DNA from: an uncultured Gammaproteobacteria bacterium
GTDB taxonomy: Bacteria; Patescibacteriota; Patescibacteriia; Magasanikbacterales; GWA2-37-8
Length of the DNA: 64,000 bases
NCBI GenBank assembly: GCA_964540825.1
Contig: CAZINT010000003.1
Location: 147,250 to 211,249 of the forward strand
Direction of reading: 5' to 3'
In this document: piece by piece, positions 1 to 64,000 of the stretch
Layout: each line of letters starts with the position of its first letter
How positions within the stretch are numbered: position 1 is the first letter of the stretch
Made by a program: the position numbers and the translations under genes
The notes under the pieces: model-generated
Seen by the model: the letters and a program-made list of their open reading frames with translations, nothing else
Databases searched by the model: none
What the model was told of the DNA's origin: nothing

Positions 1-93
1 TGCTTCCACAAAACCGGAAAGTAAAAACAGTAAAATTAAAATACTCGGGGTTAAAAATATTCAGGAATTGATTAAACACACCTAACACATTAA

Positions 94-121
94 AAAACCG
101 CCGATACCTGGGCGGTTTTTA
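94..121. terminator. Bidirectional hairpin + T/A runs downstream of recG
   Basis: aaaaaaccgcc-gatacctg-ggcggttttt immediately 3' of the minus-strand recG stop. Confidence 0.5.
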
Positions 122-122
122 A

Positions 123-2213
123 TTATTCCAAATGTACCCGACTCTCCCACTCTTTTACTTTTTTAAGAAGCGTAGGATATTTTTTTATGAGGGGCGCAAT
201 ATTTACCGCCGCCGTTTTGGCTTTTTTAATCAGCTCGCGGTCAGTCAGTTTTGCGAGGCGGAGTTCCGCCATGCCGCTTTGCATCGTGCCATACACTTCG
301 CCGGGCCCCCGAATTTCTAAATCTTTTTCCGCCAGTTTAAAGCCGTCGTGATGTGCTTCAAAAAACGTCAGACGCTCTTTGGCCGTGCTTGAGTCACTAT
401 CGGTAAATAAAAAACAATACGACTGGTGATCGCTCCGCCCCACACGCCCGCGAAACTGATGCAGCTGCGCGAGTCCAAAACGCTCGGCGCCTTCGATCAT
501 CATCACACTGGCATTGGGGATATTGACACCCACTTCAATAACTGAGGTCGCGACCAGAATATCAATCTGCCCGTTTTTAAAATCAGTCATGATCGCTTCT
601 TTTTCATCAGCTTTTAATTTGCCGTGCAAAAAACTAACCCGCAAATCCGGAAATACCGTTTCGGATAATTTTTTATATTCACTGAGGACAGATTTTTTAT
701 CAGCGAGCACCAAACCGGTATCCGTAGTCGCCTCCTCAATCAGCGGGCAGACCACAAATACCTGTCGACCACTCTGTACTTGCTTATGAATAAACTCGTA
801 CGCCTTTTCACGATTGTGCGGGTCAACCAGGCGCGTAATAATTTGCTTGCGTCCGGGCGGTAATTCATTGATAATGGAAATATCGAGGTCGCCATAGACC
901 ATGAGTGCCAAGGAGCGCGGAATGGGTGTCGCTGTCATACTTAAGAAATGCACCCGCTCCCCTTTTTCTTTAATGACGCGCCGCTGTTCCACGCCAAAAC
1001 GATGCTGCTCATCAACAATCACTAGACCCAATTTTTTAAACTCAACACCCTCTGATAAAAGGGCGTGCGTACCGATAACAACATCAACTTCTCCAGCAGT
1101 AATAACTTTAATTAATTGAGTCTTAGACAATTCTTCTTCAATCAACGAACCGCTGCGCGAATTAAAGATTTTTCGCTGGCTCCGCGTAAAGAGTGCAATA
1201 CGAACGCCCTTAGCCCCCAGCAGTTTTGTAAGCGATTCATAGTGCTGACTCCCTAGTATTTCAGTCGGTACCATGAGTATGCTTTGAAACAGATCGAGTG
1301 AAGCGTTGTAGAGCGCCATGGCAGCCACAACCGTTTTGCCTGACCCCACGTCACCGGACAGTAATCGATTCATCGGAGTCTTTTTTTGGATTGACTGCAA
1401 AATTTCCCACGCGGCAACTTTCTGAGTCTTGGTAAGCGCAAAAGGGAGTTCACTCACAAATTCTTTAATAGCTTCTTCCTGAAAAGCAATTTCCGGAGCT
1501 TCCAAGGATATTTTTTCGAGGCGAGTTAACTCTGCCTGAAGCTGGAGCAAAAAGAGCTCATCAAACTTAAGCCGCTCGGTACTTTCGGCAAGTTCCGTAT
1601 CATTGCTTGGAAAATGAATGCCGCGCACAGCATTGCCAAATGAGGTTAATCCTTCCTGCACACGCAGTTCTTCGGGCAACCAGTCCGGAAGCGTATCCGT
1701 AAGCGGTAAAATTTTATCGACTAAATACCGAATTTGCTTTTGGGTTATACCACTTGTTAAGGGGTACATCGGCACAAGGCGAAGGGTGTGCGTCGTATGT
1801 TCTTCTTTTTTAACTTTTTCAAAAGCCGGGCTCGCGAGCTCTGGGCCCAGCATAGATTTTTTAACGGTACCCGATAAAAACAAAATATCACCAGGTTTAA
1901 GCGCTTTGATAATAAAAGGCTGATTAAACCATACGACCCGCATCTCGCCCGTTTCATCCGCCACTAAGGCCTCAGTTATCATAAGGCGCTTGCGAGGGCT
2001 GCGTTTGTTGTTGATGAGTTCGAGCCGGGCTTTAATCGTTACCTGAAAGCCTTCTTCAAGCTGATTTATTTTCACTAAATGCCGATAATCTTCATAACGA
2101 AACGGAAAGTAATACAACAAATCCTCGATCGTAGTGAGACCGAGGCGCTTAAGACTGGCGCCAATTTTTTTACCGACAGTCGGCAGGCCGGTGAGCTGGT
2201 TCGATAACTGCAT
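123..2213 (-). CDS. recG: ATP-dependent DNA helicase RecG
   Basis: 696 aa; Walker A GDVGSGKT, DEQHRFGV box, N-terminal wedge/OB region, C-terminal helicase motifs. Confidence 0.9.
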   Translation of the reverse strand: MQLSNQLTGLPTVGKKIGASLKRLGLTTIEDLLYYFPFRYEDYRHLVKINQLEEGFQVTIKARLELINNKRSPRKRLMITEALVADETGEMRVVWFNQPFIIKALKPGDILFLSGTVKKSMLGPELASPAFEKVKKEEHTTHTLRLVPMYPLTSGITQKQIRYLVDKILPLTDTLPDWLPEELRVQEGLTSFGNAVRGIHFPSNDTELAESTERLKFDELFLLQLQAELTRLEKISLEAPEIAFQEEAIKEFVSELPFALTKTQKVAAWEILQSIQKKTPMNRLLSGDVGSGKTVVAAMALYNASLDLFQSILMVPTEILGSQHYESLTKLLGAKGVRIALFTRSQRKIFNSRSGSLIEEELSKTQLIKVITAGEVDVVIGTHALLSEGVEFKKLGLVIVDEQHRFGVEQRRVIKEKGERVHFLSMTATPIPRSLALMVYGDLDISIINELPPGRKQIITRLVDPHNREKAYEFIHKQVQSGRQVFVVCPLIEEATTDTGLVLADKKSVLSEYKKLSETVFPDLRVSFLHGKLKADEKEAIMTDFKNGQIDILVATSVIEVGVNIPNASVMMIEGAERFGLAQLHQFRGRVGRSDHQSYCFLFTDSDSSTAKERLTFFEAHHDGFKLAEKDLEIRGPGEVYGTMQSGMAELRLAKLTDRELIKKAKTAAVNIAPLIKKYPTLLKKVKEWESRVHLE

Positions 2214-2282
2214 ATAAGGCCTAGTATACCAGAAAAAACTTTTTTGTCGTGTTTATACCCATTAAATATTTTCAGCAGCCCC

Positions 2283-2310
2283 TTGACAAAAACATAAAAA
2301 ATGGTACTCT
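2283..2310 (+). promoter_or_regulatory. Sigma70-like promoter TTGACA-N16-TACTCT upstream of small G+C-rich ORF
   Basis: Hexamers read directly; followed by AAAGGAG SD 7 nt before the ATG at 2351. Confidence 0.35.
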
Positions 2311-2350
2311 TTCACACGCGCAAAATCGCGCACAGTCAAAGGAGCTACCA

Positions 2351-2608
2351 ATGTTCAAAGGAATCACCCGCAAGCAGGGCGTCACCGCTTCCGGCCTCCT
2401 GGCCGTTTCGCTCATCACCTGTGGCGGGCCACCGCCCGAATCGTCGACCAGCAAGAACTCCGGCGCCTGCCAGTCGGCGACCATCCTGAACATCGTCACC
2501 GGCGTGCTCATGGCTTTACCACCCATGAGCATGGTGCAGCTGGCCTCGGGTATCGAGATGGAGAAGGTCTGCGCCCATCGTCTCGGCCCCGTAGCCACGC
2601 AACACTGA
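2351..2608 (+). CDS. Hypothetical small protein (85 aa) in a G+C-rich block
   Basis: Strong SD AAAGGAG, G/C-dominated third codon positions; antisense ORF 2272..2643 shares the wobble position so the strand assignment is ambiguous. Confidence 0.3.
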   Translation: MFKGITRKQGVTASGLLAVSLITCGGPPPESSTSKNSGACQSATILNIVTGVLMALPPMSMVQLASGIEMEKVCAHRLGPVATQH

Positions 2609-2740
2609 GTCGCGCCTAACCACAACAGCCGCTCGCGGAGCATAGTATCTTCGCTCTACCGGCATACTGCCGGCAACCCTGGGCTTCTCTCTACGAAGCC
2701 CAGGTAAAAAATTCTCTTGATTTAGAATCGAGAAAAAATA

Positions 2741-2776
2741 AACCACCTCTTTGGTTAAAGAGGTGGTTTATTTTTG
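2741..2776. terminator. Rho-independent terminator hairpin
   Basis: aaaccacctcttt-ggtt-aaagaggtggttt followed by ttttt; lies between the small ORF and the tRNA. Confidence 0.6.
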
Positions 2777-2848
2777 TGCACCCGTTAGGAGTCGAACCTA
2801 AATTTTCGGCTTCGCAGGCCAATGTCCTATCCATTGAACGACGGGTGC
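2777..2848 (-). tRNA. tRNA, anticodon GCG (Arg, CGY codons)
   Basis: Manual cloverleaf: acceptor GCACCCG/CGGGTGC, D-arm GTTC-AATGGATA-GGAC, anticodon arm TTGGC-CTGCGAA-GCCGA, T-arm TTAGG-TTCGACT-CCTAA, discriminator A; CCA not encoded. Confidence 0.7.
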
Positions 2849-2916
2849 GGAATGCTTTCTAAAAATGAAAGCCGCGTCAATATATCATATTTGGCGCGGC
2901 TTGTCAAAACCTATCG

Positions 2917-3423
2917 TTAGTGAATTTTGAGGATACGCGCCCATTTATCGCTGAGCGGCTCTTCTTCCTGATCAAGATCTTCCGGTATATAGCGCAATAA
3001 ATATTCACGGATGGCCAGCGGGTCGTTATCGAGCAGCGGTACCTGAAGGCGATGCTTAATGGTGTTATTTAAGGTAAAATATAAGTTTTTAACCTCATTT
3101 GGGTTATAGATCAGCCAAAAATTAGTGAGTTCGCTATAGCGGTAATGCTTCACACCAAGGACAATACCCGTGGTCGTAATGGCAAAAGGAATATCAATCG
3201 GGTCTTGCATGTCATGTAAATACATGACAATAGCAAACAAAATAATGATAAGCGCAAATAAATAATTGGCAGTAAAAAGCGCGTAGGCAACCAAAAGTAC
3301 GCCAATGCCGCCCATCACGATATACCAGCGGCGATCGCGGACATATTTTTCGTATTCTTTTACTTCCCAGTTGAACACTATTTCACCAAGCGGTACATCA
3401 ACTCGAGTAATATCTTTTGGCAT
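2917..3423 (-). CDS. Hypothetical membrane protein (two N-terminal TM helices, possible bacterial PH-like domain)
   Basis: 168 aa; hydrophobic stretches GGIGVLLVAYALF and LFALIIILFAIVMY followed by a soluble domain. Confidence 0.5.
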   Translation of the reverse strand: MPKDITRVDVPLGEIVFNWEVKEYEKYVRDRRWYIVMGGIGVLLVAYALFTANYLFALIIILFAIVMYLHDMQDPIDIPFAITTTGIVLGVKHYRYSELTNFWLIYNPNEVKNLYFTLNNTIKHRLQVPLLDNDPLAIREYLLRYIPEDLDQEEEPLSDKWARILKIH

Positions 3424-3556
3424 AAAATTAATTGGATGATGAGCGCAAACACGAGCGCTCTAGACGTTAGTATACCACAGTAAAAAACCTCTCACAAGGA
3501 ATATTGAACGAAGTCATACTCCATGCTATAGTAGGCTGCATGCTATATACAGCTCT

Positions 3557-5107
3557 ATGGAAGAACCTACGATTAATCTTTTAGATCCGCGTTCAACGCT
3601 GCCGCCAGAAGACGCACCCCAAAAACGCGCCAATCGCATCTACATCGGCGTAGTTATTTTTTTGATTGTTTGTATTCTCGGGCTCGCTGGCTATTGGTAC
3701 TATAGCGAAGCTGCTTGGGCACGTAACCCAGCGCACGACTCAAAAACACTCCAGGCTGACAAACCTTGGTTTTTAGAAACTGTTAAAAATTTTATATTTT
3801 CACCCAGCAATGTGCTTACCGGTCAACAGGAAGACCGGATTAATATTTTATTACTCGGTATCGGAGGCAGCGGGCACGATGGAGCGTACCTTAGTGATAC
3901 GAACATAATTCTGAGTATAAAACCAAGCACCAGCCAGGTGGCAATGATCTCTATTCCGCGTGATTTATCAGTAAAAATTAACGAATACGGCTATCGTAAA
4001 ATTAACGACGCAGATGCGTTTGGTGAAGCTAAAGATCCGGGAAACGGCGGCGAATATGCCCGGCAAATTTTTGAACAAACTTTTGGATTAAGCATCCCCT
4101 ACTATGTACGCGTCAATTTCCAAGCTTTTCAAGAACTGGTTGATTCGGTCGGCGGCGTTGACGTTGATGTTGCCAAAACATTTACCGATAACGAATATCC
4201 TAACGGCGAAAAAAAATTAGGACCCAACTGTACGGGCGAGACAGAAGAAAGCCCTTGCCGCTACTTAAAGGCCCATTTTGAACAAGGCATACAGCACATG
4301 GACGGTCGAACAGCGCTTATCTATGCGCGCTCTAGGCATGGCAACAACGGTGAAGGCTCTGATTTTGCTCGAGCGCACCGCCAACAGCAAGTTATTTTCG
4401 CCCTTAAAGAAAAATTTCTTTCCTTTGGCACGTACGCTAACCCGGCGGTGGTTAAAAACATTATTGATTCACTTTCAAATAACGTCAAAACGAATCTTGA
4501 CTTATCGCAAATTATTTATTTAGGGAATTTCGCCAAAAAAGTTGACAAAAGCACTATTAAAAATCTGGTACTCGATACCGGCCCGCAGAATTACTTAACC
4601 CAAGCAGCCGGTTCATATGCGCTTGTTCCTAAAAAGGGTGATTTTTCTGACATTAATGCAGCAATCCAGAATATTTTTTTGAGCACCAGCACCCTCCCCG
4701 CTTCAACAATTGCGCCGTCAATCACAGCACCAGCTACCACAGTCTCGCCCACAGCAGAGCCTCTGGTTTTACAAAGCACTCAAATCGAAATTCAAAATGG
4801 CACCTGGCTTCCTGGCCTTGCTGCCCGCGCTAAAAAGGCTGTTGAAGACGGTGGTTTGACAGTTAACGCTTTTGGCAATAGTTCCGTTCGTCCGCTTGAA
4901 CACACCATTGTTTACGTACTTAACCCCGCAACTAATAAGCAAATTATTGACAATTTAGCGAAAATTTGCCATACTGAAGCAACTACAGAACTTCCCGACT
5001 GGCTTAAAAAGGCCGTCACCGACATCTCTACCAATCCCAATACTGCTCCACCCTATAGACCTACAACCGATTTACTCGTTATCCTGGGCACTGATTACCA
5101 GCCCTAA
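3557..5107 (+). CDS. LytR-CpsA-Psr (LCP) family cell-envelope phosphotransferase
   Basis: 516 aa; N-terminal TM anchor, INILLLGIGGSGHDGAYLSDT...ISIPRD...YARSRHG LCP signature, Ser/Thr/Pro-rich linker, C-terminal LytR_C-like domain. Confidence 0.8.
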   Translation: MEEPTINLLDPRSTLPPEDAPQKRANRIYIGVVIFLIVCILGLAGYWYYSEAAWARNPAHDSKTLQADKPWFLETVKNFIFSPSNVLTGQQEDRINILLLGIGGSGHDGAYLSDTNIILSIKPSTSQVAMISIPRDLSVKINEYGYRKINDADAFGEAKDPGNGGEYARQIFEQTFGLSIPYYVRVNFQAFQELVDSVGGVDVDVAKTFTDNEYPNGEKKLGPNCTGETEESPCRYLKAHFEQGIQHMDGRTALIYARSRHGNNGEGSDFARAHRQQQVIFALKEKFLSFGTYANPAVVKNIIDSLSNNVKTNLDLSQIIYLGNFAKKVDKSTIKNLVLDTGPQNYLTQAAGSYALVPKKGDFSDINAAIQNIFLSTSTLPASTIAPSITAPATTVSPTAEPLVLQSTQIEIQNGTWLPGLAARAKKAVEDGGLTVNAFGNSSVRPLEHTIVYVLNPATNKQIIDNLAKICHTEATTELPDWLKKAVTDISTNPNTAPPYRPTTDLLVILGTDYQP

Positions 5108-5118
5108 ACACATTTCGT

Positions 5119-6489
5119 ATGGCAACGCCAGCCACTATCGTCGATCATAACCTTCCAACCGTCGCACTCGTCGGTCGTGTTAACGTTGGCAAATCAACGC
5201 TCTTTAACAAGATCATGGAAGCTAATTTAGCCATGGTTTCGGATATCCCAGGCACCACCCGTACACGCAATATCGGTGAAGCCAGCTGGCGCGGCAAACA
5301 GTTTCGTTTGGTTGATACCGGCGGGCTTACTTTTTCTGACGACGTGATCCTCGAAGAGGACATTATCAAACAAACCGAAATTGCTTTGTCTGAAGCTGAT
5401 GTCATTTTATTTGTGACCGACCTTCAGAACGGTGTATTACCCCAGGAATATGAACTGGGAAAATTACTCGCCAAAAATAAACGCAAAACGCCGATTATTT
5501 TGGTAGGCAATAAGGCCGACAATCTGACGATTCATGCCCGCATCTATGACCATGAATGGCAAAAGTTTGGCCTTGGCGAACCGTTCCCTGTATCGGCTGC
5601 GAACGGCAGTAATGTTGGCGACCTCTTGGATATTTTATATAAACTGCTTAACAAACAAACTAAAAGACCAAAACAAGTCGAGGAAAAACCTTCGATTAAG
5701 GTAGCGCTCGTCGGCAGACCCAACGTTGGCAAGTCTTCACTATTTAATAAATTAATTGGCGAAGATCGCGTGATTGTCAGCCCCATGGCCCACACTACGC
5801 GCGAACCGCACGACACGCTGGTTGAAGTTGACGGACAACGCATTGTTTTCGTAGACACTGCCGGTATTCGCCGCAAAACAAAAGTCTCGGGCGAGCTCGA
5901 ACACCTGGGGATCAACAAAAGTATAGCCACGATCGATCGCTCGGATATTGTTTTACTTATCCTTGACGCTACCGAACCGGTAACTGACCAGGACCAGCAA
6001 CTTGCCGGACTCCTCCGCGAACATACCAAGAGTGTGATTATTGTAGTCAACAAATGGGACGAAGCTGAAGACAACACCGATTCATTCCGCAATGATGTTA
6101 AAAAAGATCTCTACAAAAAATTCCCGCATCTTGATTACGCACCAATTGTTTTCACCAGCGCTAAAACAAGCTACCGCGTGCACCAGATATTTCCCCTCCT
6201 CAAAGAAGCGTGGGCCGATCGCCACACTGAACTCGATCATGATACCTTGATTGCCTTTTTGAAGCGCGCTACCAAGCGCCATTTACCAACGCGCGGCAAA
6301 GGCGTACGCCACCCTAAAATCTACGACTTCACTCAGGTTAAAACCAGCCCTCCAACATTTGAAATGTTTATTAAACAAGGCACATCGGTGCATATGTCGT
6401 ATGTACACTACCTTGCCAATCAACTCCGCCAGGAATTCAAGTTTTTTGCGACACCCATCATCATCAAGCTTACCAAGATGAAACGCTAA
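5119..6489 (+). CDS. der: Ribosome-biogenesis GTPase Der (EngA), tandem GTPase domains
   Basis: 456 aa; two G1 loops GRVNVGKSTLFN and GRPNVGKSSLFN, two NKxD motifs, KH-like C-terminus. Confidence 0.9.
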   Translation: MATPATIVDHNLPTVALVGRVNVGKSTLFNKIMEANLAMVSDIPGTTRTRNIGEASWRGKQFRLVDTGGLTFSDDVILEEDIIKQTEIALSEADVILFVTDLQNGVLPQEYELGKLLAKNKRKTPIILVGNKADNLTIHARIYDHEWQKFGLGEPFPVSAANGSNVGDLLDILYKLLNKQTKRPKQVEEKPSIKVALVGRPNVGKSSLFNKLIGEDRVIVSPMAHTTREPHDTLVEVDGQRIVFVDTAGIRRKTKVSGELEHLGINKSIATIDRSDIVLLILDATEPVTDQDQQLAGLLREHTKSVIIVVNKWDEAEDNTDSFRNDVKKDLYKKFPHLDYAPIVFTSAKTSYRVHQIFPLLKEAWADRHTELDHDTLIAFLKRATKRHLPTRGKGVRHPKIYDFTQVKTSPPTFEMFIKQGTSVHMSYVHYLANQLRQEFKFFATPIIIKLTKMKR

Positions 6490-6492
6490 ATG

Positions 6493-6527
6493 ATGGTCTC
6501 GACGAATGTCGAGACCATTTTTTTATT
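6493..6527 (+). terminator. Rho-independent terminator of der
   Basis: atggtctcgac-gaat-gtcgagaccat followed by tttttttattt. Confidence 0.65.
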
Positions 6528-6556
6528 TGACACTTCCGTAAATCTAAATTACGATG
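6528..6556 (+). promoter_or_regulatory. Sigma70-like promoter TTGACA-N17-TACGAT for pth
   Basis: Hexamers read directly; about 28 nt upstream of the pth GTG start. Confidence 0.45.
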
Positions 6557-6584
6557 AGTACACTTTTATATTCTATTTTCTTCT

Positions 6585-7106
6585 GTGAAACTCATTATCG
6601 GTCTTGGTAACCCTGGCAAACAATACGAACGAACCCGCCACAACGCTGGTTTTATGGCGCTCGATATGCTGGCCGGCCCAACTGAGTTTGCGCTGCAAAA
6701 GAAATTCCAGGCCGAGGTGGCTACCTTGGAAATTAATGGTCAAAAAGTAGTAGCCGCAAAACCCCAAACATTCATGAATGAATCCGGTACAAGTACGCGG
6801 GCCTTGCTCGATTTTTATAAACTACAGCCTAAGGACGTTATTGTCCTGCATGATGACAAGGACATTCCGCTCGGAAAATTCCGCGTTCAGAAAGATCGCG
6901 GCGCCGCGGGGCATAACGGCGTGACTTCTATCATCAATCACCTCGGTACGCAGGATTTTTGGCGTATTCGCATCGGCGTTCTGACTATGGAATACCCCAT
7001 TGAAGACACCGCTGAATTTGTGCTTGGAAAATTTTCTAAAGAAGAACTTGCCACTTTGAACGAAGCTACCAAACGAGCGCTTGATGAACTGAAAAAAATA
7101 CTCTAA
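6585..7106 (+). CDS. pth: Peptidyl-tRNA hydrolase
   Basis: 173 aa, GTG start; LIIGLGNPGKQYERTRHNAGF signature with catalytic His. Confidence 0.9.
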   Translation: MKLIIGLGNPGKQYERTRHNAGFMALDMLAGPTEFALQKKFQAEVATLEINGQKVVAAKPQTFMNESGTSTRALLDFYKLQPKDVIVLHDDKDIPLGKFRVQKDRGAAGHNGVTSIINHLGTQDFWRIRIGVLTMEYPIEDTAEFVLGKFSKEELATLNEATKRALDELKKIL

Positions 7107-7118
7107 TACTCGGCCAAG

Positions 7119-8228
7119 TTGGGCATGAATTTTATCACTACGTTCATGAACTATCGCGCCCTCCTCGCCCATTTTCCAAAAATCACCTATCCGCGGTATA
7201 AAAAATTGACCGCACATTTTGGCAATCTTGCGAATCTCTGGCAGGCAGAACTCGAAGAAATTGTTTCCTCTGGCCTCGATGCACCCATTGCCGATGAATT
7301 CATTCGCTGGCGCGAAGCAACAGATCCGGAAAAAATAATTAGTACGCTTGAACAAGAAGGCATCACAACAGTATCGATTGGCGAAGCACACTATCCACGA
7401 CTCCTCGGTGAAATTAACGATCCCCCGCACACGTTATTTATTCGCGGCACACTTACCAACCTTGAAGCAGCACCAAGCGTTGCAATTGTCGGCACACGCC
7501 GCGCCAGTGTGTACGGCAAACAGGTTTGCGAGCGACTCAGCGGCGAATTGGCTGCTCGGGGCGTCGTTATCGTCAGCGGGCTTGCGCTCGGCATTGATGG
7601 CGTCGCGCACGAAGGAGCGCTGAGGGCCAAGACACCAACTATTGCCGTGCTTGGCTCGGGAGTGAATCAAAAAAATATTACACCAACGACACATCATGAA
7701 CTGGCGAGGCGCATCATTGATGGCGGCGGGGCACTTATTTCAGAATACCCCCCAGGCTTTGCCCCAACCGCGTATTCTTTTCCGGCGCGCAACCGTATTA
7801 TTGCCGGCCTGACACTTGGTACATTGGTGATTGAGGCGCCGGTTGAATCGGGCGCACTTATCACCGCACGCGCCGCACTTGATTACAATCGCGATGTTTT
7901 TGCCGTACCGCACAACATAACGAATCACAGCGGCGAGGGGTGCAACCGCCTCATTGCCAAAGGCGCACTACTCGTAACAAATGGCGAGGCCATCATGGAA
8001 GCACTTAATTTAAAAAGTGTCGCAAGACCAGTCTCTGCCGAACGTCCGCTGCCTGAATCACCTATTGAAAAAGCAATCTTGCAGCTACTTACACGCGAAC
8101 CGACTCATATTGATACTATAATTAAAAACACCGCCCTTGAAAGCAGGACGGTGAATGGAAGTTTGGTAATGATGGAAATGAAGGGGTACGTGAAGAACGT
8201 GGGCGGGATGATGTATGTAGCTCTTTAA
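7119..8228 (+). CDS. dprA: DNA processing protein DprA (Smf)
   Basis: 369 aa; Rossmann-like DprA core IVGTRRAS..YG..LA..G..IVSGLALGIDG.AH.GAL and C-terminal winged-helix-like tail. Confidence 0.85.
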   Translation: MGMNFITTFMNYRALLAHFPKITYPRYKKLTAHFGNLANLWQAELEEIVSSGLDAPIADEFIRWREATDPEKIISTLEQEGITTVSIGEAHYPRLLGEINDPPHTLFIRGTLTNLEAAPSVAIVGTRRASVYGKQVCERLSGELAARGVVIVSGLALGIDGVAHEGALRAKTPTIAVLGSGVNQKNITPTTHHELARRIIDGGGALISEYPPGFAPTAYSFPARNRIIAGLTLGTLVIEAPVESGALITARAALDYNRDVFAVPHNITNHSGEGCNRLIAKGALLVTNGEAIMEALNLKSVARPVSAERPLPESPIEKAILQLLTREPTHIDTIIKNTALESRTVNGSLVMMEMKGYVKNVGGMMYVAL

Positions 8229-8241
8229 AACCGGCTAAATC

Positions 8242-9033
8242 TTACTTCATTTTAAAATCTGTTGAGTCGCCGGTCACCAATACCGAGTCTACATCACCGT
8301 TAGCGCGCCAACCGCGCACTCTAAAATACGTATTCGGCTGCGATGCAGTGGCCGCTGTTTTGCTAGTGCCATCTTTTAGATTAATCACCAGCACTTGGCC
8401 ATTTTCTTTGCCGGGGAAACCGATTGCTGCAGCAAAGGCCAATTTGGTGCTGTCAGGCGAAAAGAGCGCATCACCAAACTGAGCATACTTGCGTTCAACG
8501 GCATAGGATTTTTCACTGTGGTCAGCGATGGTTTCAATAATAATGCTTTTATCACCATTTTCTTTGTACTCAGTCCAAGCCATAAATTGACCATTCGGCG
8601 AAATGTCTTCGATGCGGCGACCGTCGTGTTTAATAATACTAACCGACCCATCACGCACATCAATACGTATTACCTGAGGAGAACTAGATCCAAACAAAAT
8701 ATACCCATCCCCGCCCTCTGGCATGGTTTTAAAATACGCATATCGCCCTACCTGCCGGAGCGGCACGGCTGTTTTCATACCTGGAGTACTAGGGAGGGCG
8801 GCAATAGCTTTTCCGCCTTGTTCAAAAATAAAGTTAGAACCGTTTTGATTGAGCGTAACAATTTCAGCCTGGGTTACTTGCGGCGGCGCTTCGATGACAG
8901 CGACTTCAGGAGCAGCAACTTTATGGATATTGTACATAAGGAGCCCTGCTCCTACGAGTACAATAAGTACACATCCGCCAATTATAAGTCCTTTTTTCTG
9001 TGATTCGAGAAGCATAGGGTAAAAAATTAGCAT
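8242..9033 (-). CDS. Hypothetical membrane-anchored protein with TolB/PD40-like beta-propeller repeats
   Basis: Likely start at internal Met (MLIFYPMLLESQKKGLIIGGCVLIVLVGAGLL = signal anchor); repeated ..SPDG/SPNGQ../..DGS.. blades; upstream ORF extension lacks support. Confidence 0.5.
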   Translation of the reverse strand: MLIFYPMLLESQKKGLIIGGCVLIVLVGAGLLMYNIHKVAAPEVAVIEAPPQVTQAEIVTLNQNGSNFIFEQGGKAIAALPSTPGMKTAVPLRQVGRYAYFKTMPEGGDGYILFGSSSPQVIRIDVRDGSVSIIKHDGRRIEDISPNGQFMAWTEYKENGDKSIIIETIADHSEKSYAVERKYAQFGDALFSPDSTKLAFAAAIGFPGKENGQVLVINLKDGTSKTAATASQPNTYFRVRGWRANGDVDSVLVTGDSTDFKMK

Positions 9034-9168
9034 GAACACATTTAGTATACAATAATTGACAGAAGCGTCAAAGTCGGGTACAATTGCCCCTGAAGGAAGA
9101 AAGGACAAAAGGAAAATGGAAAAAATTGTTTATTCCTTTTTCTATTTTCCTTTCTTCCTTTTTAAAAT

Positions 9169-11421
9169 ATGAAGACACTTGTCATTGTTGAATCTCCGAC
9201 CAAAGCCAAAACAATTACCAAATTCCTCGGCAAAAACTATAAAGTTTTGTCTTCTTTTGGCCATGTTCGTGACCTGCCTAAATCCAAACTCGGCGTTGAT
9301 GTTGAACACGGATTTGAACCCCAATACAGCGTCAGCAAAGATAAAGCCAAGGTAGTCAAAGAATTAAAAGACGCGGCCAAGAAAGCTGATCATGTACTAT
9401 TTGCTACTGACGAGGACCGCGAAGGAGAAGCAATTTCGTTTCATTTGGCCCATATTTTGGATATTGAACCCGAAAAGGCTGATCGTATTACGTTTCATGA
9501 AATTACCAAAGCAGCTATTGAGCACGCGATCGAGAACCCTCGTCACCTTGATCTCAAACTTGTCGACGCTCAGCAAGCCCGCCGCGTACTTGATCGCCTG
9601 GTTGGCTACAATCTCTCCCCATTTCTGTGGCGCAAAATTGCCCGCGGACTTTCAGCCGGCCGCGTGCAGTCCGTGGCCGTCCGCCTCGTGGTAGAGCGCG
9701 AACGAGAGATTCAAAATTTTAAACCAGAAGAATACTGGTCTATTGAAGCCGTGTTTACGACAAAAGAAAATGAAGAAAAGAAAAAGGAACAAAGTTTCGA
9801 GGCAAAGTTAACAATGATTAAAGATACAAAAATAGATAAACTTGATTTAAAAAATAAAGAGCAGGTTGACGGCATCCTCAAAGACTTAGAAAAAACTACG
9901 TACGCCATTCAGGATGTTGATCAGAAAAAAACGAAGCGTACTCCCCCGCCACCATTCACAACTTCGACCCTGCAGCAAGAAGCCAACAACACCCTTGGTT
10001 TTTCAGCCAAGCAAACTATGCGCCTGGCTCAGCAGCTCTACGAAGGCGTAGAGCTTGGAAGCGAAGGTCAGGTTGGTCTTATTACCTACATGCGTACCGA
10101 CGCCGTGAATTTGTCGGACAAATTTTTGACGGAAGCCCAGGCTATTATTGGCACTGAGTATGGTAAAAAATACCAGCTTTCTGAGCCGCGCCGTTTTAAA
10201 AACAAAAATAAAAATGCTCAGGAAGCCCACGAAGCGATTCGCCCCACCGAAGCTCTGCGTACCCCGGAGAGCGTTGAAGCGAGCCTCGAGAAAAATCAGG
10301 CTAAGCTGTACAGTCTCATTTGGCGCCGCGCTGTAGCGACGCAAATGGCCGACGCCGAACTCAATTCAGTCAGCATCGATGTAGCCAGCAAAAATAACTA
10401 CGTGTTTCATGCCACCGGTCAAACCATTACCTTTGACGGCTTTTTGAAACTCTACCCGGACAAGGCTAAAGAAAATTTACTTCCTACTGTTACTGTTGGC
10501 GACACTGCTCAAGCCAAAGAAATTAAACCTGAACAGCACTTTACCGAACCCCCCGCCCGCTATTCTGATGCGAGCCTGGTTAAGGTGCTGGAAGAATACG
10601 GTATTGGCCGTCCGTCAACGTACGCCCCAACGATTGCCACCATTGAAGATCGCGGCTACGTTGAACGCAATGAACAAAAAAAATTACAACCCAAAGATAT
10701 TGCCTATCTGGTCAACGATTTACTTGTTGAACATTTCCCGCAAATTGTGGATTTTCAGTTTACTGCTCAGATGGAAGAAAATCTTGATGCCGTAGCTGAG
10801 GGGGACAAAAAATGGCAGCCGGTTATCGCTGATTTTTATACTCCCTTCAAACAAAATCTGGATGTTAAAGAAACCGAGATAGATAAGAAAAAATTGACCG
10901 AAGAAACCACTGATGAAGTATGCGAAAAATGCGGCAAGCCGATGGTCATTAAACGCGGACGCTTTGGCAAGTTCCTCGCCTGCACTGGTTACCCGGAATG
11001 TAAAAACACCAAACAACTCGCGAGCGATGACAAAACTCCCGCCCCCGCTGAGACCACCAGTGAAGTCTGCGAGAAATGCGGTAAACCGATGCAGATTAAG
11101 CATGGGCGGTTTGGCAAGTTTCTTGGCTGTACCGGTTACCCAGAATGCAAGAATCTTAAGTCAATCGAGATCAAAACCAATCTCAAATGCCCGAAATGTA
11201 ACGAGGGCGATATTATCCAAAAGAAGAGTAAACGTGGTAAACTATTCTTTGCCTGCAATAAATACCCAGCGTGCGATTTTGCGCTCTGGGAAAAGCCTAC
11301 GGGCGAGATGTGCCCGGAATCGAAAGACCCGCTTGTCTTTGCGACTAAGGGAGTTATCAAATGCAGCAACAAAGAATGTAGTTTTAAAAAAGAAGCTTCA
11401 GACGCCGCTGATGCCCCGTAA
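9169..11421 (+). CDS. topA: DNA topoisomerase I
   Basis: 750 aa; Toprim MKTLVIVESPTKAKTI, catalytic Tyr region, C-terminal repeated CxxC..CxxC zinc ribbons (CEKCGKPM..). Confidence 0.95.
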   Translation: MKTLVIVESPTKAKTITKFLGKNYKVLSSFGHVRDLPKSKLGVDVEHGFEPQYSVSKDKAKVVKELKDAAKKADHVLFATDEDREGEAISFHLAHILDIEPEKADRITFHEITKAAIEHAIENPRHLDLKLVDAQQARRVLDRLVGYNLSPFLWRKIARGLSAGRVQSVAVRLVVEREREIQNFKPEEYWSIEAVFTTKENEEKKKEQSFEAKLTMIKDTKIDKLDLKNKEQVDGILKDLEKTTYAIQDVDQKKTKRTPPPPFTTSTLQQEANNTLGFSAKQTMRLAQQLYEGVELGSEGQVGLITYMRTDAVNLSDKFLTEAQAIIGTEYGKKYQLSEPRRFKNKNKNAQEAHEAIRPTEALRTPESVEASLEKNQAKLYSLIWRRAVATQMADAELNSVSIDVASKNNYVFHATGQTITFDGFLKLYPDKAKENLLPTVTVGDTAQAKEIKPEQHFTEPPARYSDASLVKVLEEYGIGRPSTYAPTIATIEDRGYVERNEQKKLQPKDIAYLVNDLLVEHFPQIVDFQFTAQMEENLDAVAEGDKKWQPVIADFYTPFKQNLDVKETEIDKKKLTEETTDEVCEKCGKPMVIKRGRFGKFLACTGYPECKNTKQLASDDKTPAPAETTSEVCEKCGKPMQIKHGRFGKFLGCTGYPECKNLKSIEIKTNLKCPKCNEGDIIQKKSKRGKLFFACNKYPACDFALWEKPTGEMCPESKDPLVFATKGVIKCSNKECSFKKEASDAADAP

Positions 11422-11424
11422 CCT

Positions 11425-11922
11425 ATGGATCAAAACGTACTTACCCCTTCACCCACCAACCGTCGCCTTATCGGCATTATTGCCTTTGCTTTTTTGATTA
11501 CATTTGCGGCAGCACGCTTGATTGTCTATCTGGTTCTCGGGAAGCTGCTGCCCAACTTTTTTCTGACAGTACGCGGCGTGCATATTCACCATTTTACCTA
11601 CGGCGTATTTATTCTTGTCGGGGTTGGCTTTTACCTGCTTATGCGGCGCCCTCATATTGGCAGTCGCGCTTTTCGCTGGGCCACATTTATCTATGGCGTG
11701 GGACTCGGACTCACGTTCGACGAATTTGGCATGTGGATTCGCTTGCAGGATAATTACTGGGTACGTCAGAGTTATGACGCCGTCATCATTATCACTCTCC
11801 TTCTCCTCAATATCGCTTACTATAAATCGATCTTAAAATGGCTGAAAGAAATTCAGCACATGATACGCGAATACTTTTATAATGAGCCGATTTTGCCTGA
11901 GGATACTTCGGAAGACACCTAA
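11425..11922 (+). CDS. Hypothetical integral membrane protein (about 4 TM helices)
   Basis: 165 aa, four hydrophobic segments; translationally coupled to topA (4-nt gap). Confidence 0.5.
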   Translation: MDQNVLTPSPTNRRLIGIIAFAFLITFAAARLIVYLVLGKLLPNFFLTVRGVHIHHFTYGVFILVGVGFYLLMRRPHIGSRAFRWATFIYGVGLGLTFDEFGMWIRLQDNYWVRQSYDAVIIITLLLLNIAYYKSILKWLKEIQHMIREYFYNEPILPEDTSEDT

Positions 11923-11925
11923 CTA

Positions 11926-11955
11926 AAAAATCCCTCAAAAAGGGATTTTTTAGTA
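11926..11955 (+). terminator. Rho-independent terminator
   Basis: aaaaatccctc-aaaaa-gggatttttt. Confidence 0.7.
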
Positions 11956-12225
11956 GGCCTCTAAAGGAAAACCTTGATGCCAATGGTGATACTAAGGCCC
12001 GTTAGAAGAGCCTACAAAAACCAGTCTAGCACAAAACTGTTTAAAAAGCAAGCTTTTAAGCCTAAAAAAAGCCCTTAAAAACAGCATCACCTCTGTTATT
12101 ACTAACAAAGGTGGTGTGTTGGCGCTAAAGTTTTGAACTTAGTATCACGACTACACTATAGCATATTTTTCGCTTCTTGTCAAGTAGCCCCGCCGGTGTT
12201 AAGGTAGAGCAGTAATGATTTTTAT

Positions 12226-13734
12226 ATGAGTTCTAAAATTACCATTCCAACCACCCTAACGGTTGAAGATTTAATCGAAAAAATTAAATCTTATAACCCT
12301 GGAGCTGATTTTGATTTGGTGCGTTTGGTCTATGATTTCGCCGCCAAAGCCCACGAAGGTCAGTTTCGCAAAAGCGGTGAACCCTATATCGTTCACCCGC
12401 TCTCGGCTGCTTATATTTTGTCGCAAATTCGCATGGATACAAATATTATCCTTGCCACCCTCCTCCATGATGTCCCCGAAGATACCCCTATAACCCTGGC
12501 TGAGATTGAGCAAAATTTTGGCCCTGATATTGCCAAGATGATTGAGGGTATTACCAAACTCGGTAAGCTCAAATACCGGGGCGTGGAACGCTATATCGAA
12601 AATCTGCGCAAAATGTTCGTAGCCATGGCCGAAGATGTTCGCGTCATGATTATTAAATTTGCCGATCGCATTCACAACCTGTCGACACTTGATTCACTGC
12701 CCGAAAAAAAGCGCTACCGCATTGCCCTTGAGAGCCTTGAAATTTATGCCCCGATCGCCCATCGCCTGGGGATGGGCGAATTCAAGGGCATGCTGGAAGA
12801 CTTGTCGTTTCGGTATGTGTATCCAAAAGAATATGAACGAACCGCTGTACTTCGTGACCGAGTATTTAGTGATGAGGAACCCTATGTTGAAAAAGTCATG
12901 GCGCAAATTCGCGCGGAACTCTTGAAAGCCGACGTCAAACTCCTTGAAACACATGGCCGCAAAAAACAGCTCTATAGCTTGTACCAAAAACTGCTTAAAA
13001 AAGATTGGCAGACTGACAAAATTTACGATATTGTCGCACTGCGTATTATTGTTGGCAATGTCGGCGACTGCTACGCCACGCTTGGCATCATTCATAAACT
13101 CTGGCGCCCGCTTAAAGGCCGTATCAAAGATTATATTGCCCAGCCAAAACCCAATGGCTACAAATCACTTCATACTACTGTCTTTTGCGAAGGCGGCAAG
13201 GTAGTTGAATTCCAAATTCGCACGCGCACCATGCATGACGAAGCAGAATTCGGTGTGGCCGCACACTGGCTCTACGACGAAAACGGTTCCCGCCTTCCTC
13301 AAAAAGATGTGGCCTGGGCCAAAGAACTTGCCCGTATTCAGCAAGAAATTTTAGTTAAAGAATCTGACCTTGAAGACTTGAAAGTAGACTTTTTTCAGAA
13401 TCATATTTTTGTCTTCACCCCGCAGGGTGACGTCATCGATTTGCCGGAAAATGCCACGCCGGTAGATTTCGCCTATCATATTCACAGCGAGATCGGCAAC
13501 AAGTGTAGCGGCGCCCGAGTGAACGACCAGCTTATGCCGCTCAACGCGAGCCTCAAAAGCGGTGACATGGTAGAAATTATTACTGATAAAAACCGCAAAG
13601 GTCCGAGCCCTGACTGGCTGAAATCGGTGAAGACGCATTTGGCCAAAGCACAAATTAAAAGCGGTCTCAAAAATACTTCGCTCAGTAATTGGCTCAAATT
13701 TATTCTCCCGAAGAAAGATAAAAAATCAATCTAA
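12226..13734 (+). CDS. rel: RelA/SpoT-homolog (p)ppGpp synthetase/hydrolase, short form (HD + synthetase + TGS, no ACT/RRM tail)
   Basis: 502 aa; HD motif HDVPEDT, synthetase region (YKSLHTTV, GRIKDYIAQPKPNGY), TGS domain near the C-terminus. Confidence 0.85.
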   Translation: MSSKITIPTTLTVEDLIEKIKSYNPGADFDLVRLVYDFAAKAHEGQFRKSGEPYIVHPLSAAYILSQIRMDTNIILATLLHDVPEDTPITLAEIEQNFGPDIAKMIEGITKLGKLKYRGVERYIENLRKMFVAMAEDVRVMIIKFADRIHNLSTLDSLPEKKRYRIALESLEIYAPIAHRLGMGEFKGMLEDLSFRYVYPKEYERTAVLRDRVFSDEEPYVEKVMAQIRAELLKADVKLLETHGRKKQLYSLYQKLLKKDWQTDKIYDIVALRIIVGNVGDCYATLGIIHKLWRPLKGRIKDYIAQPKPNGYKSLHTTVFCEGGKVVEFQIRTRTMHDEAEFGVAAHWLYDENGSRLPQKDVAWAKELARIQQEILVKESDLEDLKVDFFQNHIFVFTPQGDVIDLPENATPVDFAYHIHSEIGNKCSGARVNDQLMPLNASLKSGDMVEIITDKNRKGPSPDWLKSVKTHLAKAQIKSGLKNTSLSNWLKFILPKKDKKSI

Positions 13735-13736
13735 AA

Positions 13737-13772
13737 TAAAAAAGCCGGTCGTATCTGCGACCGGCTCTTTTT
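13737..13772. terminator. Bidirectional terminator between rel and parB
   Basis: aaaaaagccggtcg-tatctg-cgaccggctctttttt. Confidence 0.7.
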
Positions 13773-14623
13773 TAATCTCCCAAAATTTTCTTGACAATAT
13801 CAGCCAATTCTTCAGGCGAATGAAATTGAATCGTGACCGATCCTTTGCCGCCGCGTTCACTAATTGTAGTCTTGGCACCAAGCGCCGAGCGCATTTGCGT
13901 TTCGAAGTACACAATATTTGGGTCTCGCCGAACGGCTGCACCACCCGTTCGCTTGGCTGCAGCACCCTGTTCGAGTTCGCGTACCGTAACTTTTTTACCG
14001 ATCATGGATTGAAAGGTATCAAGCTGATCTTTTTCGGTTGGCAGGGATAAGAGTGCCCGGCCTTGACCACTGGTAATTTGTTTATTGATGAGGGCGGCTT
14101 GAATGGCATCGGGTAGATCCAACAAGCGCACCGTGTTGGCAATTGCCGAGCGACTTTTGCCGACCTGCTTGGCTACAGCTTCTTGGGTCAAACCAAATTC
14201 ATCAATAAGGCGCTGAAATGAAACGGCTTCTTCAATCGGATTTAAATCTTGACGCTGAATATTCTCGATGAGCGCTACTTCTAATTTTTCACGGTCAGCA
14301 AGTTCTTTAACGATAACCGGAATCGTCGAACGACCCGCGATTTGGGAGGCGCGAAAGCGGCGCTCTCCGGCAATAATTTCGTAGCCGCCTGTTGGCAGTT
14401 CGCTCACGAGTATTGGCTGGAGCACGCCATGCTCTTTGATGGACTCCGAAAGCTCAGACAGTTCTTCAGGCGAAAATGTTCGACGCGGCTGGGCAGGATT
14501 CGCGTGGATATCCGACAGCGGAATTTGCCACACCTTTTCATCGCTTTTACCGGTCGCTGGAGTTTTGGGACGACCGTTTGTTGTGGGGGTAATGAGGGCA
14601 CCAAGGCCGCGACCGAGAGACAT
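13772..14623 (-). CDS. parB: Chromosome partitioning protein ParB (Spo0J)
   Basis: 283 aa; ParB box GERRFRA, HTH region, LQPILV / IENIQR motifs. Confidence 0.9.
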   Translation of the reverse strand: MSLGRGLGALITPTTNGRPKTPATGKSDEKVWQIPLSDIHANPAQPRRTFSPEELSELSESIKEHGVLQPILVSELPTGGYEIIAGERRFRASQIAGRSTIPVIVKELADREKLEVALIENIQRQDLNPIEEAVSFQRLIDEFGLTQEAVAKQVGKSRSAIANTVRLLDLPDAIQAALINKQITSGQGRALLSLPTEKDQLDTFQSMIGKKVTVRELEQGAAAKRTGGAAVRRDPNIVYFETQMRSALGAKTTISERGGKGSVTIQFHSPEELADIVKKILGD

Positions 14624-14654
14624 AAGGGAAAGTTAGCAAGTAGAGCCTAAAAAA

Positions 14655-15434
14655 TTAATTGTTTTTAATTTGATCAAAATAATCTAACACTTCGCGTGTG
14701 AGGCGTTCGTACGCTTTAGCTGCTTTACCACTTGGCTCATAATGAAAAATACTTTTACCATAACTCGGCGCTTCAGCGAGGCGGACGGTGCGCGGAATGA
14801 CTGACCGAAAAATAGTATTTGGAAAATATTTATAGAGTTCTTGCAACACTTCTTCGCTGAGGCGATTGCGTGTATCAAACATGGTCAAAATCGCTCCGAG
14901 CACATTTAAATCTGGTTTAATATTATCACGTACCAGCTCGATCGTTTTAAGGAGCTGCCCCAGGCCTTCAAGCGCAAAGTATTCGGCTTGGACAGGGATA
15001 AGAATATGATCGGCCGCCACAAGACCATTGAGCGTTAAAATACCCAATGACGGAGGGCAATCAATAACAATATAATCGTAAGCATGTTTTATTTCACTTA
15101 AAATATCTAAAAGTTTTGATTCGCGGCCTTCAACTGCAACGAGCTCTACATTTGCTCCGGCCAGGTCGGGCGTTGCCGGCACAACACGGAGTCCTGCGTG
15201 CGCCGTATTCGAAATAACATCGTGGAGGCGTTCTTGCCCCATAATGGCGTGGTAGAGACCACGCGCCAATCCTTCGTTTTTGAGCCCAAGGCCAGAGGTT
15301 GCGTTGCCTTGTGGATCGAGGTCAACCAGGAGGACAAATTTGCCTGTTTCAGCAAGCCCGGCGGCCAAATTAACAGCCGTCGTAGTCTTGCCCACTCCCC
15401 CTTTTTGATTGACGACGGAAATAACAACGGACAT
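14655..15434 (-). CDS. parA: Chromosome partitioning ATPase ParA (Soj)
   Basis: Deviant Walker A VVNQKGGVGKTTTAVNLAA; start set at the internal Met (MSVVISVV) because the longer ORF would overlap the tRNA-Leu gene. Confidence 0.9.
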   Translation of the reverse strand: MSVVISVVNQKGGVGKTTTAVNLAAGLAETGKFVLLVDLDPQGNATSGLGLKNEGLARGLYHAIMGQERLHDVISNTAHAGLRVVPATPDLAGANVELVAVEGRESKLLDILSEIKHAYDYIVIDCPPSLGILTLNGLVAADHILIPVQAEYFALEGLGQLLKTIELVRDNIKPDLNVLGAILTMFDTRNRLSEEVLQELYKYFPNTIFRSVIPRTVRLAEAPSYGKSIFHYEPSGKAAKAYERLTREVLDYFDQIKNN

Positions 15435-15475
15435 ACTAACGTGAAGAATAGAAGTAGTCACCAGTATACCACGAC

Positions 15476-15504
15476 GTTGACAAAATTCCAAAAGGAAACT
15501 AAAC
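15476..15504 (+). promoter_or_regulatory. Sigma70-like promoter TTGACA-N17-TAAACT upstream of tRNA-Leu
   Basis: Hexamers read directly, about 22 nt upstream of tRNA position 1. Confidence 0.45.
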
Positions 15505-15526
15505 TGTGCTCGAGACGCACCATATT

Positions 15527-15610
15527 GCCCAGATGGCGGAACTGGTAGACGCACGGGACTCAAAATCCCGCGATGGCGACATCATGAGAGTTCGATTCTC
15601 TCTCTGGGCA
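15527..15610 (+). tRNA. tRNA-Leu (anticodon CAA), long variable arm
   Basis: Acceptor GCCCAGA/TCTGGGC, anticodon loop CTCAAAA, long variable arm, T-arm GAGAG-TTCGATT-CTCTC, discriminator A. Confidence 0.85.
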
Positions 15611-15656
15611 CTAAACTAAATACAGCTCCTCACAACGGGAGCTGTATTTAGTTTAG
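15611..15656 (+). terminator. Perfect 19-bp-stem hairpin immediately 3' of tRNA-Leu
   Basis: ctaaactaaatacagctcc / ggagctgtatttagtttag with an 8-nt loop, followed by TTCT. Confidence 0.5.
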
Positions 15657-15766
15657 TTCTAAAAAAGAATCGAACCAAGGGTGGTAGGGAAAGCATTCCC
15701 CTACATCCTGAGGAAGGCACACGGAAACCCGCTGGTTGCCGTGAAGGAGCAAAGCGACACGTGAGC

Positions 15767-15782
15767 TTCTCTCTCTGGGCAC
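15767..15782 (+). repeat. Direct repeat of the 3' 16 nt of tRNA-Leu (attR-like integration scar)
   Basis: ttctctctctgggcac is identical to 15596..15611 (T-loop end, T-stem, acceptor 3' strand, discriminator). Confidence 0.6.
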
Positions 15783-15808
15783 ATACGAAATTTCTCTTGT
15801 TTTGTTGC

Positions 15809-15837
15809 ACCTTAAAACACTCCGTCAATGGAGTGTT
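15809..15837 (+). terminator. Rho-independent terminator
   Basis: aaaacactcc-gtcaat-ggagtgtttttt. Confidence 0.6.
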
Positions 15838-15998
15838 TTTTGACTGCTTACACACACTTAATCCCATGCTTAACGCTCATCAAGTCTTGACAAAACGAGA
15901 AATGTATCCCAGTATACGCGCACCAGAAAGTAGCGCGCACTAGATGCGCGCCTGGCCCTGTCTGCAGTGGTTTCTAAAAGAAGAGTGGGAGGATGCCT

Positions 15999-16355
15999 AT
16001 GCGATGGCTTGGAATTTTGTTTTTAGTAGCTGGCTGCGAGGCGAGCCAGCCAGCGCAGCCCGAGGCGCGAGACGGCGGCGCGACCGCCGACCTTGTCCAC
16101 CACCCTCGCTCCGATGGAGGCGTTGCCTGCACTCTAGCAGCGCCTCAAGACTGCCGCCTCGTCCTTGAGGGACCGAACTGGTGCTGCCCTGAGAGCGCGC
16201 TCTGCGGCGGCAGCGTGGGAGCGTGCGAGCCGTGCCCGTCCATGCGGGGGCTGCGCGAGCACGAGTCCGGACCAGGGCTCTGCTACAACCAGATCTGCTG
16301 CCCGAGCGGCCGCTCGTGTGCGGTATCCGGGCCAGGCCAGTACTTCTGCAACTGA
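15999..16355 (+). CDS. Hypothetical cysteine-rich lipoprotein (G+C-rich block)
   Basis: SD GGGAGG 6 nt before ATG 15999; MRWLGILFLVAGC lipobox signal peptide; 11 more Cys in about 105 aa (CC, CxxC pairs). Confidence 0.45.
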   Translation: MRWLGILFLVAGCEASQPAQPEARDGGATADLVHHPRSDGGVACTLAAPQDCRLVLEGPNWCCPESALCGGSVGACEPCPSMRGLREHESGPGLCYNQICCPSGRSCAVSGPGQYFCN

Positions 16356-16553
16356 CACCCCTCCTCGTTCAGCCGTTCTCTTCCCTCCTCCGGATGGCAG
16401 CCGCACCCCGATCGCTTGCCCTCCGTTCAGTGTCTAGACTTTTTGTAGGTACTGAACGCAAGCGGTCCTCTCAACAGCCTCTTACCTGGGGCTGTTTTGT
16501 TTTCTCGTTATTAACAAAAAATTATGCTATACTGAACACACTTTTATCACTGT

Positions 16554-17510
16554 ATGAATGTCTACCTGATTATTTTGTACGGCTATTTCTTGGTTGCCGG
16601 CGTACTTATCTATTTTTTTAACCGTGATCGCCAAAATCCGGCTGTTTTCCTAGGACAGCACCGCTCGCTCGCCTGGATACTTATGGGCGTACTCGTCTTT
16701 GGCATCATTTGCGGCGTTGATGCCCGGTTTATTGAAATCAATCGCCTTGTCGTGCATGAGGAAACTGTTGCTACACCTGATATAACCAAACCCATCCGCA
16801 TTGCCTTCATTGGTGATCTGCATGTAGGCGGCAACAAAAAAACCGCTTGGACACAAAAAGTAGTCAACAAAATTATCGAGCAAAAACCCGATCTCGTTAT
16901 TATCGGCGGGGACAGCGTCTATAATCATGGCGGAAATTTGGACGAAAGCGAATACCTGGAACCGCTGCGCGAATTACCAAAACATTTTCCTACGTACTAT
17001 GTTATGGGTAATCATGAATATGGTTATGCCGATCTGGGGTTTCAAGAAAATGCGGACCAATCAGCCGCGGTGATGCAAAAAATGAATGATATGGGACTCG
17101 TGCTCCTTAAAAATCAGTTAGGATGCCCGAAGGTGGGCAGTGAACGAGTATGCCTCTATGGAATTGATGACGTGTATCGTAATCAGGTTAGTTTTGACGA
17201 AGTGACCAAATGGAATAAAACTGCACCTTTAATTTTAGTTACTCACAATCCTGACGGTATACTCGCGTGGCCCGACGCAACTTCTGTGCCAGCTCTTACC
17301 CTCGCCGCACATACCCACGGCGGACAAATCTGGCTGCCGTTTATCGGCCCTCTTGGGCGTGTCCCGGTCCGCTTGGGCACGAAGTATTATCGCGGACTGA
17401 ACGACTATAATGGCCTGAAGATTTTTACCACTGTTGGCGTAAGCGAATCGGGCGGGCCGATTAGATTTTTGACACCGCCCGAAATTGCGATTATTACACT
17501 CGCACCGTAA
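16554..17510 (+). CDS. Membrane-anchored metallophosphoesterase (calcineurin-like, YkuE-type)
   Basis: 318 aa; two N-terminal TM helices, GDLH..GN..GNHE..H..GH metal-binding motifs; extended -10 tgcTATACT upstream. Confidence 0.8.
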   Translation: MNVYLIILYGYFLVAGVLIYFFNRDRQNPAVFLGQHRSLAWILMGVLVFGIICGVDARFIEINRLVVHEETVATPDITKPIRIAFIGDLHVGGNKKTAWTQKVVNKIIEQKPDLVIIGGDSVYNHGGNLDESEYLEPLRELPKHFPTYYVMGNHEYGYADLGFQENADQSAAVMQKMNDMGLVLLKNQLGCPKVGSERVCLYGIDDVYRNQVSFDEVTKWNKTAPLILVTHNPDGILAWPDATSVPALTLAAHTHGGQIWLPFIGPLGRVPVRLGTKYYRGLNDYNGLKIFTTVGVSESGGPIRFLTPPEIAIITLAP

Positions 17511-17513
17511 ATT

Positions 17514-17548
17514 AAAAATACCTCGATTTTATCGAGGTATTTTTTACG
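17514..17548 (+). terminator. Rho-independent terminator
   Basis: aaaaatacctcgat-ttt-atcgaggtatttttt. Confidence 0.75.
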
Positions 17549-17625
17549 CTCAGTTAGTCTTTAACCACGAAAACCAAAAAATAAATACCCGTTTTTTACA
17601 CTTCTTCTTACAAATATTATTACAA

Positions 17626-17690
17626 GAAAAAGTGAAAGACCCACGAATGGGTCAGGCGGAGGATGACCGGCCGAAGCCAGGGTCATCCAC
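17626..17690 (-). terminator. Conserved family terminator cassette (two hairpins) 3' of gene 17716..18933
   Basis: Coding-sense CCTGAC-GACCCATTCGTGGGTC-TTTCACTTTTTC preceded by hairpin GGATGACC..GGTCATCC; identical copy at 23903..23965. Confidence 0.55.
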
Positions 17691-18090
17691 CTGGGGGTGG
17701 AAGGTACGTTCGGCGCTACCGAGGCAGCGCGGGCGAGAGAAGGAGGGGCGCGGTCGGAGCAGCCGGTCCGACGAGCTGCCAGATACTGTTTCCGATCTGC
17801 ACCCAGTACGAGCCGGCGGGGGCGCCGGCGGGAAGGGTTGCAGTGTAGGCGCTGCTCAGGGCAACGACGTCGAGGGCGACCATGCCTCCGGCGACGATCG
17901 CTCCAACAGCGAGGAGGCCGGCGAGCGTAGCTCTGCCGTTCGAGCCGTCCGGCGAGATGTAGTCCGGGCGGCCGCCCGGACCGATGACGAGACCCCTTCT
18001 TCGAGCAGCTGTTACATCCCCGAACATGCTGCCGGGGCCACTCCAGATGCGGACGGTCTGGGGGGTGGGGGTGGTGGGAGGGGTGGGGGT
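17635..18090. repeat. About 455-bp direct repeat copy 1 (pairs with 23911..24376)
   Basis: Essentially identical for about 325 bp then about 90% identical; covers the C-terminal module plus terminator of two paralogous genes. Confidence 0.85.
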
Positions 18091-18933
18091 GAGAGGAGGA
18101 TACCCCATTTGTTCCGGGCTGGGGAGAGGGCCATAGGTCCCATTGTAGCGCGGCCCACCTGGCGGCGGCGGAATCAGCGGAGTTGGGTTACCAGGACTCC
18201 AGACCCCCGAACCGGGCTGTCCGGGCTGCGGGCCAGTTTGGAAAAAGGCTTGCGGCCCGGTTCCAGGCCTGATTCCTGCCGGCGGCGGGAGCGGTGGCGG
18301 GAGTGGCAGCGGAGCTCCGGGTGCCCGATAACCCCCTGGTGGCAAGAGTCTGCCTCCGGGGGCTTGGTACCGCAGGCCGCCCGAGGGCGGATCGCCCCCC
18401 GGACAAGGCGGCTGCCCGAGTCCGCCACAGAAACGCGCACCAAGGATGCCGAGCGCTGCAGCAGCAGGAACTAGCAGGTTCAACGGTGAAAGTGTGCCTG
18501 GTGCGGCGAGCGGAGCAAGATCGGCGCCTTTTAGATCAAGGTGGTAGTGGTACTTCTCGAGGGCGTCCTGCATCTTCTCGATATCCATTTCGGGGTGGCG
18601 CGAAAGATAGTCGCGCACAGCTTCGGAGCCGATATGCCTGATCAGATTAGCCCGCGCAAGACGAGGAATCGAGCCCCACTCCTCAGGGGTATACCTATGC
18701 GGGGTCTCGATGTAGTCCGTTAGTCCGCACACCGGACAGTGCCCCTGGGGCTTGATGCGAACCAGCGGTGGCACTTCGAACACCATCACAGTGGCATCTG
18801 GCATGATCTCGGCAGGTGGCTGGCCGGCCTCGCGCATGCCCTCGTGGTTACAAATATGGGGCTGGTAGGCAAAGGCCCGCACGCTGGCGAACCAGCACAG
18901 CAGCATCACGGCCAATGTCACAATTCTTTTCAC
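17716..18933 (-). CDS. Secreted modular protein, type-A C-terminal module (unique Cys/His N-domain + Pro/Gly-rich linker)
   Basis: GTG start with perfect SD AGGAGGTGA; signal peptide MKRIVTLAVMLLCWFASVRAFA; PPLPPP/TPTPPTTPTP linkers; hydrophobic C-terminus GLLAVGAIVAGGMVALDVVAL...WQLVGP. Confidence 0.7.
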   Translation of the reverse strand: MKRIVTLAVMLLCWFASVRAFAYQPHICNHEGMREAGQPPAEIMPDATVMVFEVPPLVRIKPQGHCPVCGLTDYIETPHRYTPEEWGSIPRLARANLIRHIGSEAVRDYLSRHPEMDIEKMQDALEKYHYHLDLKGADLAPLAAPGTLSPLNLLVPAAAALGILGARFCGGLGQPPCPGGDPPSGGLRYQAPGGRLLPPGGYRAPGAPLPLPPPLPPPAGIRPGTGPQAFFQTGPQPGQPGSGVWSPGNPTPLIPPPPGGPRYNGTYGPLPSPEQMGYPPLTPTPPTTPTPQTVRIWSGPGSMFGDVTAARRRGLVIGPGGRPDYISPDGSNGRATLAGLLAVGAIVAGGMVALDVVALSSAYTATLPAGAPAGSYWVQIGNSIWQLVGPAAPTAPLLLSPALPR

Positions 18934-19222
18934 AGATCACCTCCTGCTCGCCACGGCGAGCGTCGTTGTTTGATACCCTGAACAGAGTGCCGCCTCAAAC
19001 CAATAAGGCTGCTCCCACATGTCGTTCTTCTTTCCTCCTTTTTTAAAAATCAATCCAGTGACCAAGTACTTCCTGATCGCTAGAATATTATTTTAAAATA
19101 AGTATTTTTTATATTTTCACCCCTCTCGTTCAAAGTCAGTGGTTCCTTGTTTGTTTCCTAAGCATAAGAAACAAAGTGAGGGCGACTTTGAACGAGAGAA
19201 GAATTTGCAAGCCGCCCGGTTG

Positions 19223-20203
19223 TCAGTGCTGACGATCACGCCGCGGCTGACCGGAGATCAGCATCTGATAGAGCTGCCGTGCTCTGGCTCGCCAGTACTG
19301 CTCACGCTGCGCACGGAAAAGCGGACGGTTGATATTACTTGGCTGGCTGCCAGTGTTAGGGTGGTGGTACTGGTAACCAATGGGTCCGCGGTGGATATGC
19401 CGCGGCAGCTCAACCAGCGGACTTCCCTGCCGCTGACCATCGTGATGTAGCTCGACCGGTTTGCCAAAAAACTTGTCGAGCGGGGGTGAGCCGTTGGCCA
19501 TGAGGAGCAAGTTGAACAAGTTCATCTCGTAGTAGAGACCGGCCCAGCCCTGATGCCGGAACGGCGCTGACCCATCGGAATTGAACTGGTTGCGGAGTGC
19601 CTGATAACTCATGTCGAGGACACCAGTCATCGTAGTCCCCACAAAAGGTGGCTGCGCGTCTTCTTCAGCTGCCACATAGTAACAAGTCTCGTCGACTGGT
19701 GTTCCTGGAGCAAAGAACGACTGGTTTCCCAGCGATTGTCCGGGCAACACGAGGCCACGACCTTGCGGCATCGGCTCGCCAAAAGCAGGAGCGCTGCCAG
19801 GTATCCCCGGCAAACGAAGCGGGCCAACGAGCGGCTGACCGGGCAACTGGAGTGTTTGGGGGCCACCAGGCAGACCTGGTCCACTCAAACCGCCGCCACC
19901 TTCCACTGCCGGACCGGAAACCGGCGGAAGCGGCAACCGCTGACCAGGGCCAGGGCCTCCAACCGGTCCGATAGTGTCAGTTCGCTGCCCGGTCGGAAGA
20001 TTCGGAAGATATTCGCCGACAAGTGGCGAAGCTGGCGCTCCACCACCCAGTGGCGGAAGCCCGGGCGCACCACGCCCCGGAATACGGAACGCAGGCGGCG
20101 GGAATCCTCGTTGGATGACCTGAGCCCTTACCGCATAGGGCGTAAAGAGCGCCACCGCACAGACGAGCACTGCAAGACACGATCGCAAACACCTGAATGG
20201 CAT
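19223..20203 (-). CDS. Secreted Pro/Gly-rich protein with a unique C-terminal globular domain
   Basis: SD AAGGAGG; signal peptide MPFRCLRSCLAVLVCAVALFTPYAVRA; long PG-rich linker; its own long inverted-repeat terminator at 19121..19192. Confidence 0.65.
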   Translation of the reverse strand: MPFRCLRSCLAVLVCAVALFTPYAVRAQVIQRGFPPPAFRIPGRGAPGLPPLGGGAPASPLVGEYLPNLPTGQRTDTIGPVGGPGPGQRLPLPPVSGPAVEGGGGLSGPGLPGGPQTLQLPGQPLVGPLRLPGIPGSAPAFGEPMPQGRGLVLPGQSLGNQSFFAPGTPVDETCYYVAAEEDAQPPFVGTTMTGVLDMSYQALRNQFNSDGSAPFRHQGWAGLYYEMNLFNLLLMANGSPPLDKFFGKPVELHHDGQRQGSPLVELPRHIHRGPIGYQYHHPNTGSQPSNINRPLFRAQREQYWRARARQLYQMLISGQPRRDRQH

Positions 20204-20313
20204 GTACAGCCTCCTTATGAGTTACTATTCAAGCAGACACTTTTTTCACAATGCTTCAATTTTCCCTACATCATACTTTCCCCTCCCTCCCCACTCCAAG
20301 AAATATTCTTGAC

Positions 20314-20341
20314 GTCGGAAGGAAGACTCGCGAAGCGAGTC
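20314..20341 (-). terminator. Conserved family terminator (GACTCGC-gaa-GCGAGTC + TTCCTTCC)
   Basis: Same CCTG-GACTC-loop-GAGTC-TTC motif as the other five cassette terminators. Confidence 0.5.
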
Positions 20342-20374
20342 AGGATGATCAATGAGCGGAGGCGGGTTCTCCCC

Positions 20375-21334
20375 TTACTGCAGCAGTGGCAGCAGGAGCC
20401 CGGGGGGCCTTGTGCCGGGTAGGACTGGGAGACCGGGCCCCGAGGGCGGCAGGCGCAGCGGGCCTAGCGGGAGGGTGGCAGTGGGGGTGAGAAGCACCGC
20501 TCCAGCAGCGGCAGCAGCAGGGATCAGTCGATAGGCCTGTTTGGTCGCAGCGTCGACCACTGCCAGGCAGCGTCCCGGAACTGCAGCACAGGCGGTACCG
20601 ACGACGGCGACAGCTTGAGCCGTGTAGTAGGCTCCGACCAAGATGACGATGCCGCCTGAGACGAGTGCGCCGTTGACGGCGACCTGGAGGGGGGTCTCCG
20701 GGTAGCCGCCGAAGGCTCCTCCGCCGTCGGGGACCCAGCCGCGGAGGCCGCCAAGGGGATTTTGACCAAAGGCTCCGGGGGTGGGATAGGCAGGCAGGAG
20801 ACCGCGATTGAGCTGCCCATCAGGGACACCCAGCGGTCGCCAGCCTTTGTATGCAGCCTGCGGCGCCTGCACACGAGCAGGCCCACGTGGCGTATCATTG
20901 CACTCCAAACTCCCGACAGTCGGAATGGCGTTGCCTTGGCATACCATTGGTCCGGGTATACCCTGAACACTGAAGAGGGAGACACCGGGGAACATGGAGC
21001 GAATCATAGATTCATTTCCATCCTGCATACTGTAGGGGTAAAGTGTAAGGCGCCACACTCCCACGCCGAAGTCTCCGGTCTCCACGTCCCGAACATAGCA
21101 GTGATCAGCGGCACCGGGCCGTTGGCGCCAGAGCTGCCAATGACCGTGCTCCGGCGGGCTGCCGTTCACCCGACTGGTCCGAAGCAAATAGAAGTTTGGC
21201 CCGGGGAAAACCAGCACCACCACGTTGCAGACCACCATAATATCCCTATTGTCAGGTGGCGGAACTGCTTGTGCGAGTGGTGGCTGACTGGCCAGCGCCA
21301 ACAGCAGCAAGGCTATCATTTTCAACCAACGCAT
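20375..21334 (-). CDS. Secreted modular protein, type-B C-terminal module
   Basis: Start at internal Met MRWLKMIALLLLALASQPPLAQA (signal peptide, SD AAGGAAGG); C-terminal module PLQVAVNGALVSGGIVILVGAYY..GTACAAVPGRCL..LIPAAAAAGAVLLTP + Leu/Pro tail. Confidence 0.65.
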   Translation of the reverse strand: MRWLKMIALLLLALASQPPLAQAVPPPDNRDIMVVCNVVVLVFPGPNFYLLRTSRVNGSPPEHGHWQLWRQRPGAADHCYVRDVETGDFGVGVWRLTLYPYSMQDGNESMIRSMFPGVSLFSVQGIPGPMVCQGNAIPTVGSLECNDTPRGPARVQAPQAAYKGWRPLGVPDGQLNRGLLPAYPTPGAFGQNPLGGLRGWVPDGGGAFGGYPETPLQVAVNGALVSGGIVILVGAYYTAQAVAVVGTACAAVPGRCLAVVDAATKQAYRLIPAAAAAGAVLLTPTATLPLGPLRLPPSGPGLPVLPGTRPPGLLLPLLQ

Positions 21335-21657
21335 GCGTTTGTCCTTCCTTTTGTGATGTCTACGAGTTTGCCGACCGCCGGCACACTTTTCTCCTCTCCC
21401 GAAAAACATGTTTATATTTTTCGGGAGAGAAATAAATTCAAACATTCTCATCGTGAATATAATGAGAATAAGTACATGTTCAAATTTTTCCTTTAGTGAT
21501 ACTCACAAGCGTAAGTATTCAACACAGGAGCCGAAGAGTGTCGGCTGCACCTAGTTACTTTTTTCTTAATCTACCTACGACCACCACCTGACTCGCATCA
21601 GGTGGTGGTCGTCCCCTCCTGTGAATCCGGTCTCACGCGCCGGCGACGGTTGGATTG

Positions 21658-23385
21658 CTATCGGCGATAGGCGAAGCCGAACTCCGGAAGGACGGTGAAG
21701 CTCTCACGAGAGTAGCCCGTCGTCTGGCTTGGCATGACGAGCACCACGTTGTCCGGATTGGACCGATCGACTACCGGCTCTCCAGTCACGAGTTCGCCAG
21801 TTGACCGCAGGTACCCGACGGTAGCAGCAGCAAAGAAACCGAACTGGCGACGAATACCGCTCTTGCCCAGGTAGACCTCGATCGATGGCTTGAACCCCAG
21901 CAAGAAGTACTTCTTCGAAGAATCGCCCTTCTGACGGAACTCTTCGTCTGACAGGTCATGACCGCCACCGCCGATGACAACCCCGAGATCGATAGCAACA
22001 TTTGGACTGGGGTTATAAGAATACCCTCCGTACCCGACAGCAGCGACATCATTCCTGCCTGAGAGCTGCAGGCTCAGACCTCCACAGATGGCGTTGTTGC
22101 TCAGCTGGTTGTGAAAGAAACAGAACTTGCCGCCCAGATTTCCACCAAGCGCACCCTCGCGATTCAGCTCGTAGCGAAAGAGTCCGCCCCCGTAGAGCGT
22201 CATCATGAAGTTGCTGTCACCCCGGTCCGCCTGGATCAGGGCCCGCTGAGCGCCGATAGCACCGGTGCAGTATTGGGCGACCTGGATGGGATCGAAATTC
22301 TCGCCGCCGGCCACGTTCCGACGCACCCACCGCTCGCAATCCTTCGCGCTGCTGAACTCCGGGGGGTTGGCGGGGTTGCCGGTGAGCGGCCGGCTACCGA
22401 CCTGAGCCTGAGGCAGTGTTGCTCCGGGCGGCTGAGCAGTCTGGGGGTTGCAGTAGGCATTCACCCCCTCTGGGGTGTTCTGCGCGGCGGTCCCGACCGC
22501 CTTGAGATACTCCCAGGTCTTGGCCACGCAGTCGGGGCTGCCCGGCTGCGGCTGCTGGGGTGCCTGACCCTGGATGCGCGGAGCCAGCTGGTGGGCCTGC
22601 GCCGTGAGCGTCTGGCACGTGGCGTCCTTCCCCTGAGGGTCGTGCTGGTAACAGCAGCCCACTACCATGCCCTTGTTTGAGAAGCACTGCTGCAGGTTGC
22701 CTCCCAGGCTGGCATCGGCCACACGTGCGACCCGGCACAGGGAAACGTTTGCCGACTCGGCAGGGAAAGAGTCGCAGCAGGCCCGCACTCGCTCGTTGAC
22801 GGCCTGAGGGGTATTGTAGCTTGCGTCCGCGGTTGGTGATGGGGCGGTCGTCTGGGCGAGACACGTCTCGAGGAGCTGAGCGGGCGGAACAGCCGCAGGC
22901 CCCGCGGTGAGGGGGGCGCCCGCCGTGCCCGGCAGGGGCGCCGGAGGGGCGGACTGCGGAGCCACAGGAGGGGCAGCCGCAGGGGCGGGGGCGGCTGGCG
23001 TGGAGGCGACGGCGACGGGCGGCGACGTACTGCTCAGCTGAGTGACAGCACCGCTCGCCTGCTGGCACAGGCTCCTGAAGAGGCGGCCGTTCGGCGTGTT
23101 GGTCTGCTGAGCAAGGTGGTTTGACCAGCAGCAATTCTGGGTTCCGCGCCAATAAGCCGCCAAGTCCTTGCTCTTGTCCGGGACCACCGTCAGGCAGCCC
23201 TTCATGGCAGCAACCGATGCGTCGATCATCTCCCGTGAGGGCGGGCCAGCTACTTGCGCTGTGGGGGCGCTGGGCTGGCTGCTGGCCGCCGGCTTGGCAT
23301 CGGCGTTGGCGTGCAGTGGCGCGAGCCACAGCAAGAGTAGCGTCAGCAAAGCCGCTGACAGGCACGAAAACTTGGATCGTGACAT
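21658..23385 (-). CDS. Secreted Cys-rich repeat protein with a Gly/aromatic-rich beta-type C-terminal domain
   Basis: Start at MSRSKFSCLSAALLTLLLLWLAPLHANA with SD AAGGAGG; three or more C..CC..C repeats separated by Ala/Pro linkers; C-terminal about 200 aa with alternating hydrophobic/Gly/aromatic pattern ending FGFAYRR. Confidence 0.65.
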   Translation of the reverse strand: MSRSKFSCLSAALLTLLLLWLAPLHANADAKPAASSQPSAPTAQVAGPPSREMIDASVAAMKGCLTVVPDKSKDLAAYWRGTQNCCWSNHLAQQTNTPNGRLFRSLCQQASGAVTQLSSTSPPVAVASTPAAPAPAAAPPVAPQSAPPAPLPGTAGAPLTAGPAAVPPAQLLETCLAQTTAPSPTADASYNTPQAVNERVRACCDSFPAESANVSLCRVARVADASLGGNLQQCFSNKGMVVGCCYQHDPQGKDATCQTLTAQAHQLAPRIQGQAPQQPQPGSPDCVAKTWEYLKAVGTAAQNTPEGVNAYCNPQTAQPPGATLPQAQVGSRPLTGNPANPPEFSSAKDCERWVRRNVAGGENFDPIQVAQYCTGAIGAQRALIQADRGDSNFMMTLYGGGLFRYELNREGALGGNLGGKFCFFHNQLSNNAICGGLSLQLSGRNDVAAVGYGGYSYNPSPNVAIDLGVVIGGGGHDLSDEEFRQKGDSSKKYFLLGFKPSIEVYLGKSGIRRQFGFFAAATVGYLRSTGELVTGEPVVDRSNPDNVVLVMPSQTTGYSRESFTVLPEFGFAYRR

Positions 23386-23817
23386 TGGACGGACCTCCTT
23401 GCCCACTCTGGGCAATGACTGATGGTTTCAATCTTTTTCAATCAGTGGGCAGCCACTTTGGCCGCCATGATGAATACGATATCCCCCATTCAGCTAAGAC
23501 AAATAGGCTCTCTACCGGTCTTAATTGAATGGGGGAATTTTTCTAATTATTTTTTAAATGAACACACACTGTATTCGTCCTTATTTGTCAGACAGTCTAA
23601 CAATCTAAAATTGCTCTGGGTAAAGGACAATGTTTTTCAGAGCAAAACGAGTAGTACCACATTTTGGCCGAAACGTCAATATAGGTTGAGGTTTTTGTAT
23701 CCACAGATCAAATTAGGTCTTTTTTAGCTAAAAAAATAATCTTTTATCGTGATTACCGCCTCCTCCCGGGATTCAAGCTGTAGTTACATTTCTTTTTTAA
23801 ACTGAAATATCTATACT

Positions 23818-23848
23818 TAAAAAACTTACTTAAAAAGTAAGTTTTTTA
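23818..23848. terminator. Perfect bidirectional hairpin terminator
   Basis: aaaaaacttactt-aaaaa-gtaagtttttt. Confidence 0.6.
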
Positions 23849-23902
23849 GCGAATATTCAGCATCTTTTTCTTTCTTGAACTCCAAGATACATGCTTAGAA
23901 TA

Positions 23903-23965
23903 CCAGAAAGAAAGACCCACGAATGGGTCAGGCGGAGGATGACCGGCCGAAGCCAGGGTCATCCA
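23903..23965 (-). terminator. Conserved family terminator cassette, copy identical to 17626..17690
   Basis: GACCCACGAATGGGTC hairpin plus upstream GGATGACC..GGTCATCC hairpin. Confidence 0.55.
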
Positions 23966-24376
23966 CCTGGGGGTGGAAGGTACGTTCGGCGCTACCGAGG
24001 CAGCGCGGGCGAGAGAAGGAGGGGCGCGGTCGGAGCAGCCGGTCCGACGAGCTGCCAGATACTGTTTCCGATCTGCACCCAGTACGAGCCGGCGGGGGCG
24101 CCGGCGGGAAGGGTTGCAGTGTAGGCGCTGCTCAGGGCAACGACGTCGAGGGCGACCATGCCTCCGGCGACGATCGCTCCAACAGCGAGGAGGCCGGCGA
24201 GCGTAGCTCTGCCGTTCGAGCCGTCCGGCGACATGTAGTCCGGGCGGCCGCCCGGACCGATGATGAGACCCTTTCTTCGAGCGGCTGTTACATCTGCGAA
24301 CACCCAATCGGTCCAACTGCCCCTACCACTCCAGACGCGGACGGTCTGAGGGGTGGGGGTGGTGGGAGGGGTGGGA
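23911..24376. repeat. About 455-bp direct repeat copy 2 (pairs with 17635..18090)
   Basis: See copy 1. Confidence 0.85.
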
Positions 24377-24975
24377 GATTGGCCAGGCTGTTGAAGCCCC
24401 ATTCCCGGTCCTTGTAGGCCTGGGAGCGGGCTGGGGGGCGGCGGGTATGTAGGAAGACGAAGCGGACCGGGGGCAGGGGTGTATTGGCCAGGGAGGGGCA
24501 GACCCGGAGGTTGGCCTTGAGGGCCGGATGGCGTTCCCATCATCATCTTCAGACCGGGCGGATAGTACCGCCCACCCGCTTCAAATACGGTTGGCCCCGA
24601 GGGAGTAGCCTGTATGTACATGGGCGCTCGGGGCGCCGGGTGATCCGGTCCTTGGCCACGCCTGCCATAGCAGGGGTCCTGGGGGTTTTCAGCATTACCA
24701 AAGATCACTTTGTTTTCCGTGATCTGCTGAGCGAGCCGCTGAGAATCGAGGGCATCAAGACTAAACCGATTAACAAAAAATTCCTCGTGCAGACGATTTT
24801 GCACCGCCGACTCTCGGTAGTCCCGTTTGACAATGGACTGGTCGGGGCAGATGTAAAACTGAATAAATATCGGCCGCCCATCCGGCCCCGTCGGGAACAG
24901 CTGAGCGCCGCCTTGTCCGGCCAGAACAAAAAAGAACACTGTCGCGAGAACTACTGTTGCTACTATTCGCGTCAT
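23992..24975 (-). CDS. Secreted modular protein, type-A C-terminal module (different N-domain from 17716..18933)
   Basis: SD AAAGGAGT; signal peptide MTRIVATVVLATVFFFVLAGQGGAQ; C-terminal 110 aa identical to gene 17716..18933. Confidence 0.7.
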   Translation of the reverse strand: MTRIVATVVLATVFFFVLAGQGGAQLFPTGPDGRPIFIQFYICPDQSIVKRDYRESAVQNRLHEEFFVNRFSLDALDSQRLAQQITENKVIFGNAENPQDPCYGRRGQGPDHPAPRAPMYIQATPSGPTVFEAGGRYYPPGLKMMMGTPSGPQGQPPGLPLPGQYTPAPGPLRLPTYPPPPSPLPGLQGPGMGLQQPGQSPTPPTTPTPQTVRVWSGRGSWTDWVFADVTAARRKGLIIGPGGRPDYMSPDGSNGRATLAGLLAVGAIVAGGMVALDVVALSSAYTATLPAGAPAGSYWVQIGNSIWQLVGPAAPTAPLLLSPALPR

Positions 24976-25056
24976 GACGTTGTTACTCCTTTCATGACTG
25001 ACCTAAGACCACTTTGGTGCTTTATTTTTCTCCTTTTCTGGTTTATAAAAAAACCA

Positions 25057-25085
25057 ACTAAACTGTCCTCCAAGAAACATGTCAA
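25057..25085 (-). promoter_or_regulatory. Sigma70-like promoter TTGACA-N17-TTTAGT for gene 23992..24975
   Basis: Hexamers read on the minus strand in the AT-rich spacer. Confidence 0.4.
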
Positions 25086-25167
25086 TTGGTTTTTCTAAAA
25101 AATAATTTTAAATGCATTAAAACAAATATTTTACTTTCCCTTTTCTCACCAGAACACCAAAGTTCCA

Positions 25168-25198
25168 AAGGAAAAAAGGAAGACTCGGCGAGCGAGTC
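25168..25198 (-). terminator. Conserved family terminator (GACTCG-gcgag-CGAGTC + TTCCTTTTTTCC)
   Basis: Same motif class as the other cassette terminators. Confidence 0.5.
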
Positions 25199-25241
25199 GA
25201 GGCAGGAAGTTCAAAGAGCAGCAGACAGCTGCCGGGTACGT

Positions 25242-26333
25242 CTAGCGGAGCAACGGAGCCGCTGGAAGGTACAATGACGCTGCCGGTTTCGCCAGCTGCC
25301 AACCCAAGTTGCCAACCTTGATCCAGATGGATCCGAGCGGAGCGCCCGGTGGCAGTGTTGTTGTGACGGCAGCATCAAGCGCTACCCATTCGAGAGCGAC
25401 GAGGCCGGCAGCCACAACTGATCCGACAGCGAAGAAGCCAACCAGACTGCCTTGGGCGTCTTGCGCCGGATCTCGCGATCCGAGTTCGGGTCCAAAGGGA
25501 CCCCAACGAACACCCCCGGCTCTGGCCTCTTGTTGGCCCTGAAGCCCTTGTCTGAAGGCAGAGAGAAGACCACTACTTACTCCACGGTAGATGCGGAGGC
25601 CGAGGTTGGATGGGGGTGGTAGCTGAAGCGTAGAAGGAGTGCCGGGAAGTGCCGGGGTGGTAAGCTGGGGTGGGAGGCGGAGTGGAGACGCAGGTTGTGC
25701 AAAAACGAGTTCACCACTTGGTGTTGGCGCTCGAAAAAATACCGGTCCACGCCGAGGCAGCGTTTCAGCTACAGGATTTTCTTGTCCGGAAGTCTGGGGT
25801 CCGCGCGGACGGCAATCCCCCACTTTATGTTTTTGGTTACAGGAATTATGTAGACCCCACATCTCCCGAACACCACTCGGATAGTTCCAGTACAGAATCG
25901 AGTACTCGCTTCGAGGCGGACCAAGCACCGGAGCGAGCCCGGCGATATCATCGTCGTTCAAACGGAAGTACTGATCCCCTTTGTATCCTTGGCGCTCTTC
26001 GCGCTCCCCCGGACCAAAAAGATCACGCTGACGCTGCCACCGATAGAGCCAGGTGGTGTCGACCGAGCTCTGCACCTTGTACCACCAACCGCTTGCGCTG
26101 CAGAACCCTTCGATGATGTAGTGAGCCTTTTGACCCGCCCATGGGTCGACGGTTCTTCCCAGCGGCCCGACCTCATGGCCGATTCGGAACTGAATAAGGG
26201 TCGGGTGGTTACAGTGCGGACACAGCGTGCTCGCTTCCGGCTGATGGACGATCTTGGGGTCTTTCTGCCCCCATGCGATAGACGGGCTTGCGAGAAGCCC
26301 GACAAAATAGAGTGCAAGCCAGAACAGTTTCAT
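25242..26333 (-). CDS. Secreted modular protein, divergent type-A C-terminal module
   Basis: SD GGAGGT; signal peptide MKLFWLALYFVGLLASPSIAWGQ; Cys-containing N-domain; C-terminus LVGFFAVGSVVAAGLVALEWVAL..TLPPGAPLGSIWIKVGNLGWQL. Confidence 0.7.
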   Translation of the reverse strand: MKLFWLALYFVGLLASPSIAWGQKDPKIVHQPEASTLCPHCNHPTLIQFRIGHEVGPLGRTVDPWAGQKAHYIIEGFCSASGWWYKVQSSVDTTWLYRWQRQRDLFGPGEREERQGYKGDQYFRLNDDDIAGLAPVLGPPRSEYSILYWNYPSGVREMWGLHNSCNQKHKVGDCRPRGPQTSGQENPVAETLPRRGPVFFRAPTPSGELVFAQPASPLRLPPQLTTPALPGTPSTLQLPPPSNLGLRIYRGVSSGLLSAFRQGLQGQQEARAGGVRWGPFGPELGSRDPAQDAQGSLVGFFAVGSVVAAGLVALEWVALDAAVTTTLPPGAPLGSIWIKVGNLGWQLAKPAASLYLPAAPLLR

Positions 26334-26463
26334 TGAGTACCTCCAACGATGTATAAAATACTTACATAAAGAAGCGTGTGTGTCAATCTAGTTACAAAAA
26401 CCGTCTCGTAATTTTTAGGCAACCACCAGTTCTTTTCCTTCCCTATCTAAGAACAACTTCTTA

Positions 26464-26493
26464 AAGAGAGAAAGAAGACTCAGAAATGAGTCT
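26464..26493 (-). terminator. Conserved family terminator (AGACTCA-gaaa-TGAGTCT + TTCTTTCTCTC)
   Basis: Same motif class. Confidence 0.5.
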
Positions 26494-26543
26494 TGGCGGG
26501 AAGGACAAGGAACATGAGGCGGGCGTGACAAGTACTCACAAGC

Positions 26544-27434
26544 CTACGGCATCCAGAGAGGGGGCGGAGCGGACGGAAGGAGGAGTGGACGCGAAGGTTT
26601 GGCGTCCATCACGGGTGTCAGTACCGTTGCCCCTAGCGAAGCGACTCCGAACACGGGAACCAGACGCCAGATCTGACGAGTAAGGGCATCTTGGACGAGC
26701 TTGCAGCTCGCGGGACTACTCAGACAGGCGCTAGCAAGCACGGTCGCACTCTGGACGAGGTAGACTGACCCATAGTAGACCACGAAACCGCCTGCGATGA
26801 TGGCGCCACCGGCTACGACTTGGGTAGGAGTCACCGGATAGCCGCTGACACCTCCCCCGTCGCCGGGTGACCAGGTGCTGCCAGGCGGAGCGAGGATAAG
26901 GGCGCGCGGGGTGGGGTGGGTGGGATAGGCAGGCGGCTGCGGACCACCCGGGAGGGGTGGGGGCAGGACGGGCGGTGGCGGAGTTGGAAGGGGTGGGGGC
27001 AGGGCAGGCGGCGTAGGGGCGGCGGGTGGCCGGATATTCGGCGCCAGCGGAGCGAGTCCGAACGAGGGCAGGCGTGGAGGGCCAACGAGCACATGTTCGG
27101 CCTCCCCGGGTCTGGGGCGAGCGTAGCGCACCCTGCCATCCGGACCGATCTCGATGACAGGCTGCAAAGCACCGGGCGGCACCGGAGCACCCGGTTCCGC
27201 GGGCTTGACGCCATTTCCCTCGAGCCAACGATCTCCCAAAGACTGCTTGGACGGGACCTCCACCAGCTTCCCATCCTTCCATTCGAAAGCCGGGCCGCCG
27301 CCTCCTGGCTTCGGCGGATCACTCCCTGGCGGCGAGGCATAGGCGAAACGGATCCATAGCACGTTCCAGATTTGATCCGGTCTGACCAGACCAAGCGCGA
27401 CACAACTCAGAATACACAGCAGCAATCGTTGCAT
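26544..27434 (-). CDS. Secreted modular protein, type-B C-terminal module, extremely Pro-rich N-region
   Basis: Start at MQRLLLCILSCVALGL with SD AAGGAGGTG; PPALPPPLPTPPPPVLPPPLPGG linker; C-terminal module VTPTQVVAGGAIIAGGFVVYYG...ASACLSSPASCKL...LGATVLTP. Confidence 0.65.
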   Translation of the reverse strand: MQRLLLCILSCVALGLVRPDQIWNVLWIRFAYASPPGSDPPKPGGGGPAFEWKDGKLVEVPSKQSLGDRWLEGNGVKPAEPGAPVPPGALQPVIEIGPDGRVRYARPRPGEAEHVLVGPPRLPSFGLAPLAPNIRPPAAPTPPALPPPLPTPPPPVLPPPLPGGPQPPAYPTHPTPRALILAPPGSTWSPGDGGGVSGYPVTPTQVVAGGAIIAGGFVVYYGSVYLVQSATVLASACLSSPASCKLVQDALTRQIWRLVPVFGVASLGATVLTPVMDAKPSRPLLLPSAPPPLWMP

Positions 27435-27662
27435 GCGCACCTCCTTTTCAAAAACGTTTTTGGAACAACCTTGCACTGACACAACTGTAGCGGTGCACAA
27501 CTAGCATTTTTACCGCTAGTCATGCCGACTGATTTCAGTTGAGCAGCAGCATTGTGTAGTACACAAAAAATGTGCAATTGTCAAACACATACTCGACTAC
27601 CGCTACCCATAGCTCGCGAAGCTGTTAAATTCACGAACACACACTTTTTCATATCTTTAAAA

Positions 27663-27700
27663 ACTCCTGCAAAAGAAATGCTGCAGGAGTTTTTTTAATC
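27663..27700. terminator. Perfect bidirectional hairpin terminator
   Basis: aaaaactcctgca-aaagaaatg-ctgcaggagttttttt. Confidence 0.65.
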
Positions 27701-27748
27701 GACGGCCAAATTGTATATTCTTTCTTTTCTCCCAAAATTTTTCTTAGG

Positions 27749-27779
27749 AGCAGAGAAAGAAGACTCAATGAATGAGTCT
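27749..27779 (-). terminator. Conserved family terminator (AGACTCA-atgaa-TGAGTCT + TTCTTTCTCTGC)
   Basis: Same motif class. Confidence 0.5.
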
Positions 27780-27823
27780 CGGCAGGTGAATCAAAGAGCG
27801 ATGGGCAGGTTGTGGTTCAAAAC

Positions 27824-28903
27824 CTACGGCAGGCGCAGTTGCTGCGGCCGAGGCGTTCCGGGGAGGAGCGGGAGGCTCAGGCCAGGTGTAGGTAAGCGCA
27901 GTTGCCCGGGGGGAGGAGCAGTGACGGGGGTGAGTATCACCGCTCCTAGAGCGGCAGTGCCAGCGGCCGGAATGAGATTCCAGACCTGCCGGGTGGCCAC
28001 ATCGATCACCTTCAGGCACCTTGCTGGAGCAGCAGCACAGGCTGTGCCAATCGCAGCGGCAGCCTCAACAACGTAGAATGCTCCAAGAAAGCCGACAATA
28101 GCACCGGCTGCAATGGCGCCGTTAACAGCGACTTGGGTTGGAGTTTCGAACGAAGGGATAGGTCCTCCAGCGCCATCGGTCAATACCAACCCGCTACCGG
28201 GTGGATGGAGGCGGAGGGCTTCAGAGGAAGGGTAGAGAGGAGTCAAAGCAGGCTGCGGCGCAAGCAAGCCGGGCTGCGGCACCGCTTCGCGCCTTAAGCC
28301 CAGCACACGTTTCCACAAAGGCGCCTGCGCCGCCTCAAATTGCTGCTGCTCCTGCACATCCCCTTCTCCGGGGCACCGCAGCGCTTCCCACCGGAGGTTT
28401 GCGGGCGGATATACGCCTGACTCACAAAAATTCAACGATAACAAGTGAGACATTTCTATATCCTTCCACCAACTATTAGGGTCCAGCGTCAGCCTACGCA
28501 GCGGCTTGGGGTTGTATACAACCCACTGATTGGGCGTTTCTGGCGACACCAGTTCACCCATTATCTCGTGATCATCTTCTGTTCGCGGCGAAATGTGCCT
28601 TGTAGCACCAACCCGCACCGGGATGTCACCAATCTTGCAAAATCGAGCTGGGCCGGCTTGCAGCGCACCACCATACTTTTTCCAGAGCACCCAGACCTGT
28701 TGCACACCTGTGTCAAGACTATTCTTTTTGACCGCAACAAATTCCCTGCCCTGTTTGACCAACCCCAGGTCGAACGTGAGTCGGTAAAAATGGATTATGT
28801 TGCACTGGGCCGGCTCAAAGGGAGCCTGTGCAAAAGCTGCCTTCGATATTCCCAGCACGACACATATCAACAAAAGAGCACGAAAATACACAGGCAAGGA
28901 CAT
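27824..28903 (-). CDS. Secreted modular protein, type-B C-terminal module (about 170-aa unique N-domain)
   Basis: SD GAGGTGAT; signal peptide MSLPVYFRALLLICVVLGISKAAFAQA; C-terminus ETPTQVAVNGAIAAGAIVGFLGAFYVVEAAAAIGTACAAAPARCLKVIDVATRQVWNLIPAAGTAALGAVILTP + LP-rich tail. Confidence 0.7.
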   Translation of the reverse strand: MSLPVYFRALLLICVVLGISKAAFAQAPFEPAQCNIIHFYRLTFDLGLVKQGREFVAVKKNSLDTGVQQVWVLWKKYGGALQAGPARFCKIGDIPVRVGATRHISPRTEDDHEIMGELVSPETPNQWVVYNPKPLRRLTLDPNSWWKDIEMSHLLSLNFCESGVYPPANLRWEALRCPGEGDVQEQQQFEAAQAPLWKRVLGLRREAVPQPGLLAPQPALTPLYPSSEALRLHPPGSGLVLTDGAGGPIPSFETPTQVAVNGAIAAGAIVGFLGAFYVVEAAAAIGTACAAAPARCLKVIDVATRQVWNLIPAAGTAALGAVILTPVTAPPPGQLRLPTPGLSLPLLPGTPRPQQLRLP

Positions 28904-28978
28904 GGATCACCTCGTTTAATCGTCTGAGCAAAACAGTTACACATACAACCAAAATTGTCAATAGTTTTGAGGTAATTA

Positions 28979-29013
28979 AAAGACTCCTACCGCAAAAATC
29001 TTGTAGGAGTCCA
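28979..29013 (-). terminator. Terminator of asnS
   Basis: gactcctac-cgcaaaaatctt-gtaggagtc followed on the minus strand by TTTTAATT. Confidence 0.5.
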
Positions 29014-29051
29014 CTAATAAATTATAAGCAAAACCAGTTTTTTTCGCTCTT

Positions 29052-30347
29052 TTACGGCTTCAACCGTCCAATCGTTCTGGGGAACGGAATACACTCTCGA
29101 ATATGCTCTACCCCGCAAACCCAGCGCACGGCGCGCTCTAAGCCGATACCAAAACCTGAATGCGGCACGCTGCCATAACGTCGCAAATCCAAATACCATT
29201 CGTAATCTTCCATATTCAAACCTTCGTGTTTAATACGTTCAATCAATAAATCAACATTGTCCTCACGCTGCGATCCGCCAATCAACTCTCCCCCGCCTTC
29301 GGTAGCAATAAGATCGTCATTCAAAACGAGTTCAGGGTTTACGCTATCGCGTTTCATGTAAAAAGGCTTGATACTCTTCGGCCATTTTTCGATAAAGACC
29401 GGCACCACACTATCTTTCGTGAGCAGCCCCTCATCATCGTTACCAAGGTCTTCACCGTATTTAATATCCGAACCCAGTTCGTTCAATTTTACAATCGCCT
29501 GATCATATGTGTAGCGCGTGAATGGCGCATCTACCGCCGCCAGTTTCGCTGTATCACGCTCAAGAATAGCGAGTTCTGCTTTACAGTGATCCAAACAATA
29601 GCGCACGATCGCGCGAACAAGTCCTTCTTGAATTTGTAAATTTTCTTCATGCTCCACAAATGCAGCTTCCGCATCCATCATCCAAAATTCAGTCAGGTGG
29701 CGTTTGGTTTTACTCTTTTCCGCGCGAAATACCGGGCCAAAATCATAACACCGTCCCACCGAAGCAATCGCGGCTTCAATATATAATTGGCCCGACTGCG
29801 AAAGATAGGCTGTGCCAAGATCAAAATACGGAACAGGAAAAAGGGTCGTTGTTCCTTCACAAGCGTTCGGGGTAAAAATCGGGCTGTCGGCTTTGATAAA
29901 ATTCTGTTCGTGCAGATACTGATTGATCGCCATGATAATCGCGTCGCGCACACGCAGAATCGCCCATTGCTGTTTACTGCGCAGCCACAAGTGACGATTG
30001 TCCATCAGGAAATCCGGGCCATGTTCTTTTTTAGCAATCGGAAAATCTGTGGCCAACTGAATAATCGTGACATCTTTTACTTCAAGTTCATATTGATCTG
30101 GTTTTTTGGGGTGCTGCTTCACAAGACCCGTCACGGTAAGTGACGATTCTTGATTCAATGATTCGATCGCTGTCCACACCGTTTCGGAAACGCCGCTTTT
30201 TGAGGCCACTGCCGAGAGCCAACCAAAACCATCGCGAATTTCAAGGAAAGCAATTGATCCCGACGATCGTTTGTTGTAGAGCCACCCGCGCACGGTTACT
30301 TCTTGACCAACCATTTCACCGATATTTTTAGATAAACAGATAGACAT
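29052..30347 (-). CDS. asnS: Asparaginyl-tRNA synthetase (class IIb aaRS)
   Basis: N-terminal OB anticodon-binding fold, class II motifs (FRAE, GGGELIGGSQRE, GFGIGLER); start placed at MSICLSK to avoid overlap with the divergent gene; 432-aa size fits AsnRS rather than AspRS/LysRS. Confidence 0.8.
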   Translation of the reverse strand: MSICLSKNIGEMVGQEVTVRGWLYNKRSSGSIAFLEIRDGFGWLSAVASKSGVSETVWTAIESLNQESSLTVTGLVKQHPKKPDQYELEVKDVTIIQLATDFPIAKKEHGPDFLMDNRHLWLRSKQQWAILRVRDAIIMAINQYLHEQNFIKADSPIFTPNACEGTTTLFPVPYFDLGTAYLSQSGQLYIEAAIASVGRCYDFGPVFRAEKSKTKRHLTEFWMMDAEAAFVEHEENLQIQEGLVRAIVRYCLDHCKAELAILERDTAKLAAVDAPFTRYTYDQAIVKLNELGSDIKYGEDLGNDDEGLLTKDSVVPVFIEKWPKSIKPFYMKRDSVNPELVLNDDLIATEGGGELIGGSQREDNVDLLIERIKHEGLNMEDYEWYLDLRRYGSVPHSGFGIGLERAVRWVCGVEHIRECIPFPRTIGRLKP

Positions 30348-30462
30348 AAACATTTTTAAAAGCTTTTCTAGCGTAGCTGTTTTTAGCCAAAAAGGCAAGT
30401 GGAAAAGAGAGTTGCAAAAAATACGCGTCACTGTATACTCGACTCAGAATGGAGGGTCCACA

Positions 30463-31329
30463 ATGGTACAGCATTTGAGCGCAGCAGAGATCGTCGACTT
30501 TCTCGAGCGCGAACGAATTTCGCCCTTTCCTATGAAAACCAGCGATCTACTCCCCGGACTTTTGCGGGGGTGGATTCACCTGGTTCAAAATCCGCCCCAG
30601 CTGCCGCGCGCCTGGGAACACGGCAAGGAGACACCGCTCGGCCAGATTCCGGACTACGATCACGGTTATTTTGAACTTGTTGGCCAGGACGATCCTGCCA
30701 ATCCGGACTCGAAGAAGGATCGCAAGCGAGTTCTGCATGTCAGGAAGCATCTGCCGGCGCTTCTTGAAAAACAAAATCCTGCCTTCCTTCGGGAACACGG
30801 CGCTTTGATCTACGCCTCGCTCGAGCTTTTGGAGCGTTCGCTCCACGCCGTTTTGCCGGTCGCCAAGGAGATCGACCTCAGATTCAAAACCGATCTTGCT
30901 CAGCGCCTTTTTACCCCAAAGGACGATCACGTCGTTCGCCATCTGGCGTACACCGAAGTCCGTCCGGATTCGCTCAACGAAGGGGTCATCGGCCAAGGCC
31001 ATCGCGATCGTTCGGCCAAGACCCTTACGGTGCTCGAGACCAGACGCGGAGTTCAGATTATGACTCCGGAGGGCTGGAAAGACATCGTTTCGAGTAGGCC
31101 CGACTGCCCCAACCTCTTCACGTCGGCTAAGACCGAGGTGGCGACAGCTGGCGGTCTCCTGGCCCTTCCCCACCGGGTGGTTTCATACCCAACCGCCAAT
31201 CAGATGGACACCATCCTCGACGAACTCGGGATCGAGCTCCCACCCGAGATCCTCCGCGTGTCCATGATCGTGTTCCTCCACTACCACGGAATCGAGATCC
31301 CTTCCACGTACCAGACCCGGTACCCATAG
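30463..31329 (+). CDS. Hypothetical protein (G+C-rich, no membrane segments)
   Basis: Strong SD GGAGGG 6 nt before ATG 30463; 289 aa; no recognisable family by eye. Confidence 0.5.
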   Translation: MVQHLSAAEIVDFLERERISPFPMKTSDLLPGLLRGWIHLVQNPPQLPRAWEHGKETPLGQIPDYDHGYFELVGQDDPANPDSKKDRKRVLHVRKHLPALLEKQNPAFLREHGALIYASLELLERSLHAVLPVAKEIDLRFKTDLAQRLFTPKDDHVVRHLAYTEVRPDSLNEGVIGQGHRDRSAKTLTVLETRRGVQIMTPEGWKDIVSSRPDCPNLFTSAKTEVATAGGLLALPHRVVSYPTANQMDTILDELGIELPPEILRVSMIVFLHYHGIEIPSTYQTRYP

Positions 31330-31446
31330 ATCCGAAATTTCGCTTCCCCACCAATCCCCGTCGCCTATACAGCAAGGCAGACGGGGATTGCGCACAAACA
31401 CATACCACGTTTTAAGCGCGGTTTTTTTATTACCCAAATAAAATAG

Positions 31447-32190
31447 TTACACGGTGAGTGCAAACCGTTTCGGCGGATTTTTTCCTTGAAAATGATACTG
31501 TAAAAATAAATGCACAAGCTCCAGAACTGACGGAGCAACATTCGCCGGTAACTCCGTCCACGGTGCAGCCAACACTTTTTGAAAATCTTTTTTTTCAGGT
31601 ACACCGAGCGGCACCACCAGCGAATTACCAGCTACTGTCTGCGCCGGCTTCCGGCAAGCTGTATGCACCACTCCCCCTTCGGCAATACTGAAATAACTCG
31701 CTTCTTCCCCGAGCGTTTCTCGGCACACCACACAGGTAGCAAGCTCAGGCTGCCACCCAAGTAATGCAAGCAGCTTCACACTAAAACTCGCCACCAGTAT
31801 TTCGGAGTTTTGTGTGTGCTCGTCGCATGCCTGTAAAAAACTAGCCACGAGCGAAAAAATCCGCGGCTCCGGATGCCTCAGTACTGTAAGGCTATCAACG
31901 AGCGCCAAACAATACGAAACAACCGACATTTTTTCTAAATCGTGTGAAATAGTTCGAAATGTTTGATACGGCTGAGCCGTAATCAAAAGATCCATTTCTT
32001 TGGCCGGCACGCATTCTGTTTCCAAAATAAAAAACGGCAATAAGTATGCCGACAATTTGCTGGTAATTTTTTTAACCCCCCGCGCGAGCACCTCACGCTT
32101 CCCCGACTCATCCGTAAATAAAGTAATAAACTGATCACTTTCACGCAGGTCTTGGCGTTTTAAAACAATAGATAACATAGAAAAGCACAA
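31447..32190 (-). CDS. recO: DNA repair protein RecO
   Basis: 247 aa; N-terminal OB fold (IVLKRQDLRESDQFITLFTDESGK), C-terminal Cys-containing zinc-finger region. Confidence 0.7.
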   Translation of the reverse strand: MCFSMLSIVLKRQDLRESDQFITLFTDESGKREVLARGVKKITSKLSAYLLPFFILETECVPAKEMDLLITAQPYQTFRTISHDLEKMSVVSYCLALVDSLTVLRHPEPRIFSLVASFLQACDEHTQNSEILVASFSVKLLALLGWQPELATCVVCRETLGEEASYFSIAEGGVVHTACRKPAQTVAGNSLVVPLGVPEKKDFQKVLAAPWTELPANVAPSVLELVHLFLQYHFQGKNPPKRFALTV

Positions 32191-32230
32191 AATAAAGAGT
32201 ACAAAGCCGCTCTTTATACTTTTTATTTTG

Positions 32231-32623
32231 TTATTTGCGCTTTAATGATTCAAGATACCCTTCTAAAATTACCATCGCTGCTTTTTCATCGCGGCTTACA
32301 CCGCCCATCGAGCGGTCAGCCTGCTGCGACGAAAAACGTTCGTCAAAAAAAACAAAATTTTGTTTTCTGGTTTGTTCACCCAGTGAAGCGACAAAATCAC
32401 GAACCTGTTTCGTGTGCTCGTTCTCACTACCGTCAAGTCCTAAAGGAAGTCCGACCACGACAAGATCCGGATTCTCTTTGGAGATAAGTTCAATTACCGC
32501 TTCGCCATAGGTATCATTTTTGAGAACCCCAAACGGCAGAACCACATTTACAGTCGTATCAACCCAAGCAACCCCAGTGCGTTTTTGACCAATGTCGAGA
32601 GCAAGAATATTCATACCTACCAC
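32231..32623 (-). CDS. ruvX: Holliday-junction-resolvase-like nuclease YqgF/RuvX
   Basis: 130 aa; ILALDIGQKRTGVA motif and conserved acidic residues. Confidence 0.85.
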   Translation of the reverse strand: MVGMNILALDIGQKRTGVAWVDTTVNVVLPFGVLKNDTYGEAVIELISKENPDLVVVGLPLGLDGSENEHTKQVRDFVASLGEQTRKQNFVFFDERFSSQQADRSMGGVSRDEKAAMVILEGYLESLKRK

Positions 32624-33456
32624 AACACTTCGCTGTCTTCATTCGGCCTCCGAGTCAATACTTCATTACCTTTGGCGGTGATGACTAGCGTATGTTCAAA
32701 ATGAGCACAGAGCGCATTGTCGCGCATCGCAATTGTCCAGCCATCGGGTTTGGCAACCACGCGGTGTTCTTTAGAAATTGAAATCATCGGTTCGATCGCA
32801 ATAACCATGCCCGGCTTTAAAATAACCGATTCTAATCCCGGATCATAATAGTTGGGTACATTTGGTTTCTCGTGAACCTCGTGACCAACACCGTGACCCA
32901 CCAGGTCACGCACCACACCGTAATTACCTTGAGATTTCACATACGTCTCGATCGCTTTACCGATACTCGCGACACTGTTTCCCGGCTGCGCTGCCCGAAT
33001 ACCGACTTCCAGCGCTTCTTTAGTAACACGCAGTAATTCCCGAGTAGCCTCCGGAATTTTGCCAATTGAAAAGGTGATCGCCGTATCCGTATAGTACCCG
33101 CGTTTTCGTTTAGTATTTTTTTGCTTGCTGTTCCCGGCCGGATATTCCATACCGATATCGATGGTAAAAATATCACCGTCTTTCAATTCAACATCTTTGC
33201 GCGGAATAGCATGAACAAGATCGGTGTTCACCGAGGCGCAAATAGTCCCAGGAAAAGGTGTATCACTTGCGTGTGTCATATACCCCTTGAAGGCCGGTTT
33301 GCCGCCCGCCGCCACAATCTTTTTTTCAGCCAAAAGATCAATCGTGTAGGTAGTCATACCGGGTTTACAGAGTGCTTGAAGTTCGCTAAGTATCTCACCC
33401 ATCAATTTCCCTCCCTCGGCAATGAGCGCAATTTCTTTTTTGTTTTTGATTAACAC
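32617..33456 (-). CDS. map: Methionine aminopeptidase type I
   Basis: 279 aa; pita-bread fold motifs (DIGMEY, HGVGHEVHE, metal ligands D/D/H/E/E). Confidence 0.9.
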   Translation of the reverse strand: MLIKNKKEIALIAEGGKLMGEILSELQALCKPGMTTYTIDLLAEKKIVAAGGKPAFKGYMTHASDTPFPGTICASVNTDLVHAIPRKDVELKDGDIFTIDIGMEYPAGNSKQKNTKRKRGYYTDTAITFSIGKIPEATRELLRVTKEALEVGIRAAQPGNSVASIGKAIETYVKSQGNYGVVRDLVGHGVGHEVHEKPNVPNYYDPGLESVILKPGMVIAIEPMISISKEHRVVAKPDGWTIAMRDNALCAHFEHTLVITAKGNEVLTRRPNEDSEVLW

Positions 33457-33481
33457 AGATGAAACAATTAAAAAATAGTCC

Positions 33482-34147
33482 TTACTTTTTTTTCAAAATA
33501 GTTTCAATCGCCTGTTCAACTTCGGCAATTGACTGTCGGCCATCAACTGTTTCGAATGTTTCGCGGGTGGTATAAAATTCTATGATCGGCTTGATCGCTT
33601 TGTTGCCTTGCTGCAAGACACGCTTTCTGACCACATCTTCAGCATCGTCGGCGCGTGTCACCAGCGCTCCACCGCACTTAGGGCATGCCGCCGGGTCTGT
33701 CGCGTCACTGGCGAGGCGCACTATTTCGCCGCACTCGCAGCAAATACGTCTGCGGCCCAAGCGTTCAAACGCTTCTTCGTCGGACAGTGCAACTTCTATT
33801 GCGACCACCTCTTTTTCCAAATCATGTTCTTTAAAATATTTCTGATATTCCTCGGCCTGGGGAATGTTGCGAATAGCCCCGTCGAGGACAACGCCGCGGC
33901 CAGCAGCAAGAGCGCTATCAATCGCACGAAAGGCCAGGCGATAAATCAGCCAATCCGGGACGAGGATTCCCTGCTTCATTTGTTCCATAGCCGTACGCTC
34001 TTCAGGAAGGGCATTTTTATCAGCATCGAGCGCACGCAAAAGGTCACCCGTCGAGATATGGCGATAATTATATTTTTCAGCAATTTTCTTGGCTTGCGTC
34101 CCTTTACCGCTTCCGGGAGGCCCCATGAGAATAACAATCTTTTTCAT
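33482..34147 (-). CDS. adk: Adenylate kinase with zinc lid
   Basis: 221 aa; P-loop GPPGSGKGTQ, lid CCECG...CPKCG. Confidence 0.9.
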   Translation of the reverse strand: MKKIVILMGPPGSGKGTQAKKIAEKYNYRHISTGDLLRALDADKNALPEERTAMEQMKQGILVPDWLIYRLAFRAIDSALAAGRGVVLDGAIRNIPQAEEYQKYFKEHDLEKEVVAIEVALSDEEAFERLGRRRICCECGEIVRLASDATDPAACPKCGGALVTRADDAEDVVRKRVLQQGNKAIKPIIEFYTTRETFETVDGRQSIAEVEQAIETILKKK

Positions 34148-34329
34148 AACGTAAAAACAAAAAAGGCTTTATAACCAGCTTTTATAGAGTCTATACTACC
34201 AAATAGAGCGTAATTGAGCAAGTTTGCAGCCTCAGGCGTTGACATTTTTTAGTCAGTATCGTATACTATGGGGCTTCCTCTCGCTAAAGCTGGTTTATAA
34301 ATGACTGACTTTAAAGGGAGGAATGCGTC

Positions 34330-35088
34330 ATGAACAAACAGCACAATTGGCTGTATATCAGCCTTGGTATTCTTGCGCTTTGCGCAGGTTTTTCTTGGCT
34401 CTTTGATCTAAATCTGGCAGCAAGCGTACATATTTTCTTTGTCTGGCTGCCCATCCTTGTCGGTGGACAGACCCTGTACGGAACACTGGTCACAACACTC
34501 AAAATCGAGCAGGGTCTCGAGATTCCGTTTAGCAGAGTCGTCAAAGACCTCGGCCTCGCGTTCAGTATGTTAGTCGTTGCCCAGGGCAGCACGTGGCGCC
34601 GCTACGGCTGGTTCGATCTGGGTTCGGATTACCTGGATTTGTGGCTATATATCAATTTTGCCACTGTCTTGGCAGTCGGCTGGCAGCTCGGCTACATTGC
34701 TCTGCCCCATCGGCGCCTTCGTTCGATCAGCCGAGCTCTGGGCATTATTTTGACTGCAGGTGTCGGGCTGGCTCTTCTGAAGATTCAGCTGCGCGCACCC
34801 CAGGTTCTCGAAAGGGGCTGGTTCCTGGAAGTGGGCGCAGCGGTCATCGTTTTTTCGCCGCTCCTGCTCAAAGGCACACTCCTGCTCAATAAAAACGATA
34901 CAGCCTTGCAGGCAGCAGCAGAACTTCTGGGGCTCAAAGGCCTCCTCCTTGCCCTCTTTGTTGTATACGCCTGCTGGTATCCGCCGATGCGTACCGGTGA
35001 ACACCCCTACCTTGCGACCCTGCCCATCGGCATCATCGCCGCGAGCCTCCTCGCGAGCACTGGCATTATCTGGCGTAAAAGCCGGTAA
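34330..35088 (+). CDS. Hypothetical polytopic membrane protein (G+C-rich, opposite strand, inserted between adk and secY)
   Basis: 252 aa, about 7 hydrophobic helices; two hairpins downstream (35104..35126, 35132..35160). Confidence 0.5.
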   Translation: MNKQHNWLYISLGILALCAGFSWLFDLNLAASVHIFFVWLPILVGGQTLYGTLVTTLKIEQGLEIPFSRVVKDLGLAFSMLVVAQGSTWRRYGWFDLGSDYLDLWLYINFATVLAVGWQLGYIALPHRRLRSISRALGIILTAGVGLALLKIQLRAPQVLERGWFLEVGAAVIVFSPLLLKGTLLLNKNDTALQAAAELLGLKGLLLALFVVYACWYPPMRTGEHPYLATLPIGIIAASLLASTGIIWRKSR

Positions 35089-35131
35089 GCCTCACCCCCC
35101 CTTGCACCAGGCCTCGCCTGGTGCACAACTA

Positions 35132-35160
35132 AAAAATCCCGATTGCGTCGGGATTTTTTA
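35132..35160. terminator. Bidirectional terminator (serves secY and the membrane-protein gene)
   Basis: aaaaaatcccga-ttgcg-tcgggatttttt. Confidence 0.7.
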
Positions 35161-35171
35161 GTAGAATTCTT

Positions 35172-36449
35172 TTAAACTTTATCGTATTCATGCACCGTCA
35201 GCTGCGCCTCAATCTGTTTAGCAGTTTCAATCGCAACCGCGACCACGATCAGGAGACTCGTTCCGCCAATTCGGAAGCTCTGCGTTCCAGAAATTCCTTC
35301 CACGACAAGCGGCAAGAGAGCAATAAACCCAAGGAAAAGTGCGCCAATCAAATTCAAGCGATTCATGGTCTGACCAATATATTTTTCGGTTTCTTTTCCC
35401 GGACGAATACCTGGAATAAAGCCGCCTTGCTTTTGCAAATTTTCAGCAATTTTCTGGGGGTGAAAAATAACAGCCGTATAGAAGAATGTAAATCCAACGA
35501 CCAGCGCAAAATACAAAGCATCGTAGAAAATCTTATTCTGAAAAAGCGTAATCGTTCCAGCTGCCAAATTAGCGAGCCACAAACTTTTCGCATTTACAAA
35601 AAACTGCGCAATCATGGATGGAAAAAGAATCAGCGAAATGGCAAAGATAATCGGAATAACGCCGGCCATGTTCACGCGGAACGGTAAGTGCGTACTGGCA
35701 CCGCCATAGGCCTGCTGACCACGCATTTGTTTAGCATAGGTTACCGGAATATTGCGCTGTCCTTCGCTAATGAACACCACACCAACGATCGTTACGATTA
35801 TGATGATTGCAAAGACAATGAAAAGTGAAAGATTCGATGGGTCGTAGTTAATAAGCGCGTTGCGCAGCGTCCCCGGGAGCGACGCCACGATACCGGCAAA
35901 GATAAGCAGCGAAACTCCGTTGCCAACTTTTTTTTCGTTGATAAGTTCACCGATCCACATGAGGAACATCGTGCCGGCAGTGATCGTAACCAAAATAGTT
36001 GCGAGGCGGAAAAAGGTAAGATCGGTCAAAATCGGGAGTGACGAAGACTGGGTTAAAAGTCTAATGGTAGCATAACCCTGCAGGAACGCGAGCGGAAGCG
36101 TCAGCCAGCGTGTATACAAACTTAATTTCTGCTGACCGGATTCTCCTTCTTTACTCAGCTCTTCCATACTTGGAATAAGCATGGTCAAAAGCTGAATAAT
36201 AATTGAAGCGGTAATATATGGCCCGACGCCAAGCATGATGATCGAGAAGTTCTGCAGTGTGCCACCCGAAAAAACATTCAACAAACCCAAAATCTGATTA
36301 CCGGCTAAGTAATTACGCAAATTGACAACGTTCACTCCCGGAATTGGAATGTGGGCCAAGAGCCGATACAAAACAAGCATTGCCAAAACAAACAAAAGCT
36401 TGTTGCGAATATCTTTAACTGTCCAAATTTGTTGTAGTTTTTGCCACAT
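35172..36449 (-). CDS. secY: Preprotein translocase SecY
   Basis: 425 aa, 10 TM helices, typical SecY motifs. Confidence 0.95.
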   Translation of the reverse strand: MWQKLQQIWTVKDIRNKLLFVLAMLVLYRLLAHIPIPGVNVVNLRNYLAGNQILGLLNVFSGGTLQNFSIIMLGVGPYITASIIIQLLTMLIPSMEELSKEGESGQQKLSLYTRWLTLPLAFLQGYATIRLLTQSSSLPILTDLTFFRLATILVTITAGTMFLMWIGELINEKKVGNGVSLLIFAGIVASLPGTLRNALINYDPSNLSLFIVFAIIIIVTIVGVVFISEGQRNIPVTYAKQMRGQQAYGGASTHLPFRVNMAGVIPIIFAISLILFPSMIAQFFVNAKSLWLANLAAGTITLFQNKIFYDALYFALVVGFTFFYTAVIFHPQKIAENLQKQGGFIPGIRPGKETEKYIGQTMNRLNLIGALFLGFIALLPLVVEGISGTQSFRIGGTSLLIVVAVAIETAKQIEAQLTVHEYDKV

Positions 36450-36535
36450 AGAAGTAGTTCTTTAAAGCAATAAAGTCCCTACAGTCTCTAAAGTCGACCA
36501 TACGGACTTTAAAACTGAAGTGCTCTTGGCTTCGA

Positions 36536-36973
36536 TTACTTAACTTCACCACCGGCTGCGGTGATTTTTTCAAGTGCCGCTTTGGTGGTTTTGATTCCTT
36601 CGAGTTTAAATTTCTTGGAAACAGTTCCGGAATTCAAAATCTTGGCTGCCTTAGCAGTAGGAGGAATAAGATGCTTTTCCTGTAAAGCGGCAATGGTGAT
36701 GAGGTCGCCAGCAGCAAAATGTTTTTCAAGATCTTCAAGATAGACTTCGCTCGGGCGAATTTTGAAACTCGTAAAGCCGCGCAGTTTTGGAGTAGACTGG
36801 AGGAGACGCTTAAAACTGCGAGCTTGATTGCCGCGCTGACCGCCTGAGCGAGCAGTTTGACCTTTGCCGCCGCGCGTAGCAGACTTACCATGGCCCGATG
36901 CGTCACCGCGACCAACGCGTTTTACGCGGTGCTTGGCGCCTTTGGCTGCTTTGATTGTGTGAGGTTGTAACAT
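36536..36973 (-). CDS. rplO: 50S ribosomal protein L15
   Basis: 145 aa, Gly/Arg-rich N-terminus. Confidence 0.9.
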   Translation of the reverse strand: MLQPHTIKAAKGAKHRVKRVGRGDASGHGKSATRGGKGQTARSGGQRGNQARSFKRLLQSTPKLRGFTSFKIRPSEVYLEDLEKHFAAGDLITIAALQEKHLIPPTAKAAKILNSGTVSKKFKLEGIKTTKAALEKITAAGGEVK

Positions 36974-37003
36974 ACAAATGTAATTAGATAGCGGCGCTAA
37001 GCG

Positions 37004-37513
37004 TTAGGCTTTTGCTTCCATGCGTTTCTTTGGAAGAACGCGTTTAAAGCTCTTAAGCGCGTCAAACGTAGCTTTAACAATCGCAATTTTGTTTTTTGTT
37101 TTACCTAAAATTTTAGAAGAAACATTCGGGATGCCTGCCAAGTCAAGAACGGAGCGAACAGCACCGCCCGCGATAATACCAGAACCTTTTGGAGCAGGCT
37201 TAAGCATCACTTCAGCAGCCTTAAATTTGCGGACAACAGCGTGCGGAATGGTTTCGCGAATAATCGGTACTGTGATCATACGTTTCTTGGCCTGGTGGAC
37301 AGCTTTTTCTACACCCAGCTGCACATCAGCGCCTTTGGCAACACCGTAGCCAACGCGGCCATGGCGATCACCCAAGATGATACAGACGCGAAAGCTCATA
37401 TGCTTGCCACCTTCGGTAACACGAGTTACGCGCGCCAAATCAAGAATGTATTGTTCAAATTCACTCTTTTCTTCATTGCGGCGGCCGCGTTTGTGATCGG
37501 ATGGTTTTTGCAT
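37004..37513 (-). CDS. rpsE: 30S ribosomal protein S5
   Basis: 169 aa; directly followed by rplO, so no L30 gene. Confidence 0.9.
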   Translation of the reverse strand: MQKPSDHKRGRRNEEKSEFEQYILDLARVTRVTEGGKHMSFRVCIILGDRHGRVGYGVAKGADVQLGVEKAVHQAKKRMITVPIIRETIPHAVVRKFKAAEVMLKPAPKGSGIIAGGAVRSVLDLAGIPNVSSKILGKTKNKIAIVKATFDALKSFKRVLPKKRMEAKA

Positions 37514-37545
37514 ACTACGTCAAAATAATTTCGGAAAAAATAATA

Positions 37546-37920
37546 TTAAAAAGTAAGACCGCCTTCACGGGCGCCATCAGCAACCGCTGCTACACGTCCG
37601 TGGTAGTTGTAACCACCGCGATCAAATACGACAGTTTTAATTCCTTTGGCAACTGCCTTTTCAGCCAGTAATTTACCGGCCAAATATCCAACAGCAGCCT
37701 TGGCCGTACGGCCTTCTGGTTTTGCACCCTTAACCTCAGTTGTTTTCACCGCACACAGTGTTTTGCCGGCAGCATCATCAATAAGTTGAAGTTCCATCGC
37801 TTTATTACTGCGGAATACCGAAAGGCGGGGTTTTTCAGCCGAGCCTTTCACGGTGGCGCGAATGCGGAGGTGACGAACCTGGCGCAATTTATTTTTAGTT
37901 GTAGTTAACAATCTTTTCAT
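37546..37920 (-). CDS. rplR: 50S ribosomal protein L18
   Basis: 124 aa. Confidence 0.9.
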   Translation of the reverse strand: MKRLLTTTKNKLRQVRHLRIRATVKGSAEKPRLSVFRSNKAMELQLIDDAAGKTLCAVKTTEVKGAKPEGRTAKAAVGYLAGKLLAEKAVAKGIKTVVFDRGGYNYHGRVAAVADGAREGGLTF

Positions 37921-37935
37921 ACAAATAATTTTAGA

Positions 37936-38481
37936 TTACGCGCCTTTTGCGGCTGTCTTACCGGCCTTGCGGCGGATAACTTCAGTAAGGTATTTAATGC
38001 CTTTACCTTTATATGGTTCAGGTTTTTTGATGGCGCGAATCTGAGCGGCTGTTTCACCAACCAAATGCTTATCAATACCTTCAACAGTAATAACATTCTT
38101 TTCAACAGTGAACGTAATGCCTTGAGGAGCCTGAAATTCTACCGGATGTGAAAAGCCAACTTCGAGGGCAAGGGCTTTTCCTTTAAGTGCAGCCTTATAA
38201 CCGACACCATTAATTTCAAGCTGTTTTTTGAAGCCTTTGGTAACACCCTCAAGCATATTTTCAATAAGACTGGCAAACGTTCCCCAGAGGGCGCGGTCGC
38301 GTTTGTTTTCTTCGTTTACAGTTGTAACCGAAACTTCAGAATCGTTTTTAACAACGGTAATGTGCGGATGAAGCGCAAGTTTGAGTTCGCCTTTAGGGCC
38401 TTTCATGGTAACGTTTGAGGGAGTGATTTCAACCGTTACGCCGGCTGGCAAGGTAAGGATTTTTTTTCCAATACGAGACAT
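37936..38481 (-). CDS. rplF: 50S ribosomal protein L6
   Basis: Start at MSRIGKKI avoids overlap with rpsH. Confidence 0.9.
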   Translation of the reverse strand: MSRIGKKILTLPAGVTVEITPSNVTMKGPKGELKLALHPHITVVKNDSEVSVTTVNEENKRDRALWGTFASLIENMLEGVTKGFKKQLEINGVGYKAALKGKALALEVGFSHPVEFQAPQGITFTVEKNVITVEGIDKHLVGETAAQIRAIKKPEPYKGKGIKYLTEVIRRKAGKTAAKGA

Positions 38482-38495
38482 ATGCGTAAAAAAGT

Positions 38496-38885
38496 TTAAT
38501 AAATCTCGCAAATAAGTTCGCCTCCGACTGCGGCCTTACGAGCCTCCTGGTCAGTCAACATTCCCTGGGACGTAGATAGAATTGCGAGTCCGTACCCATT
38601 CAAAATACGTTTAATGTCATCTTTTTTGATGTACTGGCGATGACCTGGCGTACTGACACGTTTGATATGCTGAATGGCTGGCGTGCCATTATTGTATTTG
38701 AGGGTTACCAAAAGGTACGGGTGTTTATCAACCAGTTCTTCCGCTTTGGTCAAATAACCTTCGCGAACCAAAATCGAGGCAATGGCCATTTTGACTTTGG
38801 AAAACGGAATGACCACGTCCTTCTTATGGACCAAGGATGCATTCCGAATGCGGGTTAACATGTCAGCGATTGGATCAGTCATCAT
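38496..38885 (-). CDS. rpsH: 30S ribosomal protein S8
   Basis: MMTDPIADMLTRIRNA. Confidence 0.9.
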   Translation of the reverse strand: MMTDPIADMLTRIRNASLVHKKDVVIPFSKVKMAIASILVREGYLTKAEELVDKHPYLLVTLKYNNGTPAIQHIKRVSTPGHRQYIKKDDIKRILNGYGLAILSTSQGMLTDQEARKAAVGGELICEIY

Positions 38886-38930
38886 ACTATTGAGTATTTT
38901 TAGATTTGGATAGAGTTTTGAAAAAAGTAA

Positions 38931-39116
38931 TTACCAACTCGACTTGCGGACCCCCGGGATCTTTCCATTGTTGGCAAGCTCTCGAAAACAAATACGACAC
39001 AACTCAAAATGCCTCATGAATCCGCGGCGACGGCCGCATTTCCAGCAGCGACGAACTATGCGAGTAGAGAATTTTGGTTTGCGATTTGATTTGGCGATTT
39101 GTCCTTGAGTAGCCAT
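38931..39116 (-). CDS. rpsN: 30S ribosomal protein S14 type Z (zinc-binding)
   Basis: 61 aa with CxxC...CxxC. Confidence 0.9.
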
Positions 39117-39133
39117 ACGGGTAGCTTTTGAAA

Positions 39134-39676
39134 TTATTTACTAAAAGGGAAACCGAGCGCACCGAGCAATTTCTTTCCTTCTTCTTTGTTCTTAGCGGTA
39201 GTCGCTACGATAATCTGTAAACCATGAACTTTGTCGATTTCTTCCATCTTTACTTCCGGGAAGGCAATGTTTTCTTTAAAACCAATCGTGTAATTTCCCT
39301 GGCGATCAAATGCTTTATCGGAAATGCCGTGGAAGTCACGGACACGAGGGAAAGTAACACGAAGTAATTTTTCTAAAAATTGATACATCTGAGGGCCGCG
39401 GAGCGTAACCACGACACCGATTTCCATACCTTCACGAATTTTGAAGTTCGAAATTGATTTCTTGGCCTTGGTGCGAATCGGTTTCTGACCGGTAATCTTA
39501 GTTAAAACTTTTTCAACATTATCAATGAAATTAGCTTCTTTCACAAAACGACCAACACCAACATTAACGACCACTTTGGTAATTTTCGGTACCTGCATGA
39601 CGTTCTTGTACCCACCATCTTTGATAAGACTTGGGACAATTTCGGTTTTATAGCGTTCGTACAGATTTTTCGTCAT
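39134..39676 (-). CDS. rplE: 50S ribosomal protein L5
   Basis: Start at [10 protein letters not shown] (internal Met) avoids overlap with rplX. Confidence 0.9.
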
Positions 39677-39684
39677 ATAAAAAG

Positions 39685-39990
39685 TTAGATTACCTCGTGG
39701 CATTTAGAACAAACACGAAACTTCTTGTCTCCATCGATTTTCGCTCCGACCCTCGTTGGCTTACTGCAGCGGGGGCAGACCAGCATTACTTTGCTCACAG
39801 CCATTGGGCCGGAAAGTTCAATAACCTGTCCTTTTTCACCTTGCTTGCGGGAACGAATATGTTTTTTGATTTTATTAACGTCTTCGACAACGATTTTTCC
39901 TTCAGCTTTAAAAACCTGGATAACCTTACCGGTTTTACCCTTGTCTTTACCGCTGATGACTTTGACGTTGTCGTTAGTTTTAATTTTCAT
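39685..39990 (-). CDS. rplX: 50S ribosomal protein L24 with C-terminal CxxC..CxxC zinc-ribbon extension
   Basis: KOW motif VKVISGKDKGKTGKV; C-terminus CPRCSKPTRVGAKIDGDKKFRVCSKCHE. Confidence 0.85.
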   Translation of the reverse strand: MKIKTNDNVKVISGKDKGKTGKVIQVFKAEGKIVVEDVNKIKKHIRSRKQGEKGQVIELSGPMAVSKVMLVCPRCSKPTRVGAKIDGDKKFRVCSKCHEVI

Positions 39991-40014
39991 AATCGATATG
40001 AGTAGGAAGCAGGT

Positions 40015-40386
40015 TTATAAAACTTCCGGAGCTAAAGAAATAATTTTTTGAAAACCTTTGGTACGCAGTTCACGAGCGATCGGTCCAAAGATACGGGAAC
40101 CTTTTGGTTCTTTGCTCTTGCGGTCCACAATCACGGCAGCATTTTCATCAAAGCGGATATAGGTTCCGTCGCTGCGGCGGTATTCTTTGCGCTGGCGAAC
40201 AATAACAGCATGAACAACGTCGCTCTTTTTCACAATGCCGCGAGGAGCTGCTTCTTTGACGACGCAGGTAATAATATCCCCGATCTGGGCATAGCGTTTT
40301 TTGTAGCCACCAAGGACGCGAATACACTGGAGCTTTTTAGCACCTGCGTTATCGGCGACATTCAGCATGGAGCGGTGTTGGATCAT
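40015..40386 (-). CDS. rplN: 50S ribosomal protein L14
   Basis: [17 protein letters not shown]. Confidence 0.95.
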
Positions 40387-40410
40387 ACAGTCAAAATTAA
40401 AATCTCGTGA

Positions 40411-40668
40411 TTACTTTTTTAAAACAGAGGTCAGTGTCCAGCGCTTGGTCTTGGAGAGTGGGCGGCATTCTTTGAAGCCAACCATATCCCCTACCTTAGC
40501 TTCGCCCTTTTCATCATGCACATGATATTTTTTGCTGACACGATAGCTCTTTTGATATTTTTGGTGCATTTTCATCATGTCAATCTTAACCGTAATGGTT
40601 TTCTGCATACCAGTTGAAACCACCAGTCCGGTAAATTGACGCGTTTTTTTTGGAGTAGTTTTTTCCAT
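40411..40668 (-). CDS. rpsQ: 30S ribosomal protein S17
   Basis: 85 aa. Confidence 0.9.
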   Translation of the reverse strand: MEKTTPKKTRQFTGLVVSTGMQKTITVKIDMMKMHQKYQKSYRVSKKYHVHDEKGEAKVGDMVGFKECRPLSKTKRWTLTSVLKK

Positions 40669-40669
40669 A

Positions 40670-40861
40670 TTATGCTTTTTGCTTATCTTTTAAGAGCATG
40701 GTGATTCTCGCGATAATTTTGCGGGCGACAGGAACCAAGTGCACCTGTTTAAGGGCGTTAGCTTTAGCCTTAAAGCGATATTCGCGAACGAGGGTGCGCT
40801 GCTCGGCTAAGAGCTGTTTAAGTTCTTGGACACTTTTTGTTTTTAATTCAGCAAATTCCAT
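40670..40861 (-). CDS. rpmC: 50S ribosomal protein L29
   Basis: 63 aa. Confidence 0.9.
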   Translation of the reverse strand: MEFAELKTKSVQELKQLLAEQRTLVREYRFKAKANALKQVHLVPVARKIIARITMLLKDKQKA

Positions 40862-40866
40862 ACAAT

Positions 40867-41283
40867 TTATTTTTGTTTTTCAATAAAGCGGGTTTTGAGA
40901 CCGAACTTATAGCCAGCCAAATGCATTGCTTCCTTGGCTGCATCGGGCGCAACACCTACCATCTCAAAAAGCATTGTACCAGGCTTTACGACAGCAACAT
41001 AATGATCCGGTGCGCCTTTACCTCCACCCATCGGTGTTTCGTTACCTTTACGAGTAACTGGTTTATCCGGAAAAACGCGAATCCAGATTTTTCCACCTCT
41101 TCGGACATAGCGGGTCAAAACACGGCGAACGGCTTCAATCTGACGACTGGTGATCCAGCCATAGCTTTCGCTTTTAAGACCGAAGTCTCCAAAACTGAGA
41201 CTGTGAGCACGTGTTGCTACACCTTTTTGACGGCGGCGGCCTTTATGCCATTTGCGGTGTTGTACTTTTTTAGGTAAAAGCAT
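40867..41283 (-). CDS. rplP: 50S ribosomal protein L16
   Basis: [18 protein letters not shown]. Confidence 0.95.
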
Positions 41284-41346
41284 ATTTTTTTATCATCTGA
41301 TAATTCCCTACCTATCGGTAGACAGGCAAATTCGTAATATCAAAGG

Positions 41347-42066
41347 TTATTTGCGATTGCCGGTTTGGCGGGTTGCCGGTTTAGGCTGTTCGTTGCCATT
41401 CGCTTGTTTCTGTTCAAATTTATCTTGGCGGCCAAAGGTTTCACCGTGGTAGATCCAGACTTTGATACCAATTTTACCATACATTGTCTGAGCTTCCGCT
41501 GTGGCGTAATCTACGTTACTGCGAATGGTGATCAGGGACATTTTGCCATCAGCCAATTTTTCGCTGCGCGCAATTTCAGCACCGTTCAGGCGTCCACCCA
41601 TTTTCATTTTAACTCCTTTTGCCCCGGCAGCCATTACTTTCTGAATTGCCTGTTTCATAACGCGGCGGAACGGCAAGCGGCGTTCAATTTCGTCAGCAGC
41701 ACTCTGAGCCACAATTGCAGCTGAAAGGGCTGGGTTACTTACTGCCTGGATATTGAGTTTAACGCGAAGGCTAAAGCCCAAAATCTTTTTCTCAATCTCT
41801 TTACGAAGTTCTTCAAGACCGGCTCCGGAGCGACCGATGATAACACCGGGTTTCGCTGCCAAAATAGTGATCGTGAATTCCTTTGGAGTACGCTCAATAC
41901 TAATGGAATCAATTCCAGCTTCACGCAGTTTTTTCATTAAGTACTGACGTGTCTGCACTTCGTGCTTCAAAAATTCCGGGAATTGACGACCACGTCCAAA
42001 CCAGCGAGAATCCCAAGGAAAGATGAAGGGAATGCGATGAATTTTCGGATGTACTTTGTGACCCAT
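41347..42066 (-). CDS. rpsC: 30S ribosomal protein S3
   Basis: KH domain plus Gln/Lys-rich C-terminal tail. Confidence 0.95.
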   Translation of the reverse strand: MGHKVHPKIHRIPFIFPWDSRWFGRGRQFPEFLKHEVQTRQYLMKKLREAGIDSISIERTPKEFTITILAAKPGVIIGRSGAGLEELRKEIEKKILGFSLRVKLNIQAVSNPALSAAIVAQSAADEIERRLPFRRVMKQAIQKVMAAGAKGVKMKMGGRLNGAEIARSEKLADGKMSLITIRSNVDYATAEAQTMYGKIGIKVWIYHGETFGRQDKFEQKQANGNEQPKPATRQTGNRK

Positions 42067-42097
42067 AGCATTAGAGCTTTAGAGAGATGGAGTAAAA

Positions 42098-42580
42098 TTA
42101 TTTAGTCTTTGCTTTTGGAGCAGCTTTCTTTTTAGCTGGCGCTTTCTTTGGTTTAGTTTCTTTGGCTGCTACAGCAACTTCTGTAGCATCAATTACTTTT
42201 TCTTGTTTTTCTTCTTCGGCCACTACCGGGGTTTTTCCTTTTCCGGTCATTTCAGCAAGCGTAATGGTAATATGCGAGGTGGGTTCGCGCACTGGCGTCG
42301 CACGTCCATGTGCTTTTGGCATCCAGCGCTTGAGCGAAGGTCCGCCATCAACAGTAATAGCAGCAACTTTGAGCGTACCAACCGACATGGAAAAGTTATG
42401 CGTAGCGTTAGCGATCGCTGATTTGAGGAGTTTCAGAATCGGTTCAGCAGCTACTTTGTTCAAAACTGACAATGTAGTAACAGCGCGCTCCACGCGACTG
42501 CCACGGATAAGATCAGCAACTAAGCGAACCTTGCGTGGACTCATGCGGAGAAATCGTAAGTGAGCTTGTACTTCCTTCAT
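42098..42580 (-). CDS. rplV: 50S ribosomal protein L22 with Lys/Ala-rich C-terminal extension
   Basis: 160 aa. Confidence 0.9.
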   Translation of the reverse strand: MKEVQAHLRFLRMSPRKVRLVADLIRGSRVERAVTTLSVLNKVAAEPILKLLKSAIANATHNFSMSVGTLKVAAITVDGGPSLKRWMPKAHGRATPVREPTSHITITLAEMTGKGKTPVVAEEEKQEKVIDATEVAVAAKETKPKKAPAKKKAAPKAKTK

Positions 42581-42589
42581 ATGGGAATA

Positions 42590-42916
42590 TTATTTCTTTT
42601 TAGCAGCTGGGGCGGCTGGAGCGGTTGCTGATTTACCAGCAGCCTCATCCTTGGCCATCTTACCACCGTGGCGAATAAACTTGCGGGTTGGTGACATTTC
42701 ACCCAAACGATGCCCGACCATATTTTCTTCAACCAAAACACTCAAAAAATCCTTGCCATTGTGGACCAAAAACGTGATACCAACCATCTCTGGAGTGATA
42801 ACACAAGCGCGAGACCAGGTTTTAATCGGGGCGCGTTTGCCGCTGTCCTTAAGTGTTTGCACTTTTTTAAGGACGCGAGGGTCAATGTAAGGACCTTTTT
42901 TTAAGCTTCTAGACAT
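42590..42916 (-). CDS. rpsS: 30S ribosomal protein S19 (C-terminal Ala/Lys tail)
   Basis: Start at [12 protein letters not shown]; the longer ORF would overlap rplB. Confidence 0.9.
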
Positions 42917-42945
42917 ACAGTAGTAAATAAGTGTTATCCTGGCCT

Positions 42946-43788
42946 TTAGGCGCGGGCACGGCGTGATTTGATAATAAACTTGTTGCTCCATTTCTGCGGC
43001 TGACGAGTGCGGACGCCGCGGGCGGCTTTACCATACACTGTCTGCGGACCACGCTTCTGACCGATTGGACTGTGGCCCTCACCACCACCGTGCGGGTGAT
43101 CTACCGGGTTCATATTCTTACCTTTAACGGTAGGCTTGATACCGCGGTGGCGCATACGGCCAGCTTTACCCCAACGAATCAAACGATGATCCGAATTGCC
43201 AAGCATACCAATTGTTGCTGCACATTCTTTAAGTACAGCACGAACTTCACCGGACGGTAATTTAAGCTGAGCATAGCGTCCTTCGGTGCCGACAAGTTGT
43301 GCAGCCATAGCTGCGCCGCGTACCATTTGACCGCCCTTGCCTGGAGTTAATTCAACGTTGTGAACAAACAAACCAACCGGGATACTTTCAAGCGGCATGC
43401 GGTTGCCAACTTTTGCTTCATTCGGACCTTTTTCAGATTTAATTTTGTCTCCAACCATCAAACCTTCTGGAGCAAGAATATATGATTTTACTTTGTCGGT
43501 ATACTCGATAAGCGCGATACGAGAAGTACGATTCGGATCATACTCAATAGCCAGCACAGTCGCTTCGACACCGAAACGCTGCTGTTTGAAGTCAACCAAG
43601 CGATAAAATTTCTTGGCCCCTCCACCTTGATGACGAACCGTAATATGACCCTGGTTATTGCGGCCGCTTTTGGGCTGCAAAATTGTAATCAGGCTCTTTT
43701 CTGGTTTTGTTTTTGTAATATCAGCAAAAGCATCAACGCTTGATGCGCGGCGACCAGGAGATGTTGGTTTGTAAATTTTAATAGCCAT
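42946..43788 (-). CDS. rplB: 50S ribosomal protein L2
   Basis: 280 aa. Confidence 0.95.
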
Positions 43789-43803
43789 ACAAGGGGATGA
43801 GAA

Positions 43804-44256
43804 TTAGACGCCTTCGTGAATGGTAATTGAACTGCCTTTCGGGAGGGTGATAATTGCCTTTTTGAAGTCACTGCGTTTGCCGGCAAATTTACCGAAGCGA
43901 ACGCGGCGGCCCTGCATGTGCGCTACTGCAACACCAACCGGCATAACACCATACAATTCGTGAATCGCACGTTTTACCTGCCCTTTGGTAGCATTCTTTT
44001 CTATCACAAAGGTATATTTGTTAACACTTTCCTCTCGAGCAGTTTTTTCAGTTACCATCGGGCGGACGAGCACGCGATATGAAGTGCCATGCTGGGTAAC
44101 TTTTTTCTTATCAGCGACTTCAGCAGCATCACTCGTAGTTGTAGTTTTGGTTTTTTTAGCAGCCTTAACTGGAGTTGATTTCTTTTCAACAGGAGTTTGT
44201 TCACCGTTAAGTTTTTCTTCAACTTGCTTTTTGGTAAAGCGATCAAGTATTCCCAT
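43804..44256 (-). CDS. rplW: 50S ribosomal protein L23 with about 55-aa Lys/Thr-rich N-terminal extension
   Basis: Core YRVLVRPMVTEKT... Confidence 0.85.
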   Translation of the reverse strand: MGILDRFTKKQVEEKLNGEQTPVEKKSTPVKAAKKTKTTTTSDAAEVADKKKVTQHGTSYRVLVRPMVTEKTAREESVNKYTFVIEKNATKGQVKRAIHELYGVMPVGVAVAHMQGRRVRFGKFAGKRSDFKKAIITLPKGSSITIHEGV

Positions 44257-44286
44257 ATTCAGGCGGCTTAGACTAAGGTAAGTAGA

Positions 44287-44916
44287 TTATTTTTTAAATG
44301 TGGCAACGATTTTTTCAACCGCATCTTTTGTGATCACGACTGCTTGGCTCTGGAGAAGATCCATTACCGAGAGGTCGGTGGCAACTTGGTTTTTAACACG
44401 TGGAACGTTGCGTGATACGCGGATAAGGTTAGCATCGTTACTAGCCGAAACAATCAGGAAAGATTTTTGCTTGGCAGGAATGGCTTTCAATGTTGCAGCC
44501 ATGAGTTTTGTTTTTGGCTCGGCAAAGTTGAAATTTTCGACGATATAGAGGGCTCCGCTTTGCGCTTTGTCGCTCAGACACATTTTAGTAGCGAGGCGGC
44601 GAGTCTTTTTATTAATCTTAGTTTTATAATTGCGGATCGATAATGGACCAAAGGTTACACCGCCACCTTTCCAGATTGGCGAGCGGATCGAACCATGGCG
44701 AGCACGTCCCGTACCTTTTTGTGCCCATGGTTTTTTACCACCACCCTGAACTTCACCGCGATTCTTGGTATCTGCCCACGATTCGCGCTGATTGTTCATC
44801 TGAGCGATAAACACTTCATGCACCACTTCAGGTTTAACGGCAACATTGAAAATGTCTTCCGGGAGTTCCATGTCACCTGTTTCTTTTCCAAGAAGATTGT
44901 AAACTTTTGCTTTCAT
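44287..44916 (-). CDS. rplD: 50S ribosomal protein L4
   Basis: 209 aa. Confidence 0.95.
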   Translation of the reverse strand: MKAKVYNLLGKETGDMELPEDIFNVAVKPEVVHEVFIAQMNNQRESWADTKNRGEVQGGGKKPWAQKGTGRARHGSIRSPIWKGGGVTFGPLSIRNYKTKINKKTRRLATKMCLSDKAQSGALYIVENFNFAEPKTKLMAATLKAIPAKQKSFLIVSASNDANLIRVSRNVPRVKNQVATDLSVMDLLQSQAVVITKDAVEKIVATFKK

Positions 44917-44945
44917 ATAGTCGTGTAACTTGTAACGTGTAACTT

Positions 44946-45659
44946 TTAGCTATTCTGCACTTCAGCGGCCGGTTCGGCAGCTGGAGCATTTTCGACTGGA
45001 GCAGCTTCGACTGGAGCAGCTGAACTATTTTTCTTTGTTACCTTCAATTCGCCCAGAGCGCTGATGAGGAGGAGTCCATTGCGGCCGCCTGGTACAGCAC
45101 CTTTAATATATAACTCATTAGTTTCAGGATGCACTTCCACAACTTCCAAATTTTTAACCGTAACGCGTTCGCCGCCCATGCGGCCGGCCATACGCATACC
45201 TTTGAAAACACGCTGCACACCACCAGCGCCAATTGAACCAGGGGCGCGCAGGTTATCTTTATGACCGTGAGAAGCTGGACCACCGCGGAAATGATGACGT
45301 TTAACCACACCAGCAAAACCTTTACCTTTGGAGGTACCAACAACGTTAAGAAGGTCGCCCGGAACAAACGTGTCAACCGTAACGACGTCGCCGCGGTCGA
45401 TTCCAGCCTGATCTGAAACAAAATCTCGAAGTTCACTTACGGGAGCCAAATCTTTCAAGTGTCCGGCTTCAGGCTTCGCAAGACGCCATTCTTTCTTTTC
45501 GCCAAAACCAAGCTGCAAAGCAGTTGTGGTATTTTTACTGTCTTGTTTAACCTGGACTACCTGACAAGGGCCAGCAACAACTTTTGTAACCGGTACAACC
45601 TCACCACTCTTTAAGAAAACCTGGGTCATGCCCATCTTTTTGCCGAGAATGAATTTCAT
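44946..45659 (-). CDS. rplC: 50S ribosomal protein L3 (Ala/Pro-rich C-terminal tail)
   Basis: Start at MKFILGKKMGMTQVF (5 codons inside the longest ORF). Confidence 0.9.
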   Translation of the reverse strand: MKFILGKKMGMTQVFLKSGEVVPVTKVVAGPCQVVQVKQDSKNTTTALQLGFGEKKEWRLAKPEAGHLKDLAPVSELRDFVSDQAGIDRGDVVTVDTFVPGDLLNVVGTSKGKGFAGVVKRHHFRGGPASHGHKDNLRAPGSIGAGGVQRVFKGMRMAGRMGGERVTVKNLEVVEVHPETNELYIKGAVPGGRNGLLLISALGELKVTKKNSSAAPVEAAPVENAPAAEPAAEVQNS

Positions 45660-45979
45660 ATACGTGTGCAACATTGGTAACTTATTGAAACAATTCGTGC
45701 GCTTTTTTTGTTGTAGTGCTTCCTGTTTTTTTCATTTAAAAAACTAGAAGCATCAGGGCGCAATCCAAAATATGGGGATAGCGTACAATGCTTCTAGCCT
45801 TTCCTTATAATCCGGAGCCAAAGAAACAAAACGGATTTTAGAAATTGGCTTGTTTTGGTATTTTCAAATTAATTTTTCCTTCTAGAGTCTTCTAGTACTT
45901 CTTAATGTTTTCCCTAGTCTTACAGACCTTTTAGGGATCTTATTAAGTCGTCGAGCAGACTTACTTTTTAGTTTTCACA

Positions 45980-46008
45980 ATCTTACGCTCTTTTTTTGTA
46001 CCTGTCAA
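45980..46008 (-). promoter_or_regulatory. Sigma70-like promoter TTGACA-N17-TAAGAT inside the 440-bp rpsJ-rplC spacer
   Basis: Read on the minus strand; would give a roughly 300-nt leader for rplC. Confidence 0.4.
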
Positions 46009-46020
46009 GCGTTTGCCGTG

Positions 46021-46068
46021 CCGTCTGTGTGAAGAATCCCTTTGCCCAAGAAATACTTCTTAAGCTAA
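46021..46068 (-). promoter_or_regulatory. 13-bp-stem hairpin 3' of rpsJ (no T-run; possible attenuator or processing element)
   Basis: gaagaatcccttt ... aaagggattcttc. Confidence 0.3.
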
Positions 46069-46116
46069 GGGATTCTTCCCCGCCCCCGGCGGGTCAGAAT
46101 GACAACGAGGCTACGT

Positions 46117-46419
46117 TTACATCTTGATTTCAATGTCAACACCGGCAGGGAGTGAGAGGCTCATGAGAGCGTCAATACACTTAGGGTTGGCATTCATAAT
46201 ATCGATAAGGCGTTTGTGGACGCGCATTTCGTATTGTTCACGAGCGTCTTTGTGGACGAACGTGGAACGGTTCACGGTGAACTTGGTTTTTTCGGTTGGT
46301 AATGGTACCGGTCCGATTACCTTAGCTTCGTGGCGTTCGGCAGTTTCGACGATTGTCTTGGTTGCCTGATCAATAATACGGTTGTCGTAGGCGCGAATTT
46401 TGATGCGGATACGACTCAT
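46117..46419 (-). CDS. rpsJ: 30S ribosomal protein S10
   Basis: Start at [12 protein letters not shown] (internal Met), 101 aa. Confidence 0.9.
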
Positions 46420-46497
46420 ATTCTCATCTTTCTGAGGTGCAGTTTTGCTAGTAGCGGTCATGTGACTTTAAATAAAGAACTTAATGAACAAAGCAAA

Positions 46498-46526
46498 AGG
46501 GGTCGCCTCGTTATCGAAGCGACCCA
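46498..46526 (-). terminator. Terminator of tuf
   Basis: gggtcgcttcg-ataa-cgaggcgaccc followed on the minus strand by CTTTTGCTTTGTT. Confidence 0.6.
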
Positions 46527-46534
46527 TTTGCTTA

Positions 46535-47725
46535 TTATTTGATAATCTTAGTTACAACACCAGAGCCAACCGTGCGGCCACCTTCGCGAATAGCGAAGTT
46601 CATCTTTTCTTCAAGAGCAACTGGAGCAATAAGTTTTACAGTAATACTGATGGTATCTCCTGGCATAACCATTTCGGTTCCGGCTGGAAGTTCGATTTCA
46701 CCAGTAACATCAGTAGTGCGGATATAGAACTGAGGCTTGTAACCCTTGAAGAAAGGCTTGTGACGGCCACCTTCTTCTTTGGTAAGGATATACACTTCAG
46801 CTTCGTATTCAGTGTGAGGAGTAACGGAACCTGGTTTAGCAAGTACCATACCGCGTTCAACATCTTCTTTCTTGGTACCGCGAAGAAGGAGACCGGCATT
46901 GTCACCAGCTTGTCCATCTTTGAGGCTCTTGTTGAACATTTCGATACCAGTAACTACCGTCTTGGAAACATCTTCTTTCAAGCCAACGATAGCAACTTCG
47001 TCGTTAACGTGGATAATACCGCGTTCAATACGACCAGTTACTACAGTACCGCGGCCTTCAATAGAGAAGACGTCTTCAACTGGCATAAGGAATGGTTTGT
47101 CAGTTGCGCGGACTGGGTCTGGGATATATTCATCAACTGCTTTCATGAGGTCAAGAATTGGTTTAGCAGCCGCTTCATCGGTTGGATTTTCGAGAGCTTT
47201 AATAGCACTGCCGCGGATAACCGGTACAGTATCGCCAGGGAAGCCGTATTTCTTGAGAAGATCACGAACTTCTTCTTCAACGAGGTCAACAAGTTCCTTA
47301 TCCTGAACCATGTCAACTTTGTTAAGGAAAACAACGATGTACGCAACACCAACCTGGTGAGCAAGCAAAATGTGTTCACGAGTCTGAGGCATTGGGCCGT
47401 CAGCTGCGGATACAACGAGGATAGCACCGTCCATCTGAGCGGCACCAGTAATCATGTTCTTTACGTAGTCAGCGTGACCTGGACAGTCAACGTGAGCATA
47501 ATGGCGAGCGGCAGTTTCGTATTCAACGTGAGCTGTTGAAATGGTAATACCACGAGCTTTTGACTCTGGGGCTTTATCCAAATCATCGACACCCTTGTTC
47601 TGGGCGGTCTGACCGTGTGCAGTCAAAACCTTGAGGATAGCTGCGGTGGTCGTAGTCTTACCGTGGTCGACGTGACCAATGGTACCAATGTTGACGTGTG
47701 GCTTATTTCGGACGAAATCGGCCAT
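46535..47725 (-). CDS. tuf: Elongation factor Tu
   Basis: 396 aa; [18 protein letters not shown]. Confidence 0.97.
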
Positions 47726-47962
47726 ATGATTTAAAAACTTTACGCGGCGCTTCGGCGAGTGGTCGCTTTAGCTTTATGTCCAGCCGCTCCTACTAATAGA
47801 TTTTAATAAAGGGTTGAGTACTTTTTGTGTTCAAGTCTGATTACGCGCAAAAAACGCCTAAAAATAGACAAACTAACACGTGGCGACACTATAGCAAATA
47901 AAAAAAGCCTTGGCAAGAGCGGTGGATGTGGACAAACCCTCATTTTCCAAGGCTTTAGACGT

Positions 47963-48349
47963 TTATTCAACCGCTTCAAGGTAAAACCGGGGCTCCTCTT
48001 CGTCTTCGGGTACGTCCGACAGGTCTTCTTCCGAGTTTGCACTCCCGCTTGGGGCAACCCAATCATCGTTAAATTCCAGCTTTTTTTCTGGTTTAGGTGG
48101 TTCGGGTGCTACGGGTGGAGCGGGTTTAGGCACTTCTTCAATTACTTCGTCGCCCCCCTCTTCGTCCCATTGTTCAAAATCCGGCAAGGGGCCGTCTTCA
48201 CCGCCCGGGAGGGCAAAATCCATCAGGTTTTCATACTCATCGAGCCGCATCATGACCAGCACATCTTCGGTTTCTTGATCCAGGACTACCACGCGGTCGC
48301 CGGTTTTGCGTACCAGGCCAATTACACGGTTAATTTGATTTTGTTTCAT
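47963..48349 (-). CDS. Hypothetical highly acidic protein
   Basis: 128 aa, Glu/Asp/Pro-rich C-terminal half. Confidence 0.5.
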   Translation of the reverse strand: MKQNQINRVIGLVRKTGDRVVVLDQETEDVLVMMRLDEYENLMDFALPGGEDGPLPDFEQWDEEGGDEVIEEVPKPAPPVAPEPPKPEKKLEFNDDWVAPSGSANSEEDLSDVPEDEEEPRFYLEAVE

Positions 48350-48488
48350 ACAAATATAAATTGACCAAAAAAGAAGCTCCTCCGACTTTTGGCATTATAA
48401 AACGGTTTTACCGTTTGGTCAAACAGGCTTAAAAATAAAAAAACACCTATGGTTAGGTATTCACTTTTTGCTGTAGGAAGAGAGGGGT

Positions 48489-48522
48489 GGCAACCTCTCT
48501 GACCGAGGTCAGAGAGGTTGCC
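48489..48522. repeat. Perfect 16-bp-stem hairpin at the edge of a G+C-rich insertion
   Basis: ggcaacctctctgacc-ga-ggtcagagaggttgcc. Confidence 0.6.
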
Positions 48523-48770
48523 GAGGTCGCGCGCCGCTGCCGGATACTTCTCCAAGGAGAAGGCCCGCGCCCGCGGTGGACGACGAACTTGATGTCCCAG
48601 TTGCGCTGCCAGCGCCCGGATGAAGGCGATCATCCCAGGGCCCGCAGCAGCAGGAACTTACTTCTAGAAGACCGACATGTAGTGCCGGCGCCGCGGATGT
48701 CTGCACCGAGGTGCAGTTCGCCGCGTCGCCGAGCGCTACAGGTGCCGTGGGTCGCGCCGGCGCAGCTGAG

Positions 48771-48911
48771 TTAGTTGACGATCATGTGCTCGCGGTCGCC
48801 GTCGCCGTTGCCGAGGCTGGAGGTGTTGCCGCCGCGCATGTGGTCGAGGGACAGGCCGCCGCCGAACTTGCGGTTCGAATAGGTGCCCATGTGGCGCATG
48901 TGCTCGTTCAT
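48771..48911 (-). CDS. Candidate 46-aa peptide with extreme GC3 and repeated His-Met motifs
   Basis: ATG..TAA, 45 of 46 sense codons end in G/C; MNEHMRHMGTYSNRKFGGGLSLDHMRGGNTSSLGNGDGDREHMIVN; weak SD. Confidence 0.3.
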   Translation of the reverse strand: MNEHMRHMGTYSNRKFGGGLSLDHMRGGNTSSLGNGDGDREHMIVN

Positions 48912-49083
48912 CGGGAATCTTCTTTCAATTTTTGTTTGTTGTCACCACTCGTTTCCGAGGGTATGAACACCCTGCCACAATCCCCCATTATTGTCAAGCC
49001 TACAGGTGTGGAAAACTTAAAAAGCCTTATTTTTTACTAAAAATAAGGCTTTTTAAAGTTAAGGTAATTTTTTATGTACACTT

Positions 49084-49923
49084 TTACGAATTAAGCAAAG
49101 AAAAACGTAAATTATTAATTTTTTCTCGATGCTCTTCGGGCAAGGCTTCTTTCAAAAACTCTGAGTCCCCCAGCGAACTGGCATCTTTCTTTTTGAAACC
49201 CAATACTTTGAGCGTTCTATTAATTTCTTCCTCGCTCATCCCTTCGATCTCAATCAGCGGCCGTACATAGGGGGCTTGCCGTATCTCAACGACCGCCCCA
49301 TCTAAACTATATTTCGTGTTCTTTTTTTCTCTTACCGATTTACGCGTATATTTCAATGCGGTCAAAAAGGCTTCAATCGCCGGCCTGTTTGTCACGGTGA
49401 CCGGGATCTCTTCACGCTCGGCCAAATGCTTCTTTTTTTTAGTTTCCGTTTTTACCGTTAACGAGACACCGCCCTTTTCTTCTCTTAAGCGAACATTCCG
49501 CTTGGGAAGGGCAGCACTATCTTGAAAAGGTTCAACGGTGATGCGATCGCCATTAATGTGGCGGATGTTGAGCCCAAGCGTCATGAGCGCCTGAAAAAGA
49601 TGAACAATATTTTCATCGCTCCCCTCAAAATCATTCACCGACAGCGCCAGCGAAGCAGGAAGAGTCTCCTTATCCCCCGAGCGTTTATACCTTGAATCCA
49701 CCAAGAGCTGCTCGGGTGCAATAAGCTCGCCTCCCTGAGCGGTAATAGAAGCGCTAATTTCAGCAGGATTAATATTTAACACTTTTGTTTCCAGTTCTAC
49801 CGGGATTTTCTCTTCGCTAGCCCTGATCAAGAGTCGTTCCAGACGCCGAGTTACTTCTTGTTCAGGAGAAAAACTGCGTTCAAGGTGATCCATAGTAAGG
49901 TAAAATAAAACTACCCTCAGCAT
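49084..49923 (-). CDS. Hypothetical protein
   Basis: 279 aa, no motif recognised by eye. Confidence 0.5.
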   Translation of the reverse strand: MLRVVLFYLTMDHLERSFSPEQEVTRRLERLLIRASEEKIPVELETKVLNINPAEISASITAQGGELIAPEQLLVDSRYKRSGDKETLPASLALSVNDFEGSDENIVHLFQALMTLGLNIRHINGDRITVEPFQDSAALPKRNVRLREEKGGVSLTVKTETKKKKHLAEREEIPVTVTNRPAIEAFLTALKYTRKSVREKKNTKYSLDGAVVEIRQAPYVRPLIEIEGMSEEEINRTLKVLGFKKKDASSLGDSEFLKEALPEEHREKINNLRFSLLNS

Positions 49924-49947
49924 ACCATAAGTATTTTAAAAAATAAA

Positions 49948-49981
49948 AAACTCCGCTTCGTAACGGAGTTTTTTATTTTTA
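49948..49981. terminator. Bidirectional terminator 3' of fusA
   Basis: aaaaaactccg-cttcgtaa-cggagttttttattttt. Confidence 0.7.
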
Positions 49982-49993
49982 AGTAGTGCGGAA

Positions 49994-52075
49994 TTATTTC
50001 TGACTGCCGGCAATAATGGTGGCAGCAACATTGTTTGGAACTTCAGCGTAATGATCAAATTCCATACTGTAGCTAGCGCGGCCCTGCGTCATACTGCGAA
50101 GTGATGTGGCATAGCCGAACATACTCGCGAGGGGCACCATAGCTTTCACGACTTTCATCTGACCACGATCAACCATTTCCTGGATCTGACCACGCTTGGA
50201 GTTTAGGTCGCCAATTGAGTCACCCATGTATTGTTCCGGGGTAACCACTTCAACCTTCATGATTGGTTCTAAGATTACTGGGTTAGCTTTGCGGCAAGCT
50301 GCGAGGAATGCCATGGAACCAGCCAATTTGAACGCAACTTCCGACGAGTCAACTTCGTGGTACGATCCATCGTAACACGTTACTTTCATGTTCACGATGG
50401 GGTAGCCAGCCTGAATACCTTTGGTAAGCGTTTCTTTAATACCTTTTTGAATCGCTGGGATGAATTCACGTGGAATAGCACCGCCCTTAACTTCGTCAAC
50501 GAATTCAAAGTCGCCTTTGGTTGGGTCAGTTTGCGGTTCAACGCGGAGCCAGCAATGTCCATACTGACCTTTACCACCCGACTGTTTAACGTACTTGCCT
50601 TCAGCTTCGGCCGATGTACGAATCGTTTCTTTAAACGCTACCTGCGGAGCACCGACGTTTGCTTCTACCTTGAACTCGCGCTTCATGCGGTCAACGATAA
50701 TATCGAGGTGGAGTTCTCCCATACCCGAGATAATCGTCTGGAGGGTTTCTTGGTCAGTATGCACTTTGAAAGTCGGATCTTCTTCAGCAAGCTTAGCCAT
50801 CGCCATACCAATCTTTTCTTGGTCAGCTTTGGTTTTTGGCTCGATTGCCATCGAGATAACTGGTTCAGCGAACGTTGGCGGAATGAGAACGATCGGTTTG
50901 TTTTCATCGCAGAGTGTATCACCCGTGCGCACGTCCTTGAGACCGATCGCGGCAGCGATTTCACCTGCATAGACTTCATTCACATCTTCGCGGCTGTTGG
51001 CGTGCATACGAACGATGCGGCCCATGCGTTCTTTAGTTCCTTTACTCGAATTGTAAATATAGCTGCCGGCAGTTACGACACCAGAATAGACGCGGAAGAA
51101 AATAAGCTTACCGACAAAGGGGTCAGTGGCGACTTTGAAGGCCAAGGCTGAGAAAGCTTCGCTATCACTTGGTTTGCGAGTTTCTTCAGCTTCAGTATCG
51201 GGGTTAGTACCAATAATTTCTGGTACGTCAGTTGGCGCCGGGAGGTAGGCAACCACACCATCAAGCATGAACTGCACACCGATGTTCGCAAGCGCAGAAC
51301 CGCAGAGTACCGGGTACATTGTGCCTTTTAAGACGAGGGTGCGAATAGCAGTTTTGATTTCATCGATGGTGAGCGCTTCACCGTTGAGGTATTTACCCAT
51401 CAATGCGTCATTAGCTTCCGTACATTTTTCAACGAGCTCAGCGCGGTATTTAGCAACCTGTTCTTTCATGTCCTCGGGCATGGGGATCTCAATGATATTT
51501 TGACCCTTATCACCTTCAAATTTAAAAGCTTTTTCTTCAATAACATCAATCAAACCAGAAAAAGTGCTTTCTTGTCCGATCGGCAGCTGAATAGGATATG
51601 CTTCTTTAGAAAGACGTTCTTTAATGGAAGCAAGACTCATATAAAAGTCAGCACCGAGCTTGTCCATTTTGTTAAGAAAAGCAATACGCGGTACTTTGTA
51701 CTTGTCGGCCTGGTGCCAGACAGTTTCACTCTGAGGTTCAACACCCTGAGAGCTGTCAAATACAGCCACAGCGCCGTCAAGGACGCGCAGACTGCGCTCT
51801 ACCTCTACGGTAAAGTCTACGTGACCCGGGGTATCGATAATGTTAATGCGGTGTCCTTTCCAAAAACAGGTCGTAGCAGCGGAAGTAATAGTGATACCAC
51901 GTTCTTTTTCCTGTTCCATCCAGTCCATGGTGGCTTCACCTTCGTGCACTTCACCGATCTTGTGTTTTTTACCGGTGTAAAAAAGCACACGTTCGGTGGT
52001 GGTCGTTTTACCGGCATCAATGTGGGCCATGATACCGATATTACGCGTTTTTTCTAATGAATATTCACGAGGCAT
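49994..52075 (-). CDS. fusA: Elongation factor G
   Basis: 693 aa; [20 protein letters not shown] domains III-V. Confidence 0.97.
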
Positions 52076-52122
52076 AGAAGAAATTTAATGGATAAAAACC
52101 AAAACAAGCTTTGGTTTTTAGC

Positions 52123-52599
52123 TTAGTTGGTAAAGCGAGCAAAGTGAGCAAATGCTTTGTTGGCTTCGGCCATGCGGTGCATATCGTCGCGTTTTTTGAT
52201 CGCGTCGCCAAGTCCTTGCTGAGCATCGATAAGGATGGTGGCAAGTTTCTGGTGCATCGGCTGACCCTTTTTGCTCCGAGCGGCATCAATAATCCAACGG
52301 AAAGAGAGCGCTACCTGGCGTTCACCGCGAACGGGCATAGGGACCTGGTAGTTAGCACCGCCCACGCGGCGGGAGCGAACTTCCACCTGTGGTTGTACAT
52401 TCTTCATTGCTTCTTCGAAGACTTTCAACGGATCTTTCTTAGTCATTTCAGACACAACGTCGAGCGCACGGTACACCACGCCTTGAGCAGTAGTTTTCTT
52501 ACCGCCTTTCATAACGTGATTGATGAATTTAGCTAAGACAAGATTGCCGTATTTAGGATCAGGAAGGATATTTCGTTTTTTGACTGGTTTTCCACGCAT
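52123..52599 (-). CDS. rpsG: 30S ribosomal protein S7
   Basis: 158 aa. Confidence 0.95.
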   Translation of the reverse strand: MRGKPVKKRNILPDPKYGNLVLAKFINHVMKGGKKTTAQGVVYRALDVVSEMTKKDPLKVFEEAMKNVQPQVEVRSRRVGGANYQVPMPVRGERQVALSFRWIIDAARSKKGQPMHQKLATILIDAQQGLGDAIKKRDDMHRMAEANKAFAHFARFTN

Positions 52600-52636
52600 A
52601 AGAGTATTTTAGTAGAAGGAATTTAGAAGAAGCGTT

Positions 52637-53068
52637 TTAGGCCTTTTTAGCAGCTTTCGGACGTTTGTTGCCATACAGACTGCGGCCACGACGACGGCTC
52701 GCTACTCCTTGAGTATCATAAATACCGCGTACGATATGGTAGCGGACACCTGGCAAGTCTTTGACACGGCCACCGCGGATAAGCACGATCGAGTGCTCCT
52801 GGAGGTTATGGCCTTCACCTGGAATATAGGCGATAACTTCAACGCCGTTACTCAAGCGAACTTTGGCGACTTTGCGCAAAGCTGAGTTAGGTTTTTTAGG
52901 AGTGGTGGTATAGACCTTGGTACAAACACCGCGTTTGAAGCTGGTGCCTTTGCGGAAATAAGTCACTTTGCGGTGGAGGTTATCTACCGTAAACTGGAGA
53001 GCCGGAGTTTTGGTCTTCCGTACTTTCGGGGTGCGGCCCTTGCGGATCATTTGGTTTGTTGTTGGCAT
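52637..53068 (-). CDS. rpsL: 30S ribosomal protein S12
   Basis: 143 aa; [10 protein letters not shown]. Confidence 0.97.
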
Positions 53069-53204
53069 AGCGTAATTAGATGATTTCAGTCTGTAAACAG
53101 CGGGCAGTTCTAAGCCGCTCCTTGCGTACCGAAACCGATTGATAAATAAAAAAGCAACGTATTACTCCATCAGCCACGATTTTTGGTACGTTCTTGTGAC
53201 GAGA

Positions 53205-53233
53205 ATACTACGTGAATTGCTCGTAGCTGTCAA
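53205..53233 (-). promoter_or_regulatory. Sigma70-like promoter TTGACA-N17-TAGTAT for the rpsL-rpsG-fusA operon
   Basis: Read on the minus strand; about 135-nt leader. Confidence 0.45.
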
Positions 53234-53300
53234 GGGTTTCCCCTGCCATCAACCAGAGGCTGATCATTGGGAAGGGGGCCAGCTGTGGGAAGCTGACCGT

Positions 53301-53591
53301 TTAGGGCTCGGGCGGGGGCGGGACATAGCCAGCCTGGCCCGGCGGAGGCGGGACGATAGGCGGGTGCGTGATGCAGATGTTGCCCCAGATGGGGTGATGC
53401 CACGTCTGGCTGTGCCAGACTGGCGGCAATTGCCGGATGCCGCGACCAGCCATAAAGATCGAAAAAAAGAACACGGTGACCAACACGTATGCTGGCCAGG
53501 TCGGTGCAACGGGCGTTCGGCTTACGACCACACCCGTGGCATGCTCCAGTGCAACCGGCAGCGCTTCCGAGGCGGTTTCAGGAGTCGACAT
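53301..53591 (-). CDS. Small single-pass membrane protein with polyproline C-terminal tail (G+C-rich)
   Basis: Perfect SD AAAGGAGG; TM WPAYVLVTVFFFSIFMAG; tail PPIVPPPPGQAGYVPPPPEP. Confidence 0.5.
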   Translation of the reverse strand: MSTPETASEALPVALEHATGVVVSRTPVAPTWPAYVLVTVFFFSIFMAGRGIRQLPPVWHSQTWHHPIWGNICITHPPIVPPPPGQAGYVPPPPEP

Positions 53592-53706
53592 GATTTCCTC
53601 CTTTTATTCGACGTTATAATGCGGTTTGGAAAAGTATTTGTCAAAGAGGCCATTGACAACGACTCCGCAAGTACAGTAGCGTACGCGTACCGCACTGGAG
53701 GACACT

Positions 53707-54075
53707 ATGAACACCCTCGTCCAACGACTCTCTGGGAATCTCCGAAGCAAGAAAGACTATCCGCTCAATTTTCTAGGGCGACTGCTGCTGTTTCTGGAGC
53801 ACCATCCCGACGGTGACCACGGCGACCCGGAGTGGTTTGCAGCGATCGTCGAAAGCCTCTGGCGCTTCTCGTCCGGAGAGACCACCGGCCTCACGCAGTG
53901 GGCGCAGGAGACACTTCCCTCCTACGACGACATGCGACGCGACTGGCGAGCTCTGCACAACTACCTCAGCGCGTCCCGCCACCGGAACACGGCACCAAGG
54001 GACATCGTGGACGAGCTGCTGACCTGCGCTCGTACGGCCTGTCTGTCGCACAACGCCCGTCTGCTACTGCACTAA
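53707..54075 (+). CDS. Hypothetical soluble protein (G+C-rich), divergent from 53301..53591
   Basis: SD GGAGGA 4 nt before the ATG; 122 aa; G/C-biased third positions. Confidence 0.45.
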   Translation: MNTLVQRLSGNLRSKKDYPLNFLGRLLLFLEHHPDGDHGDPEWFAAIVESLWRFSSGETTGLTQWAQETLPSYDDMRRDWRALHNYLSASRHRNTAPRDIVDELLTCARTACLSHNARLLLH

Positions 54076-54313
54076 CAGACACTAACCCACCCTACCCTCT
54101 CCTCTCTCAACCCCTGCCCTTTCCTTGCTGCTTAATTTTATTAAGCCCCAAGGATAGCAGGGGTTTTGTTTTTATAATAAAAACGCTCTATCCCAGATAG
54201 GATAAAGCGCCCGGCACGGAACATTCTAAAGAAGAATGGTACATGAAGGTCGGCCCGCAGCGAAGAGCGCTGACGGGCGTAGGATGCAGAACAGAAGATG
54301 GAGAGTCCGTCTT

Positions 54314-54421
54314 TTATCCGCAGCAGAGCAGATAGAAAATCCCACCCAGGAGTACGGCGGCCTTGAGAACGGCCACCGAGGTCAGGTTGATCTGGATTTC
54401 CTTGGAGAAGATGATAAGCAC
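54314..54421 (-). CDS. Candidate 35-aa hydrophobic peptide
   Basis: SD AGGAGG 7 nt before GTG; MLIIFSKEIQINLTSVAVLKAAVLLGGIFYLLCCG; overlaps a weaker plus-strand ORF. Confidence 0.25.
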   Translation of the reverse strand: MLIIFSKEIQINLTSVAVLKAAVLLGGIFYLLCCG

Positions 54422-54760
54422 GTGCGTGCCTCCTTGTTGAGCGTTGATCCCAAAACAGATAAAAAACCAATGTATCCGGAAGGTATAGACAGATTATCCT
54501 GTCCATACCATACATTTTTTCTCTGACTGTTTCAGGAACGTTGCGCGACTTTTTTCTCTTCTCATTATAATGAACGATGCTTCCTTATTTTTCACTATTT
54601 GAATTTCAGGAAGATCAGTATGATACCTGTTTTTTTTATTTTTGTCAACAGAATTTCTTTTACGCATATTATAAGATGGTTAATTTTGGCTAAAACAAAG
54701 CAACCGAGTCTTGACAAAACCTCTAAAATGCGCTAGGGTGTTTCGTTGTTCTTTACCTTG

Positions 54761-54808
54761 TTTTCTAGCTGAAAAGGCAGTTAAAAACTCTCTTTTCAGC
54801 TAGAAAAC
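54761..54808. promoter_or_regulatory. Perfect 16-bp inverted repeat between a TTGACA-N17-TAGGGT promoter and the SD of gene 54835 (candidate operator)
   Basis: ttttctagctgaaaag ... cttttcagctagaaaa. Confidence 0.4.
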
Positions 54809-54834
54809 CACACTTTTTAGGGGGTACAACACCA

Positions 54835-55224
54835 ATGTTCAAGCAAAATATCGTCGAAACGTCCGCCAAGACCGCCATCTTCGCCTCGCTGGTGATTGGG
54901 GCGCTGATTGCCGCGGGCGGCCTCGCCACCCCGGAGTTCCAGCTGCTGGCTGGAGTCCAGCTCGTGAGCGCAGCGCTTCTCGCCTGCCTCAAGCTCAACC
55001 AGGCAAAACGCACCGAGCTGTACAGTTTCGATCTGTACGACCTCACGTGCACGATCGTGATCGGCTTTTTGACGCTCATGAACGTGCTGGCGGGCAGCAT
55101 TTTCGAAAGCTGCCTCATGCTGCCCTGCCTCGGCCTGGCCGCGGTCGGCTTGGGGCTCTACAGCTTCAGCTGGCTCCGCGAGCTGAAGCATCGCGAGCAC
55201 TTCGGCGCTGAGCGGCAAAGATAA
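54835..55224 (+). CDS. Hypothetical 4-TM membrane protein (G+C-rich)
   Basis: SD AGGGGGT; 129 aa with four hydrophobic helices. Confidence 0.5.
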   Translation: MFKQNIVETSAKTAIFASLVIGALIAAGGLATPEFQLLAGVQLVSAALLACLKLNQAKRTELYSFDLYDLTCTIVIGFLTLMNVLAGSIFESCLMLPCLGLAAVGLGLYSFSWLRELKHREHFGAERQR

Positions 55225-55348
55225 CAAATACCGGACGCCTGGCACTCCGCCAGACGTCCGAGTCTTCATTCTGCAGATCACTTGCGTGGTAAACAGAAGA
55301 AAAAAAATAACCCCGATACTCGGGGTTATTTTTTATACGCATCAATAC

Positions 55349-57370
55349 TTATAAATCATCGATGCTACGCAGAAAACTTCCCGGCTTAATTTTAAATTCT
55401 TCATCTTCATCCACATACCGAATGTCGCTGGTCGGGTCATTAAGCACTGTTGTGTTCACTGACAAAAGCGCATGATCGTCGTAAAGTTCAGGATTTACCT
55501 CCTCAAGGAGCATGCTCGGGCCCGCTAAAAAATCTCCGTAACTCCCGCTTGCCAAGGGGTAGGTCAAAAATAATTTTTGTTTCGCGCGCGTGATTGCTAC
55601 GTAAAATAATCGGCGTTCTTCTTCGAGTCCATGCTCTTCCTGGAGCGACCGGTCGTTCGGGAAGGCGCCGCGGGCGAGATTCACAATAAAAACATATTCC
55701 CATTCCAAACCCTTGGCTTGGTGAATTGTGGACAGCACAATTTTGTCTTTGGGGTCTGTCGCCTGTACGGTTGTGCTGGTCGCCGCACTAAATGATTCTT
55801 GCAATGTTGTTTCCGACAAAAAGGTATTCAGGTCGTCATATTTTTCCGCAAATGATTTCAGCTCTTCAATATCTGCTAGTCGATCGCGACTATCAATATA
55901 TTCTGTTTCTAAGTACTCACGGTATGGAGATTTCAAAATTACTTCGACCATACTACTCGGATCTTTTTCGGACAAAGTATAGAGTCCGTTCCAGATGGTC
56001 ATAAAATTATTCCACCCCGCGAGCGCTTTGCTGCTAAGAATGCTTGCCCCCAGTCCTTCCAAATTATCGAGTGAATCAAGCTGACGAATCGCCACAATCA
56101 GTTTATCTGCTGCAGCGGGGCCAATACCATCTTCGCGCAAGAGTATGCGGAGCCACGCCGCCGTATCAACCGGGTTATCAATCACACGCAAATAGGCCAG
56201 GACGTCTTTGATATGCGCGCGTTCAAAAAACCGAAGGCCCCCACGGTATTCATACAAAATTCCCGACCGCGATAATTCCAATTCGAGTCGCTGGGAATGA
56301 TGCGAAGCGCGAAATAAAACAGCGATTTCATGGGCTGGTGTGCCGGCGTCAAGAAGTTCAGTTATTTTCTTCACAACAAAACTCGCTTCACTTCCCTGGT
56401 CAATCTGCGGCCGCAATTCTGGACGATCGCCTTCGTTTTTAATTGTACGAAGTTGTTTTTGATACTGCTTGGTATTATTTGCAATTACTTGATTCGCGAG
56501 TTCCAGAATCGGCGCGACCGATCGGTAATTGGTTTCAAGTTTAAAAATTTTTGCCTCTGGGTAGTCTTGTTCAAATTCCAAAATATTATTAATATCGGCC
56601 CCGCGAAATGAATAAATACTTTGCGCATCGTCGCCAACGACTAATAAATTTTTGTGCACTGATGCCAGACGATTAATGAGCGACGCCTGTAATTTATTGG
56701 TATCCTGGTATTCATCAACTAAAATATACTTAAATTGCTCGGCATATTTTTTGCGCACGTCGGGTTGATTCAAAAGCACAGCTGCATTATACAAAAGGTC
56801 GTCAAAATCCATGGCGTTCCCCGCTTTCTTTTTTTGTTCATATTCTCGCCCGACATTTTGAATATCTTCGGCGAGTGCTAGCCACGATGGATATTTAAGT
56901 TCCAACACTTCTTCCAAAGCCATTTCAGTATTTTTGGCGTAACTTAGAATCGACAAAAGCACACTGGCTGACGGAAACTTCTTACTCACTTGTTTTACAT
57001 TTTTAACACACGTTTTAATAATGGCGTGGCTATCATCGCTATCAAGCACGCTAAAATTATTTTTGTACCCCAAAAGAACCGCGTGAATTTTAAGCAGCCG
57101 ATACGCAATATGATGAAATGTACCCGACCACGGCAATTTTGTGCCCGTCAAAGATTCAAGACGTTCGTTCATTTCGCGCGCTGCTTTGTTGGTAAAGGTA
57201 ACCAAAAGAATTTGAGAAGGATTAATGCCTTGTTCCAAGAGGTACGCAACGCGATACGTAATCGTGCGCGTCTTGCCACTTCCCGCTCCGGCCAGCACTA
57301 AACACGGGCCGTCCCCGCCGCGAATAACGTCGAGCTGTTCACCGTTTAATTCACGATCAAAATTGATCAT
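55349..57370 (-). CDS. UvrD/PcrA-family ATP-dependent DNA helicase
   Basis: Walker A AGAGSGKT, UvrD-family motifs; start set at the ATG (MINFD) rather than the upstream GTG. Confidence 0.85.
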   Translation of the reverse strand: MINFDRELNGEQLDVIRGGDGPCLVLAGAGSGKTRTITYRVAYLLEQGINPSQILLVTFTNKAAREMNERLESLTGTKLPWSGTFHHIAYRLLKIHAVLLGYKNNFSVLDSDDSHAIIKTCVKNVKQVSKKFPSASVLLSILSYAKNTEMALEEVLELKYPSWLALAEDIQNVGREYEQKKKAGNAMDFDDLLYNAAVLLNQPDVRKKYAEQFKYILVDEYQDTNKLQASLINRLASVHKNLLVVGDDAQSIYSFRGADINNILEFEQDYPEAKIFKLETNYRSVAPILELANQVIANNTKQYQKQLRTIKNEGDRPELRPQIDQGSEASFVVKKITELLDAGTPAHEIAVLFRASHHSQRLELELSRSGILYEYRGGLRFFERAHIKDVLAYLRVIDNPVDTAAWLRILLREDGIGPAAADKLIVAIRQLDSLDNLEGLGASILSSKALAGWNNFMTIWNGLYTLSEKDPSSMVEVILKSPYREYLETEYIDSRDRLADIEELKSFAEKYDDLNTFLSETTLQESFSAATSTTVQATDPKDKIVLSTIHQAKGLEWEYVFIVNLARGAFPNDRSLQEEHGLEEERRLFYVAITRAKQKLFLTYPLASGSYGDFLAGPSMLLEEVNPELYDDHALLSVNTTVLNDPTSDIRYVDEDEEFKIKPGSFLRSIDDL

Positions 57371-57447
57371 ACTAAAAAAAATTCTATAGTTGTCATAACG
57401 TACCACGGCTTGCCAACCCGGGCAAGATAGCTTAGTATTGTGCTCGT

Positions 57448-58614
57448 ATGGAACAACCTTTTTTTCAAATTATCCATAAAGACACGGACAGCAAAGCGCG
57501 CACCGGCATCATGCACACCGACCACGGCGATATTGAAACGCCGATTTTTATGCCGGTTGGAACACAAGGTACGGTCAAAACACTTGACCAAACCGATTTA
57601 CATAACATCAACGCTCAAATTATTTTGGGAAACACCTATCACCTGCACCTTCGCCCGGGCGAAGGCGTCCTCGATGTTCAAGGTGGACTCCATAAATTTA
57701 TGAACTGGGACCGCCCCATTCTGACTGATAGCGGCGGATTTCAGGTTTTCAGTCTTGGTCTGCAAAAAGAAAAAAAGGCAGTGCAAGATCAAGGAAAATT
57801 AGTTTCAATCACTGACGACGGTGTCACATTTACTTCGCATATTGATGGGTCTAAACACGTCTTTACTCCCGAGAGTGCAATAAACATCCAACATCAAATT
57901 GGCGCCGATATCATCATGGCGTTTGACGAATGCACCCCCGATGATGCTACTCCCGAGTATGCCCGTAAAGCCCTCAACCGAACCCATGCCTGGGCCAAAC
58001 GCTGCATTGACGAGCATCAAAAAAATACCCGTCACCACGGCTACCGCCAATTTTTGTTCGGTATTATTCAAGGGGCGGTCCACCGGGACCTGCGCGAAGA
58101 ATCCGCCAAATTTATTGCCAGCCTCCCTTTTGACGGCATTGCGATTGGCGGGGAATCGATCGGCTACAACATGGCGGGAACGGCAGAAATTTTGGACTGG
58201 GTATTCCCGCTTATTCCCGAAAATAAACCGCACTACGCAATGGGGGTCGGACTGAATCCTTATGATCTTCTGGTCGCGGTTGAGCACGGCGTCGACATGT
58301 TTGATTGTGTTGCTCCCACCCGCCTGGCCCGCCACGGCATGCTTTATATCAAAGACACTGCTAAAAAACACCGGCTCAATATTAAAAACGGTTCGTTTGC
58401 AAACGACACTCAGCCCATTGACCCAGCATGCTCATGTTCCACGTGCCAGGGGTACACACGCAGCTACGTGCACCACCTCTTTGACGCCGACGAACTTACT
58501 GCGCTGCGCCTCGCGAGCATTCACAACCTCACGTTTTTACTCAATCTCATGACCGAAACCAGAGCAGCTATCAAAGAGAATCGTTTTCTCGAATTAAAAA
58601 AGAGCTGGGAATAA
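57448..58614 (+). CDS. tgt: Queuine tRNA-ribosyltransferase
   Basis: 388 aa; LTDSGGFQ, catalytic Asp, zinc site CxCxxC...H. Confidence 0.9.
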   Translation: MEQPFFQIIHKDTDSKARTGIMHTDHGDIETPIFMPVGTQGTVKTLDQTDLHNINAQIILGNTYHLHLRPGEGVLDVQGGLHKFMNWDRPILTDSGGFQVFSLGLQKEKKAVQDQGKLVSITDDGVTFTSHIDGSKHVFTPESAINIQHQIGADIIMAFDECTPDDATPEYARKALNRTHAWAKRCIDEHQKNTRHHGYRQFLFGIIQGAVHRDLREESAKFIASLPFDGIAIGGESIGYNMAGTAEILDWVFPLIPENKPHYAMGVGLNPYDLLVAVEHGVDMFDCVAPTRLARHGMLYIKDTAKKHRLNIKNGSFANDTQPIDPACSCSTCQGYTRSYVHHLFDADELTALRLASIHNLTFLLNLMTETRAAIKENRFLELKKSWE

Positions 58615-58636
58615 TCCAGCTCTTTTTTAAATTCTT

Positions 58637-58930
58637 TTACGGAGCGACCGAGCTGATATGCTCTTTAATTTTTGCAATGGCCACTTCATCATCTATCTCT
58701 CGTTCCTTAGCATCTATCTCTTGAATAAGCTTGTCGATCTCTTCGGTCCGCTCTAAATAATCTCCCGCCAGCGCGGCGTTAATTTTTAAGTATAAAAGAG
58801 CAAGTTCAGCTGCGGCAGCGGAACGCTCCTGTGGTGTAAGCGCTTCTTCAAGTGAATGGTTTAAAAGCGTCAAGGCTTCTTCCCATTTTTCTTGACCTAC
58901 GAGTCGAGCAACTTCAGCAGAAATATCCAT
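58637..58930 (-). CDS. Hypothetical small helical protein
   Basis: 97 aa. Confidence 0.4.
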   Translation of the reverse strand: MDISAEVARLVGQEKWEEALTLLNHSLEEALTPQERSAAAAELALLYLKINAALAGDYLERTEEIDKLIQEIDAKEREIDDEVAIAKIKEHISSVAP

Positions 58931-58936
58931 ACTTTA

Positions 58937-60880
58937 CTAATTACAGTTTTTAATAGCCTCAGCAATCCAGCGCTGGCGAGCAACACTCAGCGGCTGCTGC
59001 CGAGCAGCTTCCAGCCGCTTCTTTAATAATTGCTTTTTTTCTTGCTGGGATAGTTTTAAGGCTTCAAGCGCTGCTCCAAAAGCGACTTCCGTAGCATCCG
59101 GCTTGGTTAGCAGGCTAAGCGCATACTCTATATTTTTAACCATACGAGCTTCTCGCACATTCTTTGCCCGATCAACTAAATCAGTAAATGACTTTTGTGA
59201 TCCGCCCGCAGGCATATAGTCGACAGCAGTATAATTTTTTGCTTTTTCATAGTGCCGAACAACTTCTGTAAGTCGATCTTGTTTTTTCTGCATGTCATCA
59301 AGATGAGCACGCCTTCTTGCCAGCGCTTCTTCTTCTTTTTTTGAAGCACTTACTAACGCATTCACAACTTTTTCTTCATTTTTTAACCTTTTTTCTTCGT
59401 CACTGAGCACCAGCGCTTCTGCCCCGGCTTCTGCCGGATCATCCGGCGGGCTTTCTTTGAGCTCTTTTTTATATTTTTCTAACCTTTGTCTTTCTTCTTG
59501 CAAAACTTTTACCCTGGCGAGCGTTTCCTTATCGGCAACTTTTTTACGAGCCATAAATGCTTCGTTGTCATTTTGCCACTGCTGCTGGTCATTAACCAAA
59601 TCCTGGCTCTGTTGGGTTAAGGCATGCTCCTCAGTCATAAGCCAAGCCAACTTATCAAACAAAGTTTCTTGAGCAGCCTTAAGCGCTGTCCGCGAACCCA
59701 TCTTTGATTCTAAGAGCTGCTTCTTAGCCTTCTCAAGAAGATCTTTTTTTGCTTGAAGATCTGGTGATTTTTCAGCATGCAAACCATGTTCAGCAAGCGC
59801 TGCTTTAAGCTGGGCGATATCATGCTTGATTTTTTTAAGATCTATTTGATCAAACATGGTCCACTGTGATTTCGACGCAGGAATTACATACCTCTCTCTT
59901 TGGCCAATAGCCCTAATCGCGGCAAATTGCTCGTAGTCTGGAGCTTTCAGAATTCTATCAAGCTTTTTTAAACGCTCTTGCGCTTTATCAAGCTGAGCTG
60001 ATTTGTCACCATCTCTTAACGGCCCAACATGCACTTCGAGCTCATGTTCTAAAGCATGTTTGCCCTCATGAACCGTTTCTTTTACTTTTTTAAAATTATG
60101 GATACTTTCAGTTATCTGCTTAATTTTATCTGTTCCGTCAAGCGTTGGATCTTCCAGACTCATCTTAAGCTGCGACATTTCATCTTCGATTTTCTTAATC
60201 TTTTTTTTCTTAATTCCTTCAAGAAAATTAGACAGGGGGTCGGGTAATATATGTCGATTCAAGCGCAAAACCTCCATTTCCTTTTTAATACTCTGACGCT
60301 TTGCTAATAAGGTTAAATTTCGCTCATCTTCAAGCAAACGATTTTCGTCAACAAAACCCAAAGGAAAATATTCCGCTTCCAGACCCAACTTCCGAATCAG
60401 GTCTATCTGCTGCTGGCCTTGCAGCGTTTTAATCTTTTTAATTCCTTGCAGCTTCTCAGCCGGATCATAGCCTTTTTTAACTGCCATTTCGCTTAAATGA
60501 GCGCCGACTTCCGCGAGGAATTTGTTTGCCTCCGGCTCGTCTTTAGCTTGTATCCCTAGATCTGATTTTAAAACATCCGAGTAGAAATCACTAAATTCTT
60601 TAAGCGCATCTTTTTTAATCAAATATTTTTTCCAGATAGCTTCAAGTTGTTTATTATCAACGCTGAGCAATGCTTTATCGAGTTTGTTGGCTTCAGCGTA
60701 GGCGTCTACAAACTTAACATACTCGGCGTCAGCCAACATTTTTGCAGCATTAAATTTCTCCTCTACCTTAGGAGCATGCTCCGTGTGACCGCTGGGCCCG
60801 CCTTTGGGCGTATCATGGTGACCTCCACCTTTATGTCCGCCGCCAGGTCCTTTGCCCTTTCCCCCACCATGTCCTGCCAT
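58937..60880 (-). CDS. Hypothetical long coiled-coil protein with Gly/His-rich N-terminus
   Basis: 647 aa; MAGHGGGKGKGPGGGHKGGGHH then Lys/Glu-rich heptad-like sequence. Confidence 0.5.
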   Translation of the reverse strand: MAGHGGGKGKGPGGGHKGGGHHDTPKGGPSGHTEHAPKVEEKFNAAKMLADAEYVKFVDAYAEANKLDKALLSVDNKQLEAIWKKYLIKKDALKEFSDFYSDVLKSDLGIQAKDEPEANKFLAEVGAHLSEMAVKKGYDPAEKLQGIKKIKTLQGQQQIDLIRKLGLEAEYFPLGFVDENRLLEDERNLTLLAKRQSIKKEMEVLRLNRHILPDPLSNFLEGIKKKKIKKIEDEMSQLKMSLEDPTLDGTDKIKQITESIHNFKKVKETVHEGKHALEHELEVHVGPLRDGDKSAQLDKAQERLKKLDRILKAPDYEQFAAIRAIGQRERYVIPASKSQWTMFDQIDLKKIKHDIAQLKAALAEHGLHAEKSPDLQAKKDLLEKAKKQLLESKMGSRTALKAAQETLFDKLAWLMTEEHALTQQSQDLVNDQQQWQNDNEAFMARKKVADKETLARVKVLQEERQRLEKYKKELKESPPDDPAEAGAEALVLSDEEKRLKNEEKVVNALVSASKKEEEALARRRAHLDDMQKKQDRLTEVVRHYEKAKNYTAVDYMPAGGSQKSFTDLVDRAKNVREARMVKNIEYALSLLTKPDATEVAFGAALEALKLSQQEKKQLLKKRLEAARQQPLSVARQRWIAEAIKNCN

Positions 60881-60999
60881 AAAAAAATAATAAAAAGTAA
60901 CTGCATACTACCATTTTTTATAAAAAACTACAACTTCTTGCGCTTGCTAAAACAAGCTAATTGCAGTACGCTAAGCAGTGTTTCTCGTAACTACCCCTT

Positions 61000-61488
61000 G
61001 TGACCACCCTGCACCTCATCGTTGTCGGCCGACTTAAAGAATCGTATTGGCAAGAAGCCGAAGCCGAGTACTTGAAACGCCTTTCCCCCTGGGCGGAAGT
61101 TGTGATTCACGAAATTAAAGAAGAAAGTTTTAACGAAAAGGACCCGCCGGAACTCATTAAAGCTCGCGAAGCCGACAAGATCGTGGAAACACTTGAAAAG
61201 ATTAAAGACACCTTTGTACTGGTGCTCGACGGGCGCGGACGAGCTATGAATTCGGTGCAACTCTCCACGCTTATGACCACCTGGCGCGAAGAATTCCATG
61301 CGCTTACCGTGATTATTGGCGGCCCACTTGGACTCGACGATACCATCCTTGGCATTGGCAAACGACCCGGCGGTTTTGCCCTCTCGCTTTCTAACCTCAC
61401 GTTCACCCACCAAATGGCCCGCGTTTTTTTGCTCGAGCAGCTGTATCGTGCTATGATGATCGCGGATGGACGTAAATATCATTACTAA
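61000..61488 (+). CDS. rlmH: 23S rRNA (pseudouridine1915-N3)-methyltransferase RlmH (SPOUT)
   Basis: GTG start; 162 aa; LIVVG..., C-terminal knot GxxLSxxTFxHQMARV. Confidence 0.8.
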   Translation: MTTLHLIVVGRLKESYWQEAEAEYLKRLSPWAEVVIHEIKEESFNEKDPPELIKAREADKIVETLEKIKDTFVLVLDGRGRAMNSVQLSTLMTTWREEFHALTVIIGGPLGLDDTILGIGKRPGGFALSLSNLTFTHQMARVFLLEQLYRAMMIADGRKYHY

Positions 61489-61490
61489 AT

Positions 61491-62306
61491 ATGCATAAGC
61501 ACGTACGGGGGTCGGCGCTTCTCGCCACCATGCTCATTACTGCGGTCGTGAGCGGGGCAATTGTTTATAACTTGGAACACGATTTGTTCCAAAATGCTCT
61601 GCAAGAAAATTATATTTTGTATCAAAAAGAATTTGCCAACCAAAAATTGGCGCTTGATACGCTGCGTTTACGTCAGCAGGTTGAGAATCCCGCGAATACG
61701 GCTGATTTTGGGGCGTTTTGCGCCGCTAATAAAGCACTGTCGCCAAAAATTGTACAAACTCCTGCTGGCAAAGTGGCGCTCAATTCCATTATCAGCGGAA
61801 AACTCACGCTGCAGACCCCGGCCGGTGAAAAAATATTGTCTGATAAAATTAATCTGTACGGCGGCGCTGCTACCGTTACATTTACCACCACCTCTGTACC
61901 CACAGTTGCGCGGGCCTATATTCTTCCAAACAAAGACGGACTTAATGGCGCCGAAGAATTTCATTATGTTGATACCGCCGCTAACACTATAACCAGTATC
62001 AAAGTCAAATACCTCCACCCAACTACCACACTTGAGATTACCCTGCCTAACAAGAGTATCATTGATCTTGCCTATGAACCAACCAAAGGCATCATGGTAA
62101 ACAACAAACTTGGTTTTGCGCTTCCAACGAACGCTCCAACCCTCACCATTTTGTTTAATGGCATCAGTAAAGATCTCAAAACCGTCTATTTTACAATGAC
62201 CAACACCTACAGTTCAGCTTCGGATATGCAGACCGGGCCATATGCGCTTAATCTCGCTACCAAAAAGATTACTTTACTTACAACCGCAACTGACATTCTT
62301 GAATAG
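61491..62306 (+). CDS. Hypothetical secreted/signal-anchored protein
   Basis: 271 aa, N-terminal hydrophobic segment LLATMLITAVVSGAIV. Confidence 0.5.
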   Translation: MHKHVRGSALLATMLITAVVSGAIVYNLEHDLFQNALQENYILYQKEFANQKLALDTLRLRQQVENPANTADFGAFCAANKALSPKIVQTPAGKVALNSIISGKLTLQTPAGEKILSDKINLYGGAATVTFTTTSVPTVARAYILPNKDGLNGAEEFHYVDTAANTITSIKVKYLHPTTTLEITLPNKSIIDLAYEPTKGIMVNNKLGFALPTNAPTLTILFNGISKDLKTVYFTMTNTYSSASDMQTGPYALNLATKKITLLTTATDILE

Positions 62307-62316
62307 CCACCTCCAT

Positions 62317-63300
62317 ATGACCAAACCTGTTATTTTCTCAGGCATCCAACCGACCGGCAACCTCCATATTGGCAATTATTTAGGAGCAGTTAAAAACTGG
62401 GCAGAACTGCAAAACAGCGGCAAGTACGATTGCTTTTTTTTCATTGCCGATTACCACTCGCTTACCGGGCAAGATACGGCTGACGACCGCCGCGCCAAAA
62501 TTCTAAATCTTGCAGCCGAAATTATTGCTCTGGGTGTTGATCCGGAACGCGTTACTTTTTTTGTACAGTCCCACGTCCCTGAGCACACCGAACTGGCTTG
62601 GGTTTTTAACTGTGTCACGCCAGTTGCCGAGCTTGAACGCATGACCCAGTTCAAAGATAAAGCCAGCCGTCAGGAAAAAAATATTAATGCTGGCCTCCTC
62701 ACGTACCCGGTTCTTCAAGTCGCCGATGTACTCCTTTACCACGGCACACTCGTTCCGGTTGGGCAGGATCAAGTGCAACACATCGAACTCATTCGGATTG
62801 TGGCACGCGCCTTCAACAAACGCTACGGCGAATACTTCTCAGAAACCAAACATCTTTTAACCGAGTTCCCCAAGGTTATGAGCCTTTTGGAACCAGCCAA
62901 AAAAATGAGCAAGTCGCTCGGCGCTGGTCACATAATCGAACTTTCCGAAGAACCGGCACAGATCGAAGCCAAACTTAAAAAGGCTGTAACCGCAACCGAA
63001 GGCGGCGCTGAGGCTCCGGGCGTTCAGAACCTTCTCGCGCTCCTTAAAGAATTTGGCAGCAGCGAGATCTACGAAACACTTGCCAAAGCGGAGAAAAATG
63101 GTACGATCCGTTATGGAGACTTGAAGCACGAATTGGCCACAGCCATTGCCACGTACTTCGCCGACTTCCGCGCCAAACGCAACGAACTTTTAGCAAACCC
63201 AAAAGAACTAGAAAATATTCTCGGAATTGGAGCGGCAAAAGCACAAAAAGTGGCCGCTAAAACCATGCAGGACGTTCGAAAACTTGTCGGCATCCGCTAG
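62317..63300 (+). CDS. trpS: Tryptophanyl-tRNA synthetase
   Basis: Start at MTKPVIFSGIQPTGNLHIGNY (HIGH), KMSKS present. Confidence 0.9.
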   Translation: MTKPVIFSGIQPTGNLHIGNYLGAVKNWAELQNSGKYDCFFFIADYHSLTGQDTADDRRAKILNLAAEIIALGVDPERVTFFVQSHVPEHTELAWVFNCVTPVAELERMTQFKDKASRQEKNINAGLLTYPVLQVADVLLYHGTLVPVGQDQVQHIELIRIVARAFNKRYGEYFSETKHLLTEFPKVMSLLEPAKKMSKSLGAGHIIELSEEPAQIEAKLKKAVTATEGGAEAPGVQNLLALLKEFGSSEIYETLAKAEKNGTIRYGDLKHELATAIATYFADFRAKRNELLANPKELENILGIGAAKAQKVAAKTMQDVRKLVGIR

Positions 63301-63314
63301 TTCTTTAAAAAATT

Positions 63315-63362
63315 CCGTTAAGGAAAAGAGGTGTTTTTTAAGACGCCTTTTTTCCTTAACGG
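63315..63362 (+). terminator. Hairpin terminator of trpS
   Basis: ccgttaaggaaaa ... ttttccttaacgg with an internal T-run. Confidence 0.55.
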
Positions 63363-63384
63363 AAAAAACTACCTGGAGGCTGTC

Positions 63385-64000
63385 ATGCCACAAAAACCGC
63401 GTCGACAGAACCCGAAGCCGAGAACGCTTCTCGGGGTGCAGGGCGTTGTGTTCCTGCGCTTTACGTCAGCTTTGCTCCTTACCGGTGCTTGCTGGTGGAT
63501 CTGGACTCGAACCAACGCTGGCTCATTGCAGTGGTGGGAGGCCCCGCTCTTAGCACTTCTGGTGCTTTTTGTCTCGCCCACGGAGCTTCTCGCGCACAAA
63601 TACGGACTCCACCACCTTCCGAAGCACATCACCATCTGGGGCTTTACAATCAAACTCCCGGACACGAGTTCTGCCCGGCATCACCGCCTCCATCACCGTA
63701 AACAAGCCCGAGTGGAGTGGATTTTTATTCCGCTCGCCGCCGCACTGCTTGTGGTCTTCGGGCTCTCGGGGATCGGCACGCTCCTCAGCAACCTTACCGA
63801 CTTCCCGGTGGTCGCTGTCGCCGACATCTGCGCCTTCGTCTTTCTGAGAGTCCTTTGGGAAGAGGAGATGCACTACCTGGCGCATTGCACCTCCTACAAG
63901 CCAGAAGCTGGCACGCTCTGGGCGGGGTACGTGTTGAGAGTAACGACCCCACACAAGCGCCATCACCAGCGCAACGAAAAATTCAACTGGGAAGTGAGCA
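63385..64000 (+). CDS. Partial (runs off the window) hypothetical His-rich membrane protein (G+C-rich)
   Basis: SD GGAGG 6 nt before the ATG; no stop before the window end; several hydrophobic segments; HHRLHH, KRHHQR. Confidence 0.4.
   Translation, partial: MPQKPRRQNPKPRTLLGVQGVVFLRFTSALLLTGACWWIWTRTNAGSLQWWEAPLLALLVLFVSPTELLAHKYGLHHLPKHITIWGFTIKLPDTSSARHHRLHHRKQARVEWIFIPLAAALLVVFGLSGIGTLLSNLTDFPVVAVADICAFVFLRVLWEEEMHYLAHCTSYKPEAGTLWAGYVLRVTTPHKRHHQRNEKFNWEVS

Follow-up and report, generated by a model that had tools for sequence, protein, structure and literature searches.

The window is the whole 64,000-nt stretch of DNA that was analysed, with an overall GC of 0.489. Judged from its sequence, the source organism is a member of Candidatus Magasanikbacteria (CPR/Patescibacteria). 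Relatives of its SecY carry the labels Candidatus Magasanikbacteria or Patescibacteria, and no L30 gene lies between rpsE and rplO, two features that bear out the earlier note's proposal of a CPR-type organism. The annotated core genes (n = 37) have a GC of 0.472 (sd 0.023) and a GC3 of 0.450 (sd 0.049, range 0.36-0.53).

G+C-rich units between core genes

Nine G+C-rich blocks had been described by eye, and all were recovered in place by a 150-nt sliding-window GC profile with a threshold of 0.56. Segments above the threshold lay at 2291-2720, 15911-16500, 30461-31400, 34441-35170, 48441-48960, 53171-54400, 54791-55300 and 63361-63980, with a further seven within 17601-28670. The blocks contain at least 17 G+C-rich ORFs with a GC of 0.55-0.68 (3.4 to 9 sd above the core) and a GC3 of 0.57-0.98. 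Within dprA, parB, parA, adk and tgt, GC shows weaker rises, to 0.54-0.57, of an ordinary kind. Every block occupies a gap between conserved core genes and amounts to a complete transcription unit. The claim that only genes are G+C-rich held for the coding sequences but not for their limits, as the enrichment runs on through the 3'UTR and terminator for about 60 nt (GC 0.60). Cassette promoters are AT-rich and, like the Shine-Dalgarno (SD) sites, native-looking; GGAGG or GGAG was found 5-10 nt 5' of nearly all starts, as the earlier note had reported. The operon interruptions it listed are also real, with G+C-rich DNA present between tuf and fusA and 5' of rpsL, and with an adk/secY gap of 1,024 nt compared to 157-270 nt in L012, L013 and L014 (the gap being empty throughout L012-L015).

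The first block encodes lipo1 (2351..2608, + strand), an 85-aa putative lipoprotein (lipobox LITC; GC 0.64, GC3 0.82) located in the interval between recG and tRNA-Arg(GCG) (2776..2848, - strand), which adjoins the block. All members of its 90%-identity cluster derive from the genome of the window. tRNA-Leu(CAA) (15527..15611, + strand) marks the hot spot of lipo2 (15993..16355, + strand), a 120-aa Cys-rich putative lipoprotein (lipobox LVAGC; GC 0.68, GC3 0.75). Positioned antisense between recO and a class II aaRS gene, b3 (30463..31329, + strand; GC3 0.68) encodes a cytoplasmic protein of 288 aa that has HxD...H and RxS motifs and, judging by a structure model and weak fold matches, could be a divergent 2OG-Fe(II) oxygenase. 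Orthologues of b3 are present in L004 (62% identity) and L012 (34%) and absent from L013. Similarly antisense, between adk and secY, b4 (34330..35088, + strand; GC3 0.62) encodes a 252-aa multi-pass membrane protein with a G+C-rich, 33% identical orthologue in L004, and a bidirectional terminator hairpin (35128..35162, + strand) is common to secY and b4.

The b5 block (48480..48915, - strand) combines a 46-aa ORF (48771-48911; GC3 0.98) with about 290 nt of G+C-rich sequence on its 3' side, which folds strongly (z-score -5.5), ends in a hairpin and gave no Rfam match. Upstream of rpsL lies a 122-aa ORF, b6 (53707..54075, + strand; GC3 0.75), and the same block holds b6b (53301..53591, - strand; GC3 0.73), a 96-aa ORF with a single hydrophobic segment and a 43% identical counterpart in L174. 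The values for lipo1, b5 and b6 confirm the strongly G/C-biased third codon positions that had been noted for these three ORFs. The b7 cassette (54594..55330, + strand) comprises a promoter, a hairpin leader of about 110 nt, a coding sequence (54835-55224), a 3'UTR and a terminator; its product is a 129-aa four-helix membrane protein. Gene callers were ambiguous on the coding strand of this block (54791-55300), and the + strand ORF is favoured because of its GC3 of 0.84 and its SD site, and because a sister species has a 129-aa orthologue with 81% identity. At the end of the window, b8 (63385..64000, + strand; GC3 0.71) is the 5' part of a gene for a 254-aa His-box membrane protein with weak similarity to fatty-acid-hydroxylase, and continues past the window end.

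A tandem family of secreted proteins

The largest block, at 17.7-28.9 kb, holds eight genes on the - strand, separated by spacers that are AT-rich as previously described (GC 0.34-0.48). Gene A (17716..18933; GC 0.66) encodes a signal peptide, a variable head, a Pro/Gly-rich stalk and a C-terminal hydrophobic module, the last being common to six of the eight array proteins. Genes C (20375..21334), G (26544..27434) and H (27824..28903) are family members with a type-2 module, F (25242..26333) has a type-1 module, and E (23992..24975) has a 3' end and 3'UTR identical to those of A, the identity covering 300 nt (17634-17933 = 23910-24209). In contrast, gene D (21658..23385; GC3 0.75) lacks the family module; its product, a secreted, Cys-rich protein of 575 aa, had no match in Pfam, NCBIfam, PHROG, PDB or plasmid data. 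Gene B (19223..20203) combines a signal peptide and a Pro/Gly-rich linker with a C-terminal LHH (HNH/EndoVII) nuclease toxin domain (PF14411, E = 2.1e-14, 53.9 bits against a cut-off of 23.3). A terminator motif, GACTC..GAGTCTTC, is common to C, F, G and H. On sequence relatedness, the 11-kb block is mostly a tandem family of secreted proteins that arose in situ; several separate acquisitions were rejected for this block in view of the paralogy and the A/E identity.

Cassette searches returned no relative outside a small clade for the products tested, whether among 5.8 billion clustered proteins or among 1.84 billion representatives. These products were H, b3 (whose homologues are clade members only), the toxin domain of B and the profile of the C-terminal module, the last having no relative among the 1.84 billion representatives. 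No word-sharing relatives were found for gene B, clusters of cassette proteins at 90% identity were singletons or came from the same population, and no NCBIfam, PHROG, plasmid or viral-contig match was obtained for the cassettes.

Turnover and exchange of cassettes

Cassettes occupy the recG/tRNA-Arg, tRNA-Leu/metallophosphoesterase, metallophosphoesterase/aaRS, aaRS/recO, adk/secY, tuf/fusA and rpsL/uvrD gaps and a site 3' of trpS. Among close relatives, the content of each gap ranges from nothing to a very diverged orthologue or an unrelated G+C-rich gene. At secY/adk, L010 (SecY 96% identical) carries an additional, unrelated lipoprotein gene, flanked by two inverted copies of the secY/b4 terminator hairpin. 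The recO/aaRS gap contains b3 in the window, b3 and a lipoprotein gene in L004, a lipoprotein gene, b3 and a second lipoprotein gene in L012, and nothing in L013, where only 70 nt separate the metallophosphoesterase gene from the aaRS gene, an empty site of the 11-kb array. Cargo at tRNA-Leu/metallophosphoesterase is lipo2 in the window, a 109-aa ORF in L175 and an M1 aminopeptidase (GC3 0.90), a member of a widespread enzyme family, in L013. A different G+C-rich lipoprotein gene and a 94-aa ORF lie between fusA and tuf in L174, and G+C-rich genes different from lipo1 lie beside recG in L177.

The whole b7 unit is 83-91% identical in DNA to that of sister species L174 (dS 0.24, dN 0.11; 89% identity at 4-fold sites), whereas 4-fold identity is only 0.40-0.51, near saturation, in the flanking core genes uvrD, rpsG, fusA and tgt. 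This difference in synonymous divergence shows that b7 was exchanged recently between species. Conversely, b3 (common to three species) and b4 (common to two) are saturated at synonymous sites, with a 4-fold identity of 0.33-0.36 against the 0.30-0.34 expected at random, which marks them as old cassettes; their 4-fold GC has stayed at 0.68-0.75 in two or three species. With respect to the earlier proposal of horizontal acquisition from a high-G+C donor, the empty or differently filled sites, the dS of b7 and a dinucleotide signature (below) show the blocks behaving like accessory DNA that has been acquired, but no donor of any kind was found.

Composition and origin of the cassettes

To separate codon from amino-acid effects, each protein was re-encoded with core codon usage and its GC compared. 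In array genes A-H, whose proteins are rich in Pro, Gly and Ala, amino-acid composition accounted for 47-77% of the GC excess; its share was 59% in lipo2 and only 9-35% in lipo1, b3, b4, b5, b6 and b7, the excess of the small blocks being mostly synonymous. Observed GC3 exceeded the expectation from core codon usage in all cassettes (0.84 versus 0.48 for b7), and array codons other than Pro/Gly had a mean GC3 of 0.66 with little relation to Pro/Gly content (r = -0.15). The third-position bias noted earlier is thus real with amino-acid content controlled for, although Pro, Gly and Ala account for half or more of the GC excess in the array. The dinucleotide signature, although gene class and amino-acid content confound it, separated cassettes from the core by a delta* of 136, against a mean of 30-38 (maximum 92) for core subsets versus the remaining core. 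Window cassettes were closer to those of sister species (delta* 50-71; core versus core 33) than cassettes were to cores (119-140). The highest GC3 values occurred in cassettes that were recently exchanged or so far seen in a single species (b5, 0.98; L012_347, 0.94; the L013 M1 peptidase; L004_335, 0.89; b7), and lower ones in cassettes common to two or three species (b3, 0.62-0.73; b4, 0.62-0.75), a trend covering about 12 genes from sister genomes sampled around few loci only.

We favour, with a probability of about 0.6, a flexible, laterally exchanged pool of cassettes whose non-native composition stems from a GC-richer source and which expands locally by duplication. Each unit runs from an AT-rich promoter and a strong SD site through a G+C-rich coding sequence and a C-rich 3'UTR to a GC hairpin terminator, and occupies one of a limited number of intergenic hot spots bounded by conserved core genes. 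The products, restricted to the lineage, are secreted proteins, lipoproteins and membrane proteins, together with an LHH nuclease that is secreted and a pair of enzyme-like proteins, and we infer a surface or host-interaction role for them. Gain, replacement and loss proceed on the timescale of species divergence, with some cassettes passing between related species, probably through DNA uptake and recombination via conserved flanks; resident ones can multiply, as the A-H array has done, through tandem duplication and gene conversion. The synonymous GC3 excess and dinucleotide signature, which cassettes of several sister species have in common, would then be the imprint of a foreign source pool, fading gradually by amelioration once a cassette has arrived. 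As sister species fill these gaps between CPR housekeeping genes differently, the cassettes are real, swappable accessory genes and not assembly errors.

Several observations fit an endogenous origin, in which native, fast-evolving, lineage-specific genes became G+C-rich through GC-biased gene conversion (by recombination or between paralogues) or selection on mRNA structure or stability, their Gly/Ala/Arg/Pro-rich proteins being a consequence of GC pressure (GARP fraction 0.41 in the array versus 0.24 in the core). The tested products are orphans, cassettes of different species have one signature, and GC3 within genes A and E peaks, at 0.78-0.82, in their gene-converted 3' part. Furthermore, GC-richness follows the transcribed unit, starting at the coding sequence behind native-looking promoters and SD sites where wholesale segment import predicts otherwise, and the persistently high 4-fold GC of b3 and b4 is only marginally compatible with simple amelioration. 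Also weighing against the favoured reading, no donor was identified, and the window contains no integrase, transposase or clear target duplication. However, GC3 shifts ascribed to biased gene conversion in bacteria amount to a few percent, compared to a rise from 0.45 to 0.98 here; presence/absence and non-homologous replacement show gain and loss rather than steady vertical descent; the L013 aminopeptidase is hard to call a native orphan; and a cumulative endogenous drive would predict GC3 to rise with cassette age, whereas it is the younger cassettes that have the higher values. We thus regard an endogenous origin as rather unlikely.

The earlier note's suggestion of a high-G+C host, for instance an actinobacterium, as the direct donor would match the GC3 of up to 0.98 and the overall cassette GC of 0.60-0.68 (a 65-70% GC donor), and some CPR lineages (Saccharibacteria) live on Actinobacteria. 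It is nevertheless highly improbable, as the protein collections that yielded no homologue of any tested cassette protein include Actinobacteria, plasmid matches were lacking, and high-GC CPR loci among the SecY relatives (L042, L046, L057 and L066; GC 0.55-0.65) are equally plausible sources. In a published survey of Patescibacteria, Actinomycetota is a rare donor (1 event in about 130; PMC12455944). An artefact, whether chimeric assembly, binning contamination or a pure amino-acid effect with uniform codon usage, might be suspected from a metagenome-assembled genome in which array proteins are 24% Pro plus Gly, and long spurious ORFs do arise in G+C-rich DNA. This is scarcely credible: the Logan assemblies of two samples (SRR11567520 and SRR11567528) contain the cassette genes, three junction-bearing stretches of SRR11567520 (L001, L002 and L172) reproduce core-cassette junctions, and separately assembled sister genomes hold G+C-rich genes at the same sites, making contaminant mis-joins very unlikely. 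The ORFs also have SD sites, signal peptides or lipoboxes, orthologues (b3, b4, b7 and b6b) and one Pfam domain, and their GC3 exceeds core expectation throughout.

The favoured cassette pool resembles genomic islets and flexible-genome hot spots in its discrete compositional deviation at syntenic core-gene gaps (two beside tRNA genes), its different cargo per site in sister species, and its surface proteins and toxins. Unlike in islets, where accessory DNA usually exceeds the core in AT, the cargo here has the higher GC, has no homologues beyond a very small clade, lacks flanking direct repeats, and comes as single-gene units, some within the ribosomal-protein superoperon. Integron gene-cassette arrays share the single-gene units in one orientation, G+C-rich imperfect hairpin ends and largely orphan cargo, but here every unit brings a promoter and SD site of its own, no IntI integrase or attI is present in the window, array hairpins resemble intrinsic terminators rather than attC sites, and six of eight units are paralogues. 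Gene B recalls polymorphic toxin systems of the Zhang/Aravind type in its secretion signal, low-complexity linker, C-terminal LHH domain and clustering with related secreted proteins; however, no immunity gene was found downstream, only Sec is implied as the secretion route, and the family has variable N-terminal parts and a conserved C-terminal module, the reverse of such toxins. Groundwater Patescibacteria offer a CPR parallel: according to that study, which relied on island-prediction tools and on pairing donors with recipients in co-assembled MAGs, HGT islands are common, occupy up to 13% of genome length, reflect mostly within-phylum exchange and include membrane-associated functions (PMC12455944). 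Its searched passages do not describe a class of G+C-rich orphan cassettes, hot spots in the S10-spc-alpha operon or multi-copy families, and since the study reports paralogues to be very rare in these genomes, the A-H array is unusual (PMC12455944).

Composition of the GC-rich blocks

The 400-nt GC profile of the window (whole-window GC 0.489) ran at a background of ~0.40-0.50 and climbed sharply to 0.55-0.73 wherever an earlier note on this DNA had seen its nine GC-rich blocks. All nine were recovered when GC-rich segments were called with a 150-nt scan at a threshold of 0.56, namely at 2291-2720, 15911-16500, as seven segments across 17601-28670, and at 30461-31400, 34441-35170, 48441-48960, 53171-54400, 54791-55300 and 63361-63980. 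The 37 annotated housekeeping genes used as the core set (including recG, der, pth, dprA, topA, relA/spoT, parAB, a class II aaRS gene, recO, ruvX, map, adk, secY, ribosomal protein genes, tuf, fusA, uvrD, tgt and trpS) had a GC of 0.472 (sd 0.023) and a GC3 of 0.450 (sd 0.049, range 0.36-0.53), against a GC of 0.55-0.68 and a GC3 of 0.57-0.98 for the block ORFs. Third positions were as strongly biased as proposed in the putative lipoprotein gene lipo1 (2351..2608, plus strand) and the small ORFs b5 (48771-48911, minus strand) and b6 (53707..54075, plus strand), with GC3 values of 0.82, 0.98 and 0.75, respectively. The spacers of the 11-kb array of eight minus-strand genes (A-H, 17716..28903) proved AT-rich (GC 0.34-0.48), and an SD-like GGAGG or GGAG motif was present at every block ORF except the 46-aa b5.

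To control for amino-acid content, each protein was re-encoded with core codon usage to obtain an expected GC. For the eight array genes, whose proteins are rich in Pro, Gly and Ala (13%, 11% and 11%, respectively; GARP fraction 0.41 vs 0.24 in the core), the expected GC was 0.55-0.60 and the observed GC 0.58-0.66, so that protein composition accounted for 47-77% of the excess. Protein composition accounted for only 9-35% of the excess in lipo1, b5, b6, the 288-aa protein gene b3 (30463..31329, plus strand) and the membrane protein genes b4 (34330..35088, plus strand) and b7 (54594..55330, probably plus strand; CDS 54835-55224), the remainder being synonymous; b7 reached a GC3 of 0.84 vs 0.48 expected and a four-fold GC of 0.91. 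For these small-block genes the suggestion of a bias beyond Pro/Gly/Ala content holds; for the array it holds only in part. Even there, codons other than Pro and Gly had a mean GC3 of 0.66 that did not correlate with local Pro/Gly content (r = -0.15). Codon usage was therefore not uniform once amino-acid content was controlled for. GC-richness extended ~60 nt beyond the stop codon (GC 0.60 vs 0.38 for core genes) and ended at the start codon, with none upstream of it.

Karlin-type dinucleotide relative abundances, to which gene class and amino-acid content also contribute, gave delta* values (x1000) of 136 for the array vs core, 136 for the small blocks vs core and 69 for the array vs the small blocks, while random core subsets of equal size differed from the remaining core by a mean of 30-38 and a maximum of 92. 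Across species, delta* was 33 between the window core and sister cores, 50-71 between the self-contained GC-rich gene units (cassettes) of the window and those of sister genomes, and 119-140 between cassettes and either core. Low among cassettes and high against the cores, these values place cassettes from several species in a single compositional class set apart from the native genomes.

Many cassettes of the window and of sister species carry a C-rich, G-poor tract directly 3' of the stop codon (e.g., CACCCCTCCTC and CCTCACCCCCCC; window 16356-16420, 35089-35110 and 54076-54130, and cassettes on L004, L010 and L012), followed by a GC hairpin; the tract is absent from core genes. The motif GAGTCTTC occurred in six copies vs 1.6 expected, five of them at cassette 3' ends. 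As a shared cassette-end motif it is suggestive at most, as paralogous terminators account for four of the six. The sixth copy lies within the unusually long (440 nt) and AT-rich (GC ~0.36) rpsJ-rplC gap of the S10 operon (45675-46116), on the strand opposite to the operon, and this gap may be the remnant of a lost cassette. Structured RNAs were discarded as a source of the GC-rich patches, as Rfam at gathering thresholds returned two tRNAs only and a permissive scan of 48.3-55.4 kb returned only sub-threshold generic hairpins.

Gene turnover at intergenic hot spots

The mosaic is real and not an artefact of assembly. In the Logan assembly of SRR11567520, separate contigs carried array genes H-G-F (L001), aaRS-b3-recO...adk-b4-secY (L002) and b6b-b6-...-uvrD...trpS-b8 (L172), the last including the small ORF b6b (53301..53591, minus strand) and the membrane protein gene b8 (63385..64000, plus strand). 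A second run (SRR11567528) yielded b4 and b6 on contigs of their own, and separately assembled sister genomes had GC-rich genes at the same sites as the window.

The guess that this genome belongs to a CPR bacterium was right. Among species-representative genomes, several SecY relatives at 70-75% identity bear the label Candidatus Magasanikbacteria, Magasanikiibacteriota or Patescibacteria group; all relatives at 78-89% and some at 70-75% are TPA MAGs labeled "uncultured Gammaproteobacteria", a label that is evidently a placeholder since the TPA MAGs examined share gene order. Loss of the ribosomal protein L30 gene from the spc operon is a CPR-wide trait, and rpmD is absent here between rpsE (37004-37513) and rplO (36536-36973), which lie 30 nt apart (gap 36974-37003). 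Gene calls on L002, L004 and L010 likewise pass directly from S5 to L15 without L30.

Cluster and contig look-ups provided comparison loci from four close relatives: a JGI/Logan population (L004-L009; core protein identity mostly 85-95%), GCA_964510495.1 (L010, L175 and L177; SecY 96% identical), GCA_964634875.1 (L012 and L174; SecY 89%) and L013-L015 (SecY 78-80%). Core synteny was conserved across the window and sister loci, and the sites between core genes were empty, filled or differently filled. Between secY and adk, the window carries b4, L004 a GC-rich orthologue of 33% identity (GC3 0.75) and L010 an additional unrelated GC-rich lipoprotein gene, while the site is empty (157-270 nt) in L012-L015. 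The recO/aaRS site holds b3 in the window, b3 (62% identity) plus a 124-aa lipoprotein gene in L004, b3 (34% identity) between two lipoprotein genes in L012 and nothing in L013. Where the window has the A-H array, between the metallophosphoesterase and aaRS genes, the two genes are 70 nt apart in L013, a single unrelated GC-rich gene follows the aaRS gene in L004 (335 aa, GC3 0.89) and in L012 (347 aa, GC3 0.94), and more distant Magasanikbacteria have other GC-rich orphans. The tRNA-Leu/metallophosphoesterase site is occupied by the putative lipoprotein gene lipo2 (15993..16355, plus strand) in the window, a 109-aa ORF in L175 and an M1 aminopeptidase gene (GC3 0.90) in L013; the fusA/tuf site by b5 and a normal-GC 279-aa gene in the window, and by a GC-rich lipoprotein gene and a 94-aa ORF in L174; and the site beside recG by lipo1 in the window and three different GC-rich ORFs in L177. 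These intergenic hot spots thus undergo gain, loss and replacement. A scan of metagenomes with EF-G found only relatives of at most 83% identity and no GC-rich outliers in the EF-G region, which limits the phenomenon to a narrow clade and, in other Magasanikbacteria, to scattered cases 3' of the aaRS gene.

The extra lipoprotein gene of L010 (11279-12314) has a copy of the secY terminator hairpin on either side, the two in inverted orientation (AAAAAATCCCGA..TCGGGATTTTTT), which hints that insertion or duplication may happen at terminator hairpins.

One cassette has moved recently. Between the window and L174, the DNA of the whole b7 unit (promoter, ~110-nt leader, CDS, 3'UTR and terminator) shows 83-91% identity, with a dS of 0.24 and a dN of 0.11 across the CDS. 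At conserved residues, 89% of four-fold sites were identical in b7 vs 40-51% in the adjacent uvrD, rpsG, fusA and tgt, where 26-30% would be expected at random; for b7 the random expectation is 0.43 under a two-state (G/C) constraint, and even so this cassette is far younger than its genomic surroundings. Hence b7 moved between the lineages, or entered both from one source, after their split. Its promoter and leader (54594-54834 vs L174 7052-7300) are >90% identical, at a divergence that otherwise brings neutral sites close to saturation. The promoter sequence is TTGACA-17-TAGGGT; the leader, which contains a long hairpin at ~54770-54815 and matched no Rfam family, could be a regulatory RNA or just part of the recently exchanged unit.

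The A-H array and the cassette products

All eight genes of the 11-kb array are monocistronic and encode proteins with Sec signal peptides. Six (A, C, E, F, G and H) combine a variable N-terminal part and a Pro/Gly-rich stalk with a common C-terminal module of ~100 aa that has one hydrophobic helix or two, followed by a tail rich in Pro. B alone carries a C-terminal LHH HNH/EndoVII nuclease toxin domain (Pfam E 2.1e-14, ELHH motif present), and D is secreted, Cys-rich and 575 aa long. Over a stretch of 300 nt that covers the CDS 3' end and 3'UTR, A and E are identical, and C, F, G and H have GACTC..GAGTCTTC terminators in common. Given the module in six genes, the A/E identity and the four common terminators, the block is largely the result of in-situ tandem expansion with gene conversion; separate imports, as implied by the repeated acquisition proposed earlier, are not borne out for it. 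A model of H built from a five-paralogue alignment was unusable (pLDDT 37) and resolved only the signal helix and a C-terminal helical hairpin. With a profile of the module, hmmsearch against six-frame translations of all fetched loci matched the window's own genome only; the sister contigs, however, break off where an array would lie. In L175 the contig stops 146 nt after the metallophosphoesterase gene (1-146), exactly where the array starts in the window, which suggests a repeat-induced assembly break and hence a comparable array in that genome.

Among the products of the small blocks, lipo1 and lipo2 are putative lipoproteins, while b4 is a multi-pass and b7 a four-helix membrane protein; b5, b6 and b6b are small ORFs. 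The gene b8, which runs off the window end, encodes a His-box membrane protein that shows visible His-rich motifs and weak similarity to fatty-acid hydroxylases (Pfam FA_hydroxylase, 23 bits at a cut-off of 31, E 1.2e-4). The cytoplasmic b3 protein displays HxD...H and RxS motifs (GHRD, PHRV and RVS) and had no Pfam or PDB sequence match; its AF2 model (pLDDT 60, pTM 0.68) retrieved 2OG-Fe(II) oxygenases in Foldseek as the nine best and most of the top matches, all weak (E at least 0.05).

The genomes of CPR bacteria are tiny, and a life attached to hosts is presumed for them, yet few of the proteins that mediate this contact are, to our knowledge, known. The signal peptides, lipoboxes and secreted nuclease suggest that the cassettes likely act at the cell surface, in host contact or in antagonism. 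Fast-turning-over secreted or membrane orphan genes take up about one fifth of this 64-kb core region, the ribosomal-protein superoperon included, and cassettes such as the secreted nuclease and the eight-gene array around a six-member family found nowhere else are obvious candidate determinants of host range or antagonism. Tools that bin or decontaminate by composition may take a GC contrast of this kind for foreign DNA, so that genes of this type may be under-reported in CPR MAGs.

Several further features were observed beside these genes. The 290-nt GC-rich region downstream of b5 (48480-48770, minus strand) folds far better than shuffled sequences (z = -5.5), ends in a 15-bp hairpin and matched no Rfam family; a 3'UTR structure, a second small ORF and an RNA gene are candidate readings. 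Between fusA and tuf, a small acidic protein (47963-48349, minus strand) in which the N-terminal motif KKTGDR..V..D is conserved gave a weak, sub-threshold match to PhdYeFM antitoxins. Its gene is also found in this gap in many inspected related CPR loci and is the regular occupant of the gap, rather than the GC-rich block. A 647-aa protein of normal GC (58937-60880, minus strand) starts with a Gly/His/Lys-rich low-complexity stretch (MAGHGGGKGKGPGGGHKGGGHH...); it is a singleton at 90% identity, and its sole family match was weak and sub-threshold (Pfam GDC-P, E 5.7e-4).

Origin of the GC-rich cassettes

Overall, the mosaic is a set of flexible single-gene cassettes at intergenic hot spots, with a recent exchange between species in one case and a large local expansion of paralogues in another, and as such a variant of the known flexible genome or genomic islet theme. 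It is unusual in that the cargo is richer in GC than its host, comes without an integrase, lies in part inside the ribosomal superoperon and encodes proteins without relatives elsewhere. Like classical genomic islands, the blocks differ from the host in GC, GC3 and dinucleotide signature and occupy sites that vary among close relatives; unlike them, they lack an integrase or mobility gene (no Pfam, NCBIfam or PHROG match among the scanned window ORFs). tRNA genes adjoin two of the nine blocks, and the only long direct repeat in 15800-29100, of 300 nt with a linked one of 59 nt, belongs to the A/E paralogue pair and does not flank a block. From an integron cassette array the blocks differ in that no integrase match was found and in that each unit has a strong SD after an AT-rich spacer; a sigma-70 consensus match was present in only one spacer. 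The array resembles polymorphic toxin systems in the LHH toxin-family domain at the end of B. It differs from them in that no immunity gene was found in the 289-nt spacer downstream of B (no coding-strand ORF of at least 60 aa, the next gene being A), and their constant N-terminus with variable C-terminal tips is reversed, as the N-termini vary and the C-terminal module is conserved.

Searches for a donor returned nothing from outside the clade. Among 5.8 billion clusters, H retrieved only itself, its candidate list being saturated by low-complexity words; b3 retrieved its own clade only in the homology search, and the B toxin domain had no word-sharing relative. A full HMMER search of 1.84 billion representatives with the C-terminal module profile returned, besides the six paralogues, a fragment of 91 aa and a low-complexity match that is spurious. 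At 90% identity, cassette proteins clustered as singletons or with the same population, and comparison with NCBIfam, PHROGs, PDB sequences, plasmids and viral contigs produced no match beyond the clade. With no donor in protein, profile, plasmid or viral-contig searches, transfer from an actinobacterial host, the hypothesis offered in the earlier note, is without support. A GC-rich CPR lineage or mobile pool that is poorly sampled would be no less plausible as a source, since high-GC CPR lineages occur among the fetched relatives (loci at GC 0.55-0.65) and a published survey attributes most transfers into Patescibacteria to other Patescibacteria (PMC12455944).

Import followed by amelioration fits a rough trend of GC3 with age, as GC3 was 0.82-0.98 in cassettes so far seen in a single species or recently exchanged and 0.62-0.75 in those common to two or three species. 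The alternative is that an endogenous force raised the GC of the cassettes, which is favored by their being orphans, by the confinement of GC-richness to the transcribed unit and by the high four-fold GC that persists in b3 and b4 (0.68-0.75, kept in each species despite four-fold identity at the random level of 0.33-0.36 vs 0.30-0.34 expected). A saturation test of maintained against relic GC did not discriminate between the two, because by rough arithmetic an ancestral GC3 near 0.95 would have decayed to ~0.67-0.70 by now, close to the observed values. On a bolder and, to our minds, improbable version of the endogenous explanation, the Magasanikbacteria clade would keep a second gene compartment of orphan surface and effector cassettes (GC3 0.6-1.0 vs 0.45 in the core), common across species without an integrase and kept GC-rich by an endogenous, exchange-linked mechanism, for which a candidate would be GC-biased repair when transformation leads to swapping of cassettes at terminator hairpins; GC-richness would then mark a cassette-exchange system and not a foreign donor. 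Accessory DNA that is richer in GC than its host, with a signature common across species and no traceable donor, offers a clean test case in which donor imprint and biased gene conversion are separable with already existing population data.

The M1 aminopeptidase gene of L013 (17256-19112) is full-length and of the LTA4-hydrolase type. As this enzyme family is widespread, it is the best available candidate for donor tracing.

Follow-up and report, generated by a model that had tools for sequence, protein, structure and literature searches.

In the 64-kb stretch of DNA analyzed here, which we call the window, the 3' end of a tRNA-Leu(CAA) gene is found a second time a short distance downstream of the gene itself. 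Is this repeat the scar of an integrated island at the boundary of the accessory genes that follow, as a preliminary description had proposed, or does it delimit something else? The tRNA-Leu gene is intact, lacks an encoded CCA, and occupies positions 15527–15610 (or 15611) of the plus strand (ARAGORN; Rfam RF00005, 57.6 bits), and a promoter scan places a promoter-like site before it at 15477–15505. It forms a divergent pair with the ParA gene (14655–15434, minus strand), an arrangement kept across CPR lineages; homologues of this ParA that are 80–93% identical are labeled at their source as Candidatus Magasanikbacteria or Patescibacteria, and an exact look-up of the protein itself gave no recorded entry. 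The repeated 16-mer, TTCTCTCTCTGGGCAC, corresponds to the last 15 nt of tRNA-Leu plus one flanking base: it starts with the final two nucleotides of the T-loop, continues along the 3' strands of T-stem and acceptor stem to the discriminator A, and takes in a single base beyond. It occurs exactly twice in the window: as S1, at 15596–15611 (plus strand), which the repeat search and the Rfam alignment identify as the end of the tRNA, and as S2, at 15767–15782 (plus strand), with 155 bp of DNA between the copies. No further match at up to three mismatches exists in the 64 kb, and none of 100 shuffles held two or more matches at up to two mismatches, which confirms the exact repeat reported before.

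According to the standard rule, the DNA of an island has the rebuilt tRNA on one side and the displaced fragment on the other (PMC4383910). The classic signature of tyrosine-integrase islands is a tRNA 3' end, from the T-loop onward, present as a direct repeat (PMC4383910), and a large integrase-borne island could have left S1 and S2 as an attL/attR scar and brought in the lipoprotein gene and the secreted-protein array, its integrase being lost or located outside the window. The base composition would agree with this, with 54–67% G+C at 16–29 kb versus about 46% in the flanks, and the lipoprotein ORF of the G+C-rich block (15993–16355) is absent in the related loci L081, L084, and L129. However, such an island should sit between the repeats, where only 155 bp lie, and the accessory genes (15993–16355 and 17.7–28.9 kb) are all outside them. 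Moreover, the proline-rich secreted-protein array (17716–28903, 58% G+C) is separated from the tRNA by a conserved host gene coding for a metallophosphoesterase (16554–17510, 71% identical to its L081 counterpart) and lies between this gene and asnS. In L084, L095, and L140, where the gene order is asnS, metallophosphoesterase, tRNA-Leu, parA, and parB, this slot is empty, and in L081 the same slot holds four unrelated cysteine-rich secreted proteins. Judging from these gene orders, the slot varies independently, without being bounded by the 16-mer, and a third copy of the 16-mer, looked for near asnS, is absent there as in the rest of the 64 kb. In the reading that we favor, the accessory gene array is unrelated to the 16-mer repeats, and the view that the repeat marks the boundary of the accessory region is not supported. 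tRNA-end repeats are routinely taken as island borders; doing so here would mis-assign 13 kb of accessory genes.

What the repeats do flank can be seen by comparison with the closest relatives of the window, L081 (ParA 93% identical) and L084 (87%), in which the site is empty. In these loci and in L095 and L140, tRNA-Leu is directly followed by a terminator and then, in L084, L095, and L140, by the metallophosphoesterase gene. The tRNA 3' end of L081 is identical to that of the window, and the L081 terminator (CTTAAAACTCC..GGAGTTTTT) is homologous to the intrinsic terminator at 15809–15837 of the window (plus strand), which consists, as previously described, of a hairpin and a T-run. The presence of the homologous terminator directly after the tRNA in L081 indicates that the window carries an insertion between tRNA-Leu and its native terminator. 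The terminator at 15809–15837 is the original one of tRNA-Leu, displaced downstream of the insert. The limits of this insert are 15612–15782 or, equivalently, 15596–15766 (171 bp). The proposal of an integration scar is supported as far as the origin of S2 goes: an insertion displaced or duplicated the tRNA 3' end, and the terminator now comes after S2. A large island, now degraded, is not supported.

All parts of the insert are given here on the plus strand. After S1 comes the hairpin already noted at 15611–15656, with a perfect 19-bp stem, an 8-nt loop, and no following T-run; it is the module's own terminator-like hairpin, is homologous to the hairpins of other type-1 modules (described below), and loosely resembles the native terminator of L081. 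At 15657–15665, the inverted copy continues in degenerate form over its counterpart of the acceptor (inverted repeat, sequence inspection), and then comes segment A, AGAATCGAAC (15666–15675), the exact antisense of GTTCGATTCT in the host tRNA (15590–15599), which comprises the T-loop and the start of the T-stem 3' strand. Both segments form with S1 a long imperfect palindrome, at about 15589–15677, where the S1, hairpin, and antisense parts give 10 perfect base pairs, a mismatch zone, and 18 perfect base pairs. The body of the insert contains hairpin 1, GTAGGG...CCCTAC (15684–15704), supported by compensatory changes relative to L129 and by covariation in five modules; a GAGG motif (15710–15713) that is invariant in the alignment of five of five type-1 modules; hairpin 2, CACGGAAACC CGCT GGTTGCCGTG (15720–15743), with two compensatory pair changes relative to L129; and, directly before the second 16-mer, a 3' motif, GCGACACGTGAGC (15754–15766), conserved in the alignment. 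S2, the exact second copy, forms the right junction of the 171-bp insert. Between S2 and the terminator, a 28-nt spacer that is not in L081, ATACGAAATTTCTCTTGTTTTGTTGCAC (15783–15810), could represent an earlier tRNA-end copy that has since decayed, a weak resemblance judged by eye.

This architecture is not restricted to the window. A ParA-based scan of GTDB genomes gave, among the matches listed, distant relatives including L007, a Paceibacterota/Yanofskybacteria-like MAG with 53% ParA identity to the window. Behind its own tRNA-Leu(CAA), the end of which differs in sequence from the window's, L007 carries a hairpin and a G+C-rich stretch, after which its tRNA end is repeated exactly over 19 nt, with a copy-to-copy distance of 173 nt versus 171 nt in the window. 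The genes downstream are all housekeeping ones (folD, sua5, rnc, nusB, and dnaE), so the duplicate occurs there without the accessory genes that it had been thought to border. A metagenome scan with the 26-mer of the window's tRNA 3' end yielded 37 loci, mostly plain empty sites. The insert of L129/L143 is clearly homologous to that of the window (nhmmer E = 1.6e-9); those of L118/L120, L109/L134, and L138 have the same architecture and a sequence unrelated to the window's; and L148/L150 and L152–L154 are further filled loci, reached via relatives of L007. In every filled locus, the distance from the tRNA end to the end of the second copy is 168–182 nt, with an antisense copy of the T-loop and the T-stem 3' strand 45–80 nt downstream of the tRNA. 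The module is composed of a terminator-like hairpin, a T-loop antisense of 10–14 nt, a G+C-rich body with covarying hairpins, and a sense tRNA 3' end of 16–21 nt. The 3' half of the host's own tRNA is always represented in it in both orientations, sense and antisense, and the first copy leaves the tRNA intact, with the module's own hairpin next.

The hosts of this family are Magasanikbacteria and Yanofskybacteria/Paceibacterota, several lineages of the Parcubacteria group within the CPR. An nhmmer profile of five distinct type-1 modules matches only these copies (E 1e-14 to 1e-19), with no copy elsewhere among about 150 fetched loci and the rest of the window; confinement of the family to the tRNA-Leu 3' end is weakly tested by this, the sampling being centered on tRNA-Leu loci. 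Types 2 and 3 are joined to type 1 through architecture alone, homology not being demonstrated. The GAGG, CCCGA, and GCGAC..GAG motifs are common to two candidate phyla, between which ParA identity is only about 55%. A decayed second tRNA-Leu was considered as the source of the module body and ruled out, the local alignment to the tRNA being no better than those of shuffles (p = 0.57). The distribution of the family also bears on the large island. L007, L148, and L153 have the module without an island; an integrase island is present at none of about 37 tRNA-Leu loci, where the downstream genes are housekeeping ones; and decay to the same ~170 nt with the same internal parts at at least seven independent loci is implausible. 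With this, the derivation of the repeat from a large integrase-borne island is largely refuted, and we consider it very improbable.

A comparison among modules shows that the internal copies follow the host. S2 matches the host's own tRNA for three different tRNA sequences (16/16, 19/19, and 18/18), and the helix between T-loop and antisense is paired in five of five members; three of its columns covary, in step with the T-loops TTCGATT, TTCAAGT, and TTCAACT. In the alignment of the five modules, this helix, the terminator-like hairpin, and body hairpin 1 are supported: 85% of cells are paired versus 36–47% in slid controls, and 15 pairs have double changes versus 4–6 in these controls, a level reached in 0 of 500 shuffles, with five distinct type-1 sequences as the whole basis and the second half of the body poorly aligned. 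The window and L129 alone differ by four compensatory pair changes in two hairpins. Between L148 and L153, identity is 57% in the hairpin and 72% in the body, compared with 14/14 in the antisense segment and 18/18 in S2. The duplicate is part of a conserved, covarying structured module, which runs against its interpretation as an island scar. As for the strand, G-U versus A-C cells number 12 versus 3 on the tRNA strand and 6 versus 11 on the other, and the minimum free energy is lower on the plus strand in four of five members. This asymmetry, along with the fold energies, indicates folding of the tRNA-sense strand, either as RNA or as single-stranded DNA. A tRNA-like gene on the minus strand was rejected, because its acceptor would not pair properly in the window, L007, or L148, and because the plus strand is favored by the asymmetry.

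These structural features raise the alternative that the module is a functional structured 3' trailer RNA of ~170 nt, co-transcribed with tRNA-Leu, and that its absence from some strains reflects loss by S1–S2 recombination instead of mobility. In this case, the S2 mimic and the anti-T-loop would serve in processing (RNase Z, RNase P, or the CCA-adding enzyme) or in regulation or titration of tRNA-Leu. Its position between the tRNA and the real terminator, with a first hairpin that has no T-run, is consistent with a trailer RNA, as are the covarying hairpins, the three conserved motifs, and the G-U/A-C asymmetry and fold energies pointing to the transcribed, tRNA-sense strand. Also in its favor, the antisense segment and S2 are perfectly kept while the body diverged by 28%, and mobility genes are found nowhere in the module, the tested ORFs, or the neighboring genes. 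However, no Rfam family corresponds to it, a stable acceptor-like helix involving S2 is not conserved across members, and the downstream genes vary among lineages, so that the module is not the leader of a particular gene.

Evidence for an inserted element, which bears on the trailer RNA as well, comes from the comparison of strains. L148 and L150, which come from two different sequencing runs, are filled, and L149, an NCBI MAG, is empty; the three have an identical ParA protein and an identical tRNA-Leu. The filled and empty alleles differ by one clean insertion/deletion of 172 nt and by two substitutions just 3' of S2, the flanks being otherwise identical. The filled allele starts with the tRNA end AACTCCCACCTCGGGCAC and a copy of the native terminator that is about 80% identical, continues with GGTGGGAGTTGAAC, a perfect antisense of T-loop and T-stem, and the body, and ends with the 18-nt tRNA end repeated and the native terminator. 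Moreover, compared with the empty allele, the sequences that follow S1 and S2 are chimeric, which is expected from a reciprocal crossover just after the tRNA between similar but non-identical partners. Nearly identical strains thus gain or lose the module as a whole. At greater distances, L129 (ParA 81% identical to the window's) is filled, but the site is empty in L140, its closest relative (89% to L129), and L007 is filled and L147 (ParA 92% to L007) is empty, as the closest relatives of the filled window are. Also, L118 and L120 share 182 identical nucleotides and then diverge completely inside the S2-like copy, which identifies S2 as a recombination breakpoint. S2 is decayed in L129, L118, and L109, as expected of fossil copies, and the body of L129 is intact.

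For a host RNA gene, presence and absence at the strain level with identical ParA and flanks would be unusual, and neither the patchy distribution at every depth nor the decay of S2 beside an intact L129 body fits a trailer RNA well. We therefore regard the trailer RNA as a possible but rather unlikely explanation of the module as a whole. Nonetheless, and against a mobile element, repeated precise S1–S2 deletion of an old, vertically inherited module can also give rise to such a pattern of presence and absence.

A second alternative is that the insert was made locally, the inverted copy by template-switching at the terminator palindrome and the direct copy by slippage, and was kept by chance or by tRNA gene conversion. 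This would explain why S1, the hairpin, and the antisense form one long quasi-palindrome, which in L118 is perfect over 34 nt per arm, and why the hairpin of the module looks like the native terminator. An example of such local events would be the 43-bp hairpin, with GGCAC at its end, that is inserted in L098, L099, and L101 versus L095, with the same ParA. However, the 90-nt body remains unexplained, since it is not tRNA-derived by the alignment mentioned above (p = 0.57) and is homologous, with conserved motifs, across two candidate phyla; the constant size of ~170 nt is equally unexplained; and the L148 hairpin is only about 80% identical to the native terminator, which means that this insert was not made in place recently. 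A local origin is, in our estimation, improbable.

If the module is instead an inserted element, the genes that would move it were looked for and not found. The module, the tested window ORFs, and the surroundings of the other copies yielded no recombinase, transposase, or reverse transcriptase, and neither tnpA nor tnpB turned up in the tested window ORFs or the neighboring gene calls. Pfam detected no integrase domain in 20 window ORFs (all 10 at 15993–28903 and 10 long ORFs of no evident function), in line with what had been noted for the window before. Rfam (15), at gathering and at permissive thresholds, recognized only tRNA in the window, L153, and L007, the other matches being generic miRNA hairpin models far below threshold. 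Scans of IMG/VR with the conserved body motif, two "antisense...sense" patterns, and two tRNA ends gave no relevant match, nor did blastn against INPHARED, and a free, circular, or larger parental form was not found in IMG/VR, INPHARED, or the fetched loci. The match called L155 was discarded as due to chance, being an unrelated G+C-rich contig without tRNA, and an extra decayed tRNA-end copy after the L149 terminator was not significant. Group I and BHB introns, retrons, casposons, DGRs, and IS110 bridge RNAs were set aside from the anatomy, on size and junction rules, and also because fixed duplications or terminal inverted repeats are lacking here and nearby RT, Cas1, or DEDD genes are absent. 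Literature searches returned no description of such modules.

The known systems most similar to the module share only some of its properties. As in genomic islands and prophages that tyrosine integrases place in tRNA genes (the Islander principle), an intact, rebuilt tRNA is accompanied by a directly repeated piece of its 3' end that has been displaced, the identity block runs from the T-loop to the 3' end, the insert supplies its own terminator-like hairpin, and empty sites exist in relatives (L081, L084, and L140; L149 versus L148/L150). The T-loop is reportedly one of the sublocations for integration into tRNA genes described by Williams in 2002. Also, P4-like elements insert in leuX, which is a tRNA-Leu CAA gene, and tRNA-Leu(CAA) is likewise the target of the module. 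Unlike these islands, the module consists of 155–160 bp of unique DNA without integrase, excisionase, or cargo, no full-length parental element was found for it, and it has a constant size across lineages, with an internal T-loop antisense and covarying hairpins. It does not belong among tRNA islands, since there is neither an integrase nor cargo between the repeats.

A closer parallel is offered by CIMEs, cis-mobilizable attL–attR cassettes without recombination genes that are known from streptococci, are kilobases long, and can be traced to known ICE or IME relatives with shared att sites (PMC5704250). The module likewise has att-like flanking repeats and no recombinase of its own and would depend on functions supplied in trans, but it measures about 170 bp, and an autonomous relative was not found in IMG/VR, INPHARED, or the fetched loci. 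On these properties, the module would most resemble a CIME-like "att-only" cassette cut to about 170 bp and bearing a folded-strand signature.

This signature recalls the folded single-strand recombination substrates represented by integron attC sites and by the forked hairpin of CTX-phi attP(+), used by XerCD. In a similar way, the imperfect palindrome of the module, about 90 nt, pairs sense and antisense copies of the target, has a mismatched center between two perfect duplexes and one preferred strand, and is accompanied by flanking direct target repeats. However, by inspection, the conserved triplet order does not fit the R and L boxes of attC, and the target is a tRNA end and not attI or dif; this is a resemblance only. 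Regarding RNA, the 3'ETS-leuZ of Escherichia coli is a functional external transcribed spacer at a tRNA 3' end, and other RNAs have tRNA-like 3' ends; the module, as far as its sequence tells, would be similar in being structured, in lying between tRNA-Leu and a terminator on the transcribed strand, and in ending in a mimic of the tRNA 3' end. It differs from 3'ETS-leuZ in being variable among strains, in having direct tRNA-end repeats, and in showing no sequence similarity to known spacers.

Finally, the module is small, non-coding, hairpin-rich, and variably present, as are MITEs and PATEs, including the hairpin-ended derivatives of IS200/IS605. In contrast with MITEs, it has no terminal inverted repeats, the length of its repeat varies (16, 18, 19, and 21 nt), it is single-copy and at one site (by nhmmer, tRNA-Leu only), and a cognate transposase was not found. 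Also, in contrast with IS200/IS605 PATEs or TnpB omega-RNA modules, a duplication is present, the position of the T-loop junction varies, and no tnpA or tnpB was found in the tested window ORFs or the neighboring gene calls.

Taken as a whole, the module is a conserved, strain-variable small insertion specific to the tRNA-Leu(CAA) 3' end in CPR bacteria, and we infer its mechanism as follows. With moderate confidence, we favor the 16-mers being the junction repeats of a 171-bp module without genes, and this module being a miniature insertion element, non-autonomous and with the tRNA-Leu 3' end as its specific site. Such a small element would bring its own copy of a "tRNA 3' end plus terminator" and would undergo a Campbell-type crossover with the tRNA end in the chromosome, somewhere from the T-loop to the first bases past the tRNA, either site-specifically or driven by homology. 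The crossover would rebuild the tRNA and displace the original end as S2. Being non-autonomous, the element would need a recombinase in trans or would spread as an allele via DNA uptake and homologous recombination, and the antisense T-loop segment and the hairpins may act as a folded recombination substrate or as a read-through trailer RNA needed by the element. DprA is required for DNA uptake, and the window encodes this protein, which makes a spread by uptake and homologous recombination plausible. Since no recombinase, transposase, or reverse transcriptase was found, any mobilizing activity is entirely hypothetical. A 171-bp double-stranded circle is physically unlikely as the mobile form, so that the module would have to move as a single strand, on a larger carrier, or through simple transfer of the allele.

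The insertion element and the trailer RNA are not mutually exclusive. A bolder proposal, which we hold to be speculative and unlikely, is that these modules represent an undescribed class of geneless, selfish or semi-selfish CPR elements of about 170 nt that home to the tRNA-Leu(CAA) 3' end through their sense and antisense copies of the stretch from the T-loop to the 3' end, with the tRNA rebuilt. For homing, the two copies would provide either an att site made of one folded strand or an RNA that acts like a guide, comparable to bridge or guide RNAs. If the module is mobile, it would be among the smallest site-specific elements known and would imply a trans-acting recombination activity, or an RNA- or single-strand-based targeting, in CPR bacteria. 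If it is a trailer RNA, it would represent a new family of tRNA-linked structured RNAs. Under either reading, the module would be a compact marker of strain-level variation in uncultured bacteria with small genomes.

In the window and its empty-site relatives (that is, those without the module, the gene-less 171-bp insert between tRNA-Leu(CAA) and its original terminator), the intergenic slot that separates asnS (29052-30353) from the metallophosphoesterase gene (16554-17510) is a hotspot for lineage-specific secreted-protein genes. No genes are present in this slot in three of these relatives (L084, L095, and L140), four unrelated cysteine-rich proteins are encoded there in a fourth (L081), and the window carries an 11-kb array of proline-rich secreted-protein genes. 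This array is composed of two groups of paralogues, with C-terminal hydrophobic domains common to both. Moreover, a direct repeat of 300 nt (17634-17933 and 23910-24209) is 100% identical between its copies, which are borne by two paralogues on the minus strand (17716-18933 and 23992-24975) whose C-terminal 116 amino acids are approximately 90% identical overall. Given these identities, a recent gene conversion or duplication inside the array is suggested. Also, an LHH nuclease domain (PF14411, E = 2e-14), of a type known from polymorphic toxins, is located in the C-terminal part of the product of another minus-strand member (19223-20203).

On the other side of the metallophosphoesterase gene, the region 15838-16553, which starts after the displaced tRNA terminator, harbors a plus-strand ORF (15993-16355) of 120 amino acids and 67% G+C, whose product is rich in cysteines and bears a lipoprotein-like signal sequence. 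This ORF has no match in Pfam and is absent from the empty-site relatives L081 and L084 and from the module-bearing relative L129. It represents a second insertion, adjoining the module and separate from it. A TTGACA-containing stretch at about 15887-15892 is promoter-like by eye only, being unlisted by the promoter scan, and a palindrome at 15932-15952 resembles a terminator on the minus strand.

At the tRNA end itself, comparison of positions 15608-15613 with L081, L095, and L140 indicates that the tRNA genes of several empty-site relatives include the CCA end (GGGCACCA). In the window and in every module-bearing locus, CCA is not encoded, and GGGCAC is followed by A or T. A link between the module and the non-encoded CCA is uncertain, because CCA is also missing from some empty loci. 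In L152, a module-bearing locus, the hairpin sequence that follows the first copy of the tRNA end restarts after the second copy (downstream +178 to +213) and is identical to that hairpin up to the contig end; this locus therefore contains two tandem modules or, alternatively, a direct repeat of at least 56 nt.

The surroundings of tRNA-Leu appear to draw several kinds of selfish DNA. In one Magasanikbacteria lineage (L087-L089, about 1601-2452), a LAGLIDADG homing-endonuclease ORF overlaps the 3' end of tRNA-Leu(CAA), starting right there. In a different lineage (L145, 3502-3750), a GIY-YIG ORF lies a few bases from the tRNA-Leu gene on the upstream (parA) side; on the downstream side of this tRNA, the sequence includes a stretch of N.

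A 43-bp hairpin-containing insertion, whose own end is GGCAC, directly follows GGGCAC of tRNA-Leu in three loci (L098, L099, and L101) and is absent from five (L095, L096, L097, L100, and L102), ParA being identical across both sets. In the short allele, the encoded CCA is overlapped by the start codon of the metallophosphoesterase gene.

Finally, the window encodes, in the vicinity of the locus, RecG (123-2213, minus strand) and DprA (7125-8228, plus strand), the latter being consistent with allele exchange by natural transformation in this small-genome bacterium.

What the first reader, a model, noticed from the sequence alone, without database searches (positions are those of the whole stretch)
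17626..28903. Tandem array of eight secreted, modular, Pro/Gly/Ala-rich proteins sharing two conserved C-terminal hydrophobic modules: candidate novel variable surface-protein system
Eight genes sit on the same strand (17716..18933, 19223..20203, 20375..21334, 21658..23385, 23992..24975, 25242..26333, 26544..27434, 27824..28903). Each starts with a canonical signal peptide and each has its own strong SD (AGGAGG-type) and its own AT-rich upstream spacer with promoter-like hexamers. Six share one architecture: signal peptide, an unrelated N-terminal domain, a Pro-rich linker (PPLPPP, TPTPPTTPTP, PPALPPPLPTPPPP), and then one of two conserved C-terminal modules. Type A is ..GLLAVGAIVAGGMVALDVVALSSAYTATLPAGAPAGSYWVQIGNSIWQLVGP.. 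(genes 17716, 23992, 25242). Type B is ..TPTQVAVNGAI.AGAIVGFLGA.YVV..A..IGTACAA.P.RCL.V.D.AT.Q...LIPAAG.AALGA.ILTP.. followed by a Leu/Pro tail (genes 20375, 26544, 27824). Both modules contain one or two transmembrane-like Gly/Ala-rich segments and match none of the sorting signals I know (LPXTG, PEP-CTERM, PGF-CTERM, GlyGly-CTERM). The layout of a variable head on a constant anchor resembles variable surface antigens or adhesins. In an organism with CPR-like features (a likely episymbiont) this would be a host-attachment or immune-evasion system.
Basis: partly seen in the sequence, partly recalled or inferred. Interest (0 to 1): 0.85.

Follow-up and report, generated by a model that had tools for sequence, protein, structure and literature searches.

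The report
Orphan secreted-protein gene array in CPR bacterium
A candidate-phyla-radiation bacterium carries eight tandem genes for exported proline-rich proteins; six end in one of two hydrophobic tail modules seen almost nowhere else in public data, most likely membrane anchors for surface proteins, and no switching or sorting system was found.

Summary
Eight same-strand genes (17716-28903, minus strand) each have a signal peptide, an AGGAGG-type ribosome-binding site and mostly their own terminator hairpin. Six carry one of two C-terminal hydrophobic modules: type A in G1, G5 and G6, type B in G3, G7 and G8. The genes are real. Between paralogues the modules have saturated synonymous sites and dN/dS of 0.21-0.38, and a second organism conserves a type A tail next to a G2 homologue.

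It also missed that G4 has a different, Cys-rich and beta-rich design without an anchor.

The host is a Patescibacteria/CPR bacterium: no uL30, and EF-G is closest to named Patescibacteria and Magasanikbacteria MAGs.

A profile search of 1.84 billion protein-cluster representatives found only the array's own proteins plus one 91-aa fragment. Pfam, NCBIfam, PADLOC, PHROGs and PDB sequences gave nothing for the modules or the heads.

Best reading: lineage-specific, Sec-exported surface proteins held in the membrane by a C-terminal helix or hairpin, on conserved Pro-rich stalks, with heads reshuffled by recombination. I found no dedicated sortase, no switching mechanism and no immunity genes. "Variable antigen system" is therefore only partly supported. 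Interest is moderate.

The parts
27824..28903 (-). G8: signal peptide, about 190-aa Cys-containing head, Pro-rich stretch, type B C-module (module about 27824-28156)
   Evidence: (P0002)
26544..27434 (-). G7: signal peptide, short head, long Pro-rich stretch (20% Pro), type B C-module (about 26544-26846)
   Evidence: P0001. Strain variant: 15 nt differences in module codons 204-283, 9 of them at third positions
25242..26333 (-). G6: signal peptide, about 180-aa head with CPHC, Pro-rich stretch, diverged type A C-module (about 25242-25616)
   Evidence: (P0006 is a strain variant)
23992..24975 (-). G5: signal peptide, about 120-aa head, Pro-rich stretch, type A C-module (about 23992-24363)
   Evidence: P0004
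21658..23385 (-). G4: signal peptide, Ala/Pro-rich region with repeated C...CC...C units (19 Cys), about 190-aa all-beta-looking C-terminal domain ending FGFAYRR. No A or B module.
   Evidence: AF2 model is all-beta but low confidence, pLDDT 39
20375..21334 (-). G3: signal peptide, about 130-aa head, type B C-module (about 20375-20710)
   Evidence: P0003
19223..20203 (-). G2: signal peptide, about 145-aa conserved Pro/Gly-rich region, C-terminal domain containing LHH nuclease (LHH domain about 19274-19513). No hydrophobic anchor.
   Evidence: Pfam PF14411 at 2.1e-14, profile positions 2-76 of 76. The ELHH tripeptide and downstream H-I-H are present in the sequence. The Pro-rich part is 60% identical to the homologue in L087, with pS 0.72 and pN 0.24.
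17716..18933 (-). G1: GTG start, signal peptide, about 150-aa head with CPVC, long Pro-rich stretch, type A C-module (about 17716-18072)
   Evidence: P0005 is the alternative start call. The head differs at 42 nt and 15 aa in strain SRR12901024.
17634..17933 (.). 300-nt stretch 100% identical to 23910-24209: the last 72 codons of G1 and G5 plus 82 nt of 3' flank including the terminator. Recent gene conversion or duplication tract.
   Evidence: dS 0.06 for the G1/G5 tails against saturation for the other pairs
23910..24209 (.). Second copy of the 300-nt identical tract (G5 3' end plus flank)
27760..27780 (-). Terminator-like hairpin after G8. Related hairpins (GACTC...GAGTC followed by TTC-rich run) follow G7 (26475-26494), G6 (25182-25198), G5 (23914-23929), G3 (about 20325-20341) and G1 (17638-17653). 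G4 has a 15-bp perfect stem (21577-21612).
23386..23991 (.). Longest AT-rich spacer (606 nt, 40% GC) between G5 and G4. It holds the G4 promoter region (TTGACG, 17 nt, TACTAC) and hairpins. No convincing gene.

Best explanation
The locus is a lineage-specific cluster of eight separately transcribed genes for Sec-exported proteins, built by tandem duplication. It sits in the core chromosome of a Patescibacteria (CPR) bacterium.

Six genes encode cell-surface proteins. Their proposed route is:
1. The signal peptide takes the protein through SecYEG and is cleaved.
2. The strongly hydrophobic C-terminal module acts as a stop-transfer segment and stays in the cell's own membrane. Type A is one Gly/Ala-rich helix with a conserved buried Asp/Glu, followed by a conserved about 45-aa tail. 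Type B is a helical hairpin with a short, positively charged CxxxPxxC turn.
3. The Pro/Gly-rich region, which carries recurrent (P)L[RQL]LP motifs, acts as a wall-spanning and probably ligand-binding stalk.
4. The unrelated N-terminal domain is displayed outside.

The other two genes have no anchor and are presumably released or wall-associated. G2 is an LHH nuclease on the same kind of Pro-rich region. G4 is a Cys-rich, beta-rich protein.

New head and anchor combinations arise by recombination in the stalk or anchor region.

Shown: export signals, module conservation under purifying selection, modular shuffling, extreme phylogenetic restriction, and CPR origin.

Inferred: membrane retention, topology, surface display, and a role in contact with a host cell or in scavenging.
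For: - Export signals: signal peptides and SD sites on all eight genes.
- Hydrophobicity: 19-residue Kyte-Doolittle peaks of 2.2-2.3 for type A and 1.5-1.9 for type B at the C-termini only. By the established stop-transfer behaviour of SecYEG, such segments in a Sec substrate are retained in the membrane.
- Type B topology: the turn carries +3/-1 charge in all three copies, and the flank before the first helix is neutral or acidic (sequences). This fits N-out, loop-in, C-out under the positive-inside rule.
- Structure model: AF2 draws the type B module as two long helices, but at low confidence.
- Selection on the modules: dN/dS 0.21-0.38 with saturated dS.
- Selection on the stalk: the G2 Pro-rich region has pS 0.72 and pN 0.24 against a second organism.
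- Motif: L[RQLP]LP occurs 13 times against about 1.5 expected.
- Modularity: heads are unrelated while the G1 and G5 tails are 100% identical over 300 nt including the 3' flank.
- Strain mosaic: G1 head 11% nucleotide divergence, G7 tail about 6%, G2-G3 about 0.1%, EF-Tu region 0.6%.
- Host: CPR. There is no uL30 between S5 and L15, named EF-G relatives are Patescibacteria, and an LCP wall-polymer ligase is in the window. This fits a monoderm-type wall that a Pro-rich stalk could span.
- No match to any known anchor or sorting family.
Against: - No localisation, expression or structural data exist.
- Both AF2 models are unusable (pLDDT 34 and 39).
- The type A tail after the helix is nearly uncharged, so its side of the membrane is undetermined.
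- The most conserved part of type A is the tail motif (T-L-P-x-G-A-P-x-G-S-x-W-x-x-x-G-N-x-x-W-Q-L-x-x-P-A-A), not the helix. A conserved acidic or polar residue also sits inside the helix. Both are more than a passive anchor needs.
- G2 carries a toxin-type nuclease at the position the modules occupy in the other proteins, which allows a "warhead" reading.
- The host-interaction role is conjecture. No host is known.
Confidence: 0.5

Rival explanations
1. A Sec-exported effector or bacteriocin-like arsenal. The C-terminal position is a "warhead" slot: LHH DNase in G2, and membrane-inserting glycine-zipper helices or hairpins (types A and B) in the others. The variable heads bind receptors on a host or competitor, and the Pro/Gly-rich region acts as a disordered translocation segment. 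This is functionally analogous to nuclease versus pore-forming colicins.
For: - G2 has a complete LHH domain, a family defined as a C-terminal toxin unit of polymorphic toxin systems (PMC3113570).
- It sits after the same kind of Pro-rich region as the modules.
- The modules are Gly/Ala-rich with a conserved intramembrane acidic or polar residue.
- The layout is variable N-terminus plus exchangeable C-terminus.
- CPR bacteria live on other cells (PMC11623550 and PMC13059738 abstracts).
Against: - No immunity-type gene follows any of the eight genes. The spacers hold only ORFs of about 60 aa or less, mostly 30-48 aa, apart from one non-hydrophobic 101-aa plus-strand ORF in the G5-G4 spacer.
- There are no SUKH, colicin or glycine-zipper Pfam hits.
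- Segments this hydrophobic in a Sec substrate should be trapped in the producer's membrane. Pore-forming colicins are not Sec substrates (textbook knowledge).
- The polarity is the reverse of polymorphic toxins, which have a constant N-terminus and a variable C-terminus.
Confidence: 0.15
2. The modules are C-terminal sorting domains recognised and processed by an unidentified dedicated enzyme, that is, a new sortase- or exosortase-like sorting system encoded elsewhere in the genome.
For: - The conserved motif next to a TM helix at the extreme C-terminus, with a conserved terminal Arg in type A, resembles the logic of tripartite sorting signals.
- Several paralogues share the tail.
Against: - The modules are 80-120 aa, far longer than known sorting signals.
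- The motif follows the helix, not the other way round.
- There are no LPXTG, PEP, PGF or GlyGly motifs and no NCBIfam sorting-signal hit.
- No candidate enzyme lies in 64 kb.
- The family has only about 7 members in 1.84 billion cluster representatives, unlike sorting systems, which have many substrates and wide distribution.
Confidence: 0.07
3. This rival concerns origin and does not exclude the others. The cluster is a horizontally acquired island from a GC-richer, SD-using donor, inserted between tRNA-Leu and asnS.
For: - The genes are 58-66% GC against 43-51% for core genes, with GC3 of 0.57-0.76 against 0.36-0.53.
- All eight have strong SD sites while the core genes shown have none.
- A tRNA-Leu lies about 2 kb from the first gene, with a 16-nt repeat of its 3' end.
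- Some Parcubacteria lack the anti-SD motif (PMC9297842).
Against: - No donor homologues exist anywhere in the 1.84-billion representative library.
- Synonymous codon choice for Pro, Gly, Ala and Thr is close to the core genes, so much of the GC excess follows from the P/G/A/R-rich composition.
- A core-like metallophosphoesterase gene sits between the tRNA and the array.
- There is no integrase or transposase.
- The spacers are AT-rich like the host genome.
- A second related organism has the same design.
Confidence: 0.25
4. The ORFs are chance open frames in GC-rich non-coding DNA.
For: Several long overlapping ORFs occur in other frames, as expected in GC-rich DNA.
Against: - dN/dS is well below 1 with saturated dS between paralogues and between organisms.
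- Strain differences show a third-position excess.
- Signal peptide, SD and terminator bracket exactly these frames.
- G2 has a full-length Pfam domain.
Confidence: 0.01

Closest known systems
Gram-positive wall-spanning surface proteins (LPXTG/sortase substrates such as M protein)
   Same: Signal peptide, displayed N-terminal domain, Pro/Gly-rich wall-spanning segment just before a C-terminal hydrophobic segment. The host cell is monoderm-like.
   Different: There is no LPXTG-type motif, and the conserved motif lies after the helix, not before it. The tail is 45-60 aa or a second helix, not a short basic tail. No sortase lies nearby.
Paralogous variable surface-protein arrays of host-associated bacteria (for example Mycoplasma Vsp/Vlp lipoprotein clusters)
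   Same: A tandem cluster of paralogues that share one membrane-anchoring end and differ in the exposed part. Recombination occurs between paralogues.
   Different: The anchor is a C-terminal helix or hairpin, not an N-terminal lipid. No invertible promoter, slippage tract or silent-cassette mechanism was found. All genes look independently expressible.
Polymorphic toxin systems with an LHH (HNH/EndoVII) C-terminal toxin (Zhang, Iyer and Aravind 2011, PMC3113570; Zhang et al. 2012, PMC3482391)
   Same: G2 has a bona fide LHH domain at its C-terminus. The array shows exchange of C-terminal units.
   Different: There is no immunity gene and no RHS, CDI, T6SS or T7SS trafficking domain, only a Sec signal. 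The variable part is N-terminal.
Colicins (pore-forming versus HNH nuclease types)
   Same: Analogy only: receptor-binding part, disordered Gly/Pro-rich part, and a C-terminal hydrophobic helical hairpin or an HNH-superfamily nuclease.
   Different: No sequence relationship, Sec signal peptides, no immunity or lysis genes, chromosomal core location.
Hypervariable repeat surface protein of a Gracilibacterium (PMC6851277)
   Same: A CPR organism with a Pro-containing, extracellular, membrane-tethered protein at a locus that breaks assemblies and varies between strains.
   Different: That case is a single gene with a PTD tandem repeat and an N-terminal TM helix. There is no shared sequence or architecture.

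Membership tests
LPXTG / sortase-anchored proteins | LPXTG-like pentapeptide followed by a hydrophobic segment and a basic tail at the C-terminus | tested here: not met
   The regex found no LPXTG-like motif near any C-terminus. No NCBIfam sorting-signal model hit at E<=1.
LPXTG / sortase-anchored proteins | A sortase encoded in the genome, often nearby | tested here: inconclusive
   None among the ORFs of 150 aa or more scanned in the 64-kb window. The rest of the genome was not available.
PEP-CTERM, PGF-CTERM, GlyGly-CTERM and MYXO-CTERM type sorting signals | Signature motif, then a TM helix, then a basic cluster, within about 25-35 C-terminal residues | tested here: not met
   No NCBIfam hit. 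No PEP or PGF motif and no GG in the last 40 residues. The modules are 80-120 aa.
Pfam LHH nuclease (PF14411), for G2 only | Full-length match above the gathering score, with the LHH tripeptide and two downstream His | tested here: met
   53.9 bits against a cut-off of 23.3, profile positions 2-76 of 76. ELHH...RHIH is present in the sequence. The defining features come from PMC3113570.
Polymorphic toxin-immunity system | Immunity gene immediately downstream of the toxin gene | tested here: not met
   The 289-nt spacer after G2 holds only ORFs of 40-42 aa. The next gene, G1, is itself exported. No SUKH or other immunity family hit.
Polymorphic toxin-immunity system | Conserved N-terminal trafficking region with variable C-terminal toxins | tested here: not met
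   The polarity is reversed: heads are unrelated and tails are shared.
Pore-forming colicin or glycine-zipper bacteriocin families | Sequence match to the pore-forming or glycine-zipper domain models | tested here: not met
   No Pfam hit at E<=1 for whole proteins, or at E<=10 for the isolated head and G4 C-terminal segments. The profile against PDB sequences gave only E>0.6.
Phase- or antigenically variable surface-protein system | A switching mechanism: invertible promoter with recombinase, slippage-prone repeat in the promoter or 5' CDS, or silent donor cassettes | tested here: not met
   No flanking inverted repeats beyond terminator hairpins. The only tandem repeats are in-frame 6-18-nt Pro-coding units. 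No recombinase was found. All copies have a start codon, SD and terminator.
Phase- or antigenically variable surface-protein system | Exposed parts vary faster than anchors or neighbours between strains | tested here: inconclusive
   The G1 head is 11% divergent against 0.1% for G2-G3 and 0.6% at EF-Tu. However, the G7 tail and spacer are also 5-6% divergent, and a non-array stretch (47964-48474) is 7% divergent. Only two strains were compared, on fragmentary contigs.
Diversity-generating retroelement target | Adenine-specific substitutions relative to a template repeat, with a nearby reverse transcriptase | tested here: not met
   The strain substitutions are of all types. No template repeat was found and no RT among the window ORFs of 150 aa or more that were scanned.
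Candidate phyla radiation (Patescibacteria) organism | No uL30 between uS5 and uL15, and closest relatives are CPR genomes | tested here: met
   S5 (37004-37513) is followed after 30 nt by L15 (36536-36973) (the criterion is from PMC9297842). The top five EF-G hits (95-75%) are MAGs titled 'uncultured Gammaproteobacteria', which I take to be mislabelled but did not verify. The nearest named relatives are a Patescibacteria MAG (75%), Magasanikbacteria (71-72%) and Uhrbacteria (73%).

The most novel reading that the evidence does not exclude
The two C-modules are not passive anchors. They are a new class of oligomerising membrane-insertion devices: glycine-zipper helices or hairpins with a conserved buried acidic residue. 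An epibiotic CPR cell would use them, together with an LHH DNase on the same Pro-rich delivery region, to breach or plug into the membrane of its host cell, with the interchangeable heads setting host specificity. The strong SD sites, in a genome whose core genes have none, would then mark a separately regulated or acquired attack module.
Probability: 0.1. Interest if true: 0.75.

Novelty: new variant of a known kind. Interest (0 to 1): 0.42.

Why it matters
How CPR/Patescibacteria recognise and exploit their host cells is largely unknown outside a few cultured Saccharibacteria, where type IV pili are implicated (PMC11623550). This locus is a compact, testable set of candidate contact proteins. 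It offers six heads on two previously undescribed anchors, a secreted HNH-superfamily nuclease that fits nucleotide scavenging or attack, and evidence of head and anchor reshuffling and strain mosaicism.

The family is restricted to essentially one lineage. It is therefore more likely a species-level adaptation than a general principle, which limits its reach. The contrast between SD-led array genes and SD-less core genes is a separate small puzzle about translation initiation in this clade.

Tried and rejected
1. The search for homologous proteins was run three times: type B profile, type A profile and the G2 C-terminal half. All returned nothing and did not even recover the query proteins, which are known to be in the collection. 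I treat these as failed searches, not as evidence. The first two hit the 8000-candidate limit.
2. Collection scans found no relatives: genome contigs with type B, viral contigs with types A and B, and metagenome contigs with type A and with G2. The metagenome scan also missed the 1.1-kb JGI contig that holds P0007, so short contigs are evidently not covered.
3. AlphaFold2 on G8 (3-sequence alignment) and on the G4 C-terminal domain (single sequence) gave mean pLDDT of 34 and 39. I ran no fold search because matches to such models are meaningless.
4. Homology between types A and B: the alignment looks plausible (TM helix, conserved Pro turn, W-x-L-x-P-A-A). It is not significant (hhalign probability 2%, E 0.02; cross-profile scores exceeded about 99% or more of shuffles for only 2 of 6 sequences). 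I left it as a possibility.
5. G3 and G8 heads as homologues: z = 2.7 only.
6. DGR, prophage, defence-system and plasmid-like readings: no support.
7. Island boundaries from tRNA-Leu: the 16-nt repeat of the tRNA 3' end recurs only 171 nt away, not at the far side of the array.
8. The accession SRR11567528 is not mentioned in the paper library, so the habitat is unknown.
9. The combined A+B profile used for the exhaustive search may have lost some sensitivity for very distant relatives of either type. It did recover a 48%-identical fragment at E = 8e-6.

Full report
**What is there.** Eight ORFs lie head to tail on the minus strand between 17716 and 28903. In transcription order they are G8 (27824-28903), G7 (26544-27434), G6 (25242-26333), G5 (23992-24975), G4 (21658-23385), G3 (20375-21334), G2 (19223-20203) and G1 (17716-18933).

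- Independent gene calls on short-read assemblies of three sequencing runs use the same starts for G2-G8.
- Every product begins with 1-2 basic residues, a hydrophobic core and an AXA-type site. G7 is the least typical.
- Every gene has an AGGAGG/GGAGG-like site upstream.
- The genes are separated by AT-rich spacers of 171-606 nt. These contain a hairpin plus T/C-rich run just after the stop codon, and in five cases an exact or near-exact TTGACA box 17 nt before a weak -10 element.
- The generic promoter scan is not enriched over shuffles.
- The hairpins and the sequence after them resemble each other from gene to gene, and resemble those in a second organism. Whole cassettes including the 3' flank were therefore duplicated.

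**Are the genes real?** Yes.

- Long ORFs in other frames are expected at 58-66% GC, but the annotated frames show protein-level selection.
- Between paralogous C-modules, synonymous sites are saturated (pS 0.64-0.72) while pN is 0.26-0.41, giving dN/dS of 0.21-0.38.
- Differences between strains fall preferentially on third codon positions.
- A 1.1-kb JGI contig from a different organism (L087) encodes the end of a type A protein. Its ORF is open to the contig edge and has the same VR(V/I)(Y/W)xG...TM...tail layout. It is followed by a terminator hairpin, an AT-rich spacer, an SD site and a homologue of G2.
- The Pro/Gly-rich part of G2 is 60% identical to that homologue, with pS 0.72 and pN 0.24. 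The "linker" is therefore itself under strong constraint.

- Type A (G1, G5, G6) spans about 120 aa. It consists of a short conserved pre-segment, a Gly/Ala-rich helix with a conserved Asp/Glu inside it, then T-L-P-x-G-A-P-x-G-S-x-W-x-x-x-G-N-x-x-W-Q-L-x-x-P-A-A, a Pro/Leu tail and a terminal Arg.
- Type B (G3, G7, G8) spans about 100-110 aa. It consists of T-P-x-Q-V, a long Gly/Ala-rich helix, a C-x-x-x-P-x-x-C turn, a charged amphipathic stretch ending W/Y-x-L-(I/V)-P, a second hydrophobic stretch and a Pro/Leu tail.
- The two types can be aligned plausibly, but the relationship is not statistically supported.
- The heads are unrelated to each other and to anything in Pfam, NCBIfam, PHROGs, PADLOC or PDB sequences.
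- A short motif, (P)L[R/Q/L]LP, recurs 13 times in stalks and tails against about 1.5 expected.

Two genes differ from this plan.

- G2 has no head and no anchor. After a 145-aa Pro/Gly-rich region it carries a complete LHH domain (PF14411, 2.1e-14). The LHH tripeptide and two later histidines are present. These are the features by which the family was defined as a derived HNH/EndoVII nuclease and as a C-terminal toxin unit (PMC3113570).
- G4 is an Ala/Pro-rich protein with 19 Cys, repeated C...CC...C units and a beta-rich C-terminal domain of about 190 aa with no database match.

**Organism and surroundings.**

- The window is core chromosome. It encodes RecG, an LCP-family enzyme, Der, Pth, DprA, TopA, a RelA/SpoT homologue, ParB, ParA and tRNA-Leu on one side of the array. 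On the other side are AsnRS, RecO, Map, Adk, SecY, the ribosomal protein cluster, EF-Tu, EF-G, UvrD, Tgt and a class I Trp/Tyr-type aminoacyl-tRNA synthetase.
- uS5 is followed directly by uL15 with no uL30, a CPR hallmark (PMC9297842).
- EF-G is 95% identical to one unnamed MAG, and 71-75% identical to named Patescibacteria, Magasanikbacteria and Uhrbacteria MAGs.
- None of the window ORFs of 150 aa or more that I scanned matches a sortase, dedicated protease, recombinase, transposase, reverse transcriptase or immunity-type family.

**Distribution.**

- A profile of both modules was searched with HMMER against 1.84 billion cluster representatives. It found only seven proteins: the six array members (one as a strain variant, one with the alternative start) and the 91-aa JGI fragment.
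- Each protein's 90% cluster has one or two members, drawn from one NCBI contig of 215 kb, three SRA runs and one JGI sample.
- Pattern scans of genome, metagenome and viral collections found nothing more.
- The three word-index searches failed their own positive control and are disregarded.
- The modules are therefore orphan, lineage-restricted inventions.

**Dynamics.**

- The last 72 codons of G1 and G5 plus 82 nt of 3' flank are 100% identical over 300 nt. Their heads are unrelated, and the other paralogue pairs are saturated at synonymous sites. This indicates recent gene conversion or head swapping with a breakpoint in the TPTPP stalk.
- I compared the window with strain contigs from SRR12901024. 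G2-G3 differ at about 0.1%, G6 at 0.7%, the G7 tail and adjacent spacer at 5-6%, and the G1 head at 11% (15 of 167 residues). The EF-Tu region differs at 0.6%, but a stretch next to it differs at 7%.
- The array is thus a recombination mosaic and the G1 head is the most divergent piece seen. With two strains and fragmentary contigs, this is suggestive only.
- No switching device was found: no invertible promoter, no slippage tract and no silent cassettes.

**Composition puzzle.**

- The array genes are 58-66% GC (GC3 0.57-0.76) in a genome with 43-51% GC genes (GC3 0.36-0.53).
- Synonymous choice within Pro, Gly, Ala and Thr is close to the core genes. Leu, Val and Arg are shifted. Much of the GC excess therefore follows from the P/G/A/R-rich composition.
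- The sharper contrast is in ribosome-binding sites. All eight array genes have strong SD sites, as do two other exported or membrane proteins (15993-16355 and 34330-35088). Well-anchored core genes (EF-G, EF-Tu, SecY, Adk, TopA, ribosomal proteins) have none.
- Part of the Parcubacteria lack the anti-SD motif (PMC9297842). The 16S gene is not in the window, so this cannot be resolved here.
- Horizontal origin is possible, but no donor homologue exists in public data.

**Interpretation.**

- A strongly hydrophobic C-terminal segment in a Sec substrate is expected to be retained in the producer's membrane. This follows from established translocon behaviour.
- In type B the charge distribution fits N-out, loop-in, C-out.
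- A Pro-rich segment next to the anchor is the classic layout of wall-spanning surface proteins in monoderms.
- The best-supported mechanism is therefore display of interchangeable heads on conserved stalks, held by two new anchor modules, alongside a released nuclease and a Cys-rich protein.
- Three features go beyond what a passive anchor needs: the conserved tail motif, the buried acidic residue and the nuclease in the equivalent position. They keep an effector or membrane-insertion reading alive at roughly 10-15%.
It is unsupported on mechanism (switching, sorting enzyme) and on function.

**Verdict.** This is a real, well-delimited, lineage-specific orphan family. It is a new variant of the familiar theme of paralogous anchored surface proteins in a host-dependent bacterium. 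It has moderate interest (0.42), well below the 0.85 first assigned. The reasons are that the family is confined to one narrow lineage, no new machinery is evident, and the function remains inferred.

Noticed in passing
window 15596-15611 and 15767-15782: The last 16 nt of tRNA-Leu(CAA), TTCTCTCTCTGGGCAC, recur exactly 171 nt downstream (0.04 expected by chance). This looks like an att-type scar of a small insertion or excision at the tRNA. No integrase is in the window and there is no third copy beyond the array.
   Followed up: partly
window-wide; examples 49994-52075, 46535-47725, 35172-36449 against 17716-28903: Core genes with well-anchored starts have no Shine-Dalgarno sequence. All eight array genes, plus 15993-16355 and 34330-35088, have AGGAGG-type sites. 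Some Parcubacteria lack the anti-SD motif (PMC9297842). The 16S gene is not in the window.
   Followed up: partly
window 15993-16355 (+): A GC-rich (67%, GC3 0.74), SD-led ORF of 120 aa with a lipoprotein-type signal (LVAGC) and 14 Cys including CC doublets (WCCP, ICCP). The doublets are reminiscent of the C...CC...C units of G4. No family match.
   Followed up: partly
window 34330-35088 (+): An SD-led, GC-richer (GC3 0.62) polytopic membrane protein with no Pfam match. It is inserted between adk and secY on the opposite strand.
   Followed up: no
window 47964-48474: The stretch next to tuf is only 93% identical between the window and strain SRR12901024, while tuf-rpsJ is 99.4% identical. It is a second local divergence hotspot outside the array. 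The ORF there (47825-48364) is doubtful.
   Followed up: no
window 36536-37513: uS5 is followed after 30 nt by uL15. uL30 is absent, as in all CPR.
   Followed up: yes
L087 (JGI 3300045333, Ga0490007_060921) 1-1148: The only non-self relative found. It has a type A tail (48-53% identity) followed by a G2 homologue (60%). The gene order differs from the window, where a type B gene precedes G2. The design is otherwise the same: GC-rich CDS (65-68%), AT-richer spacer (47%), hairpin and SD.
   Followed up: yes
window 18837-18933 (G1 5' end) and 21335-21451 (upstream of G3): Public annotations disagree on starts. G1 is held as a 373-aa product from an internal ATG that lacks the signal peptide. A 344-aa version of G3 is also on record (P0008). 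The SD-proximal starts used here give signal peptides.
   Followed up: partly
window 30412-31329 (+): An ORF with GC3 0.67 and no family match overlaps the 5' end of asnS on the opposite strand. Its start is uncertain and it may be a further non-core gene bordering the array.
   Followed up: no
tool behaviour: The word-indexed protein search did not recover query proteins that are demonstrably in its collection. Negative results from it should not be trusted for these sequences.
   Followed up: yes
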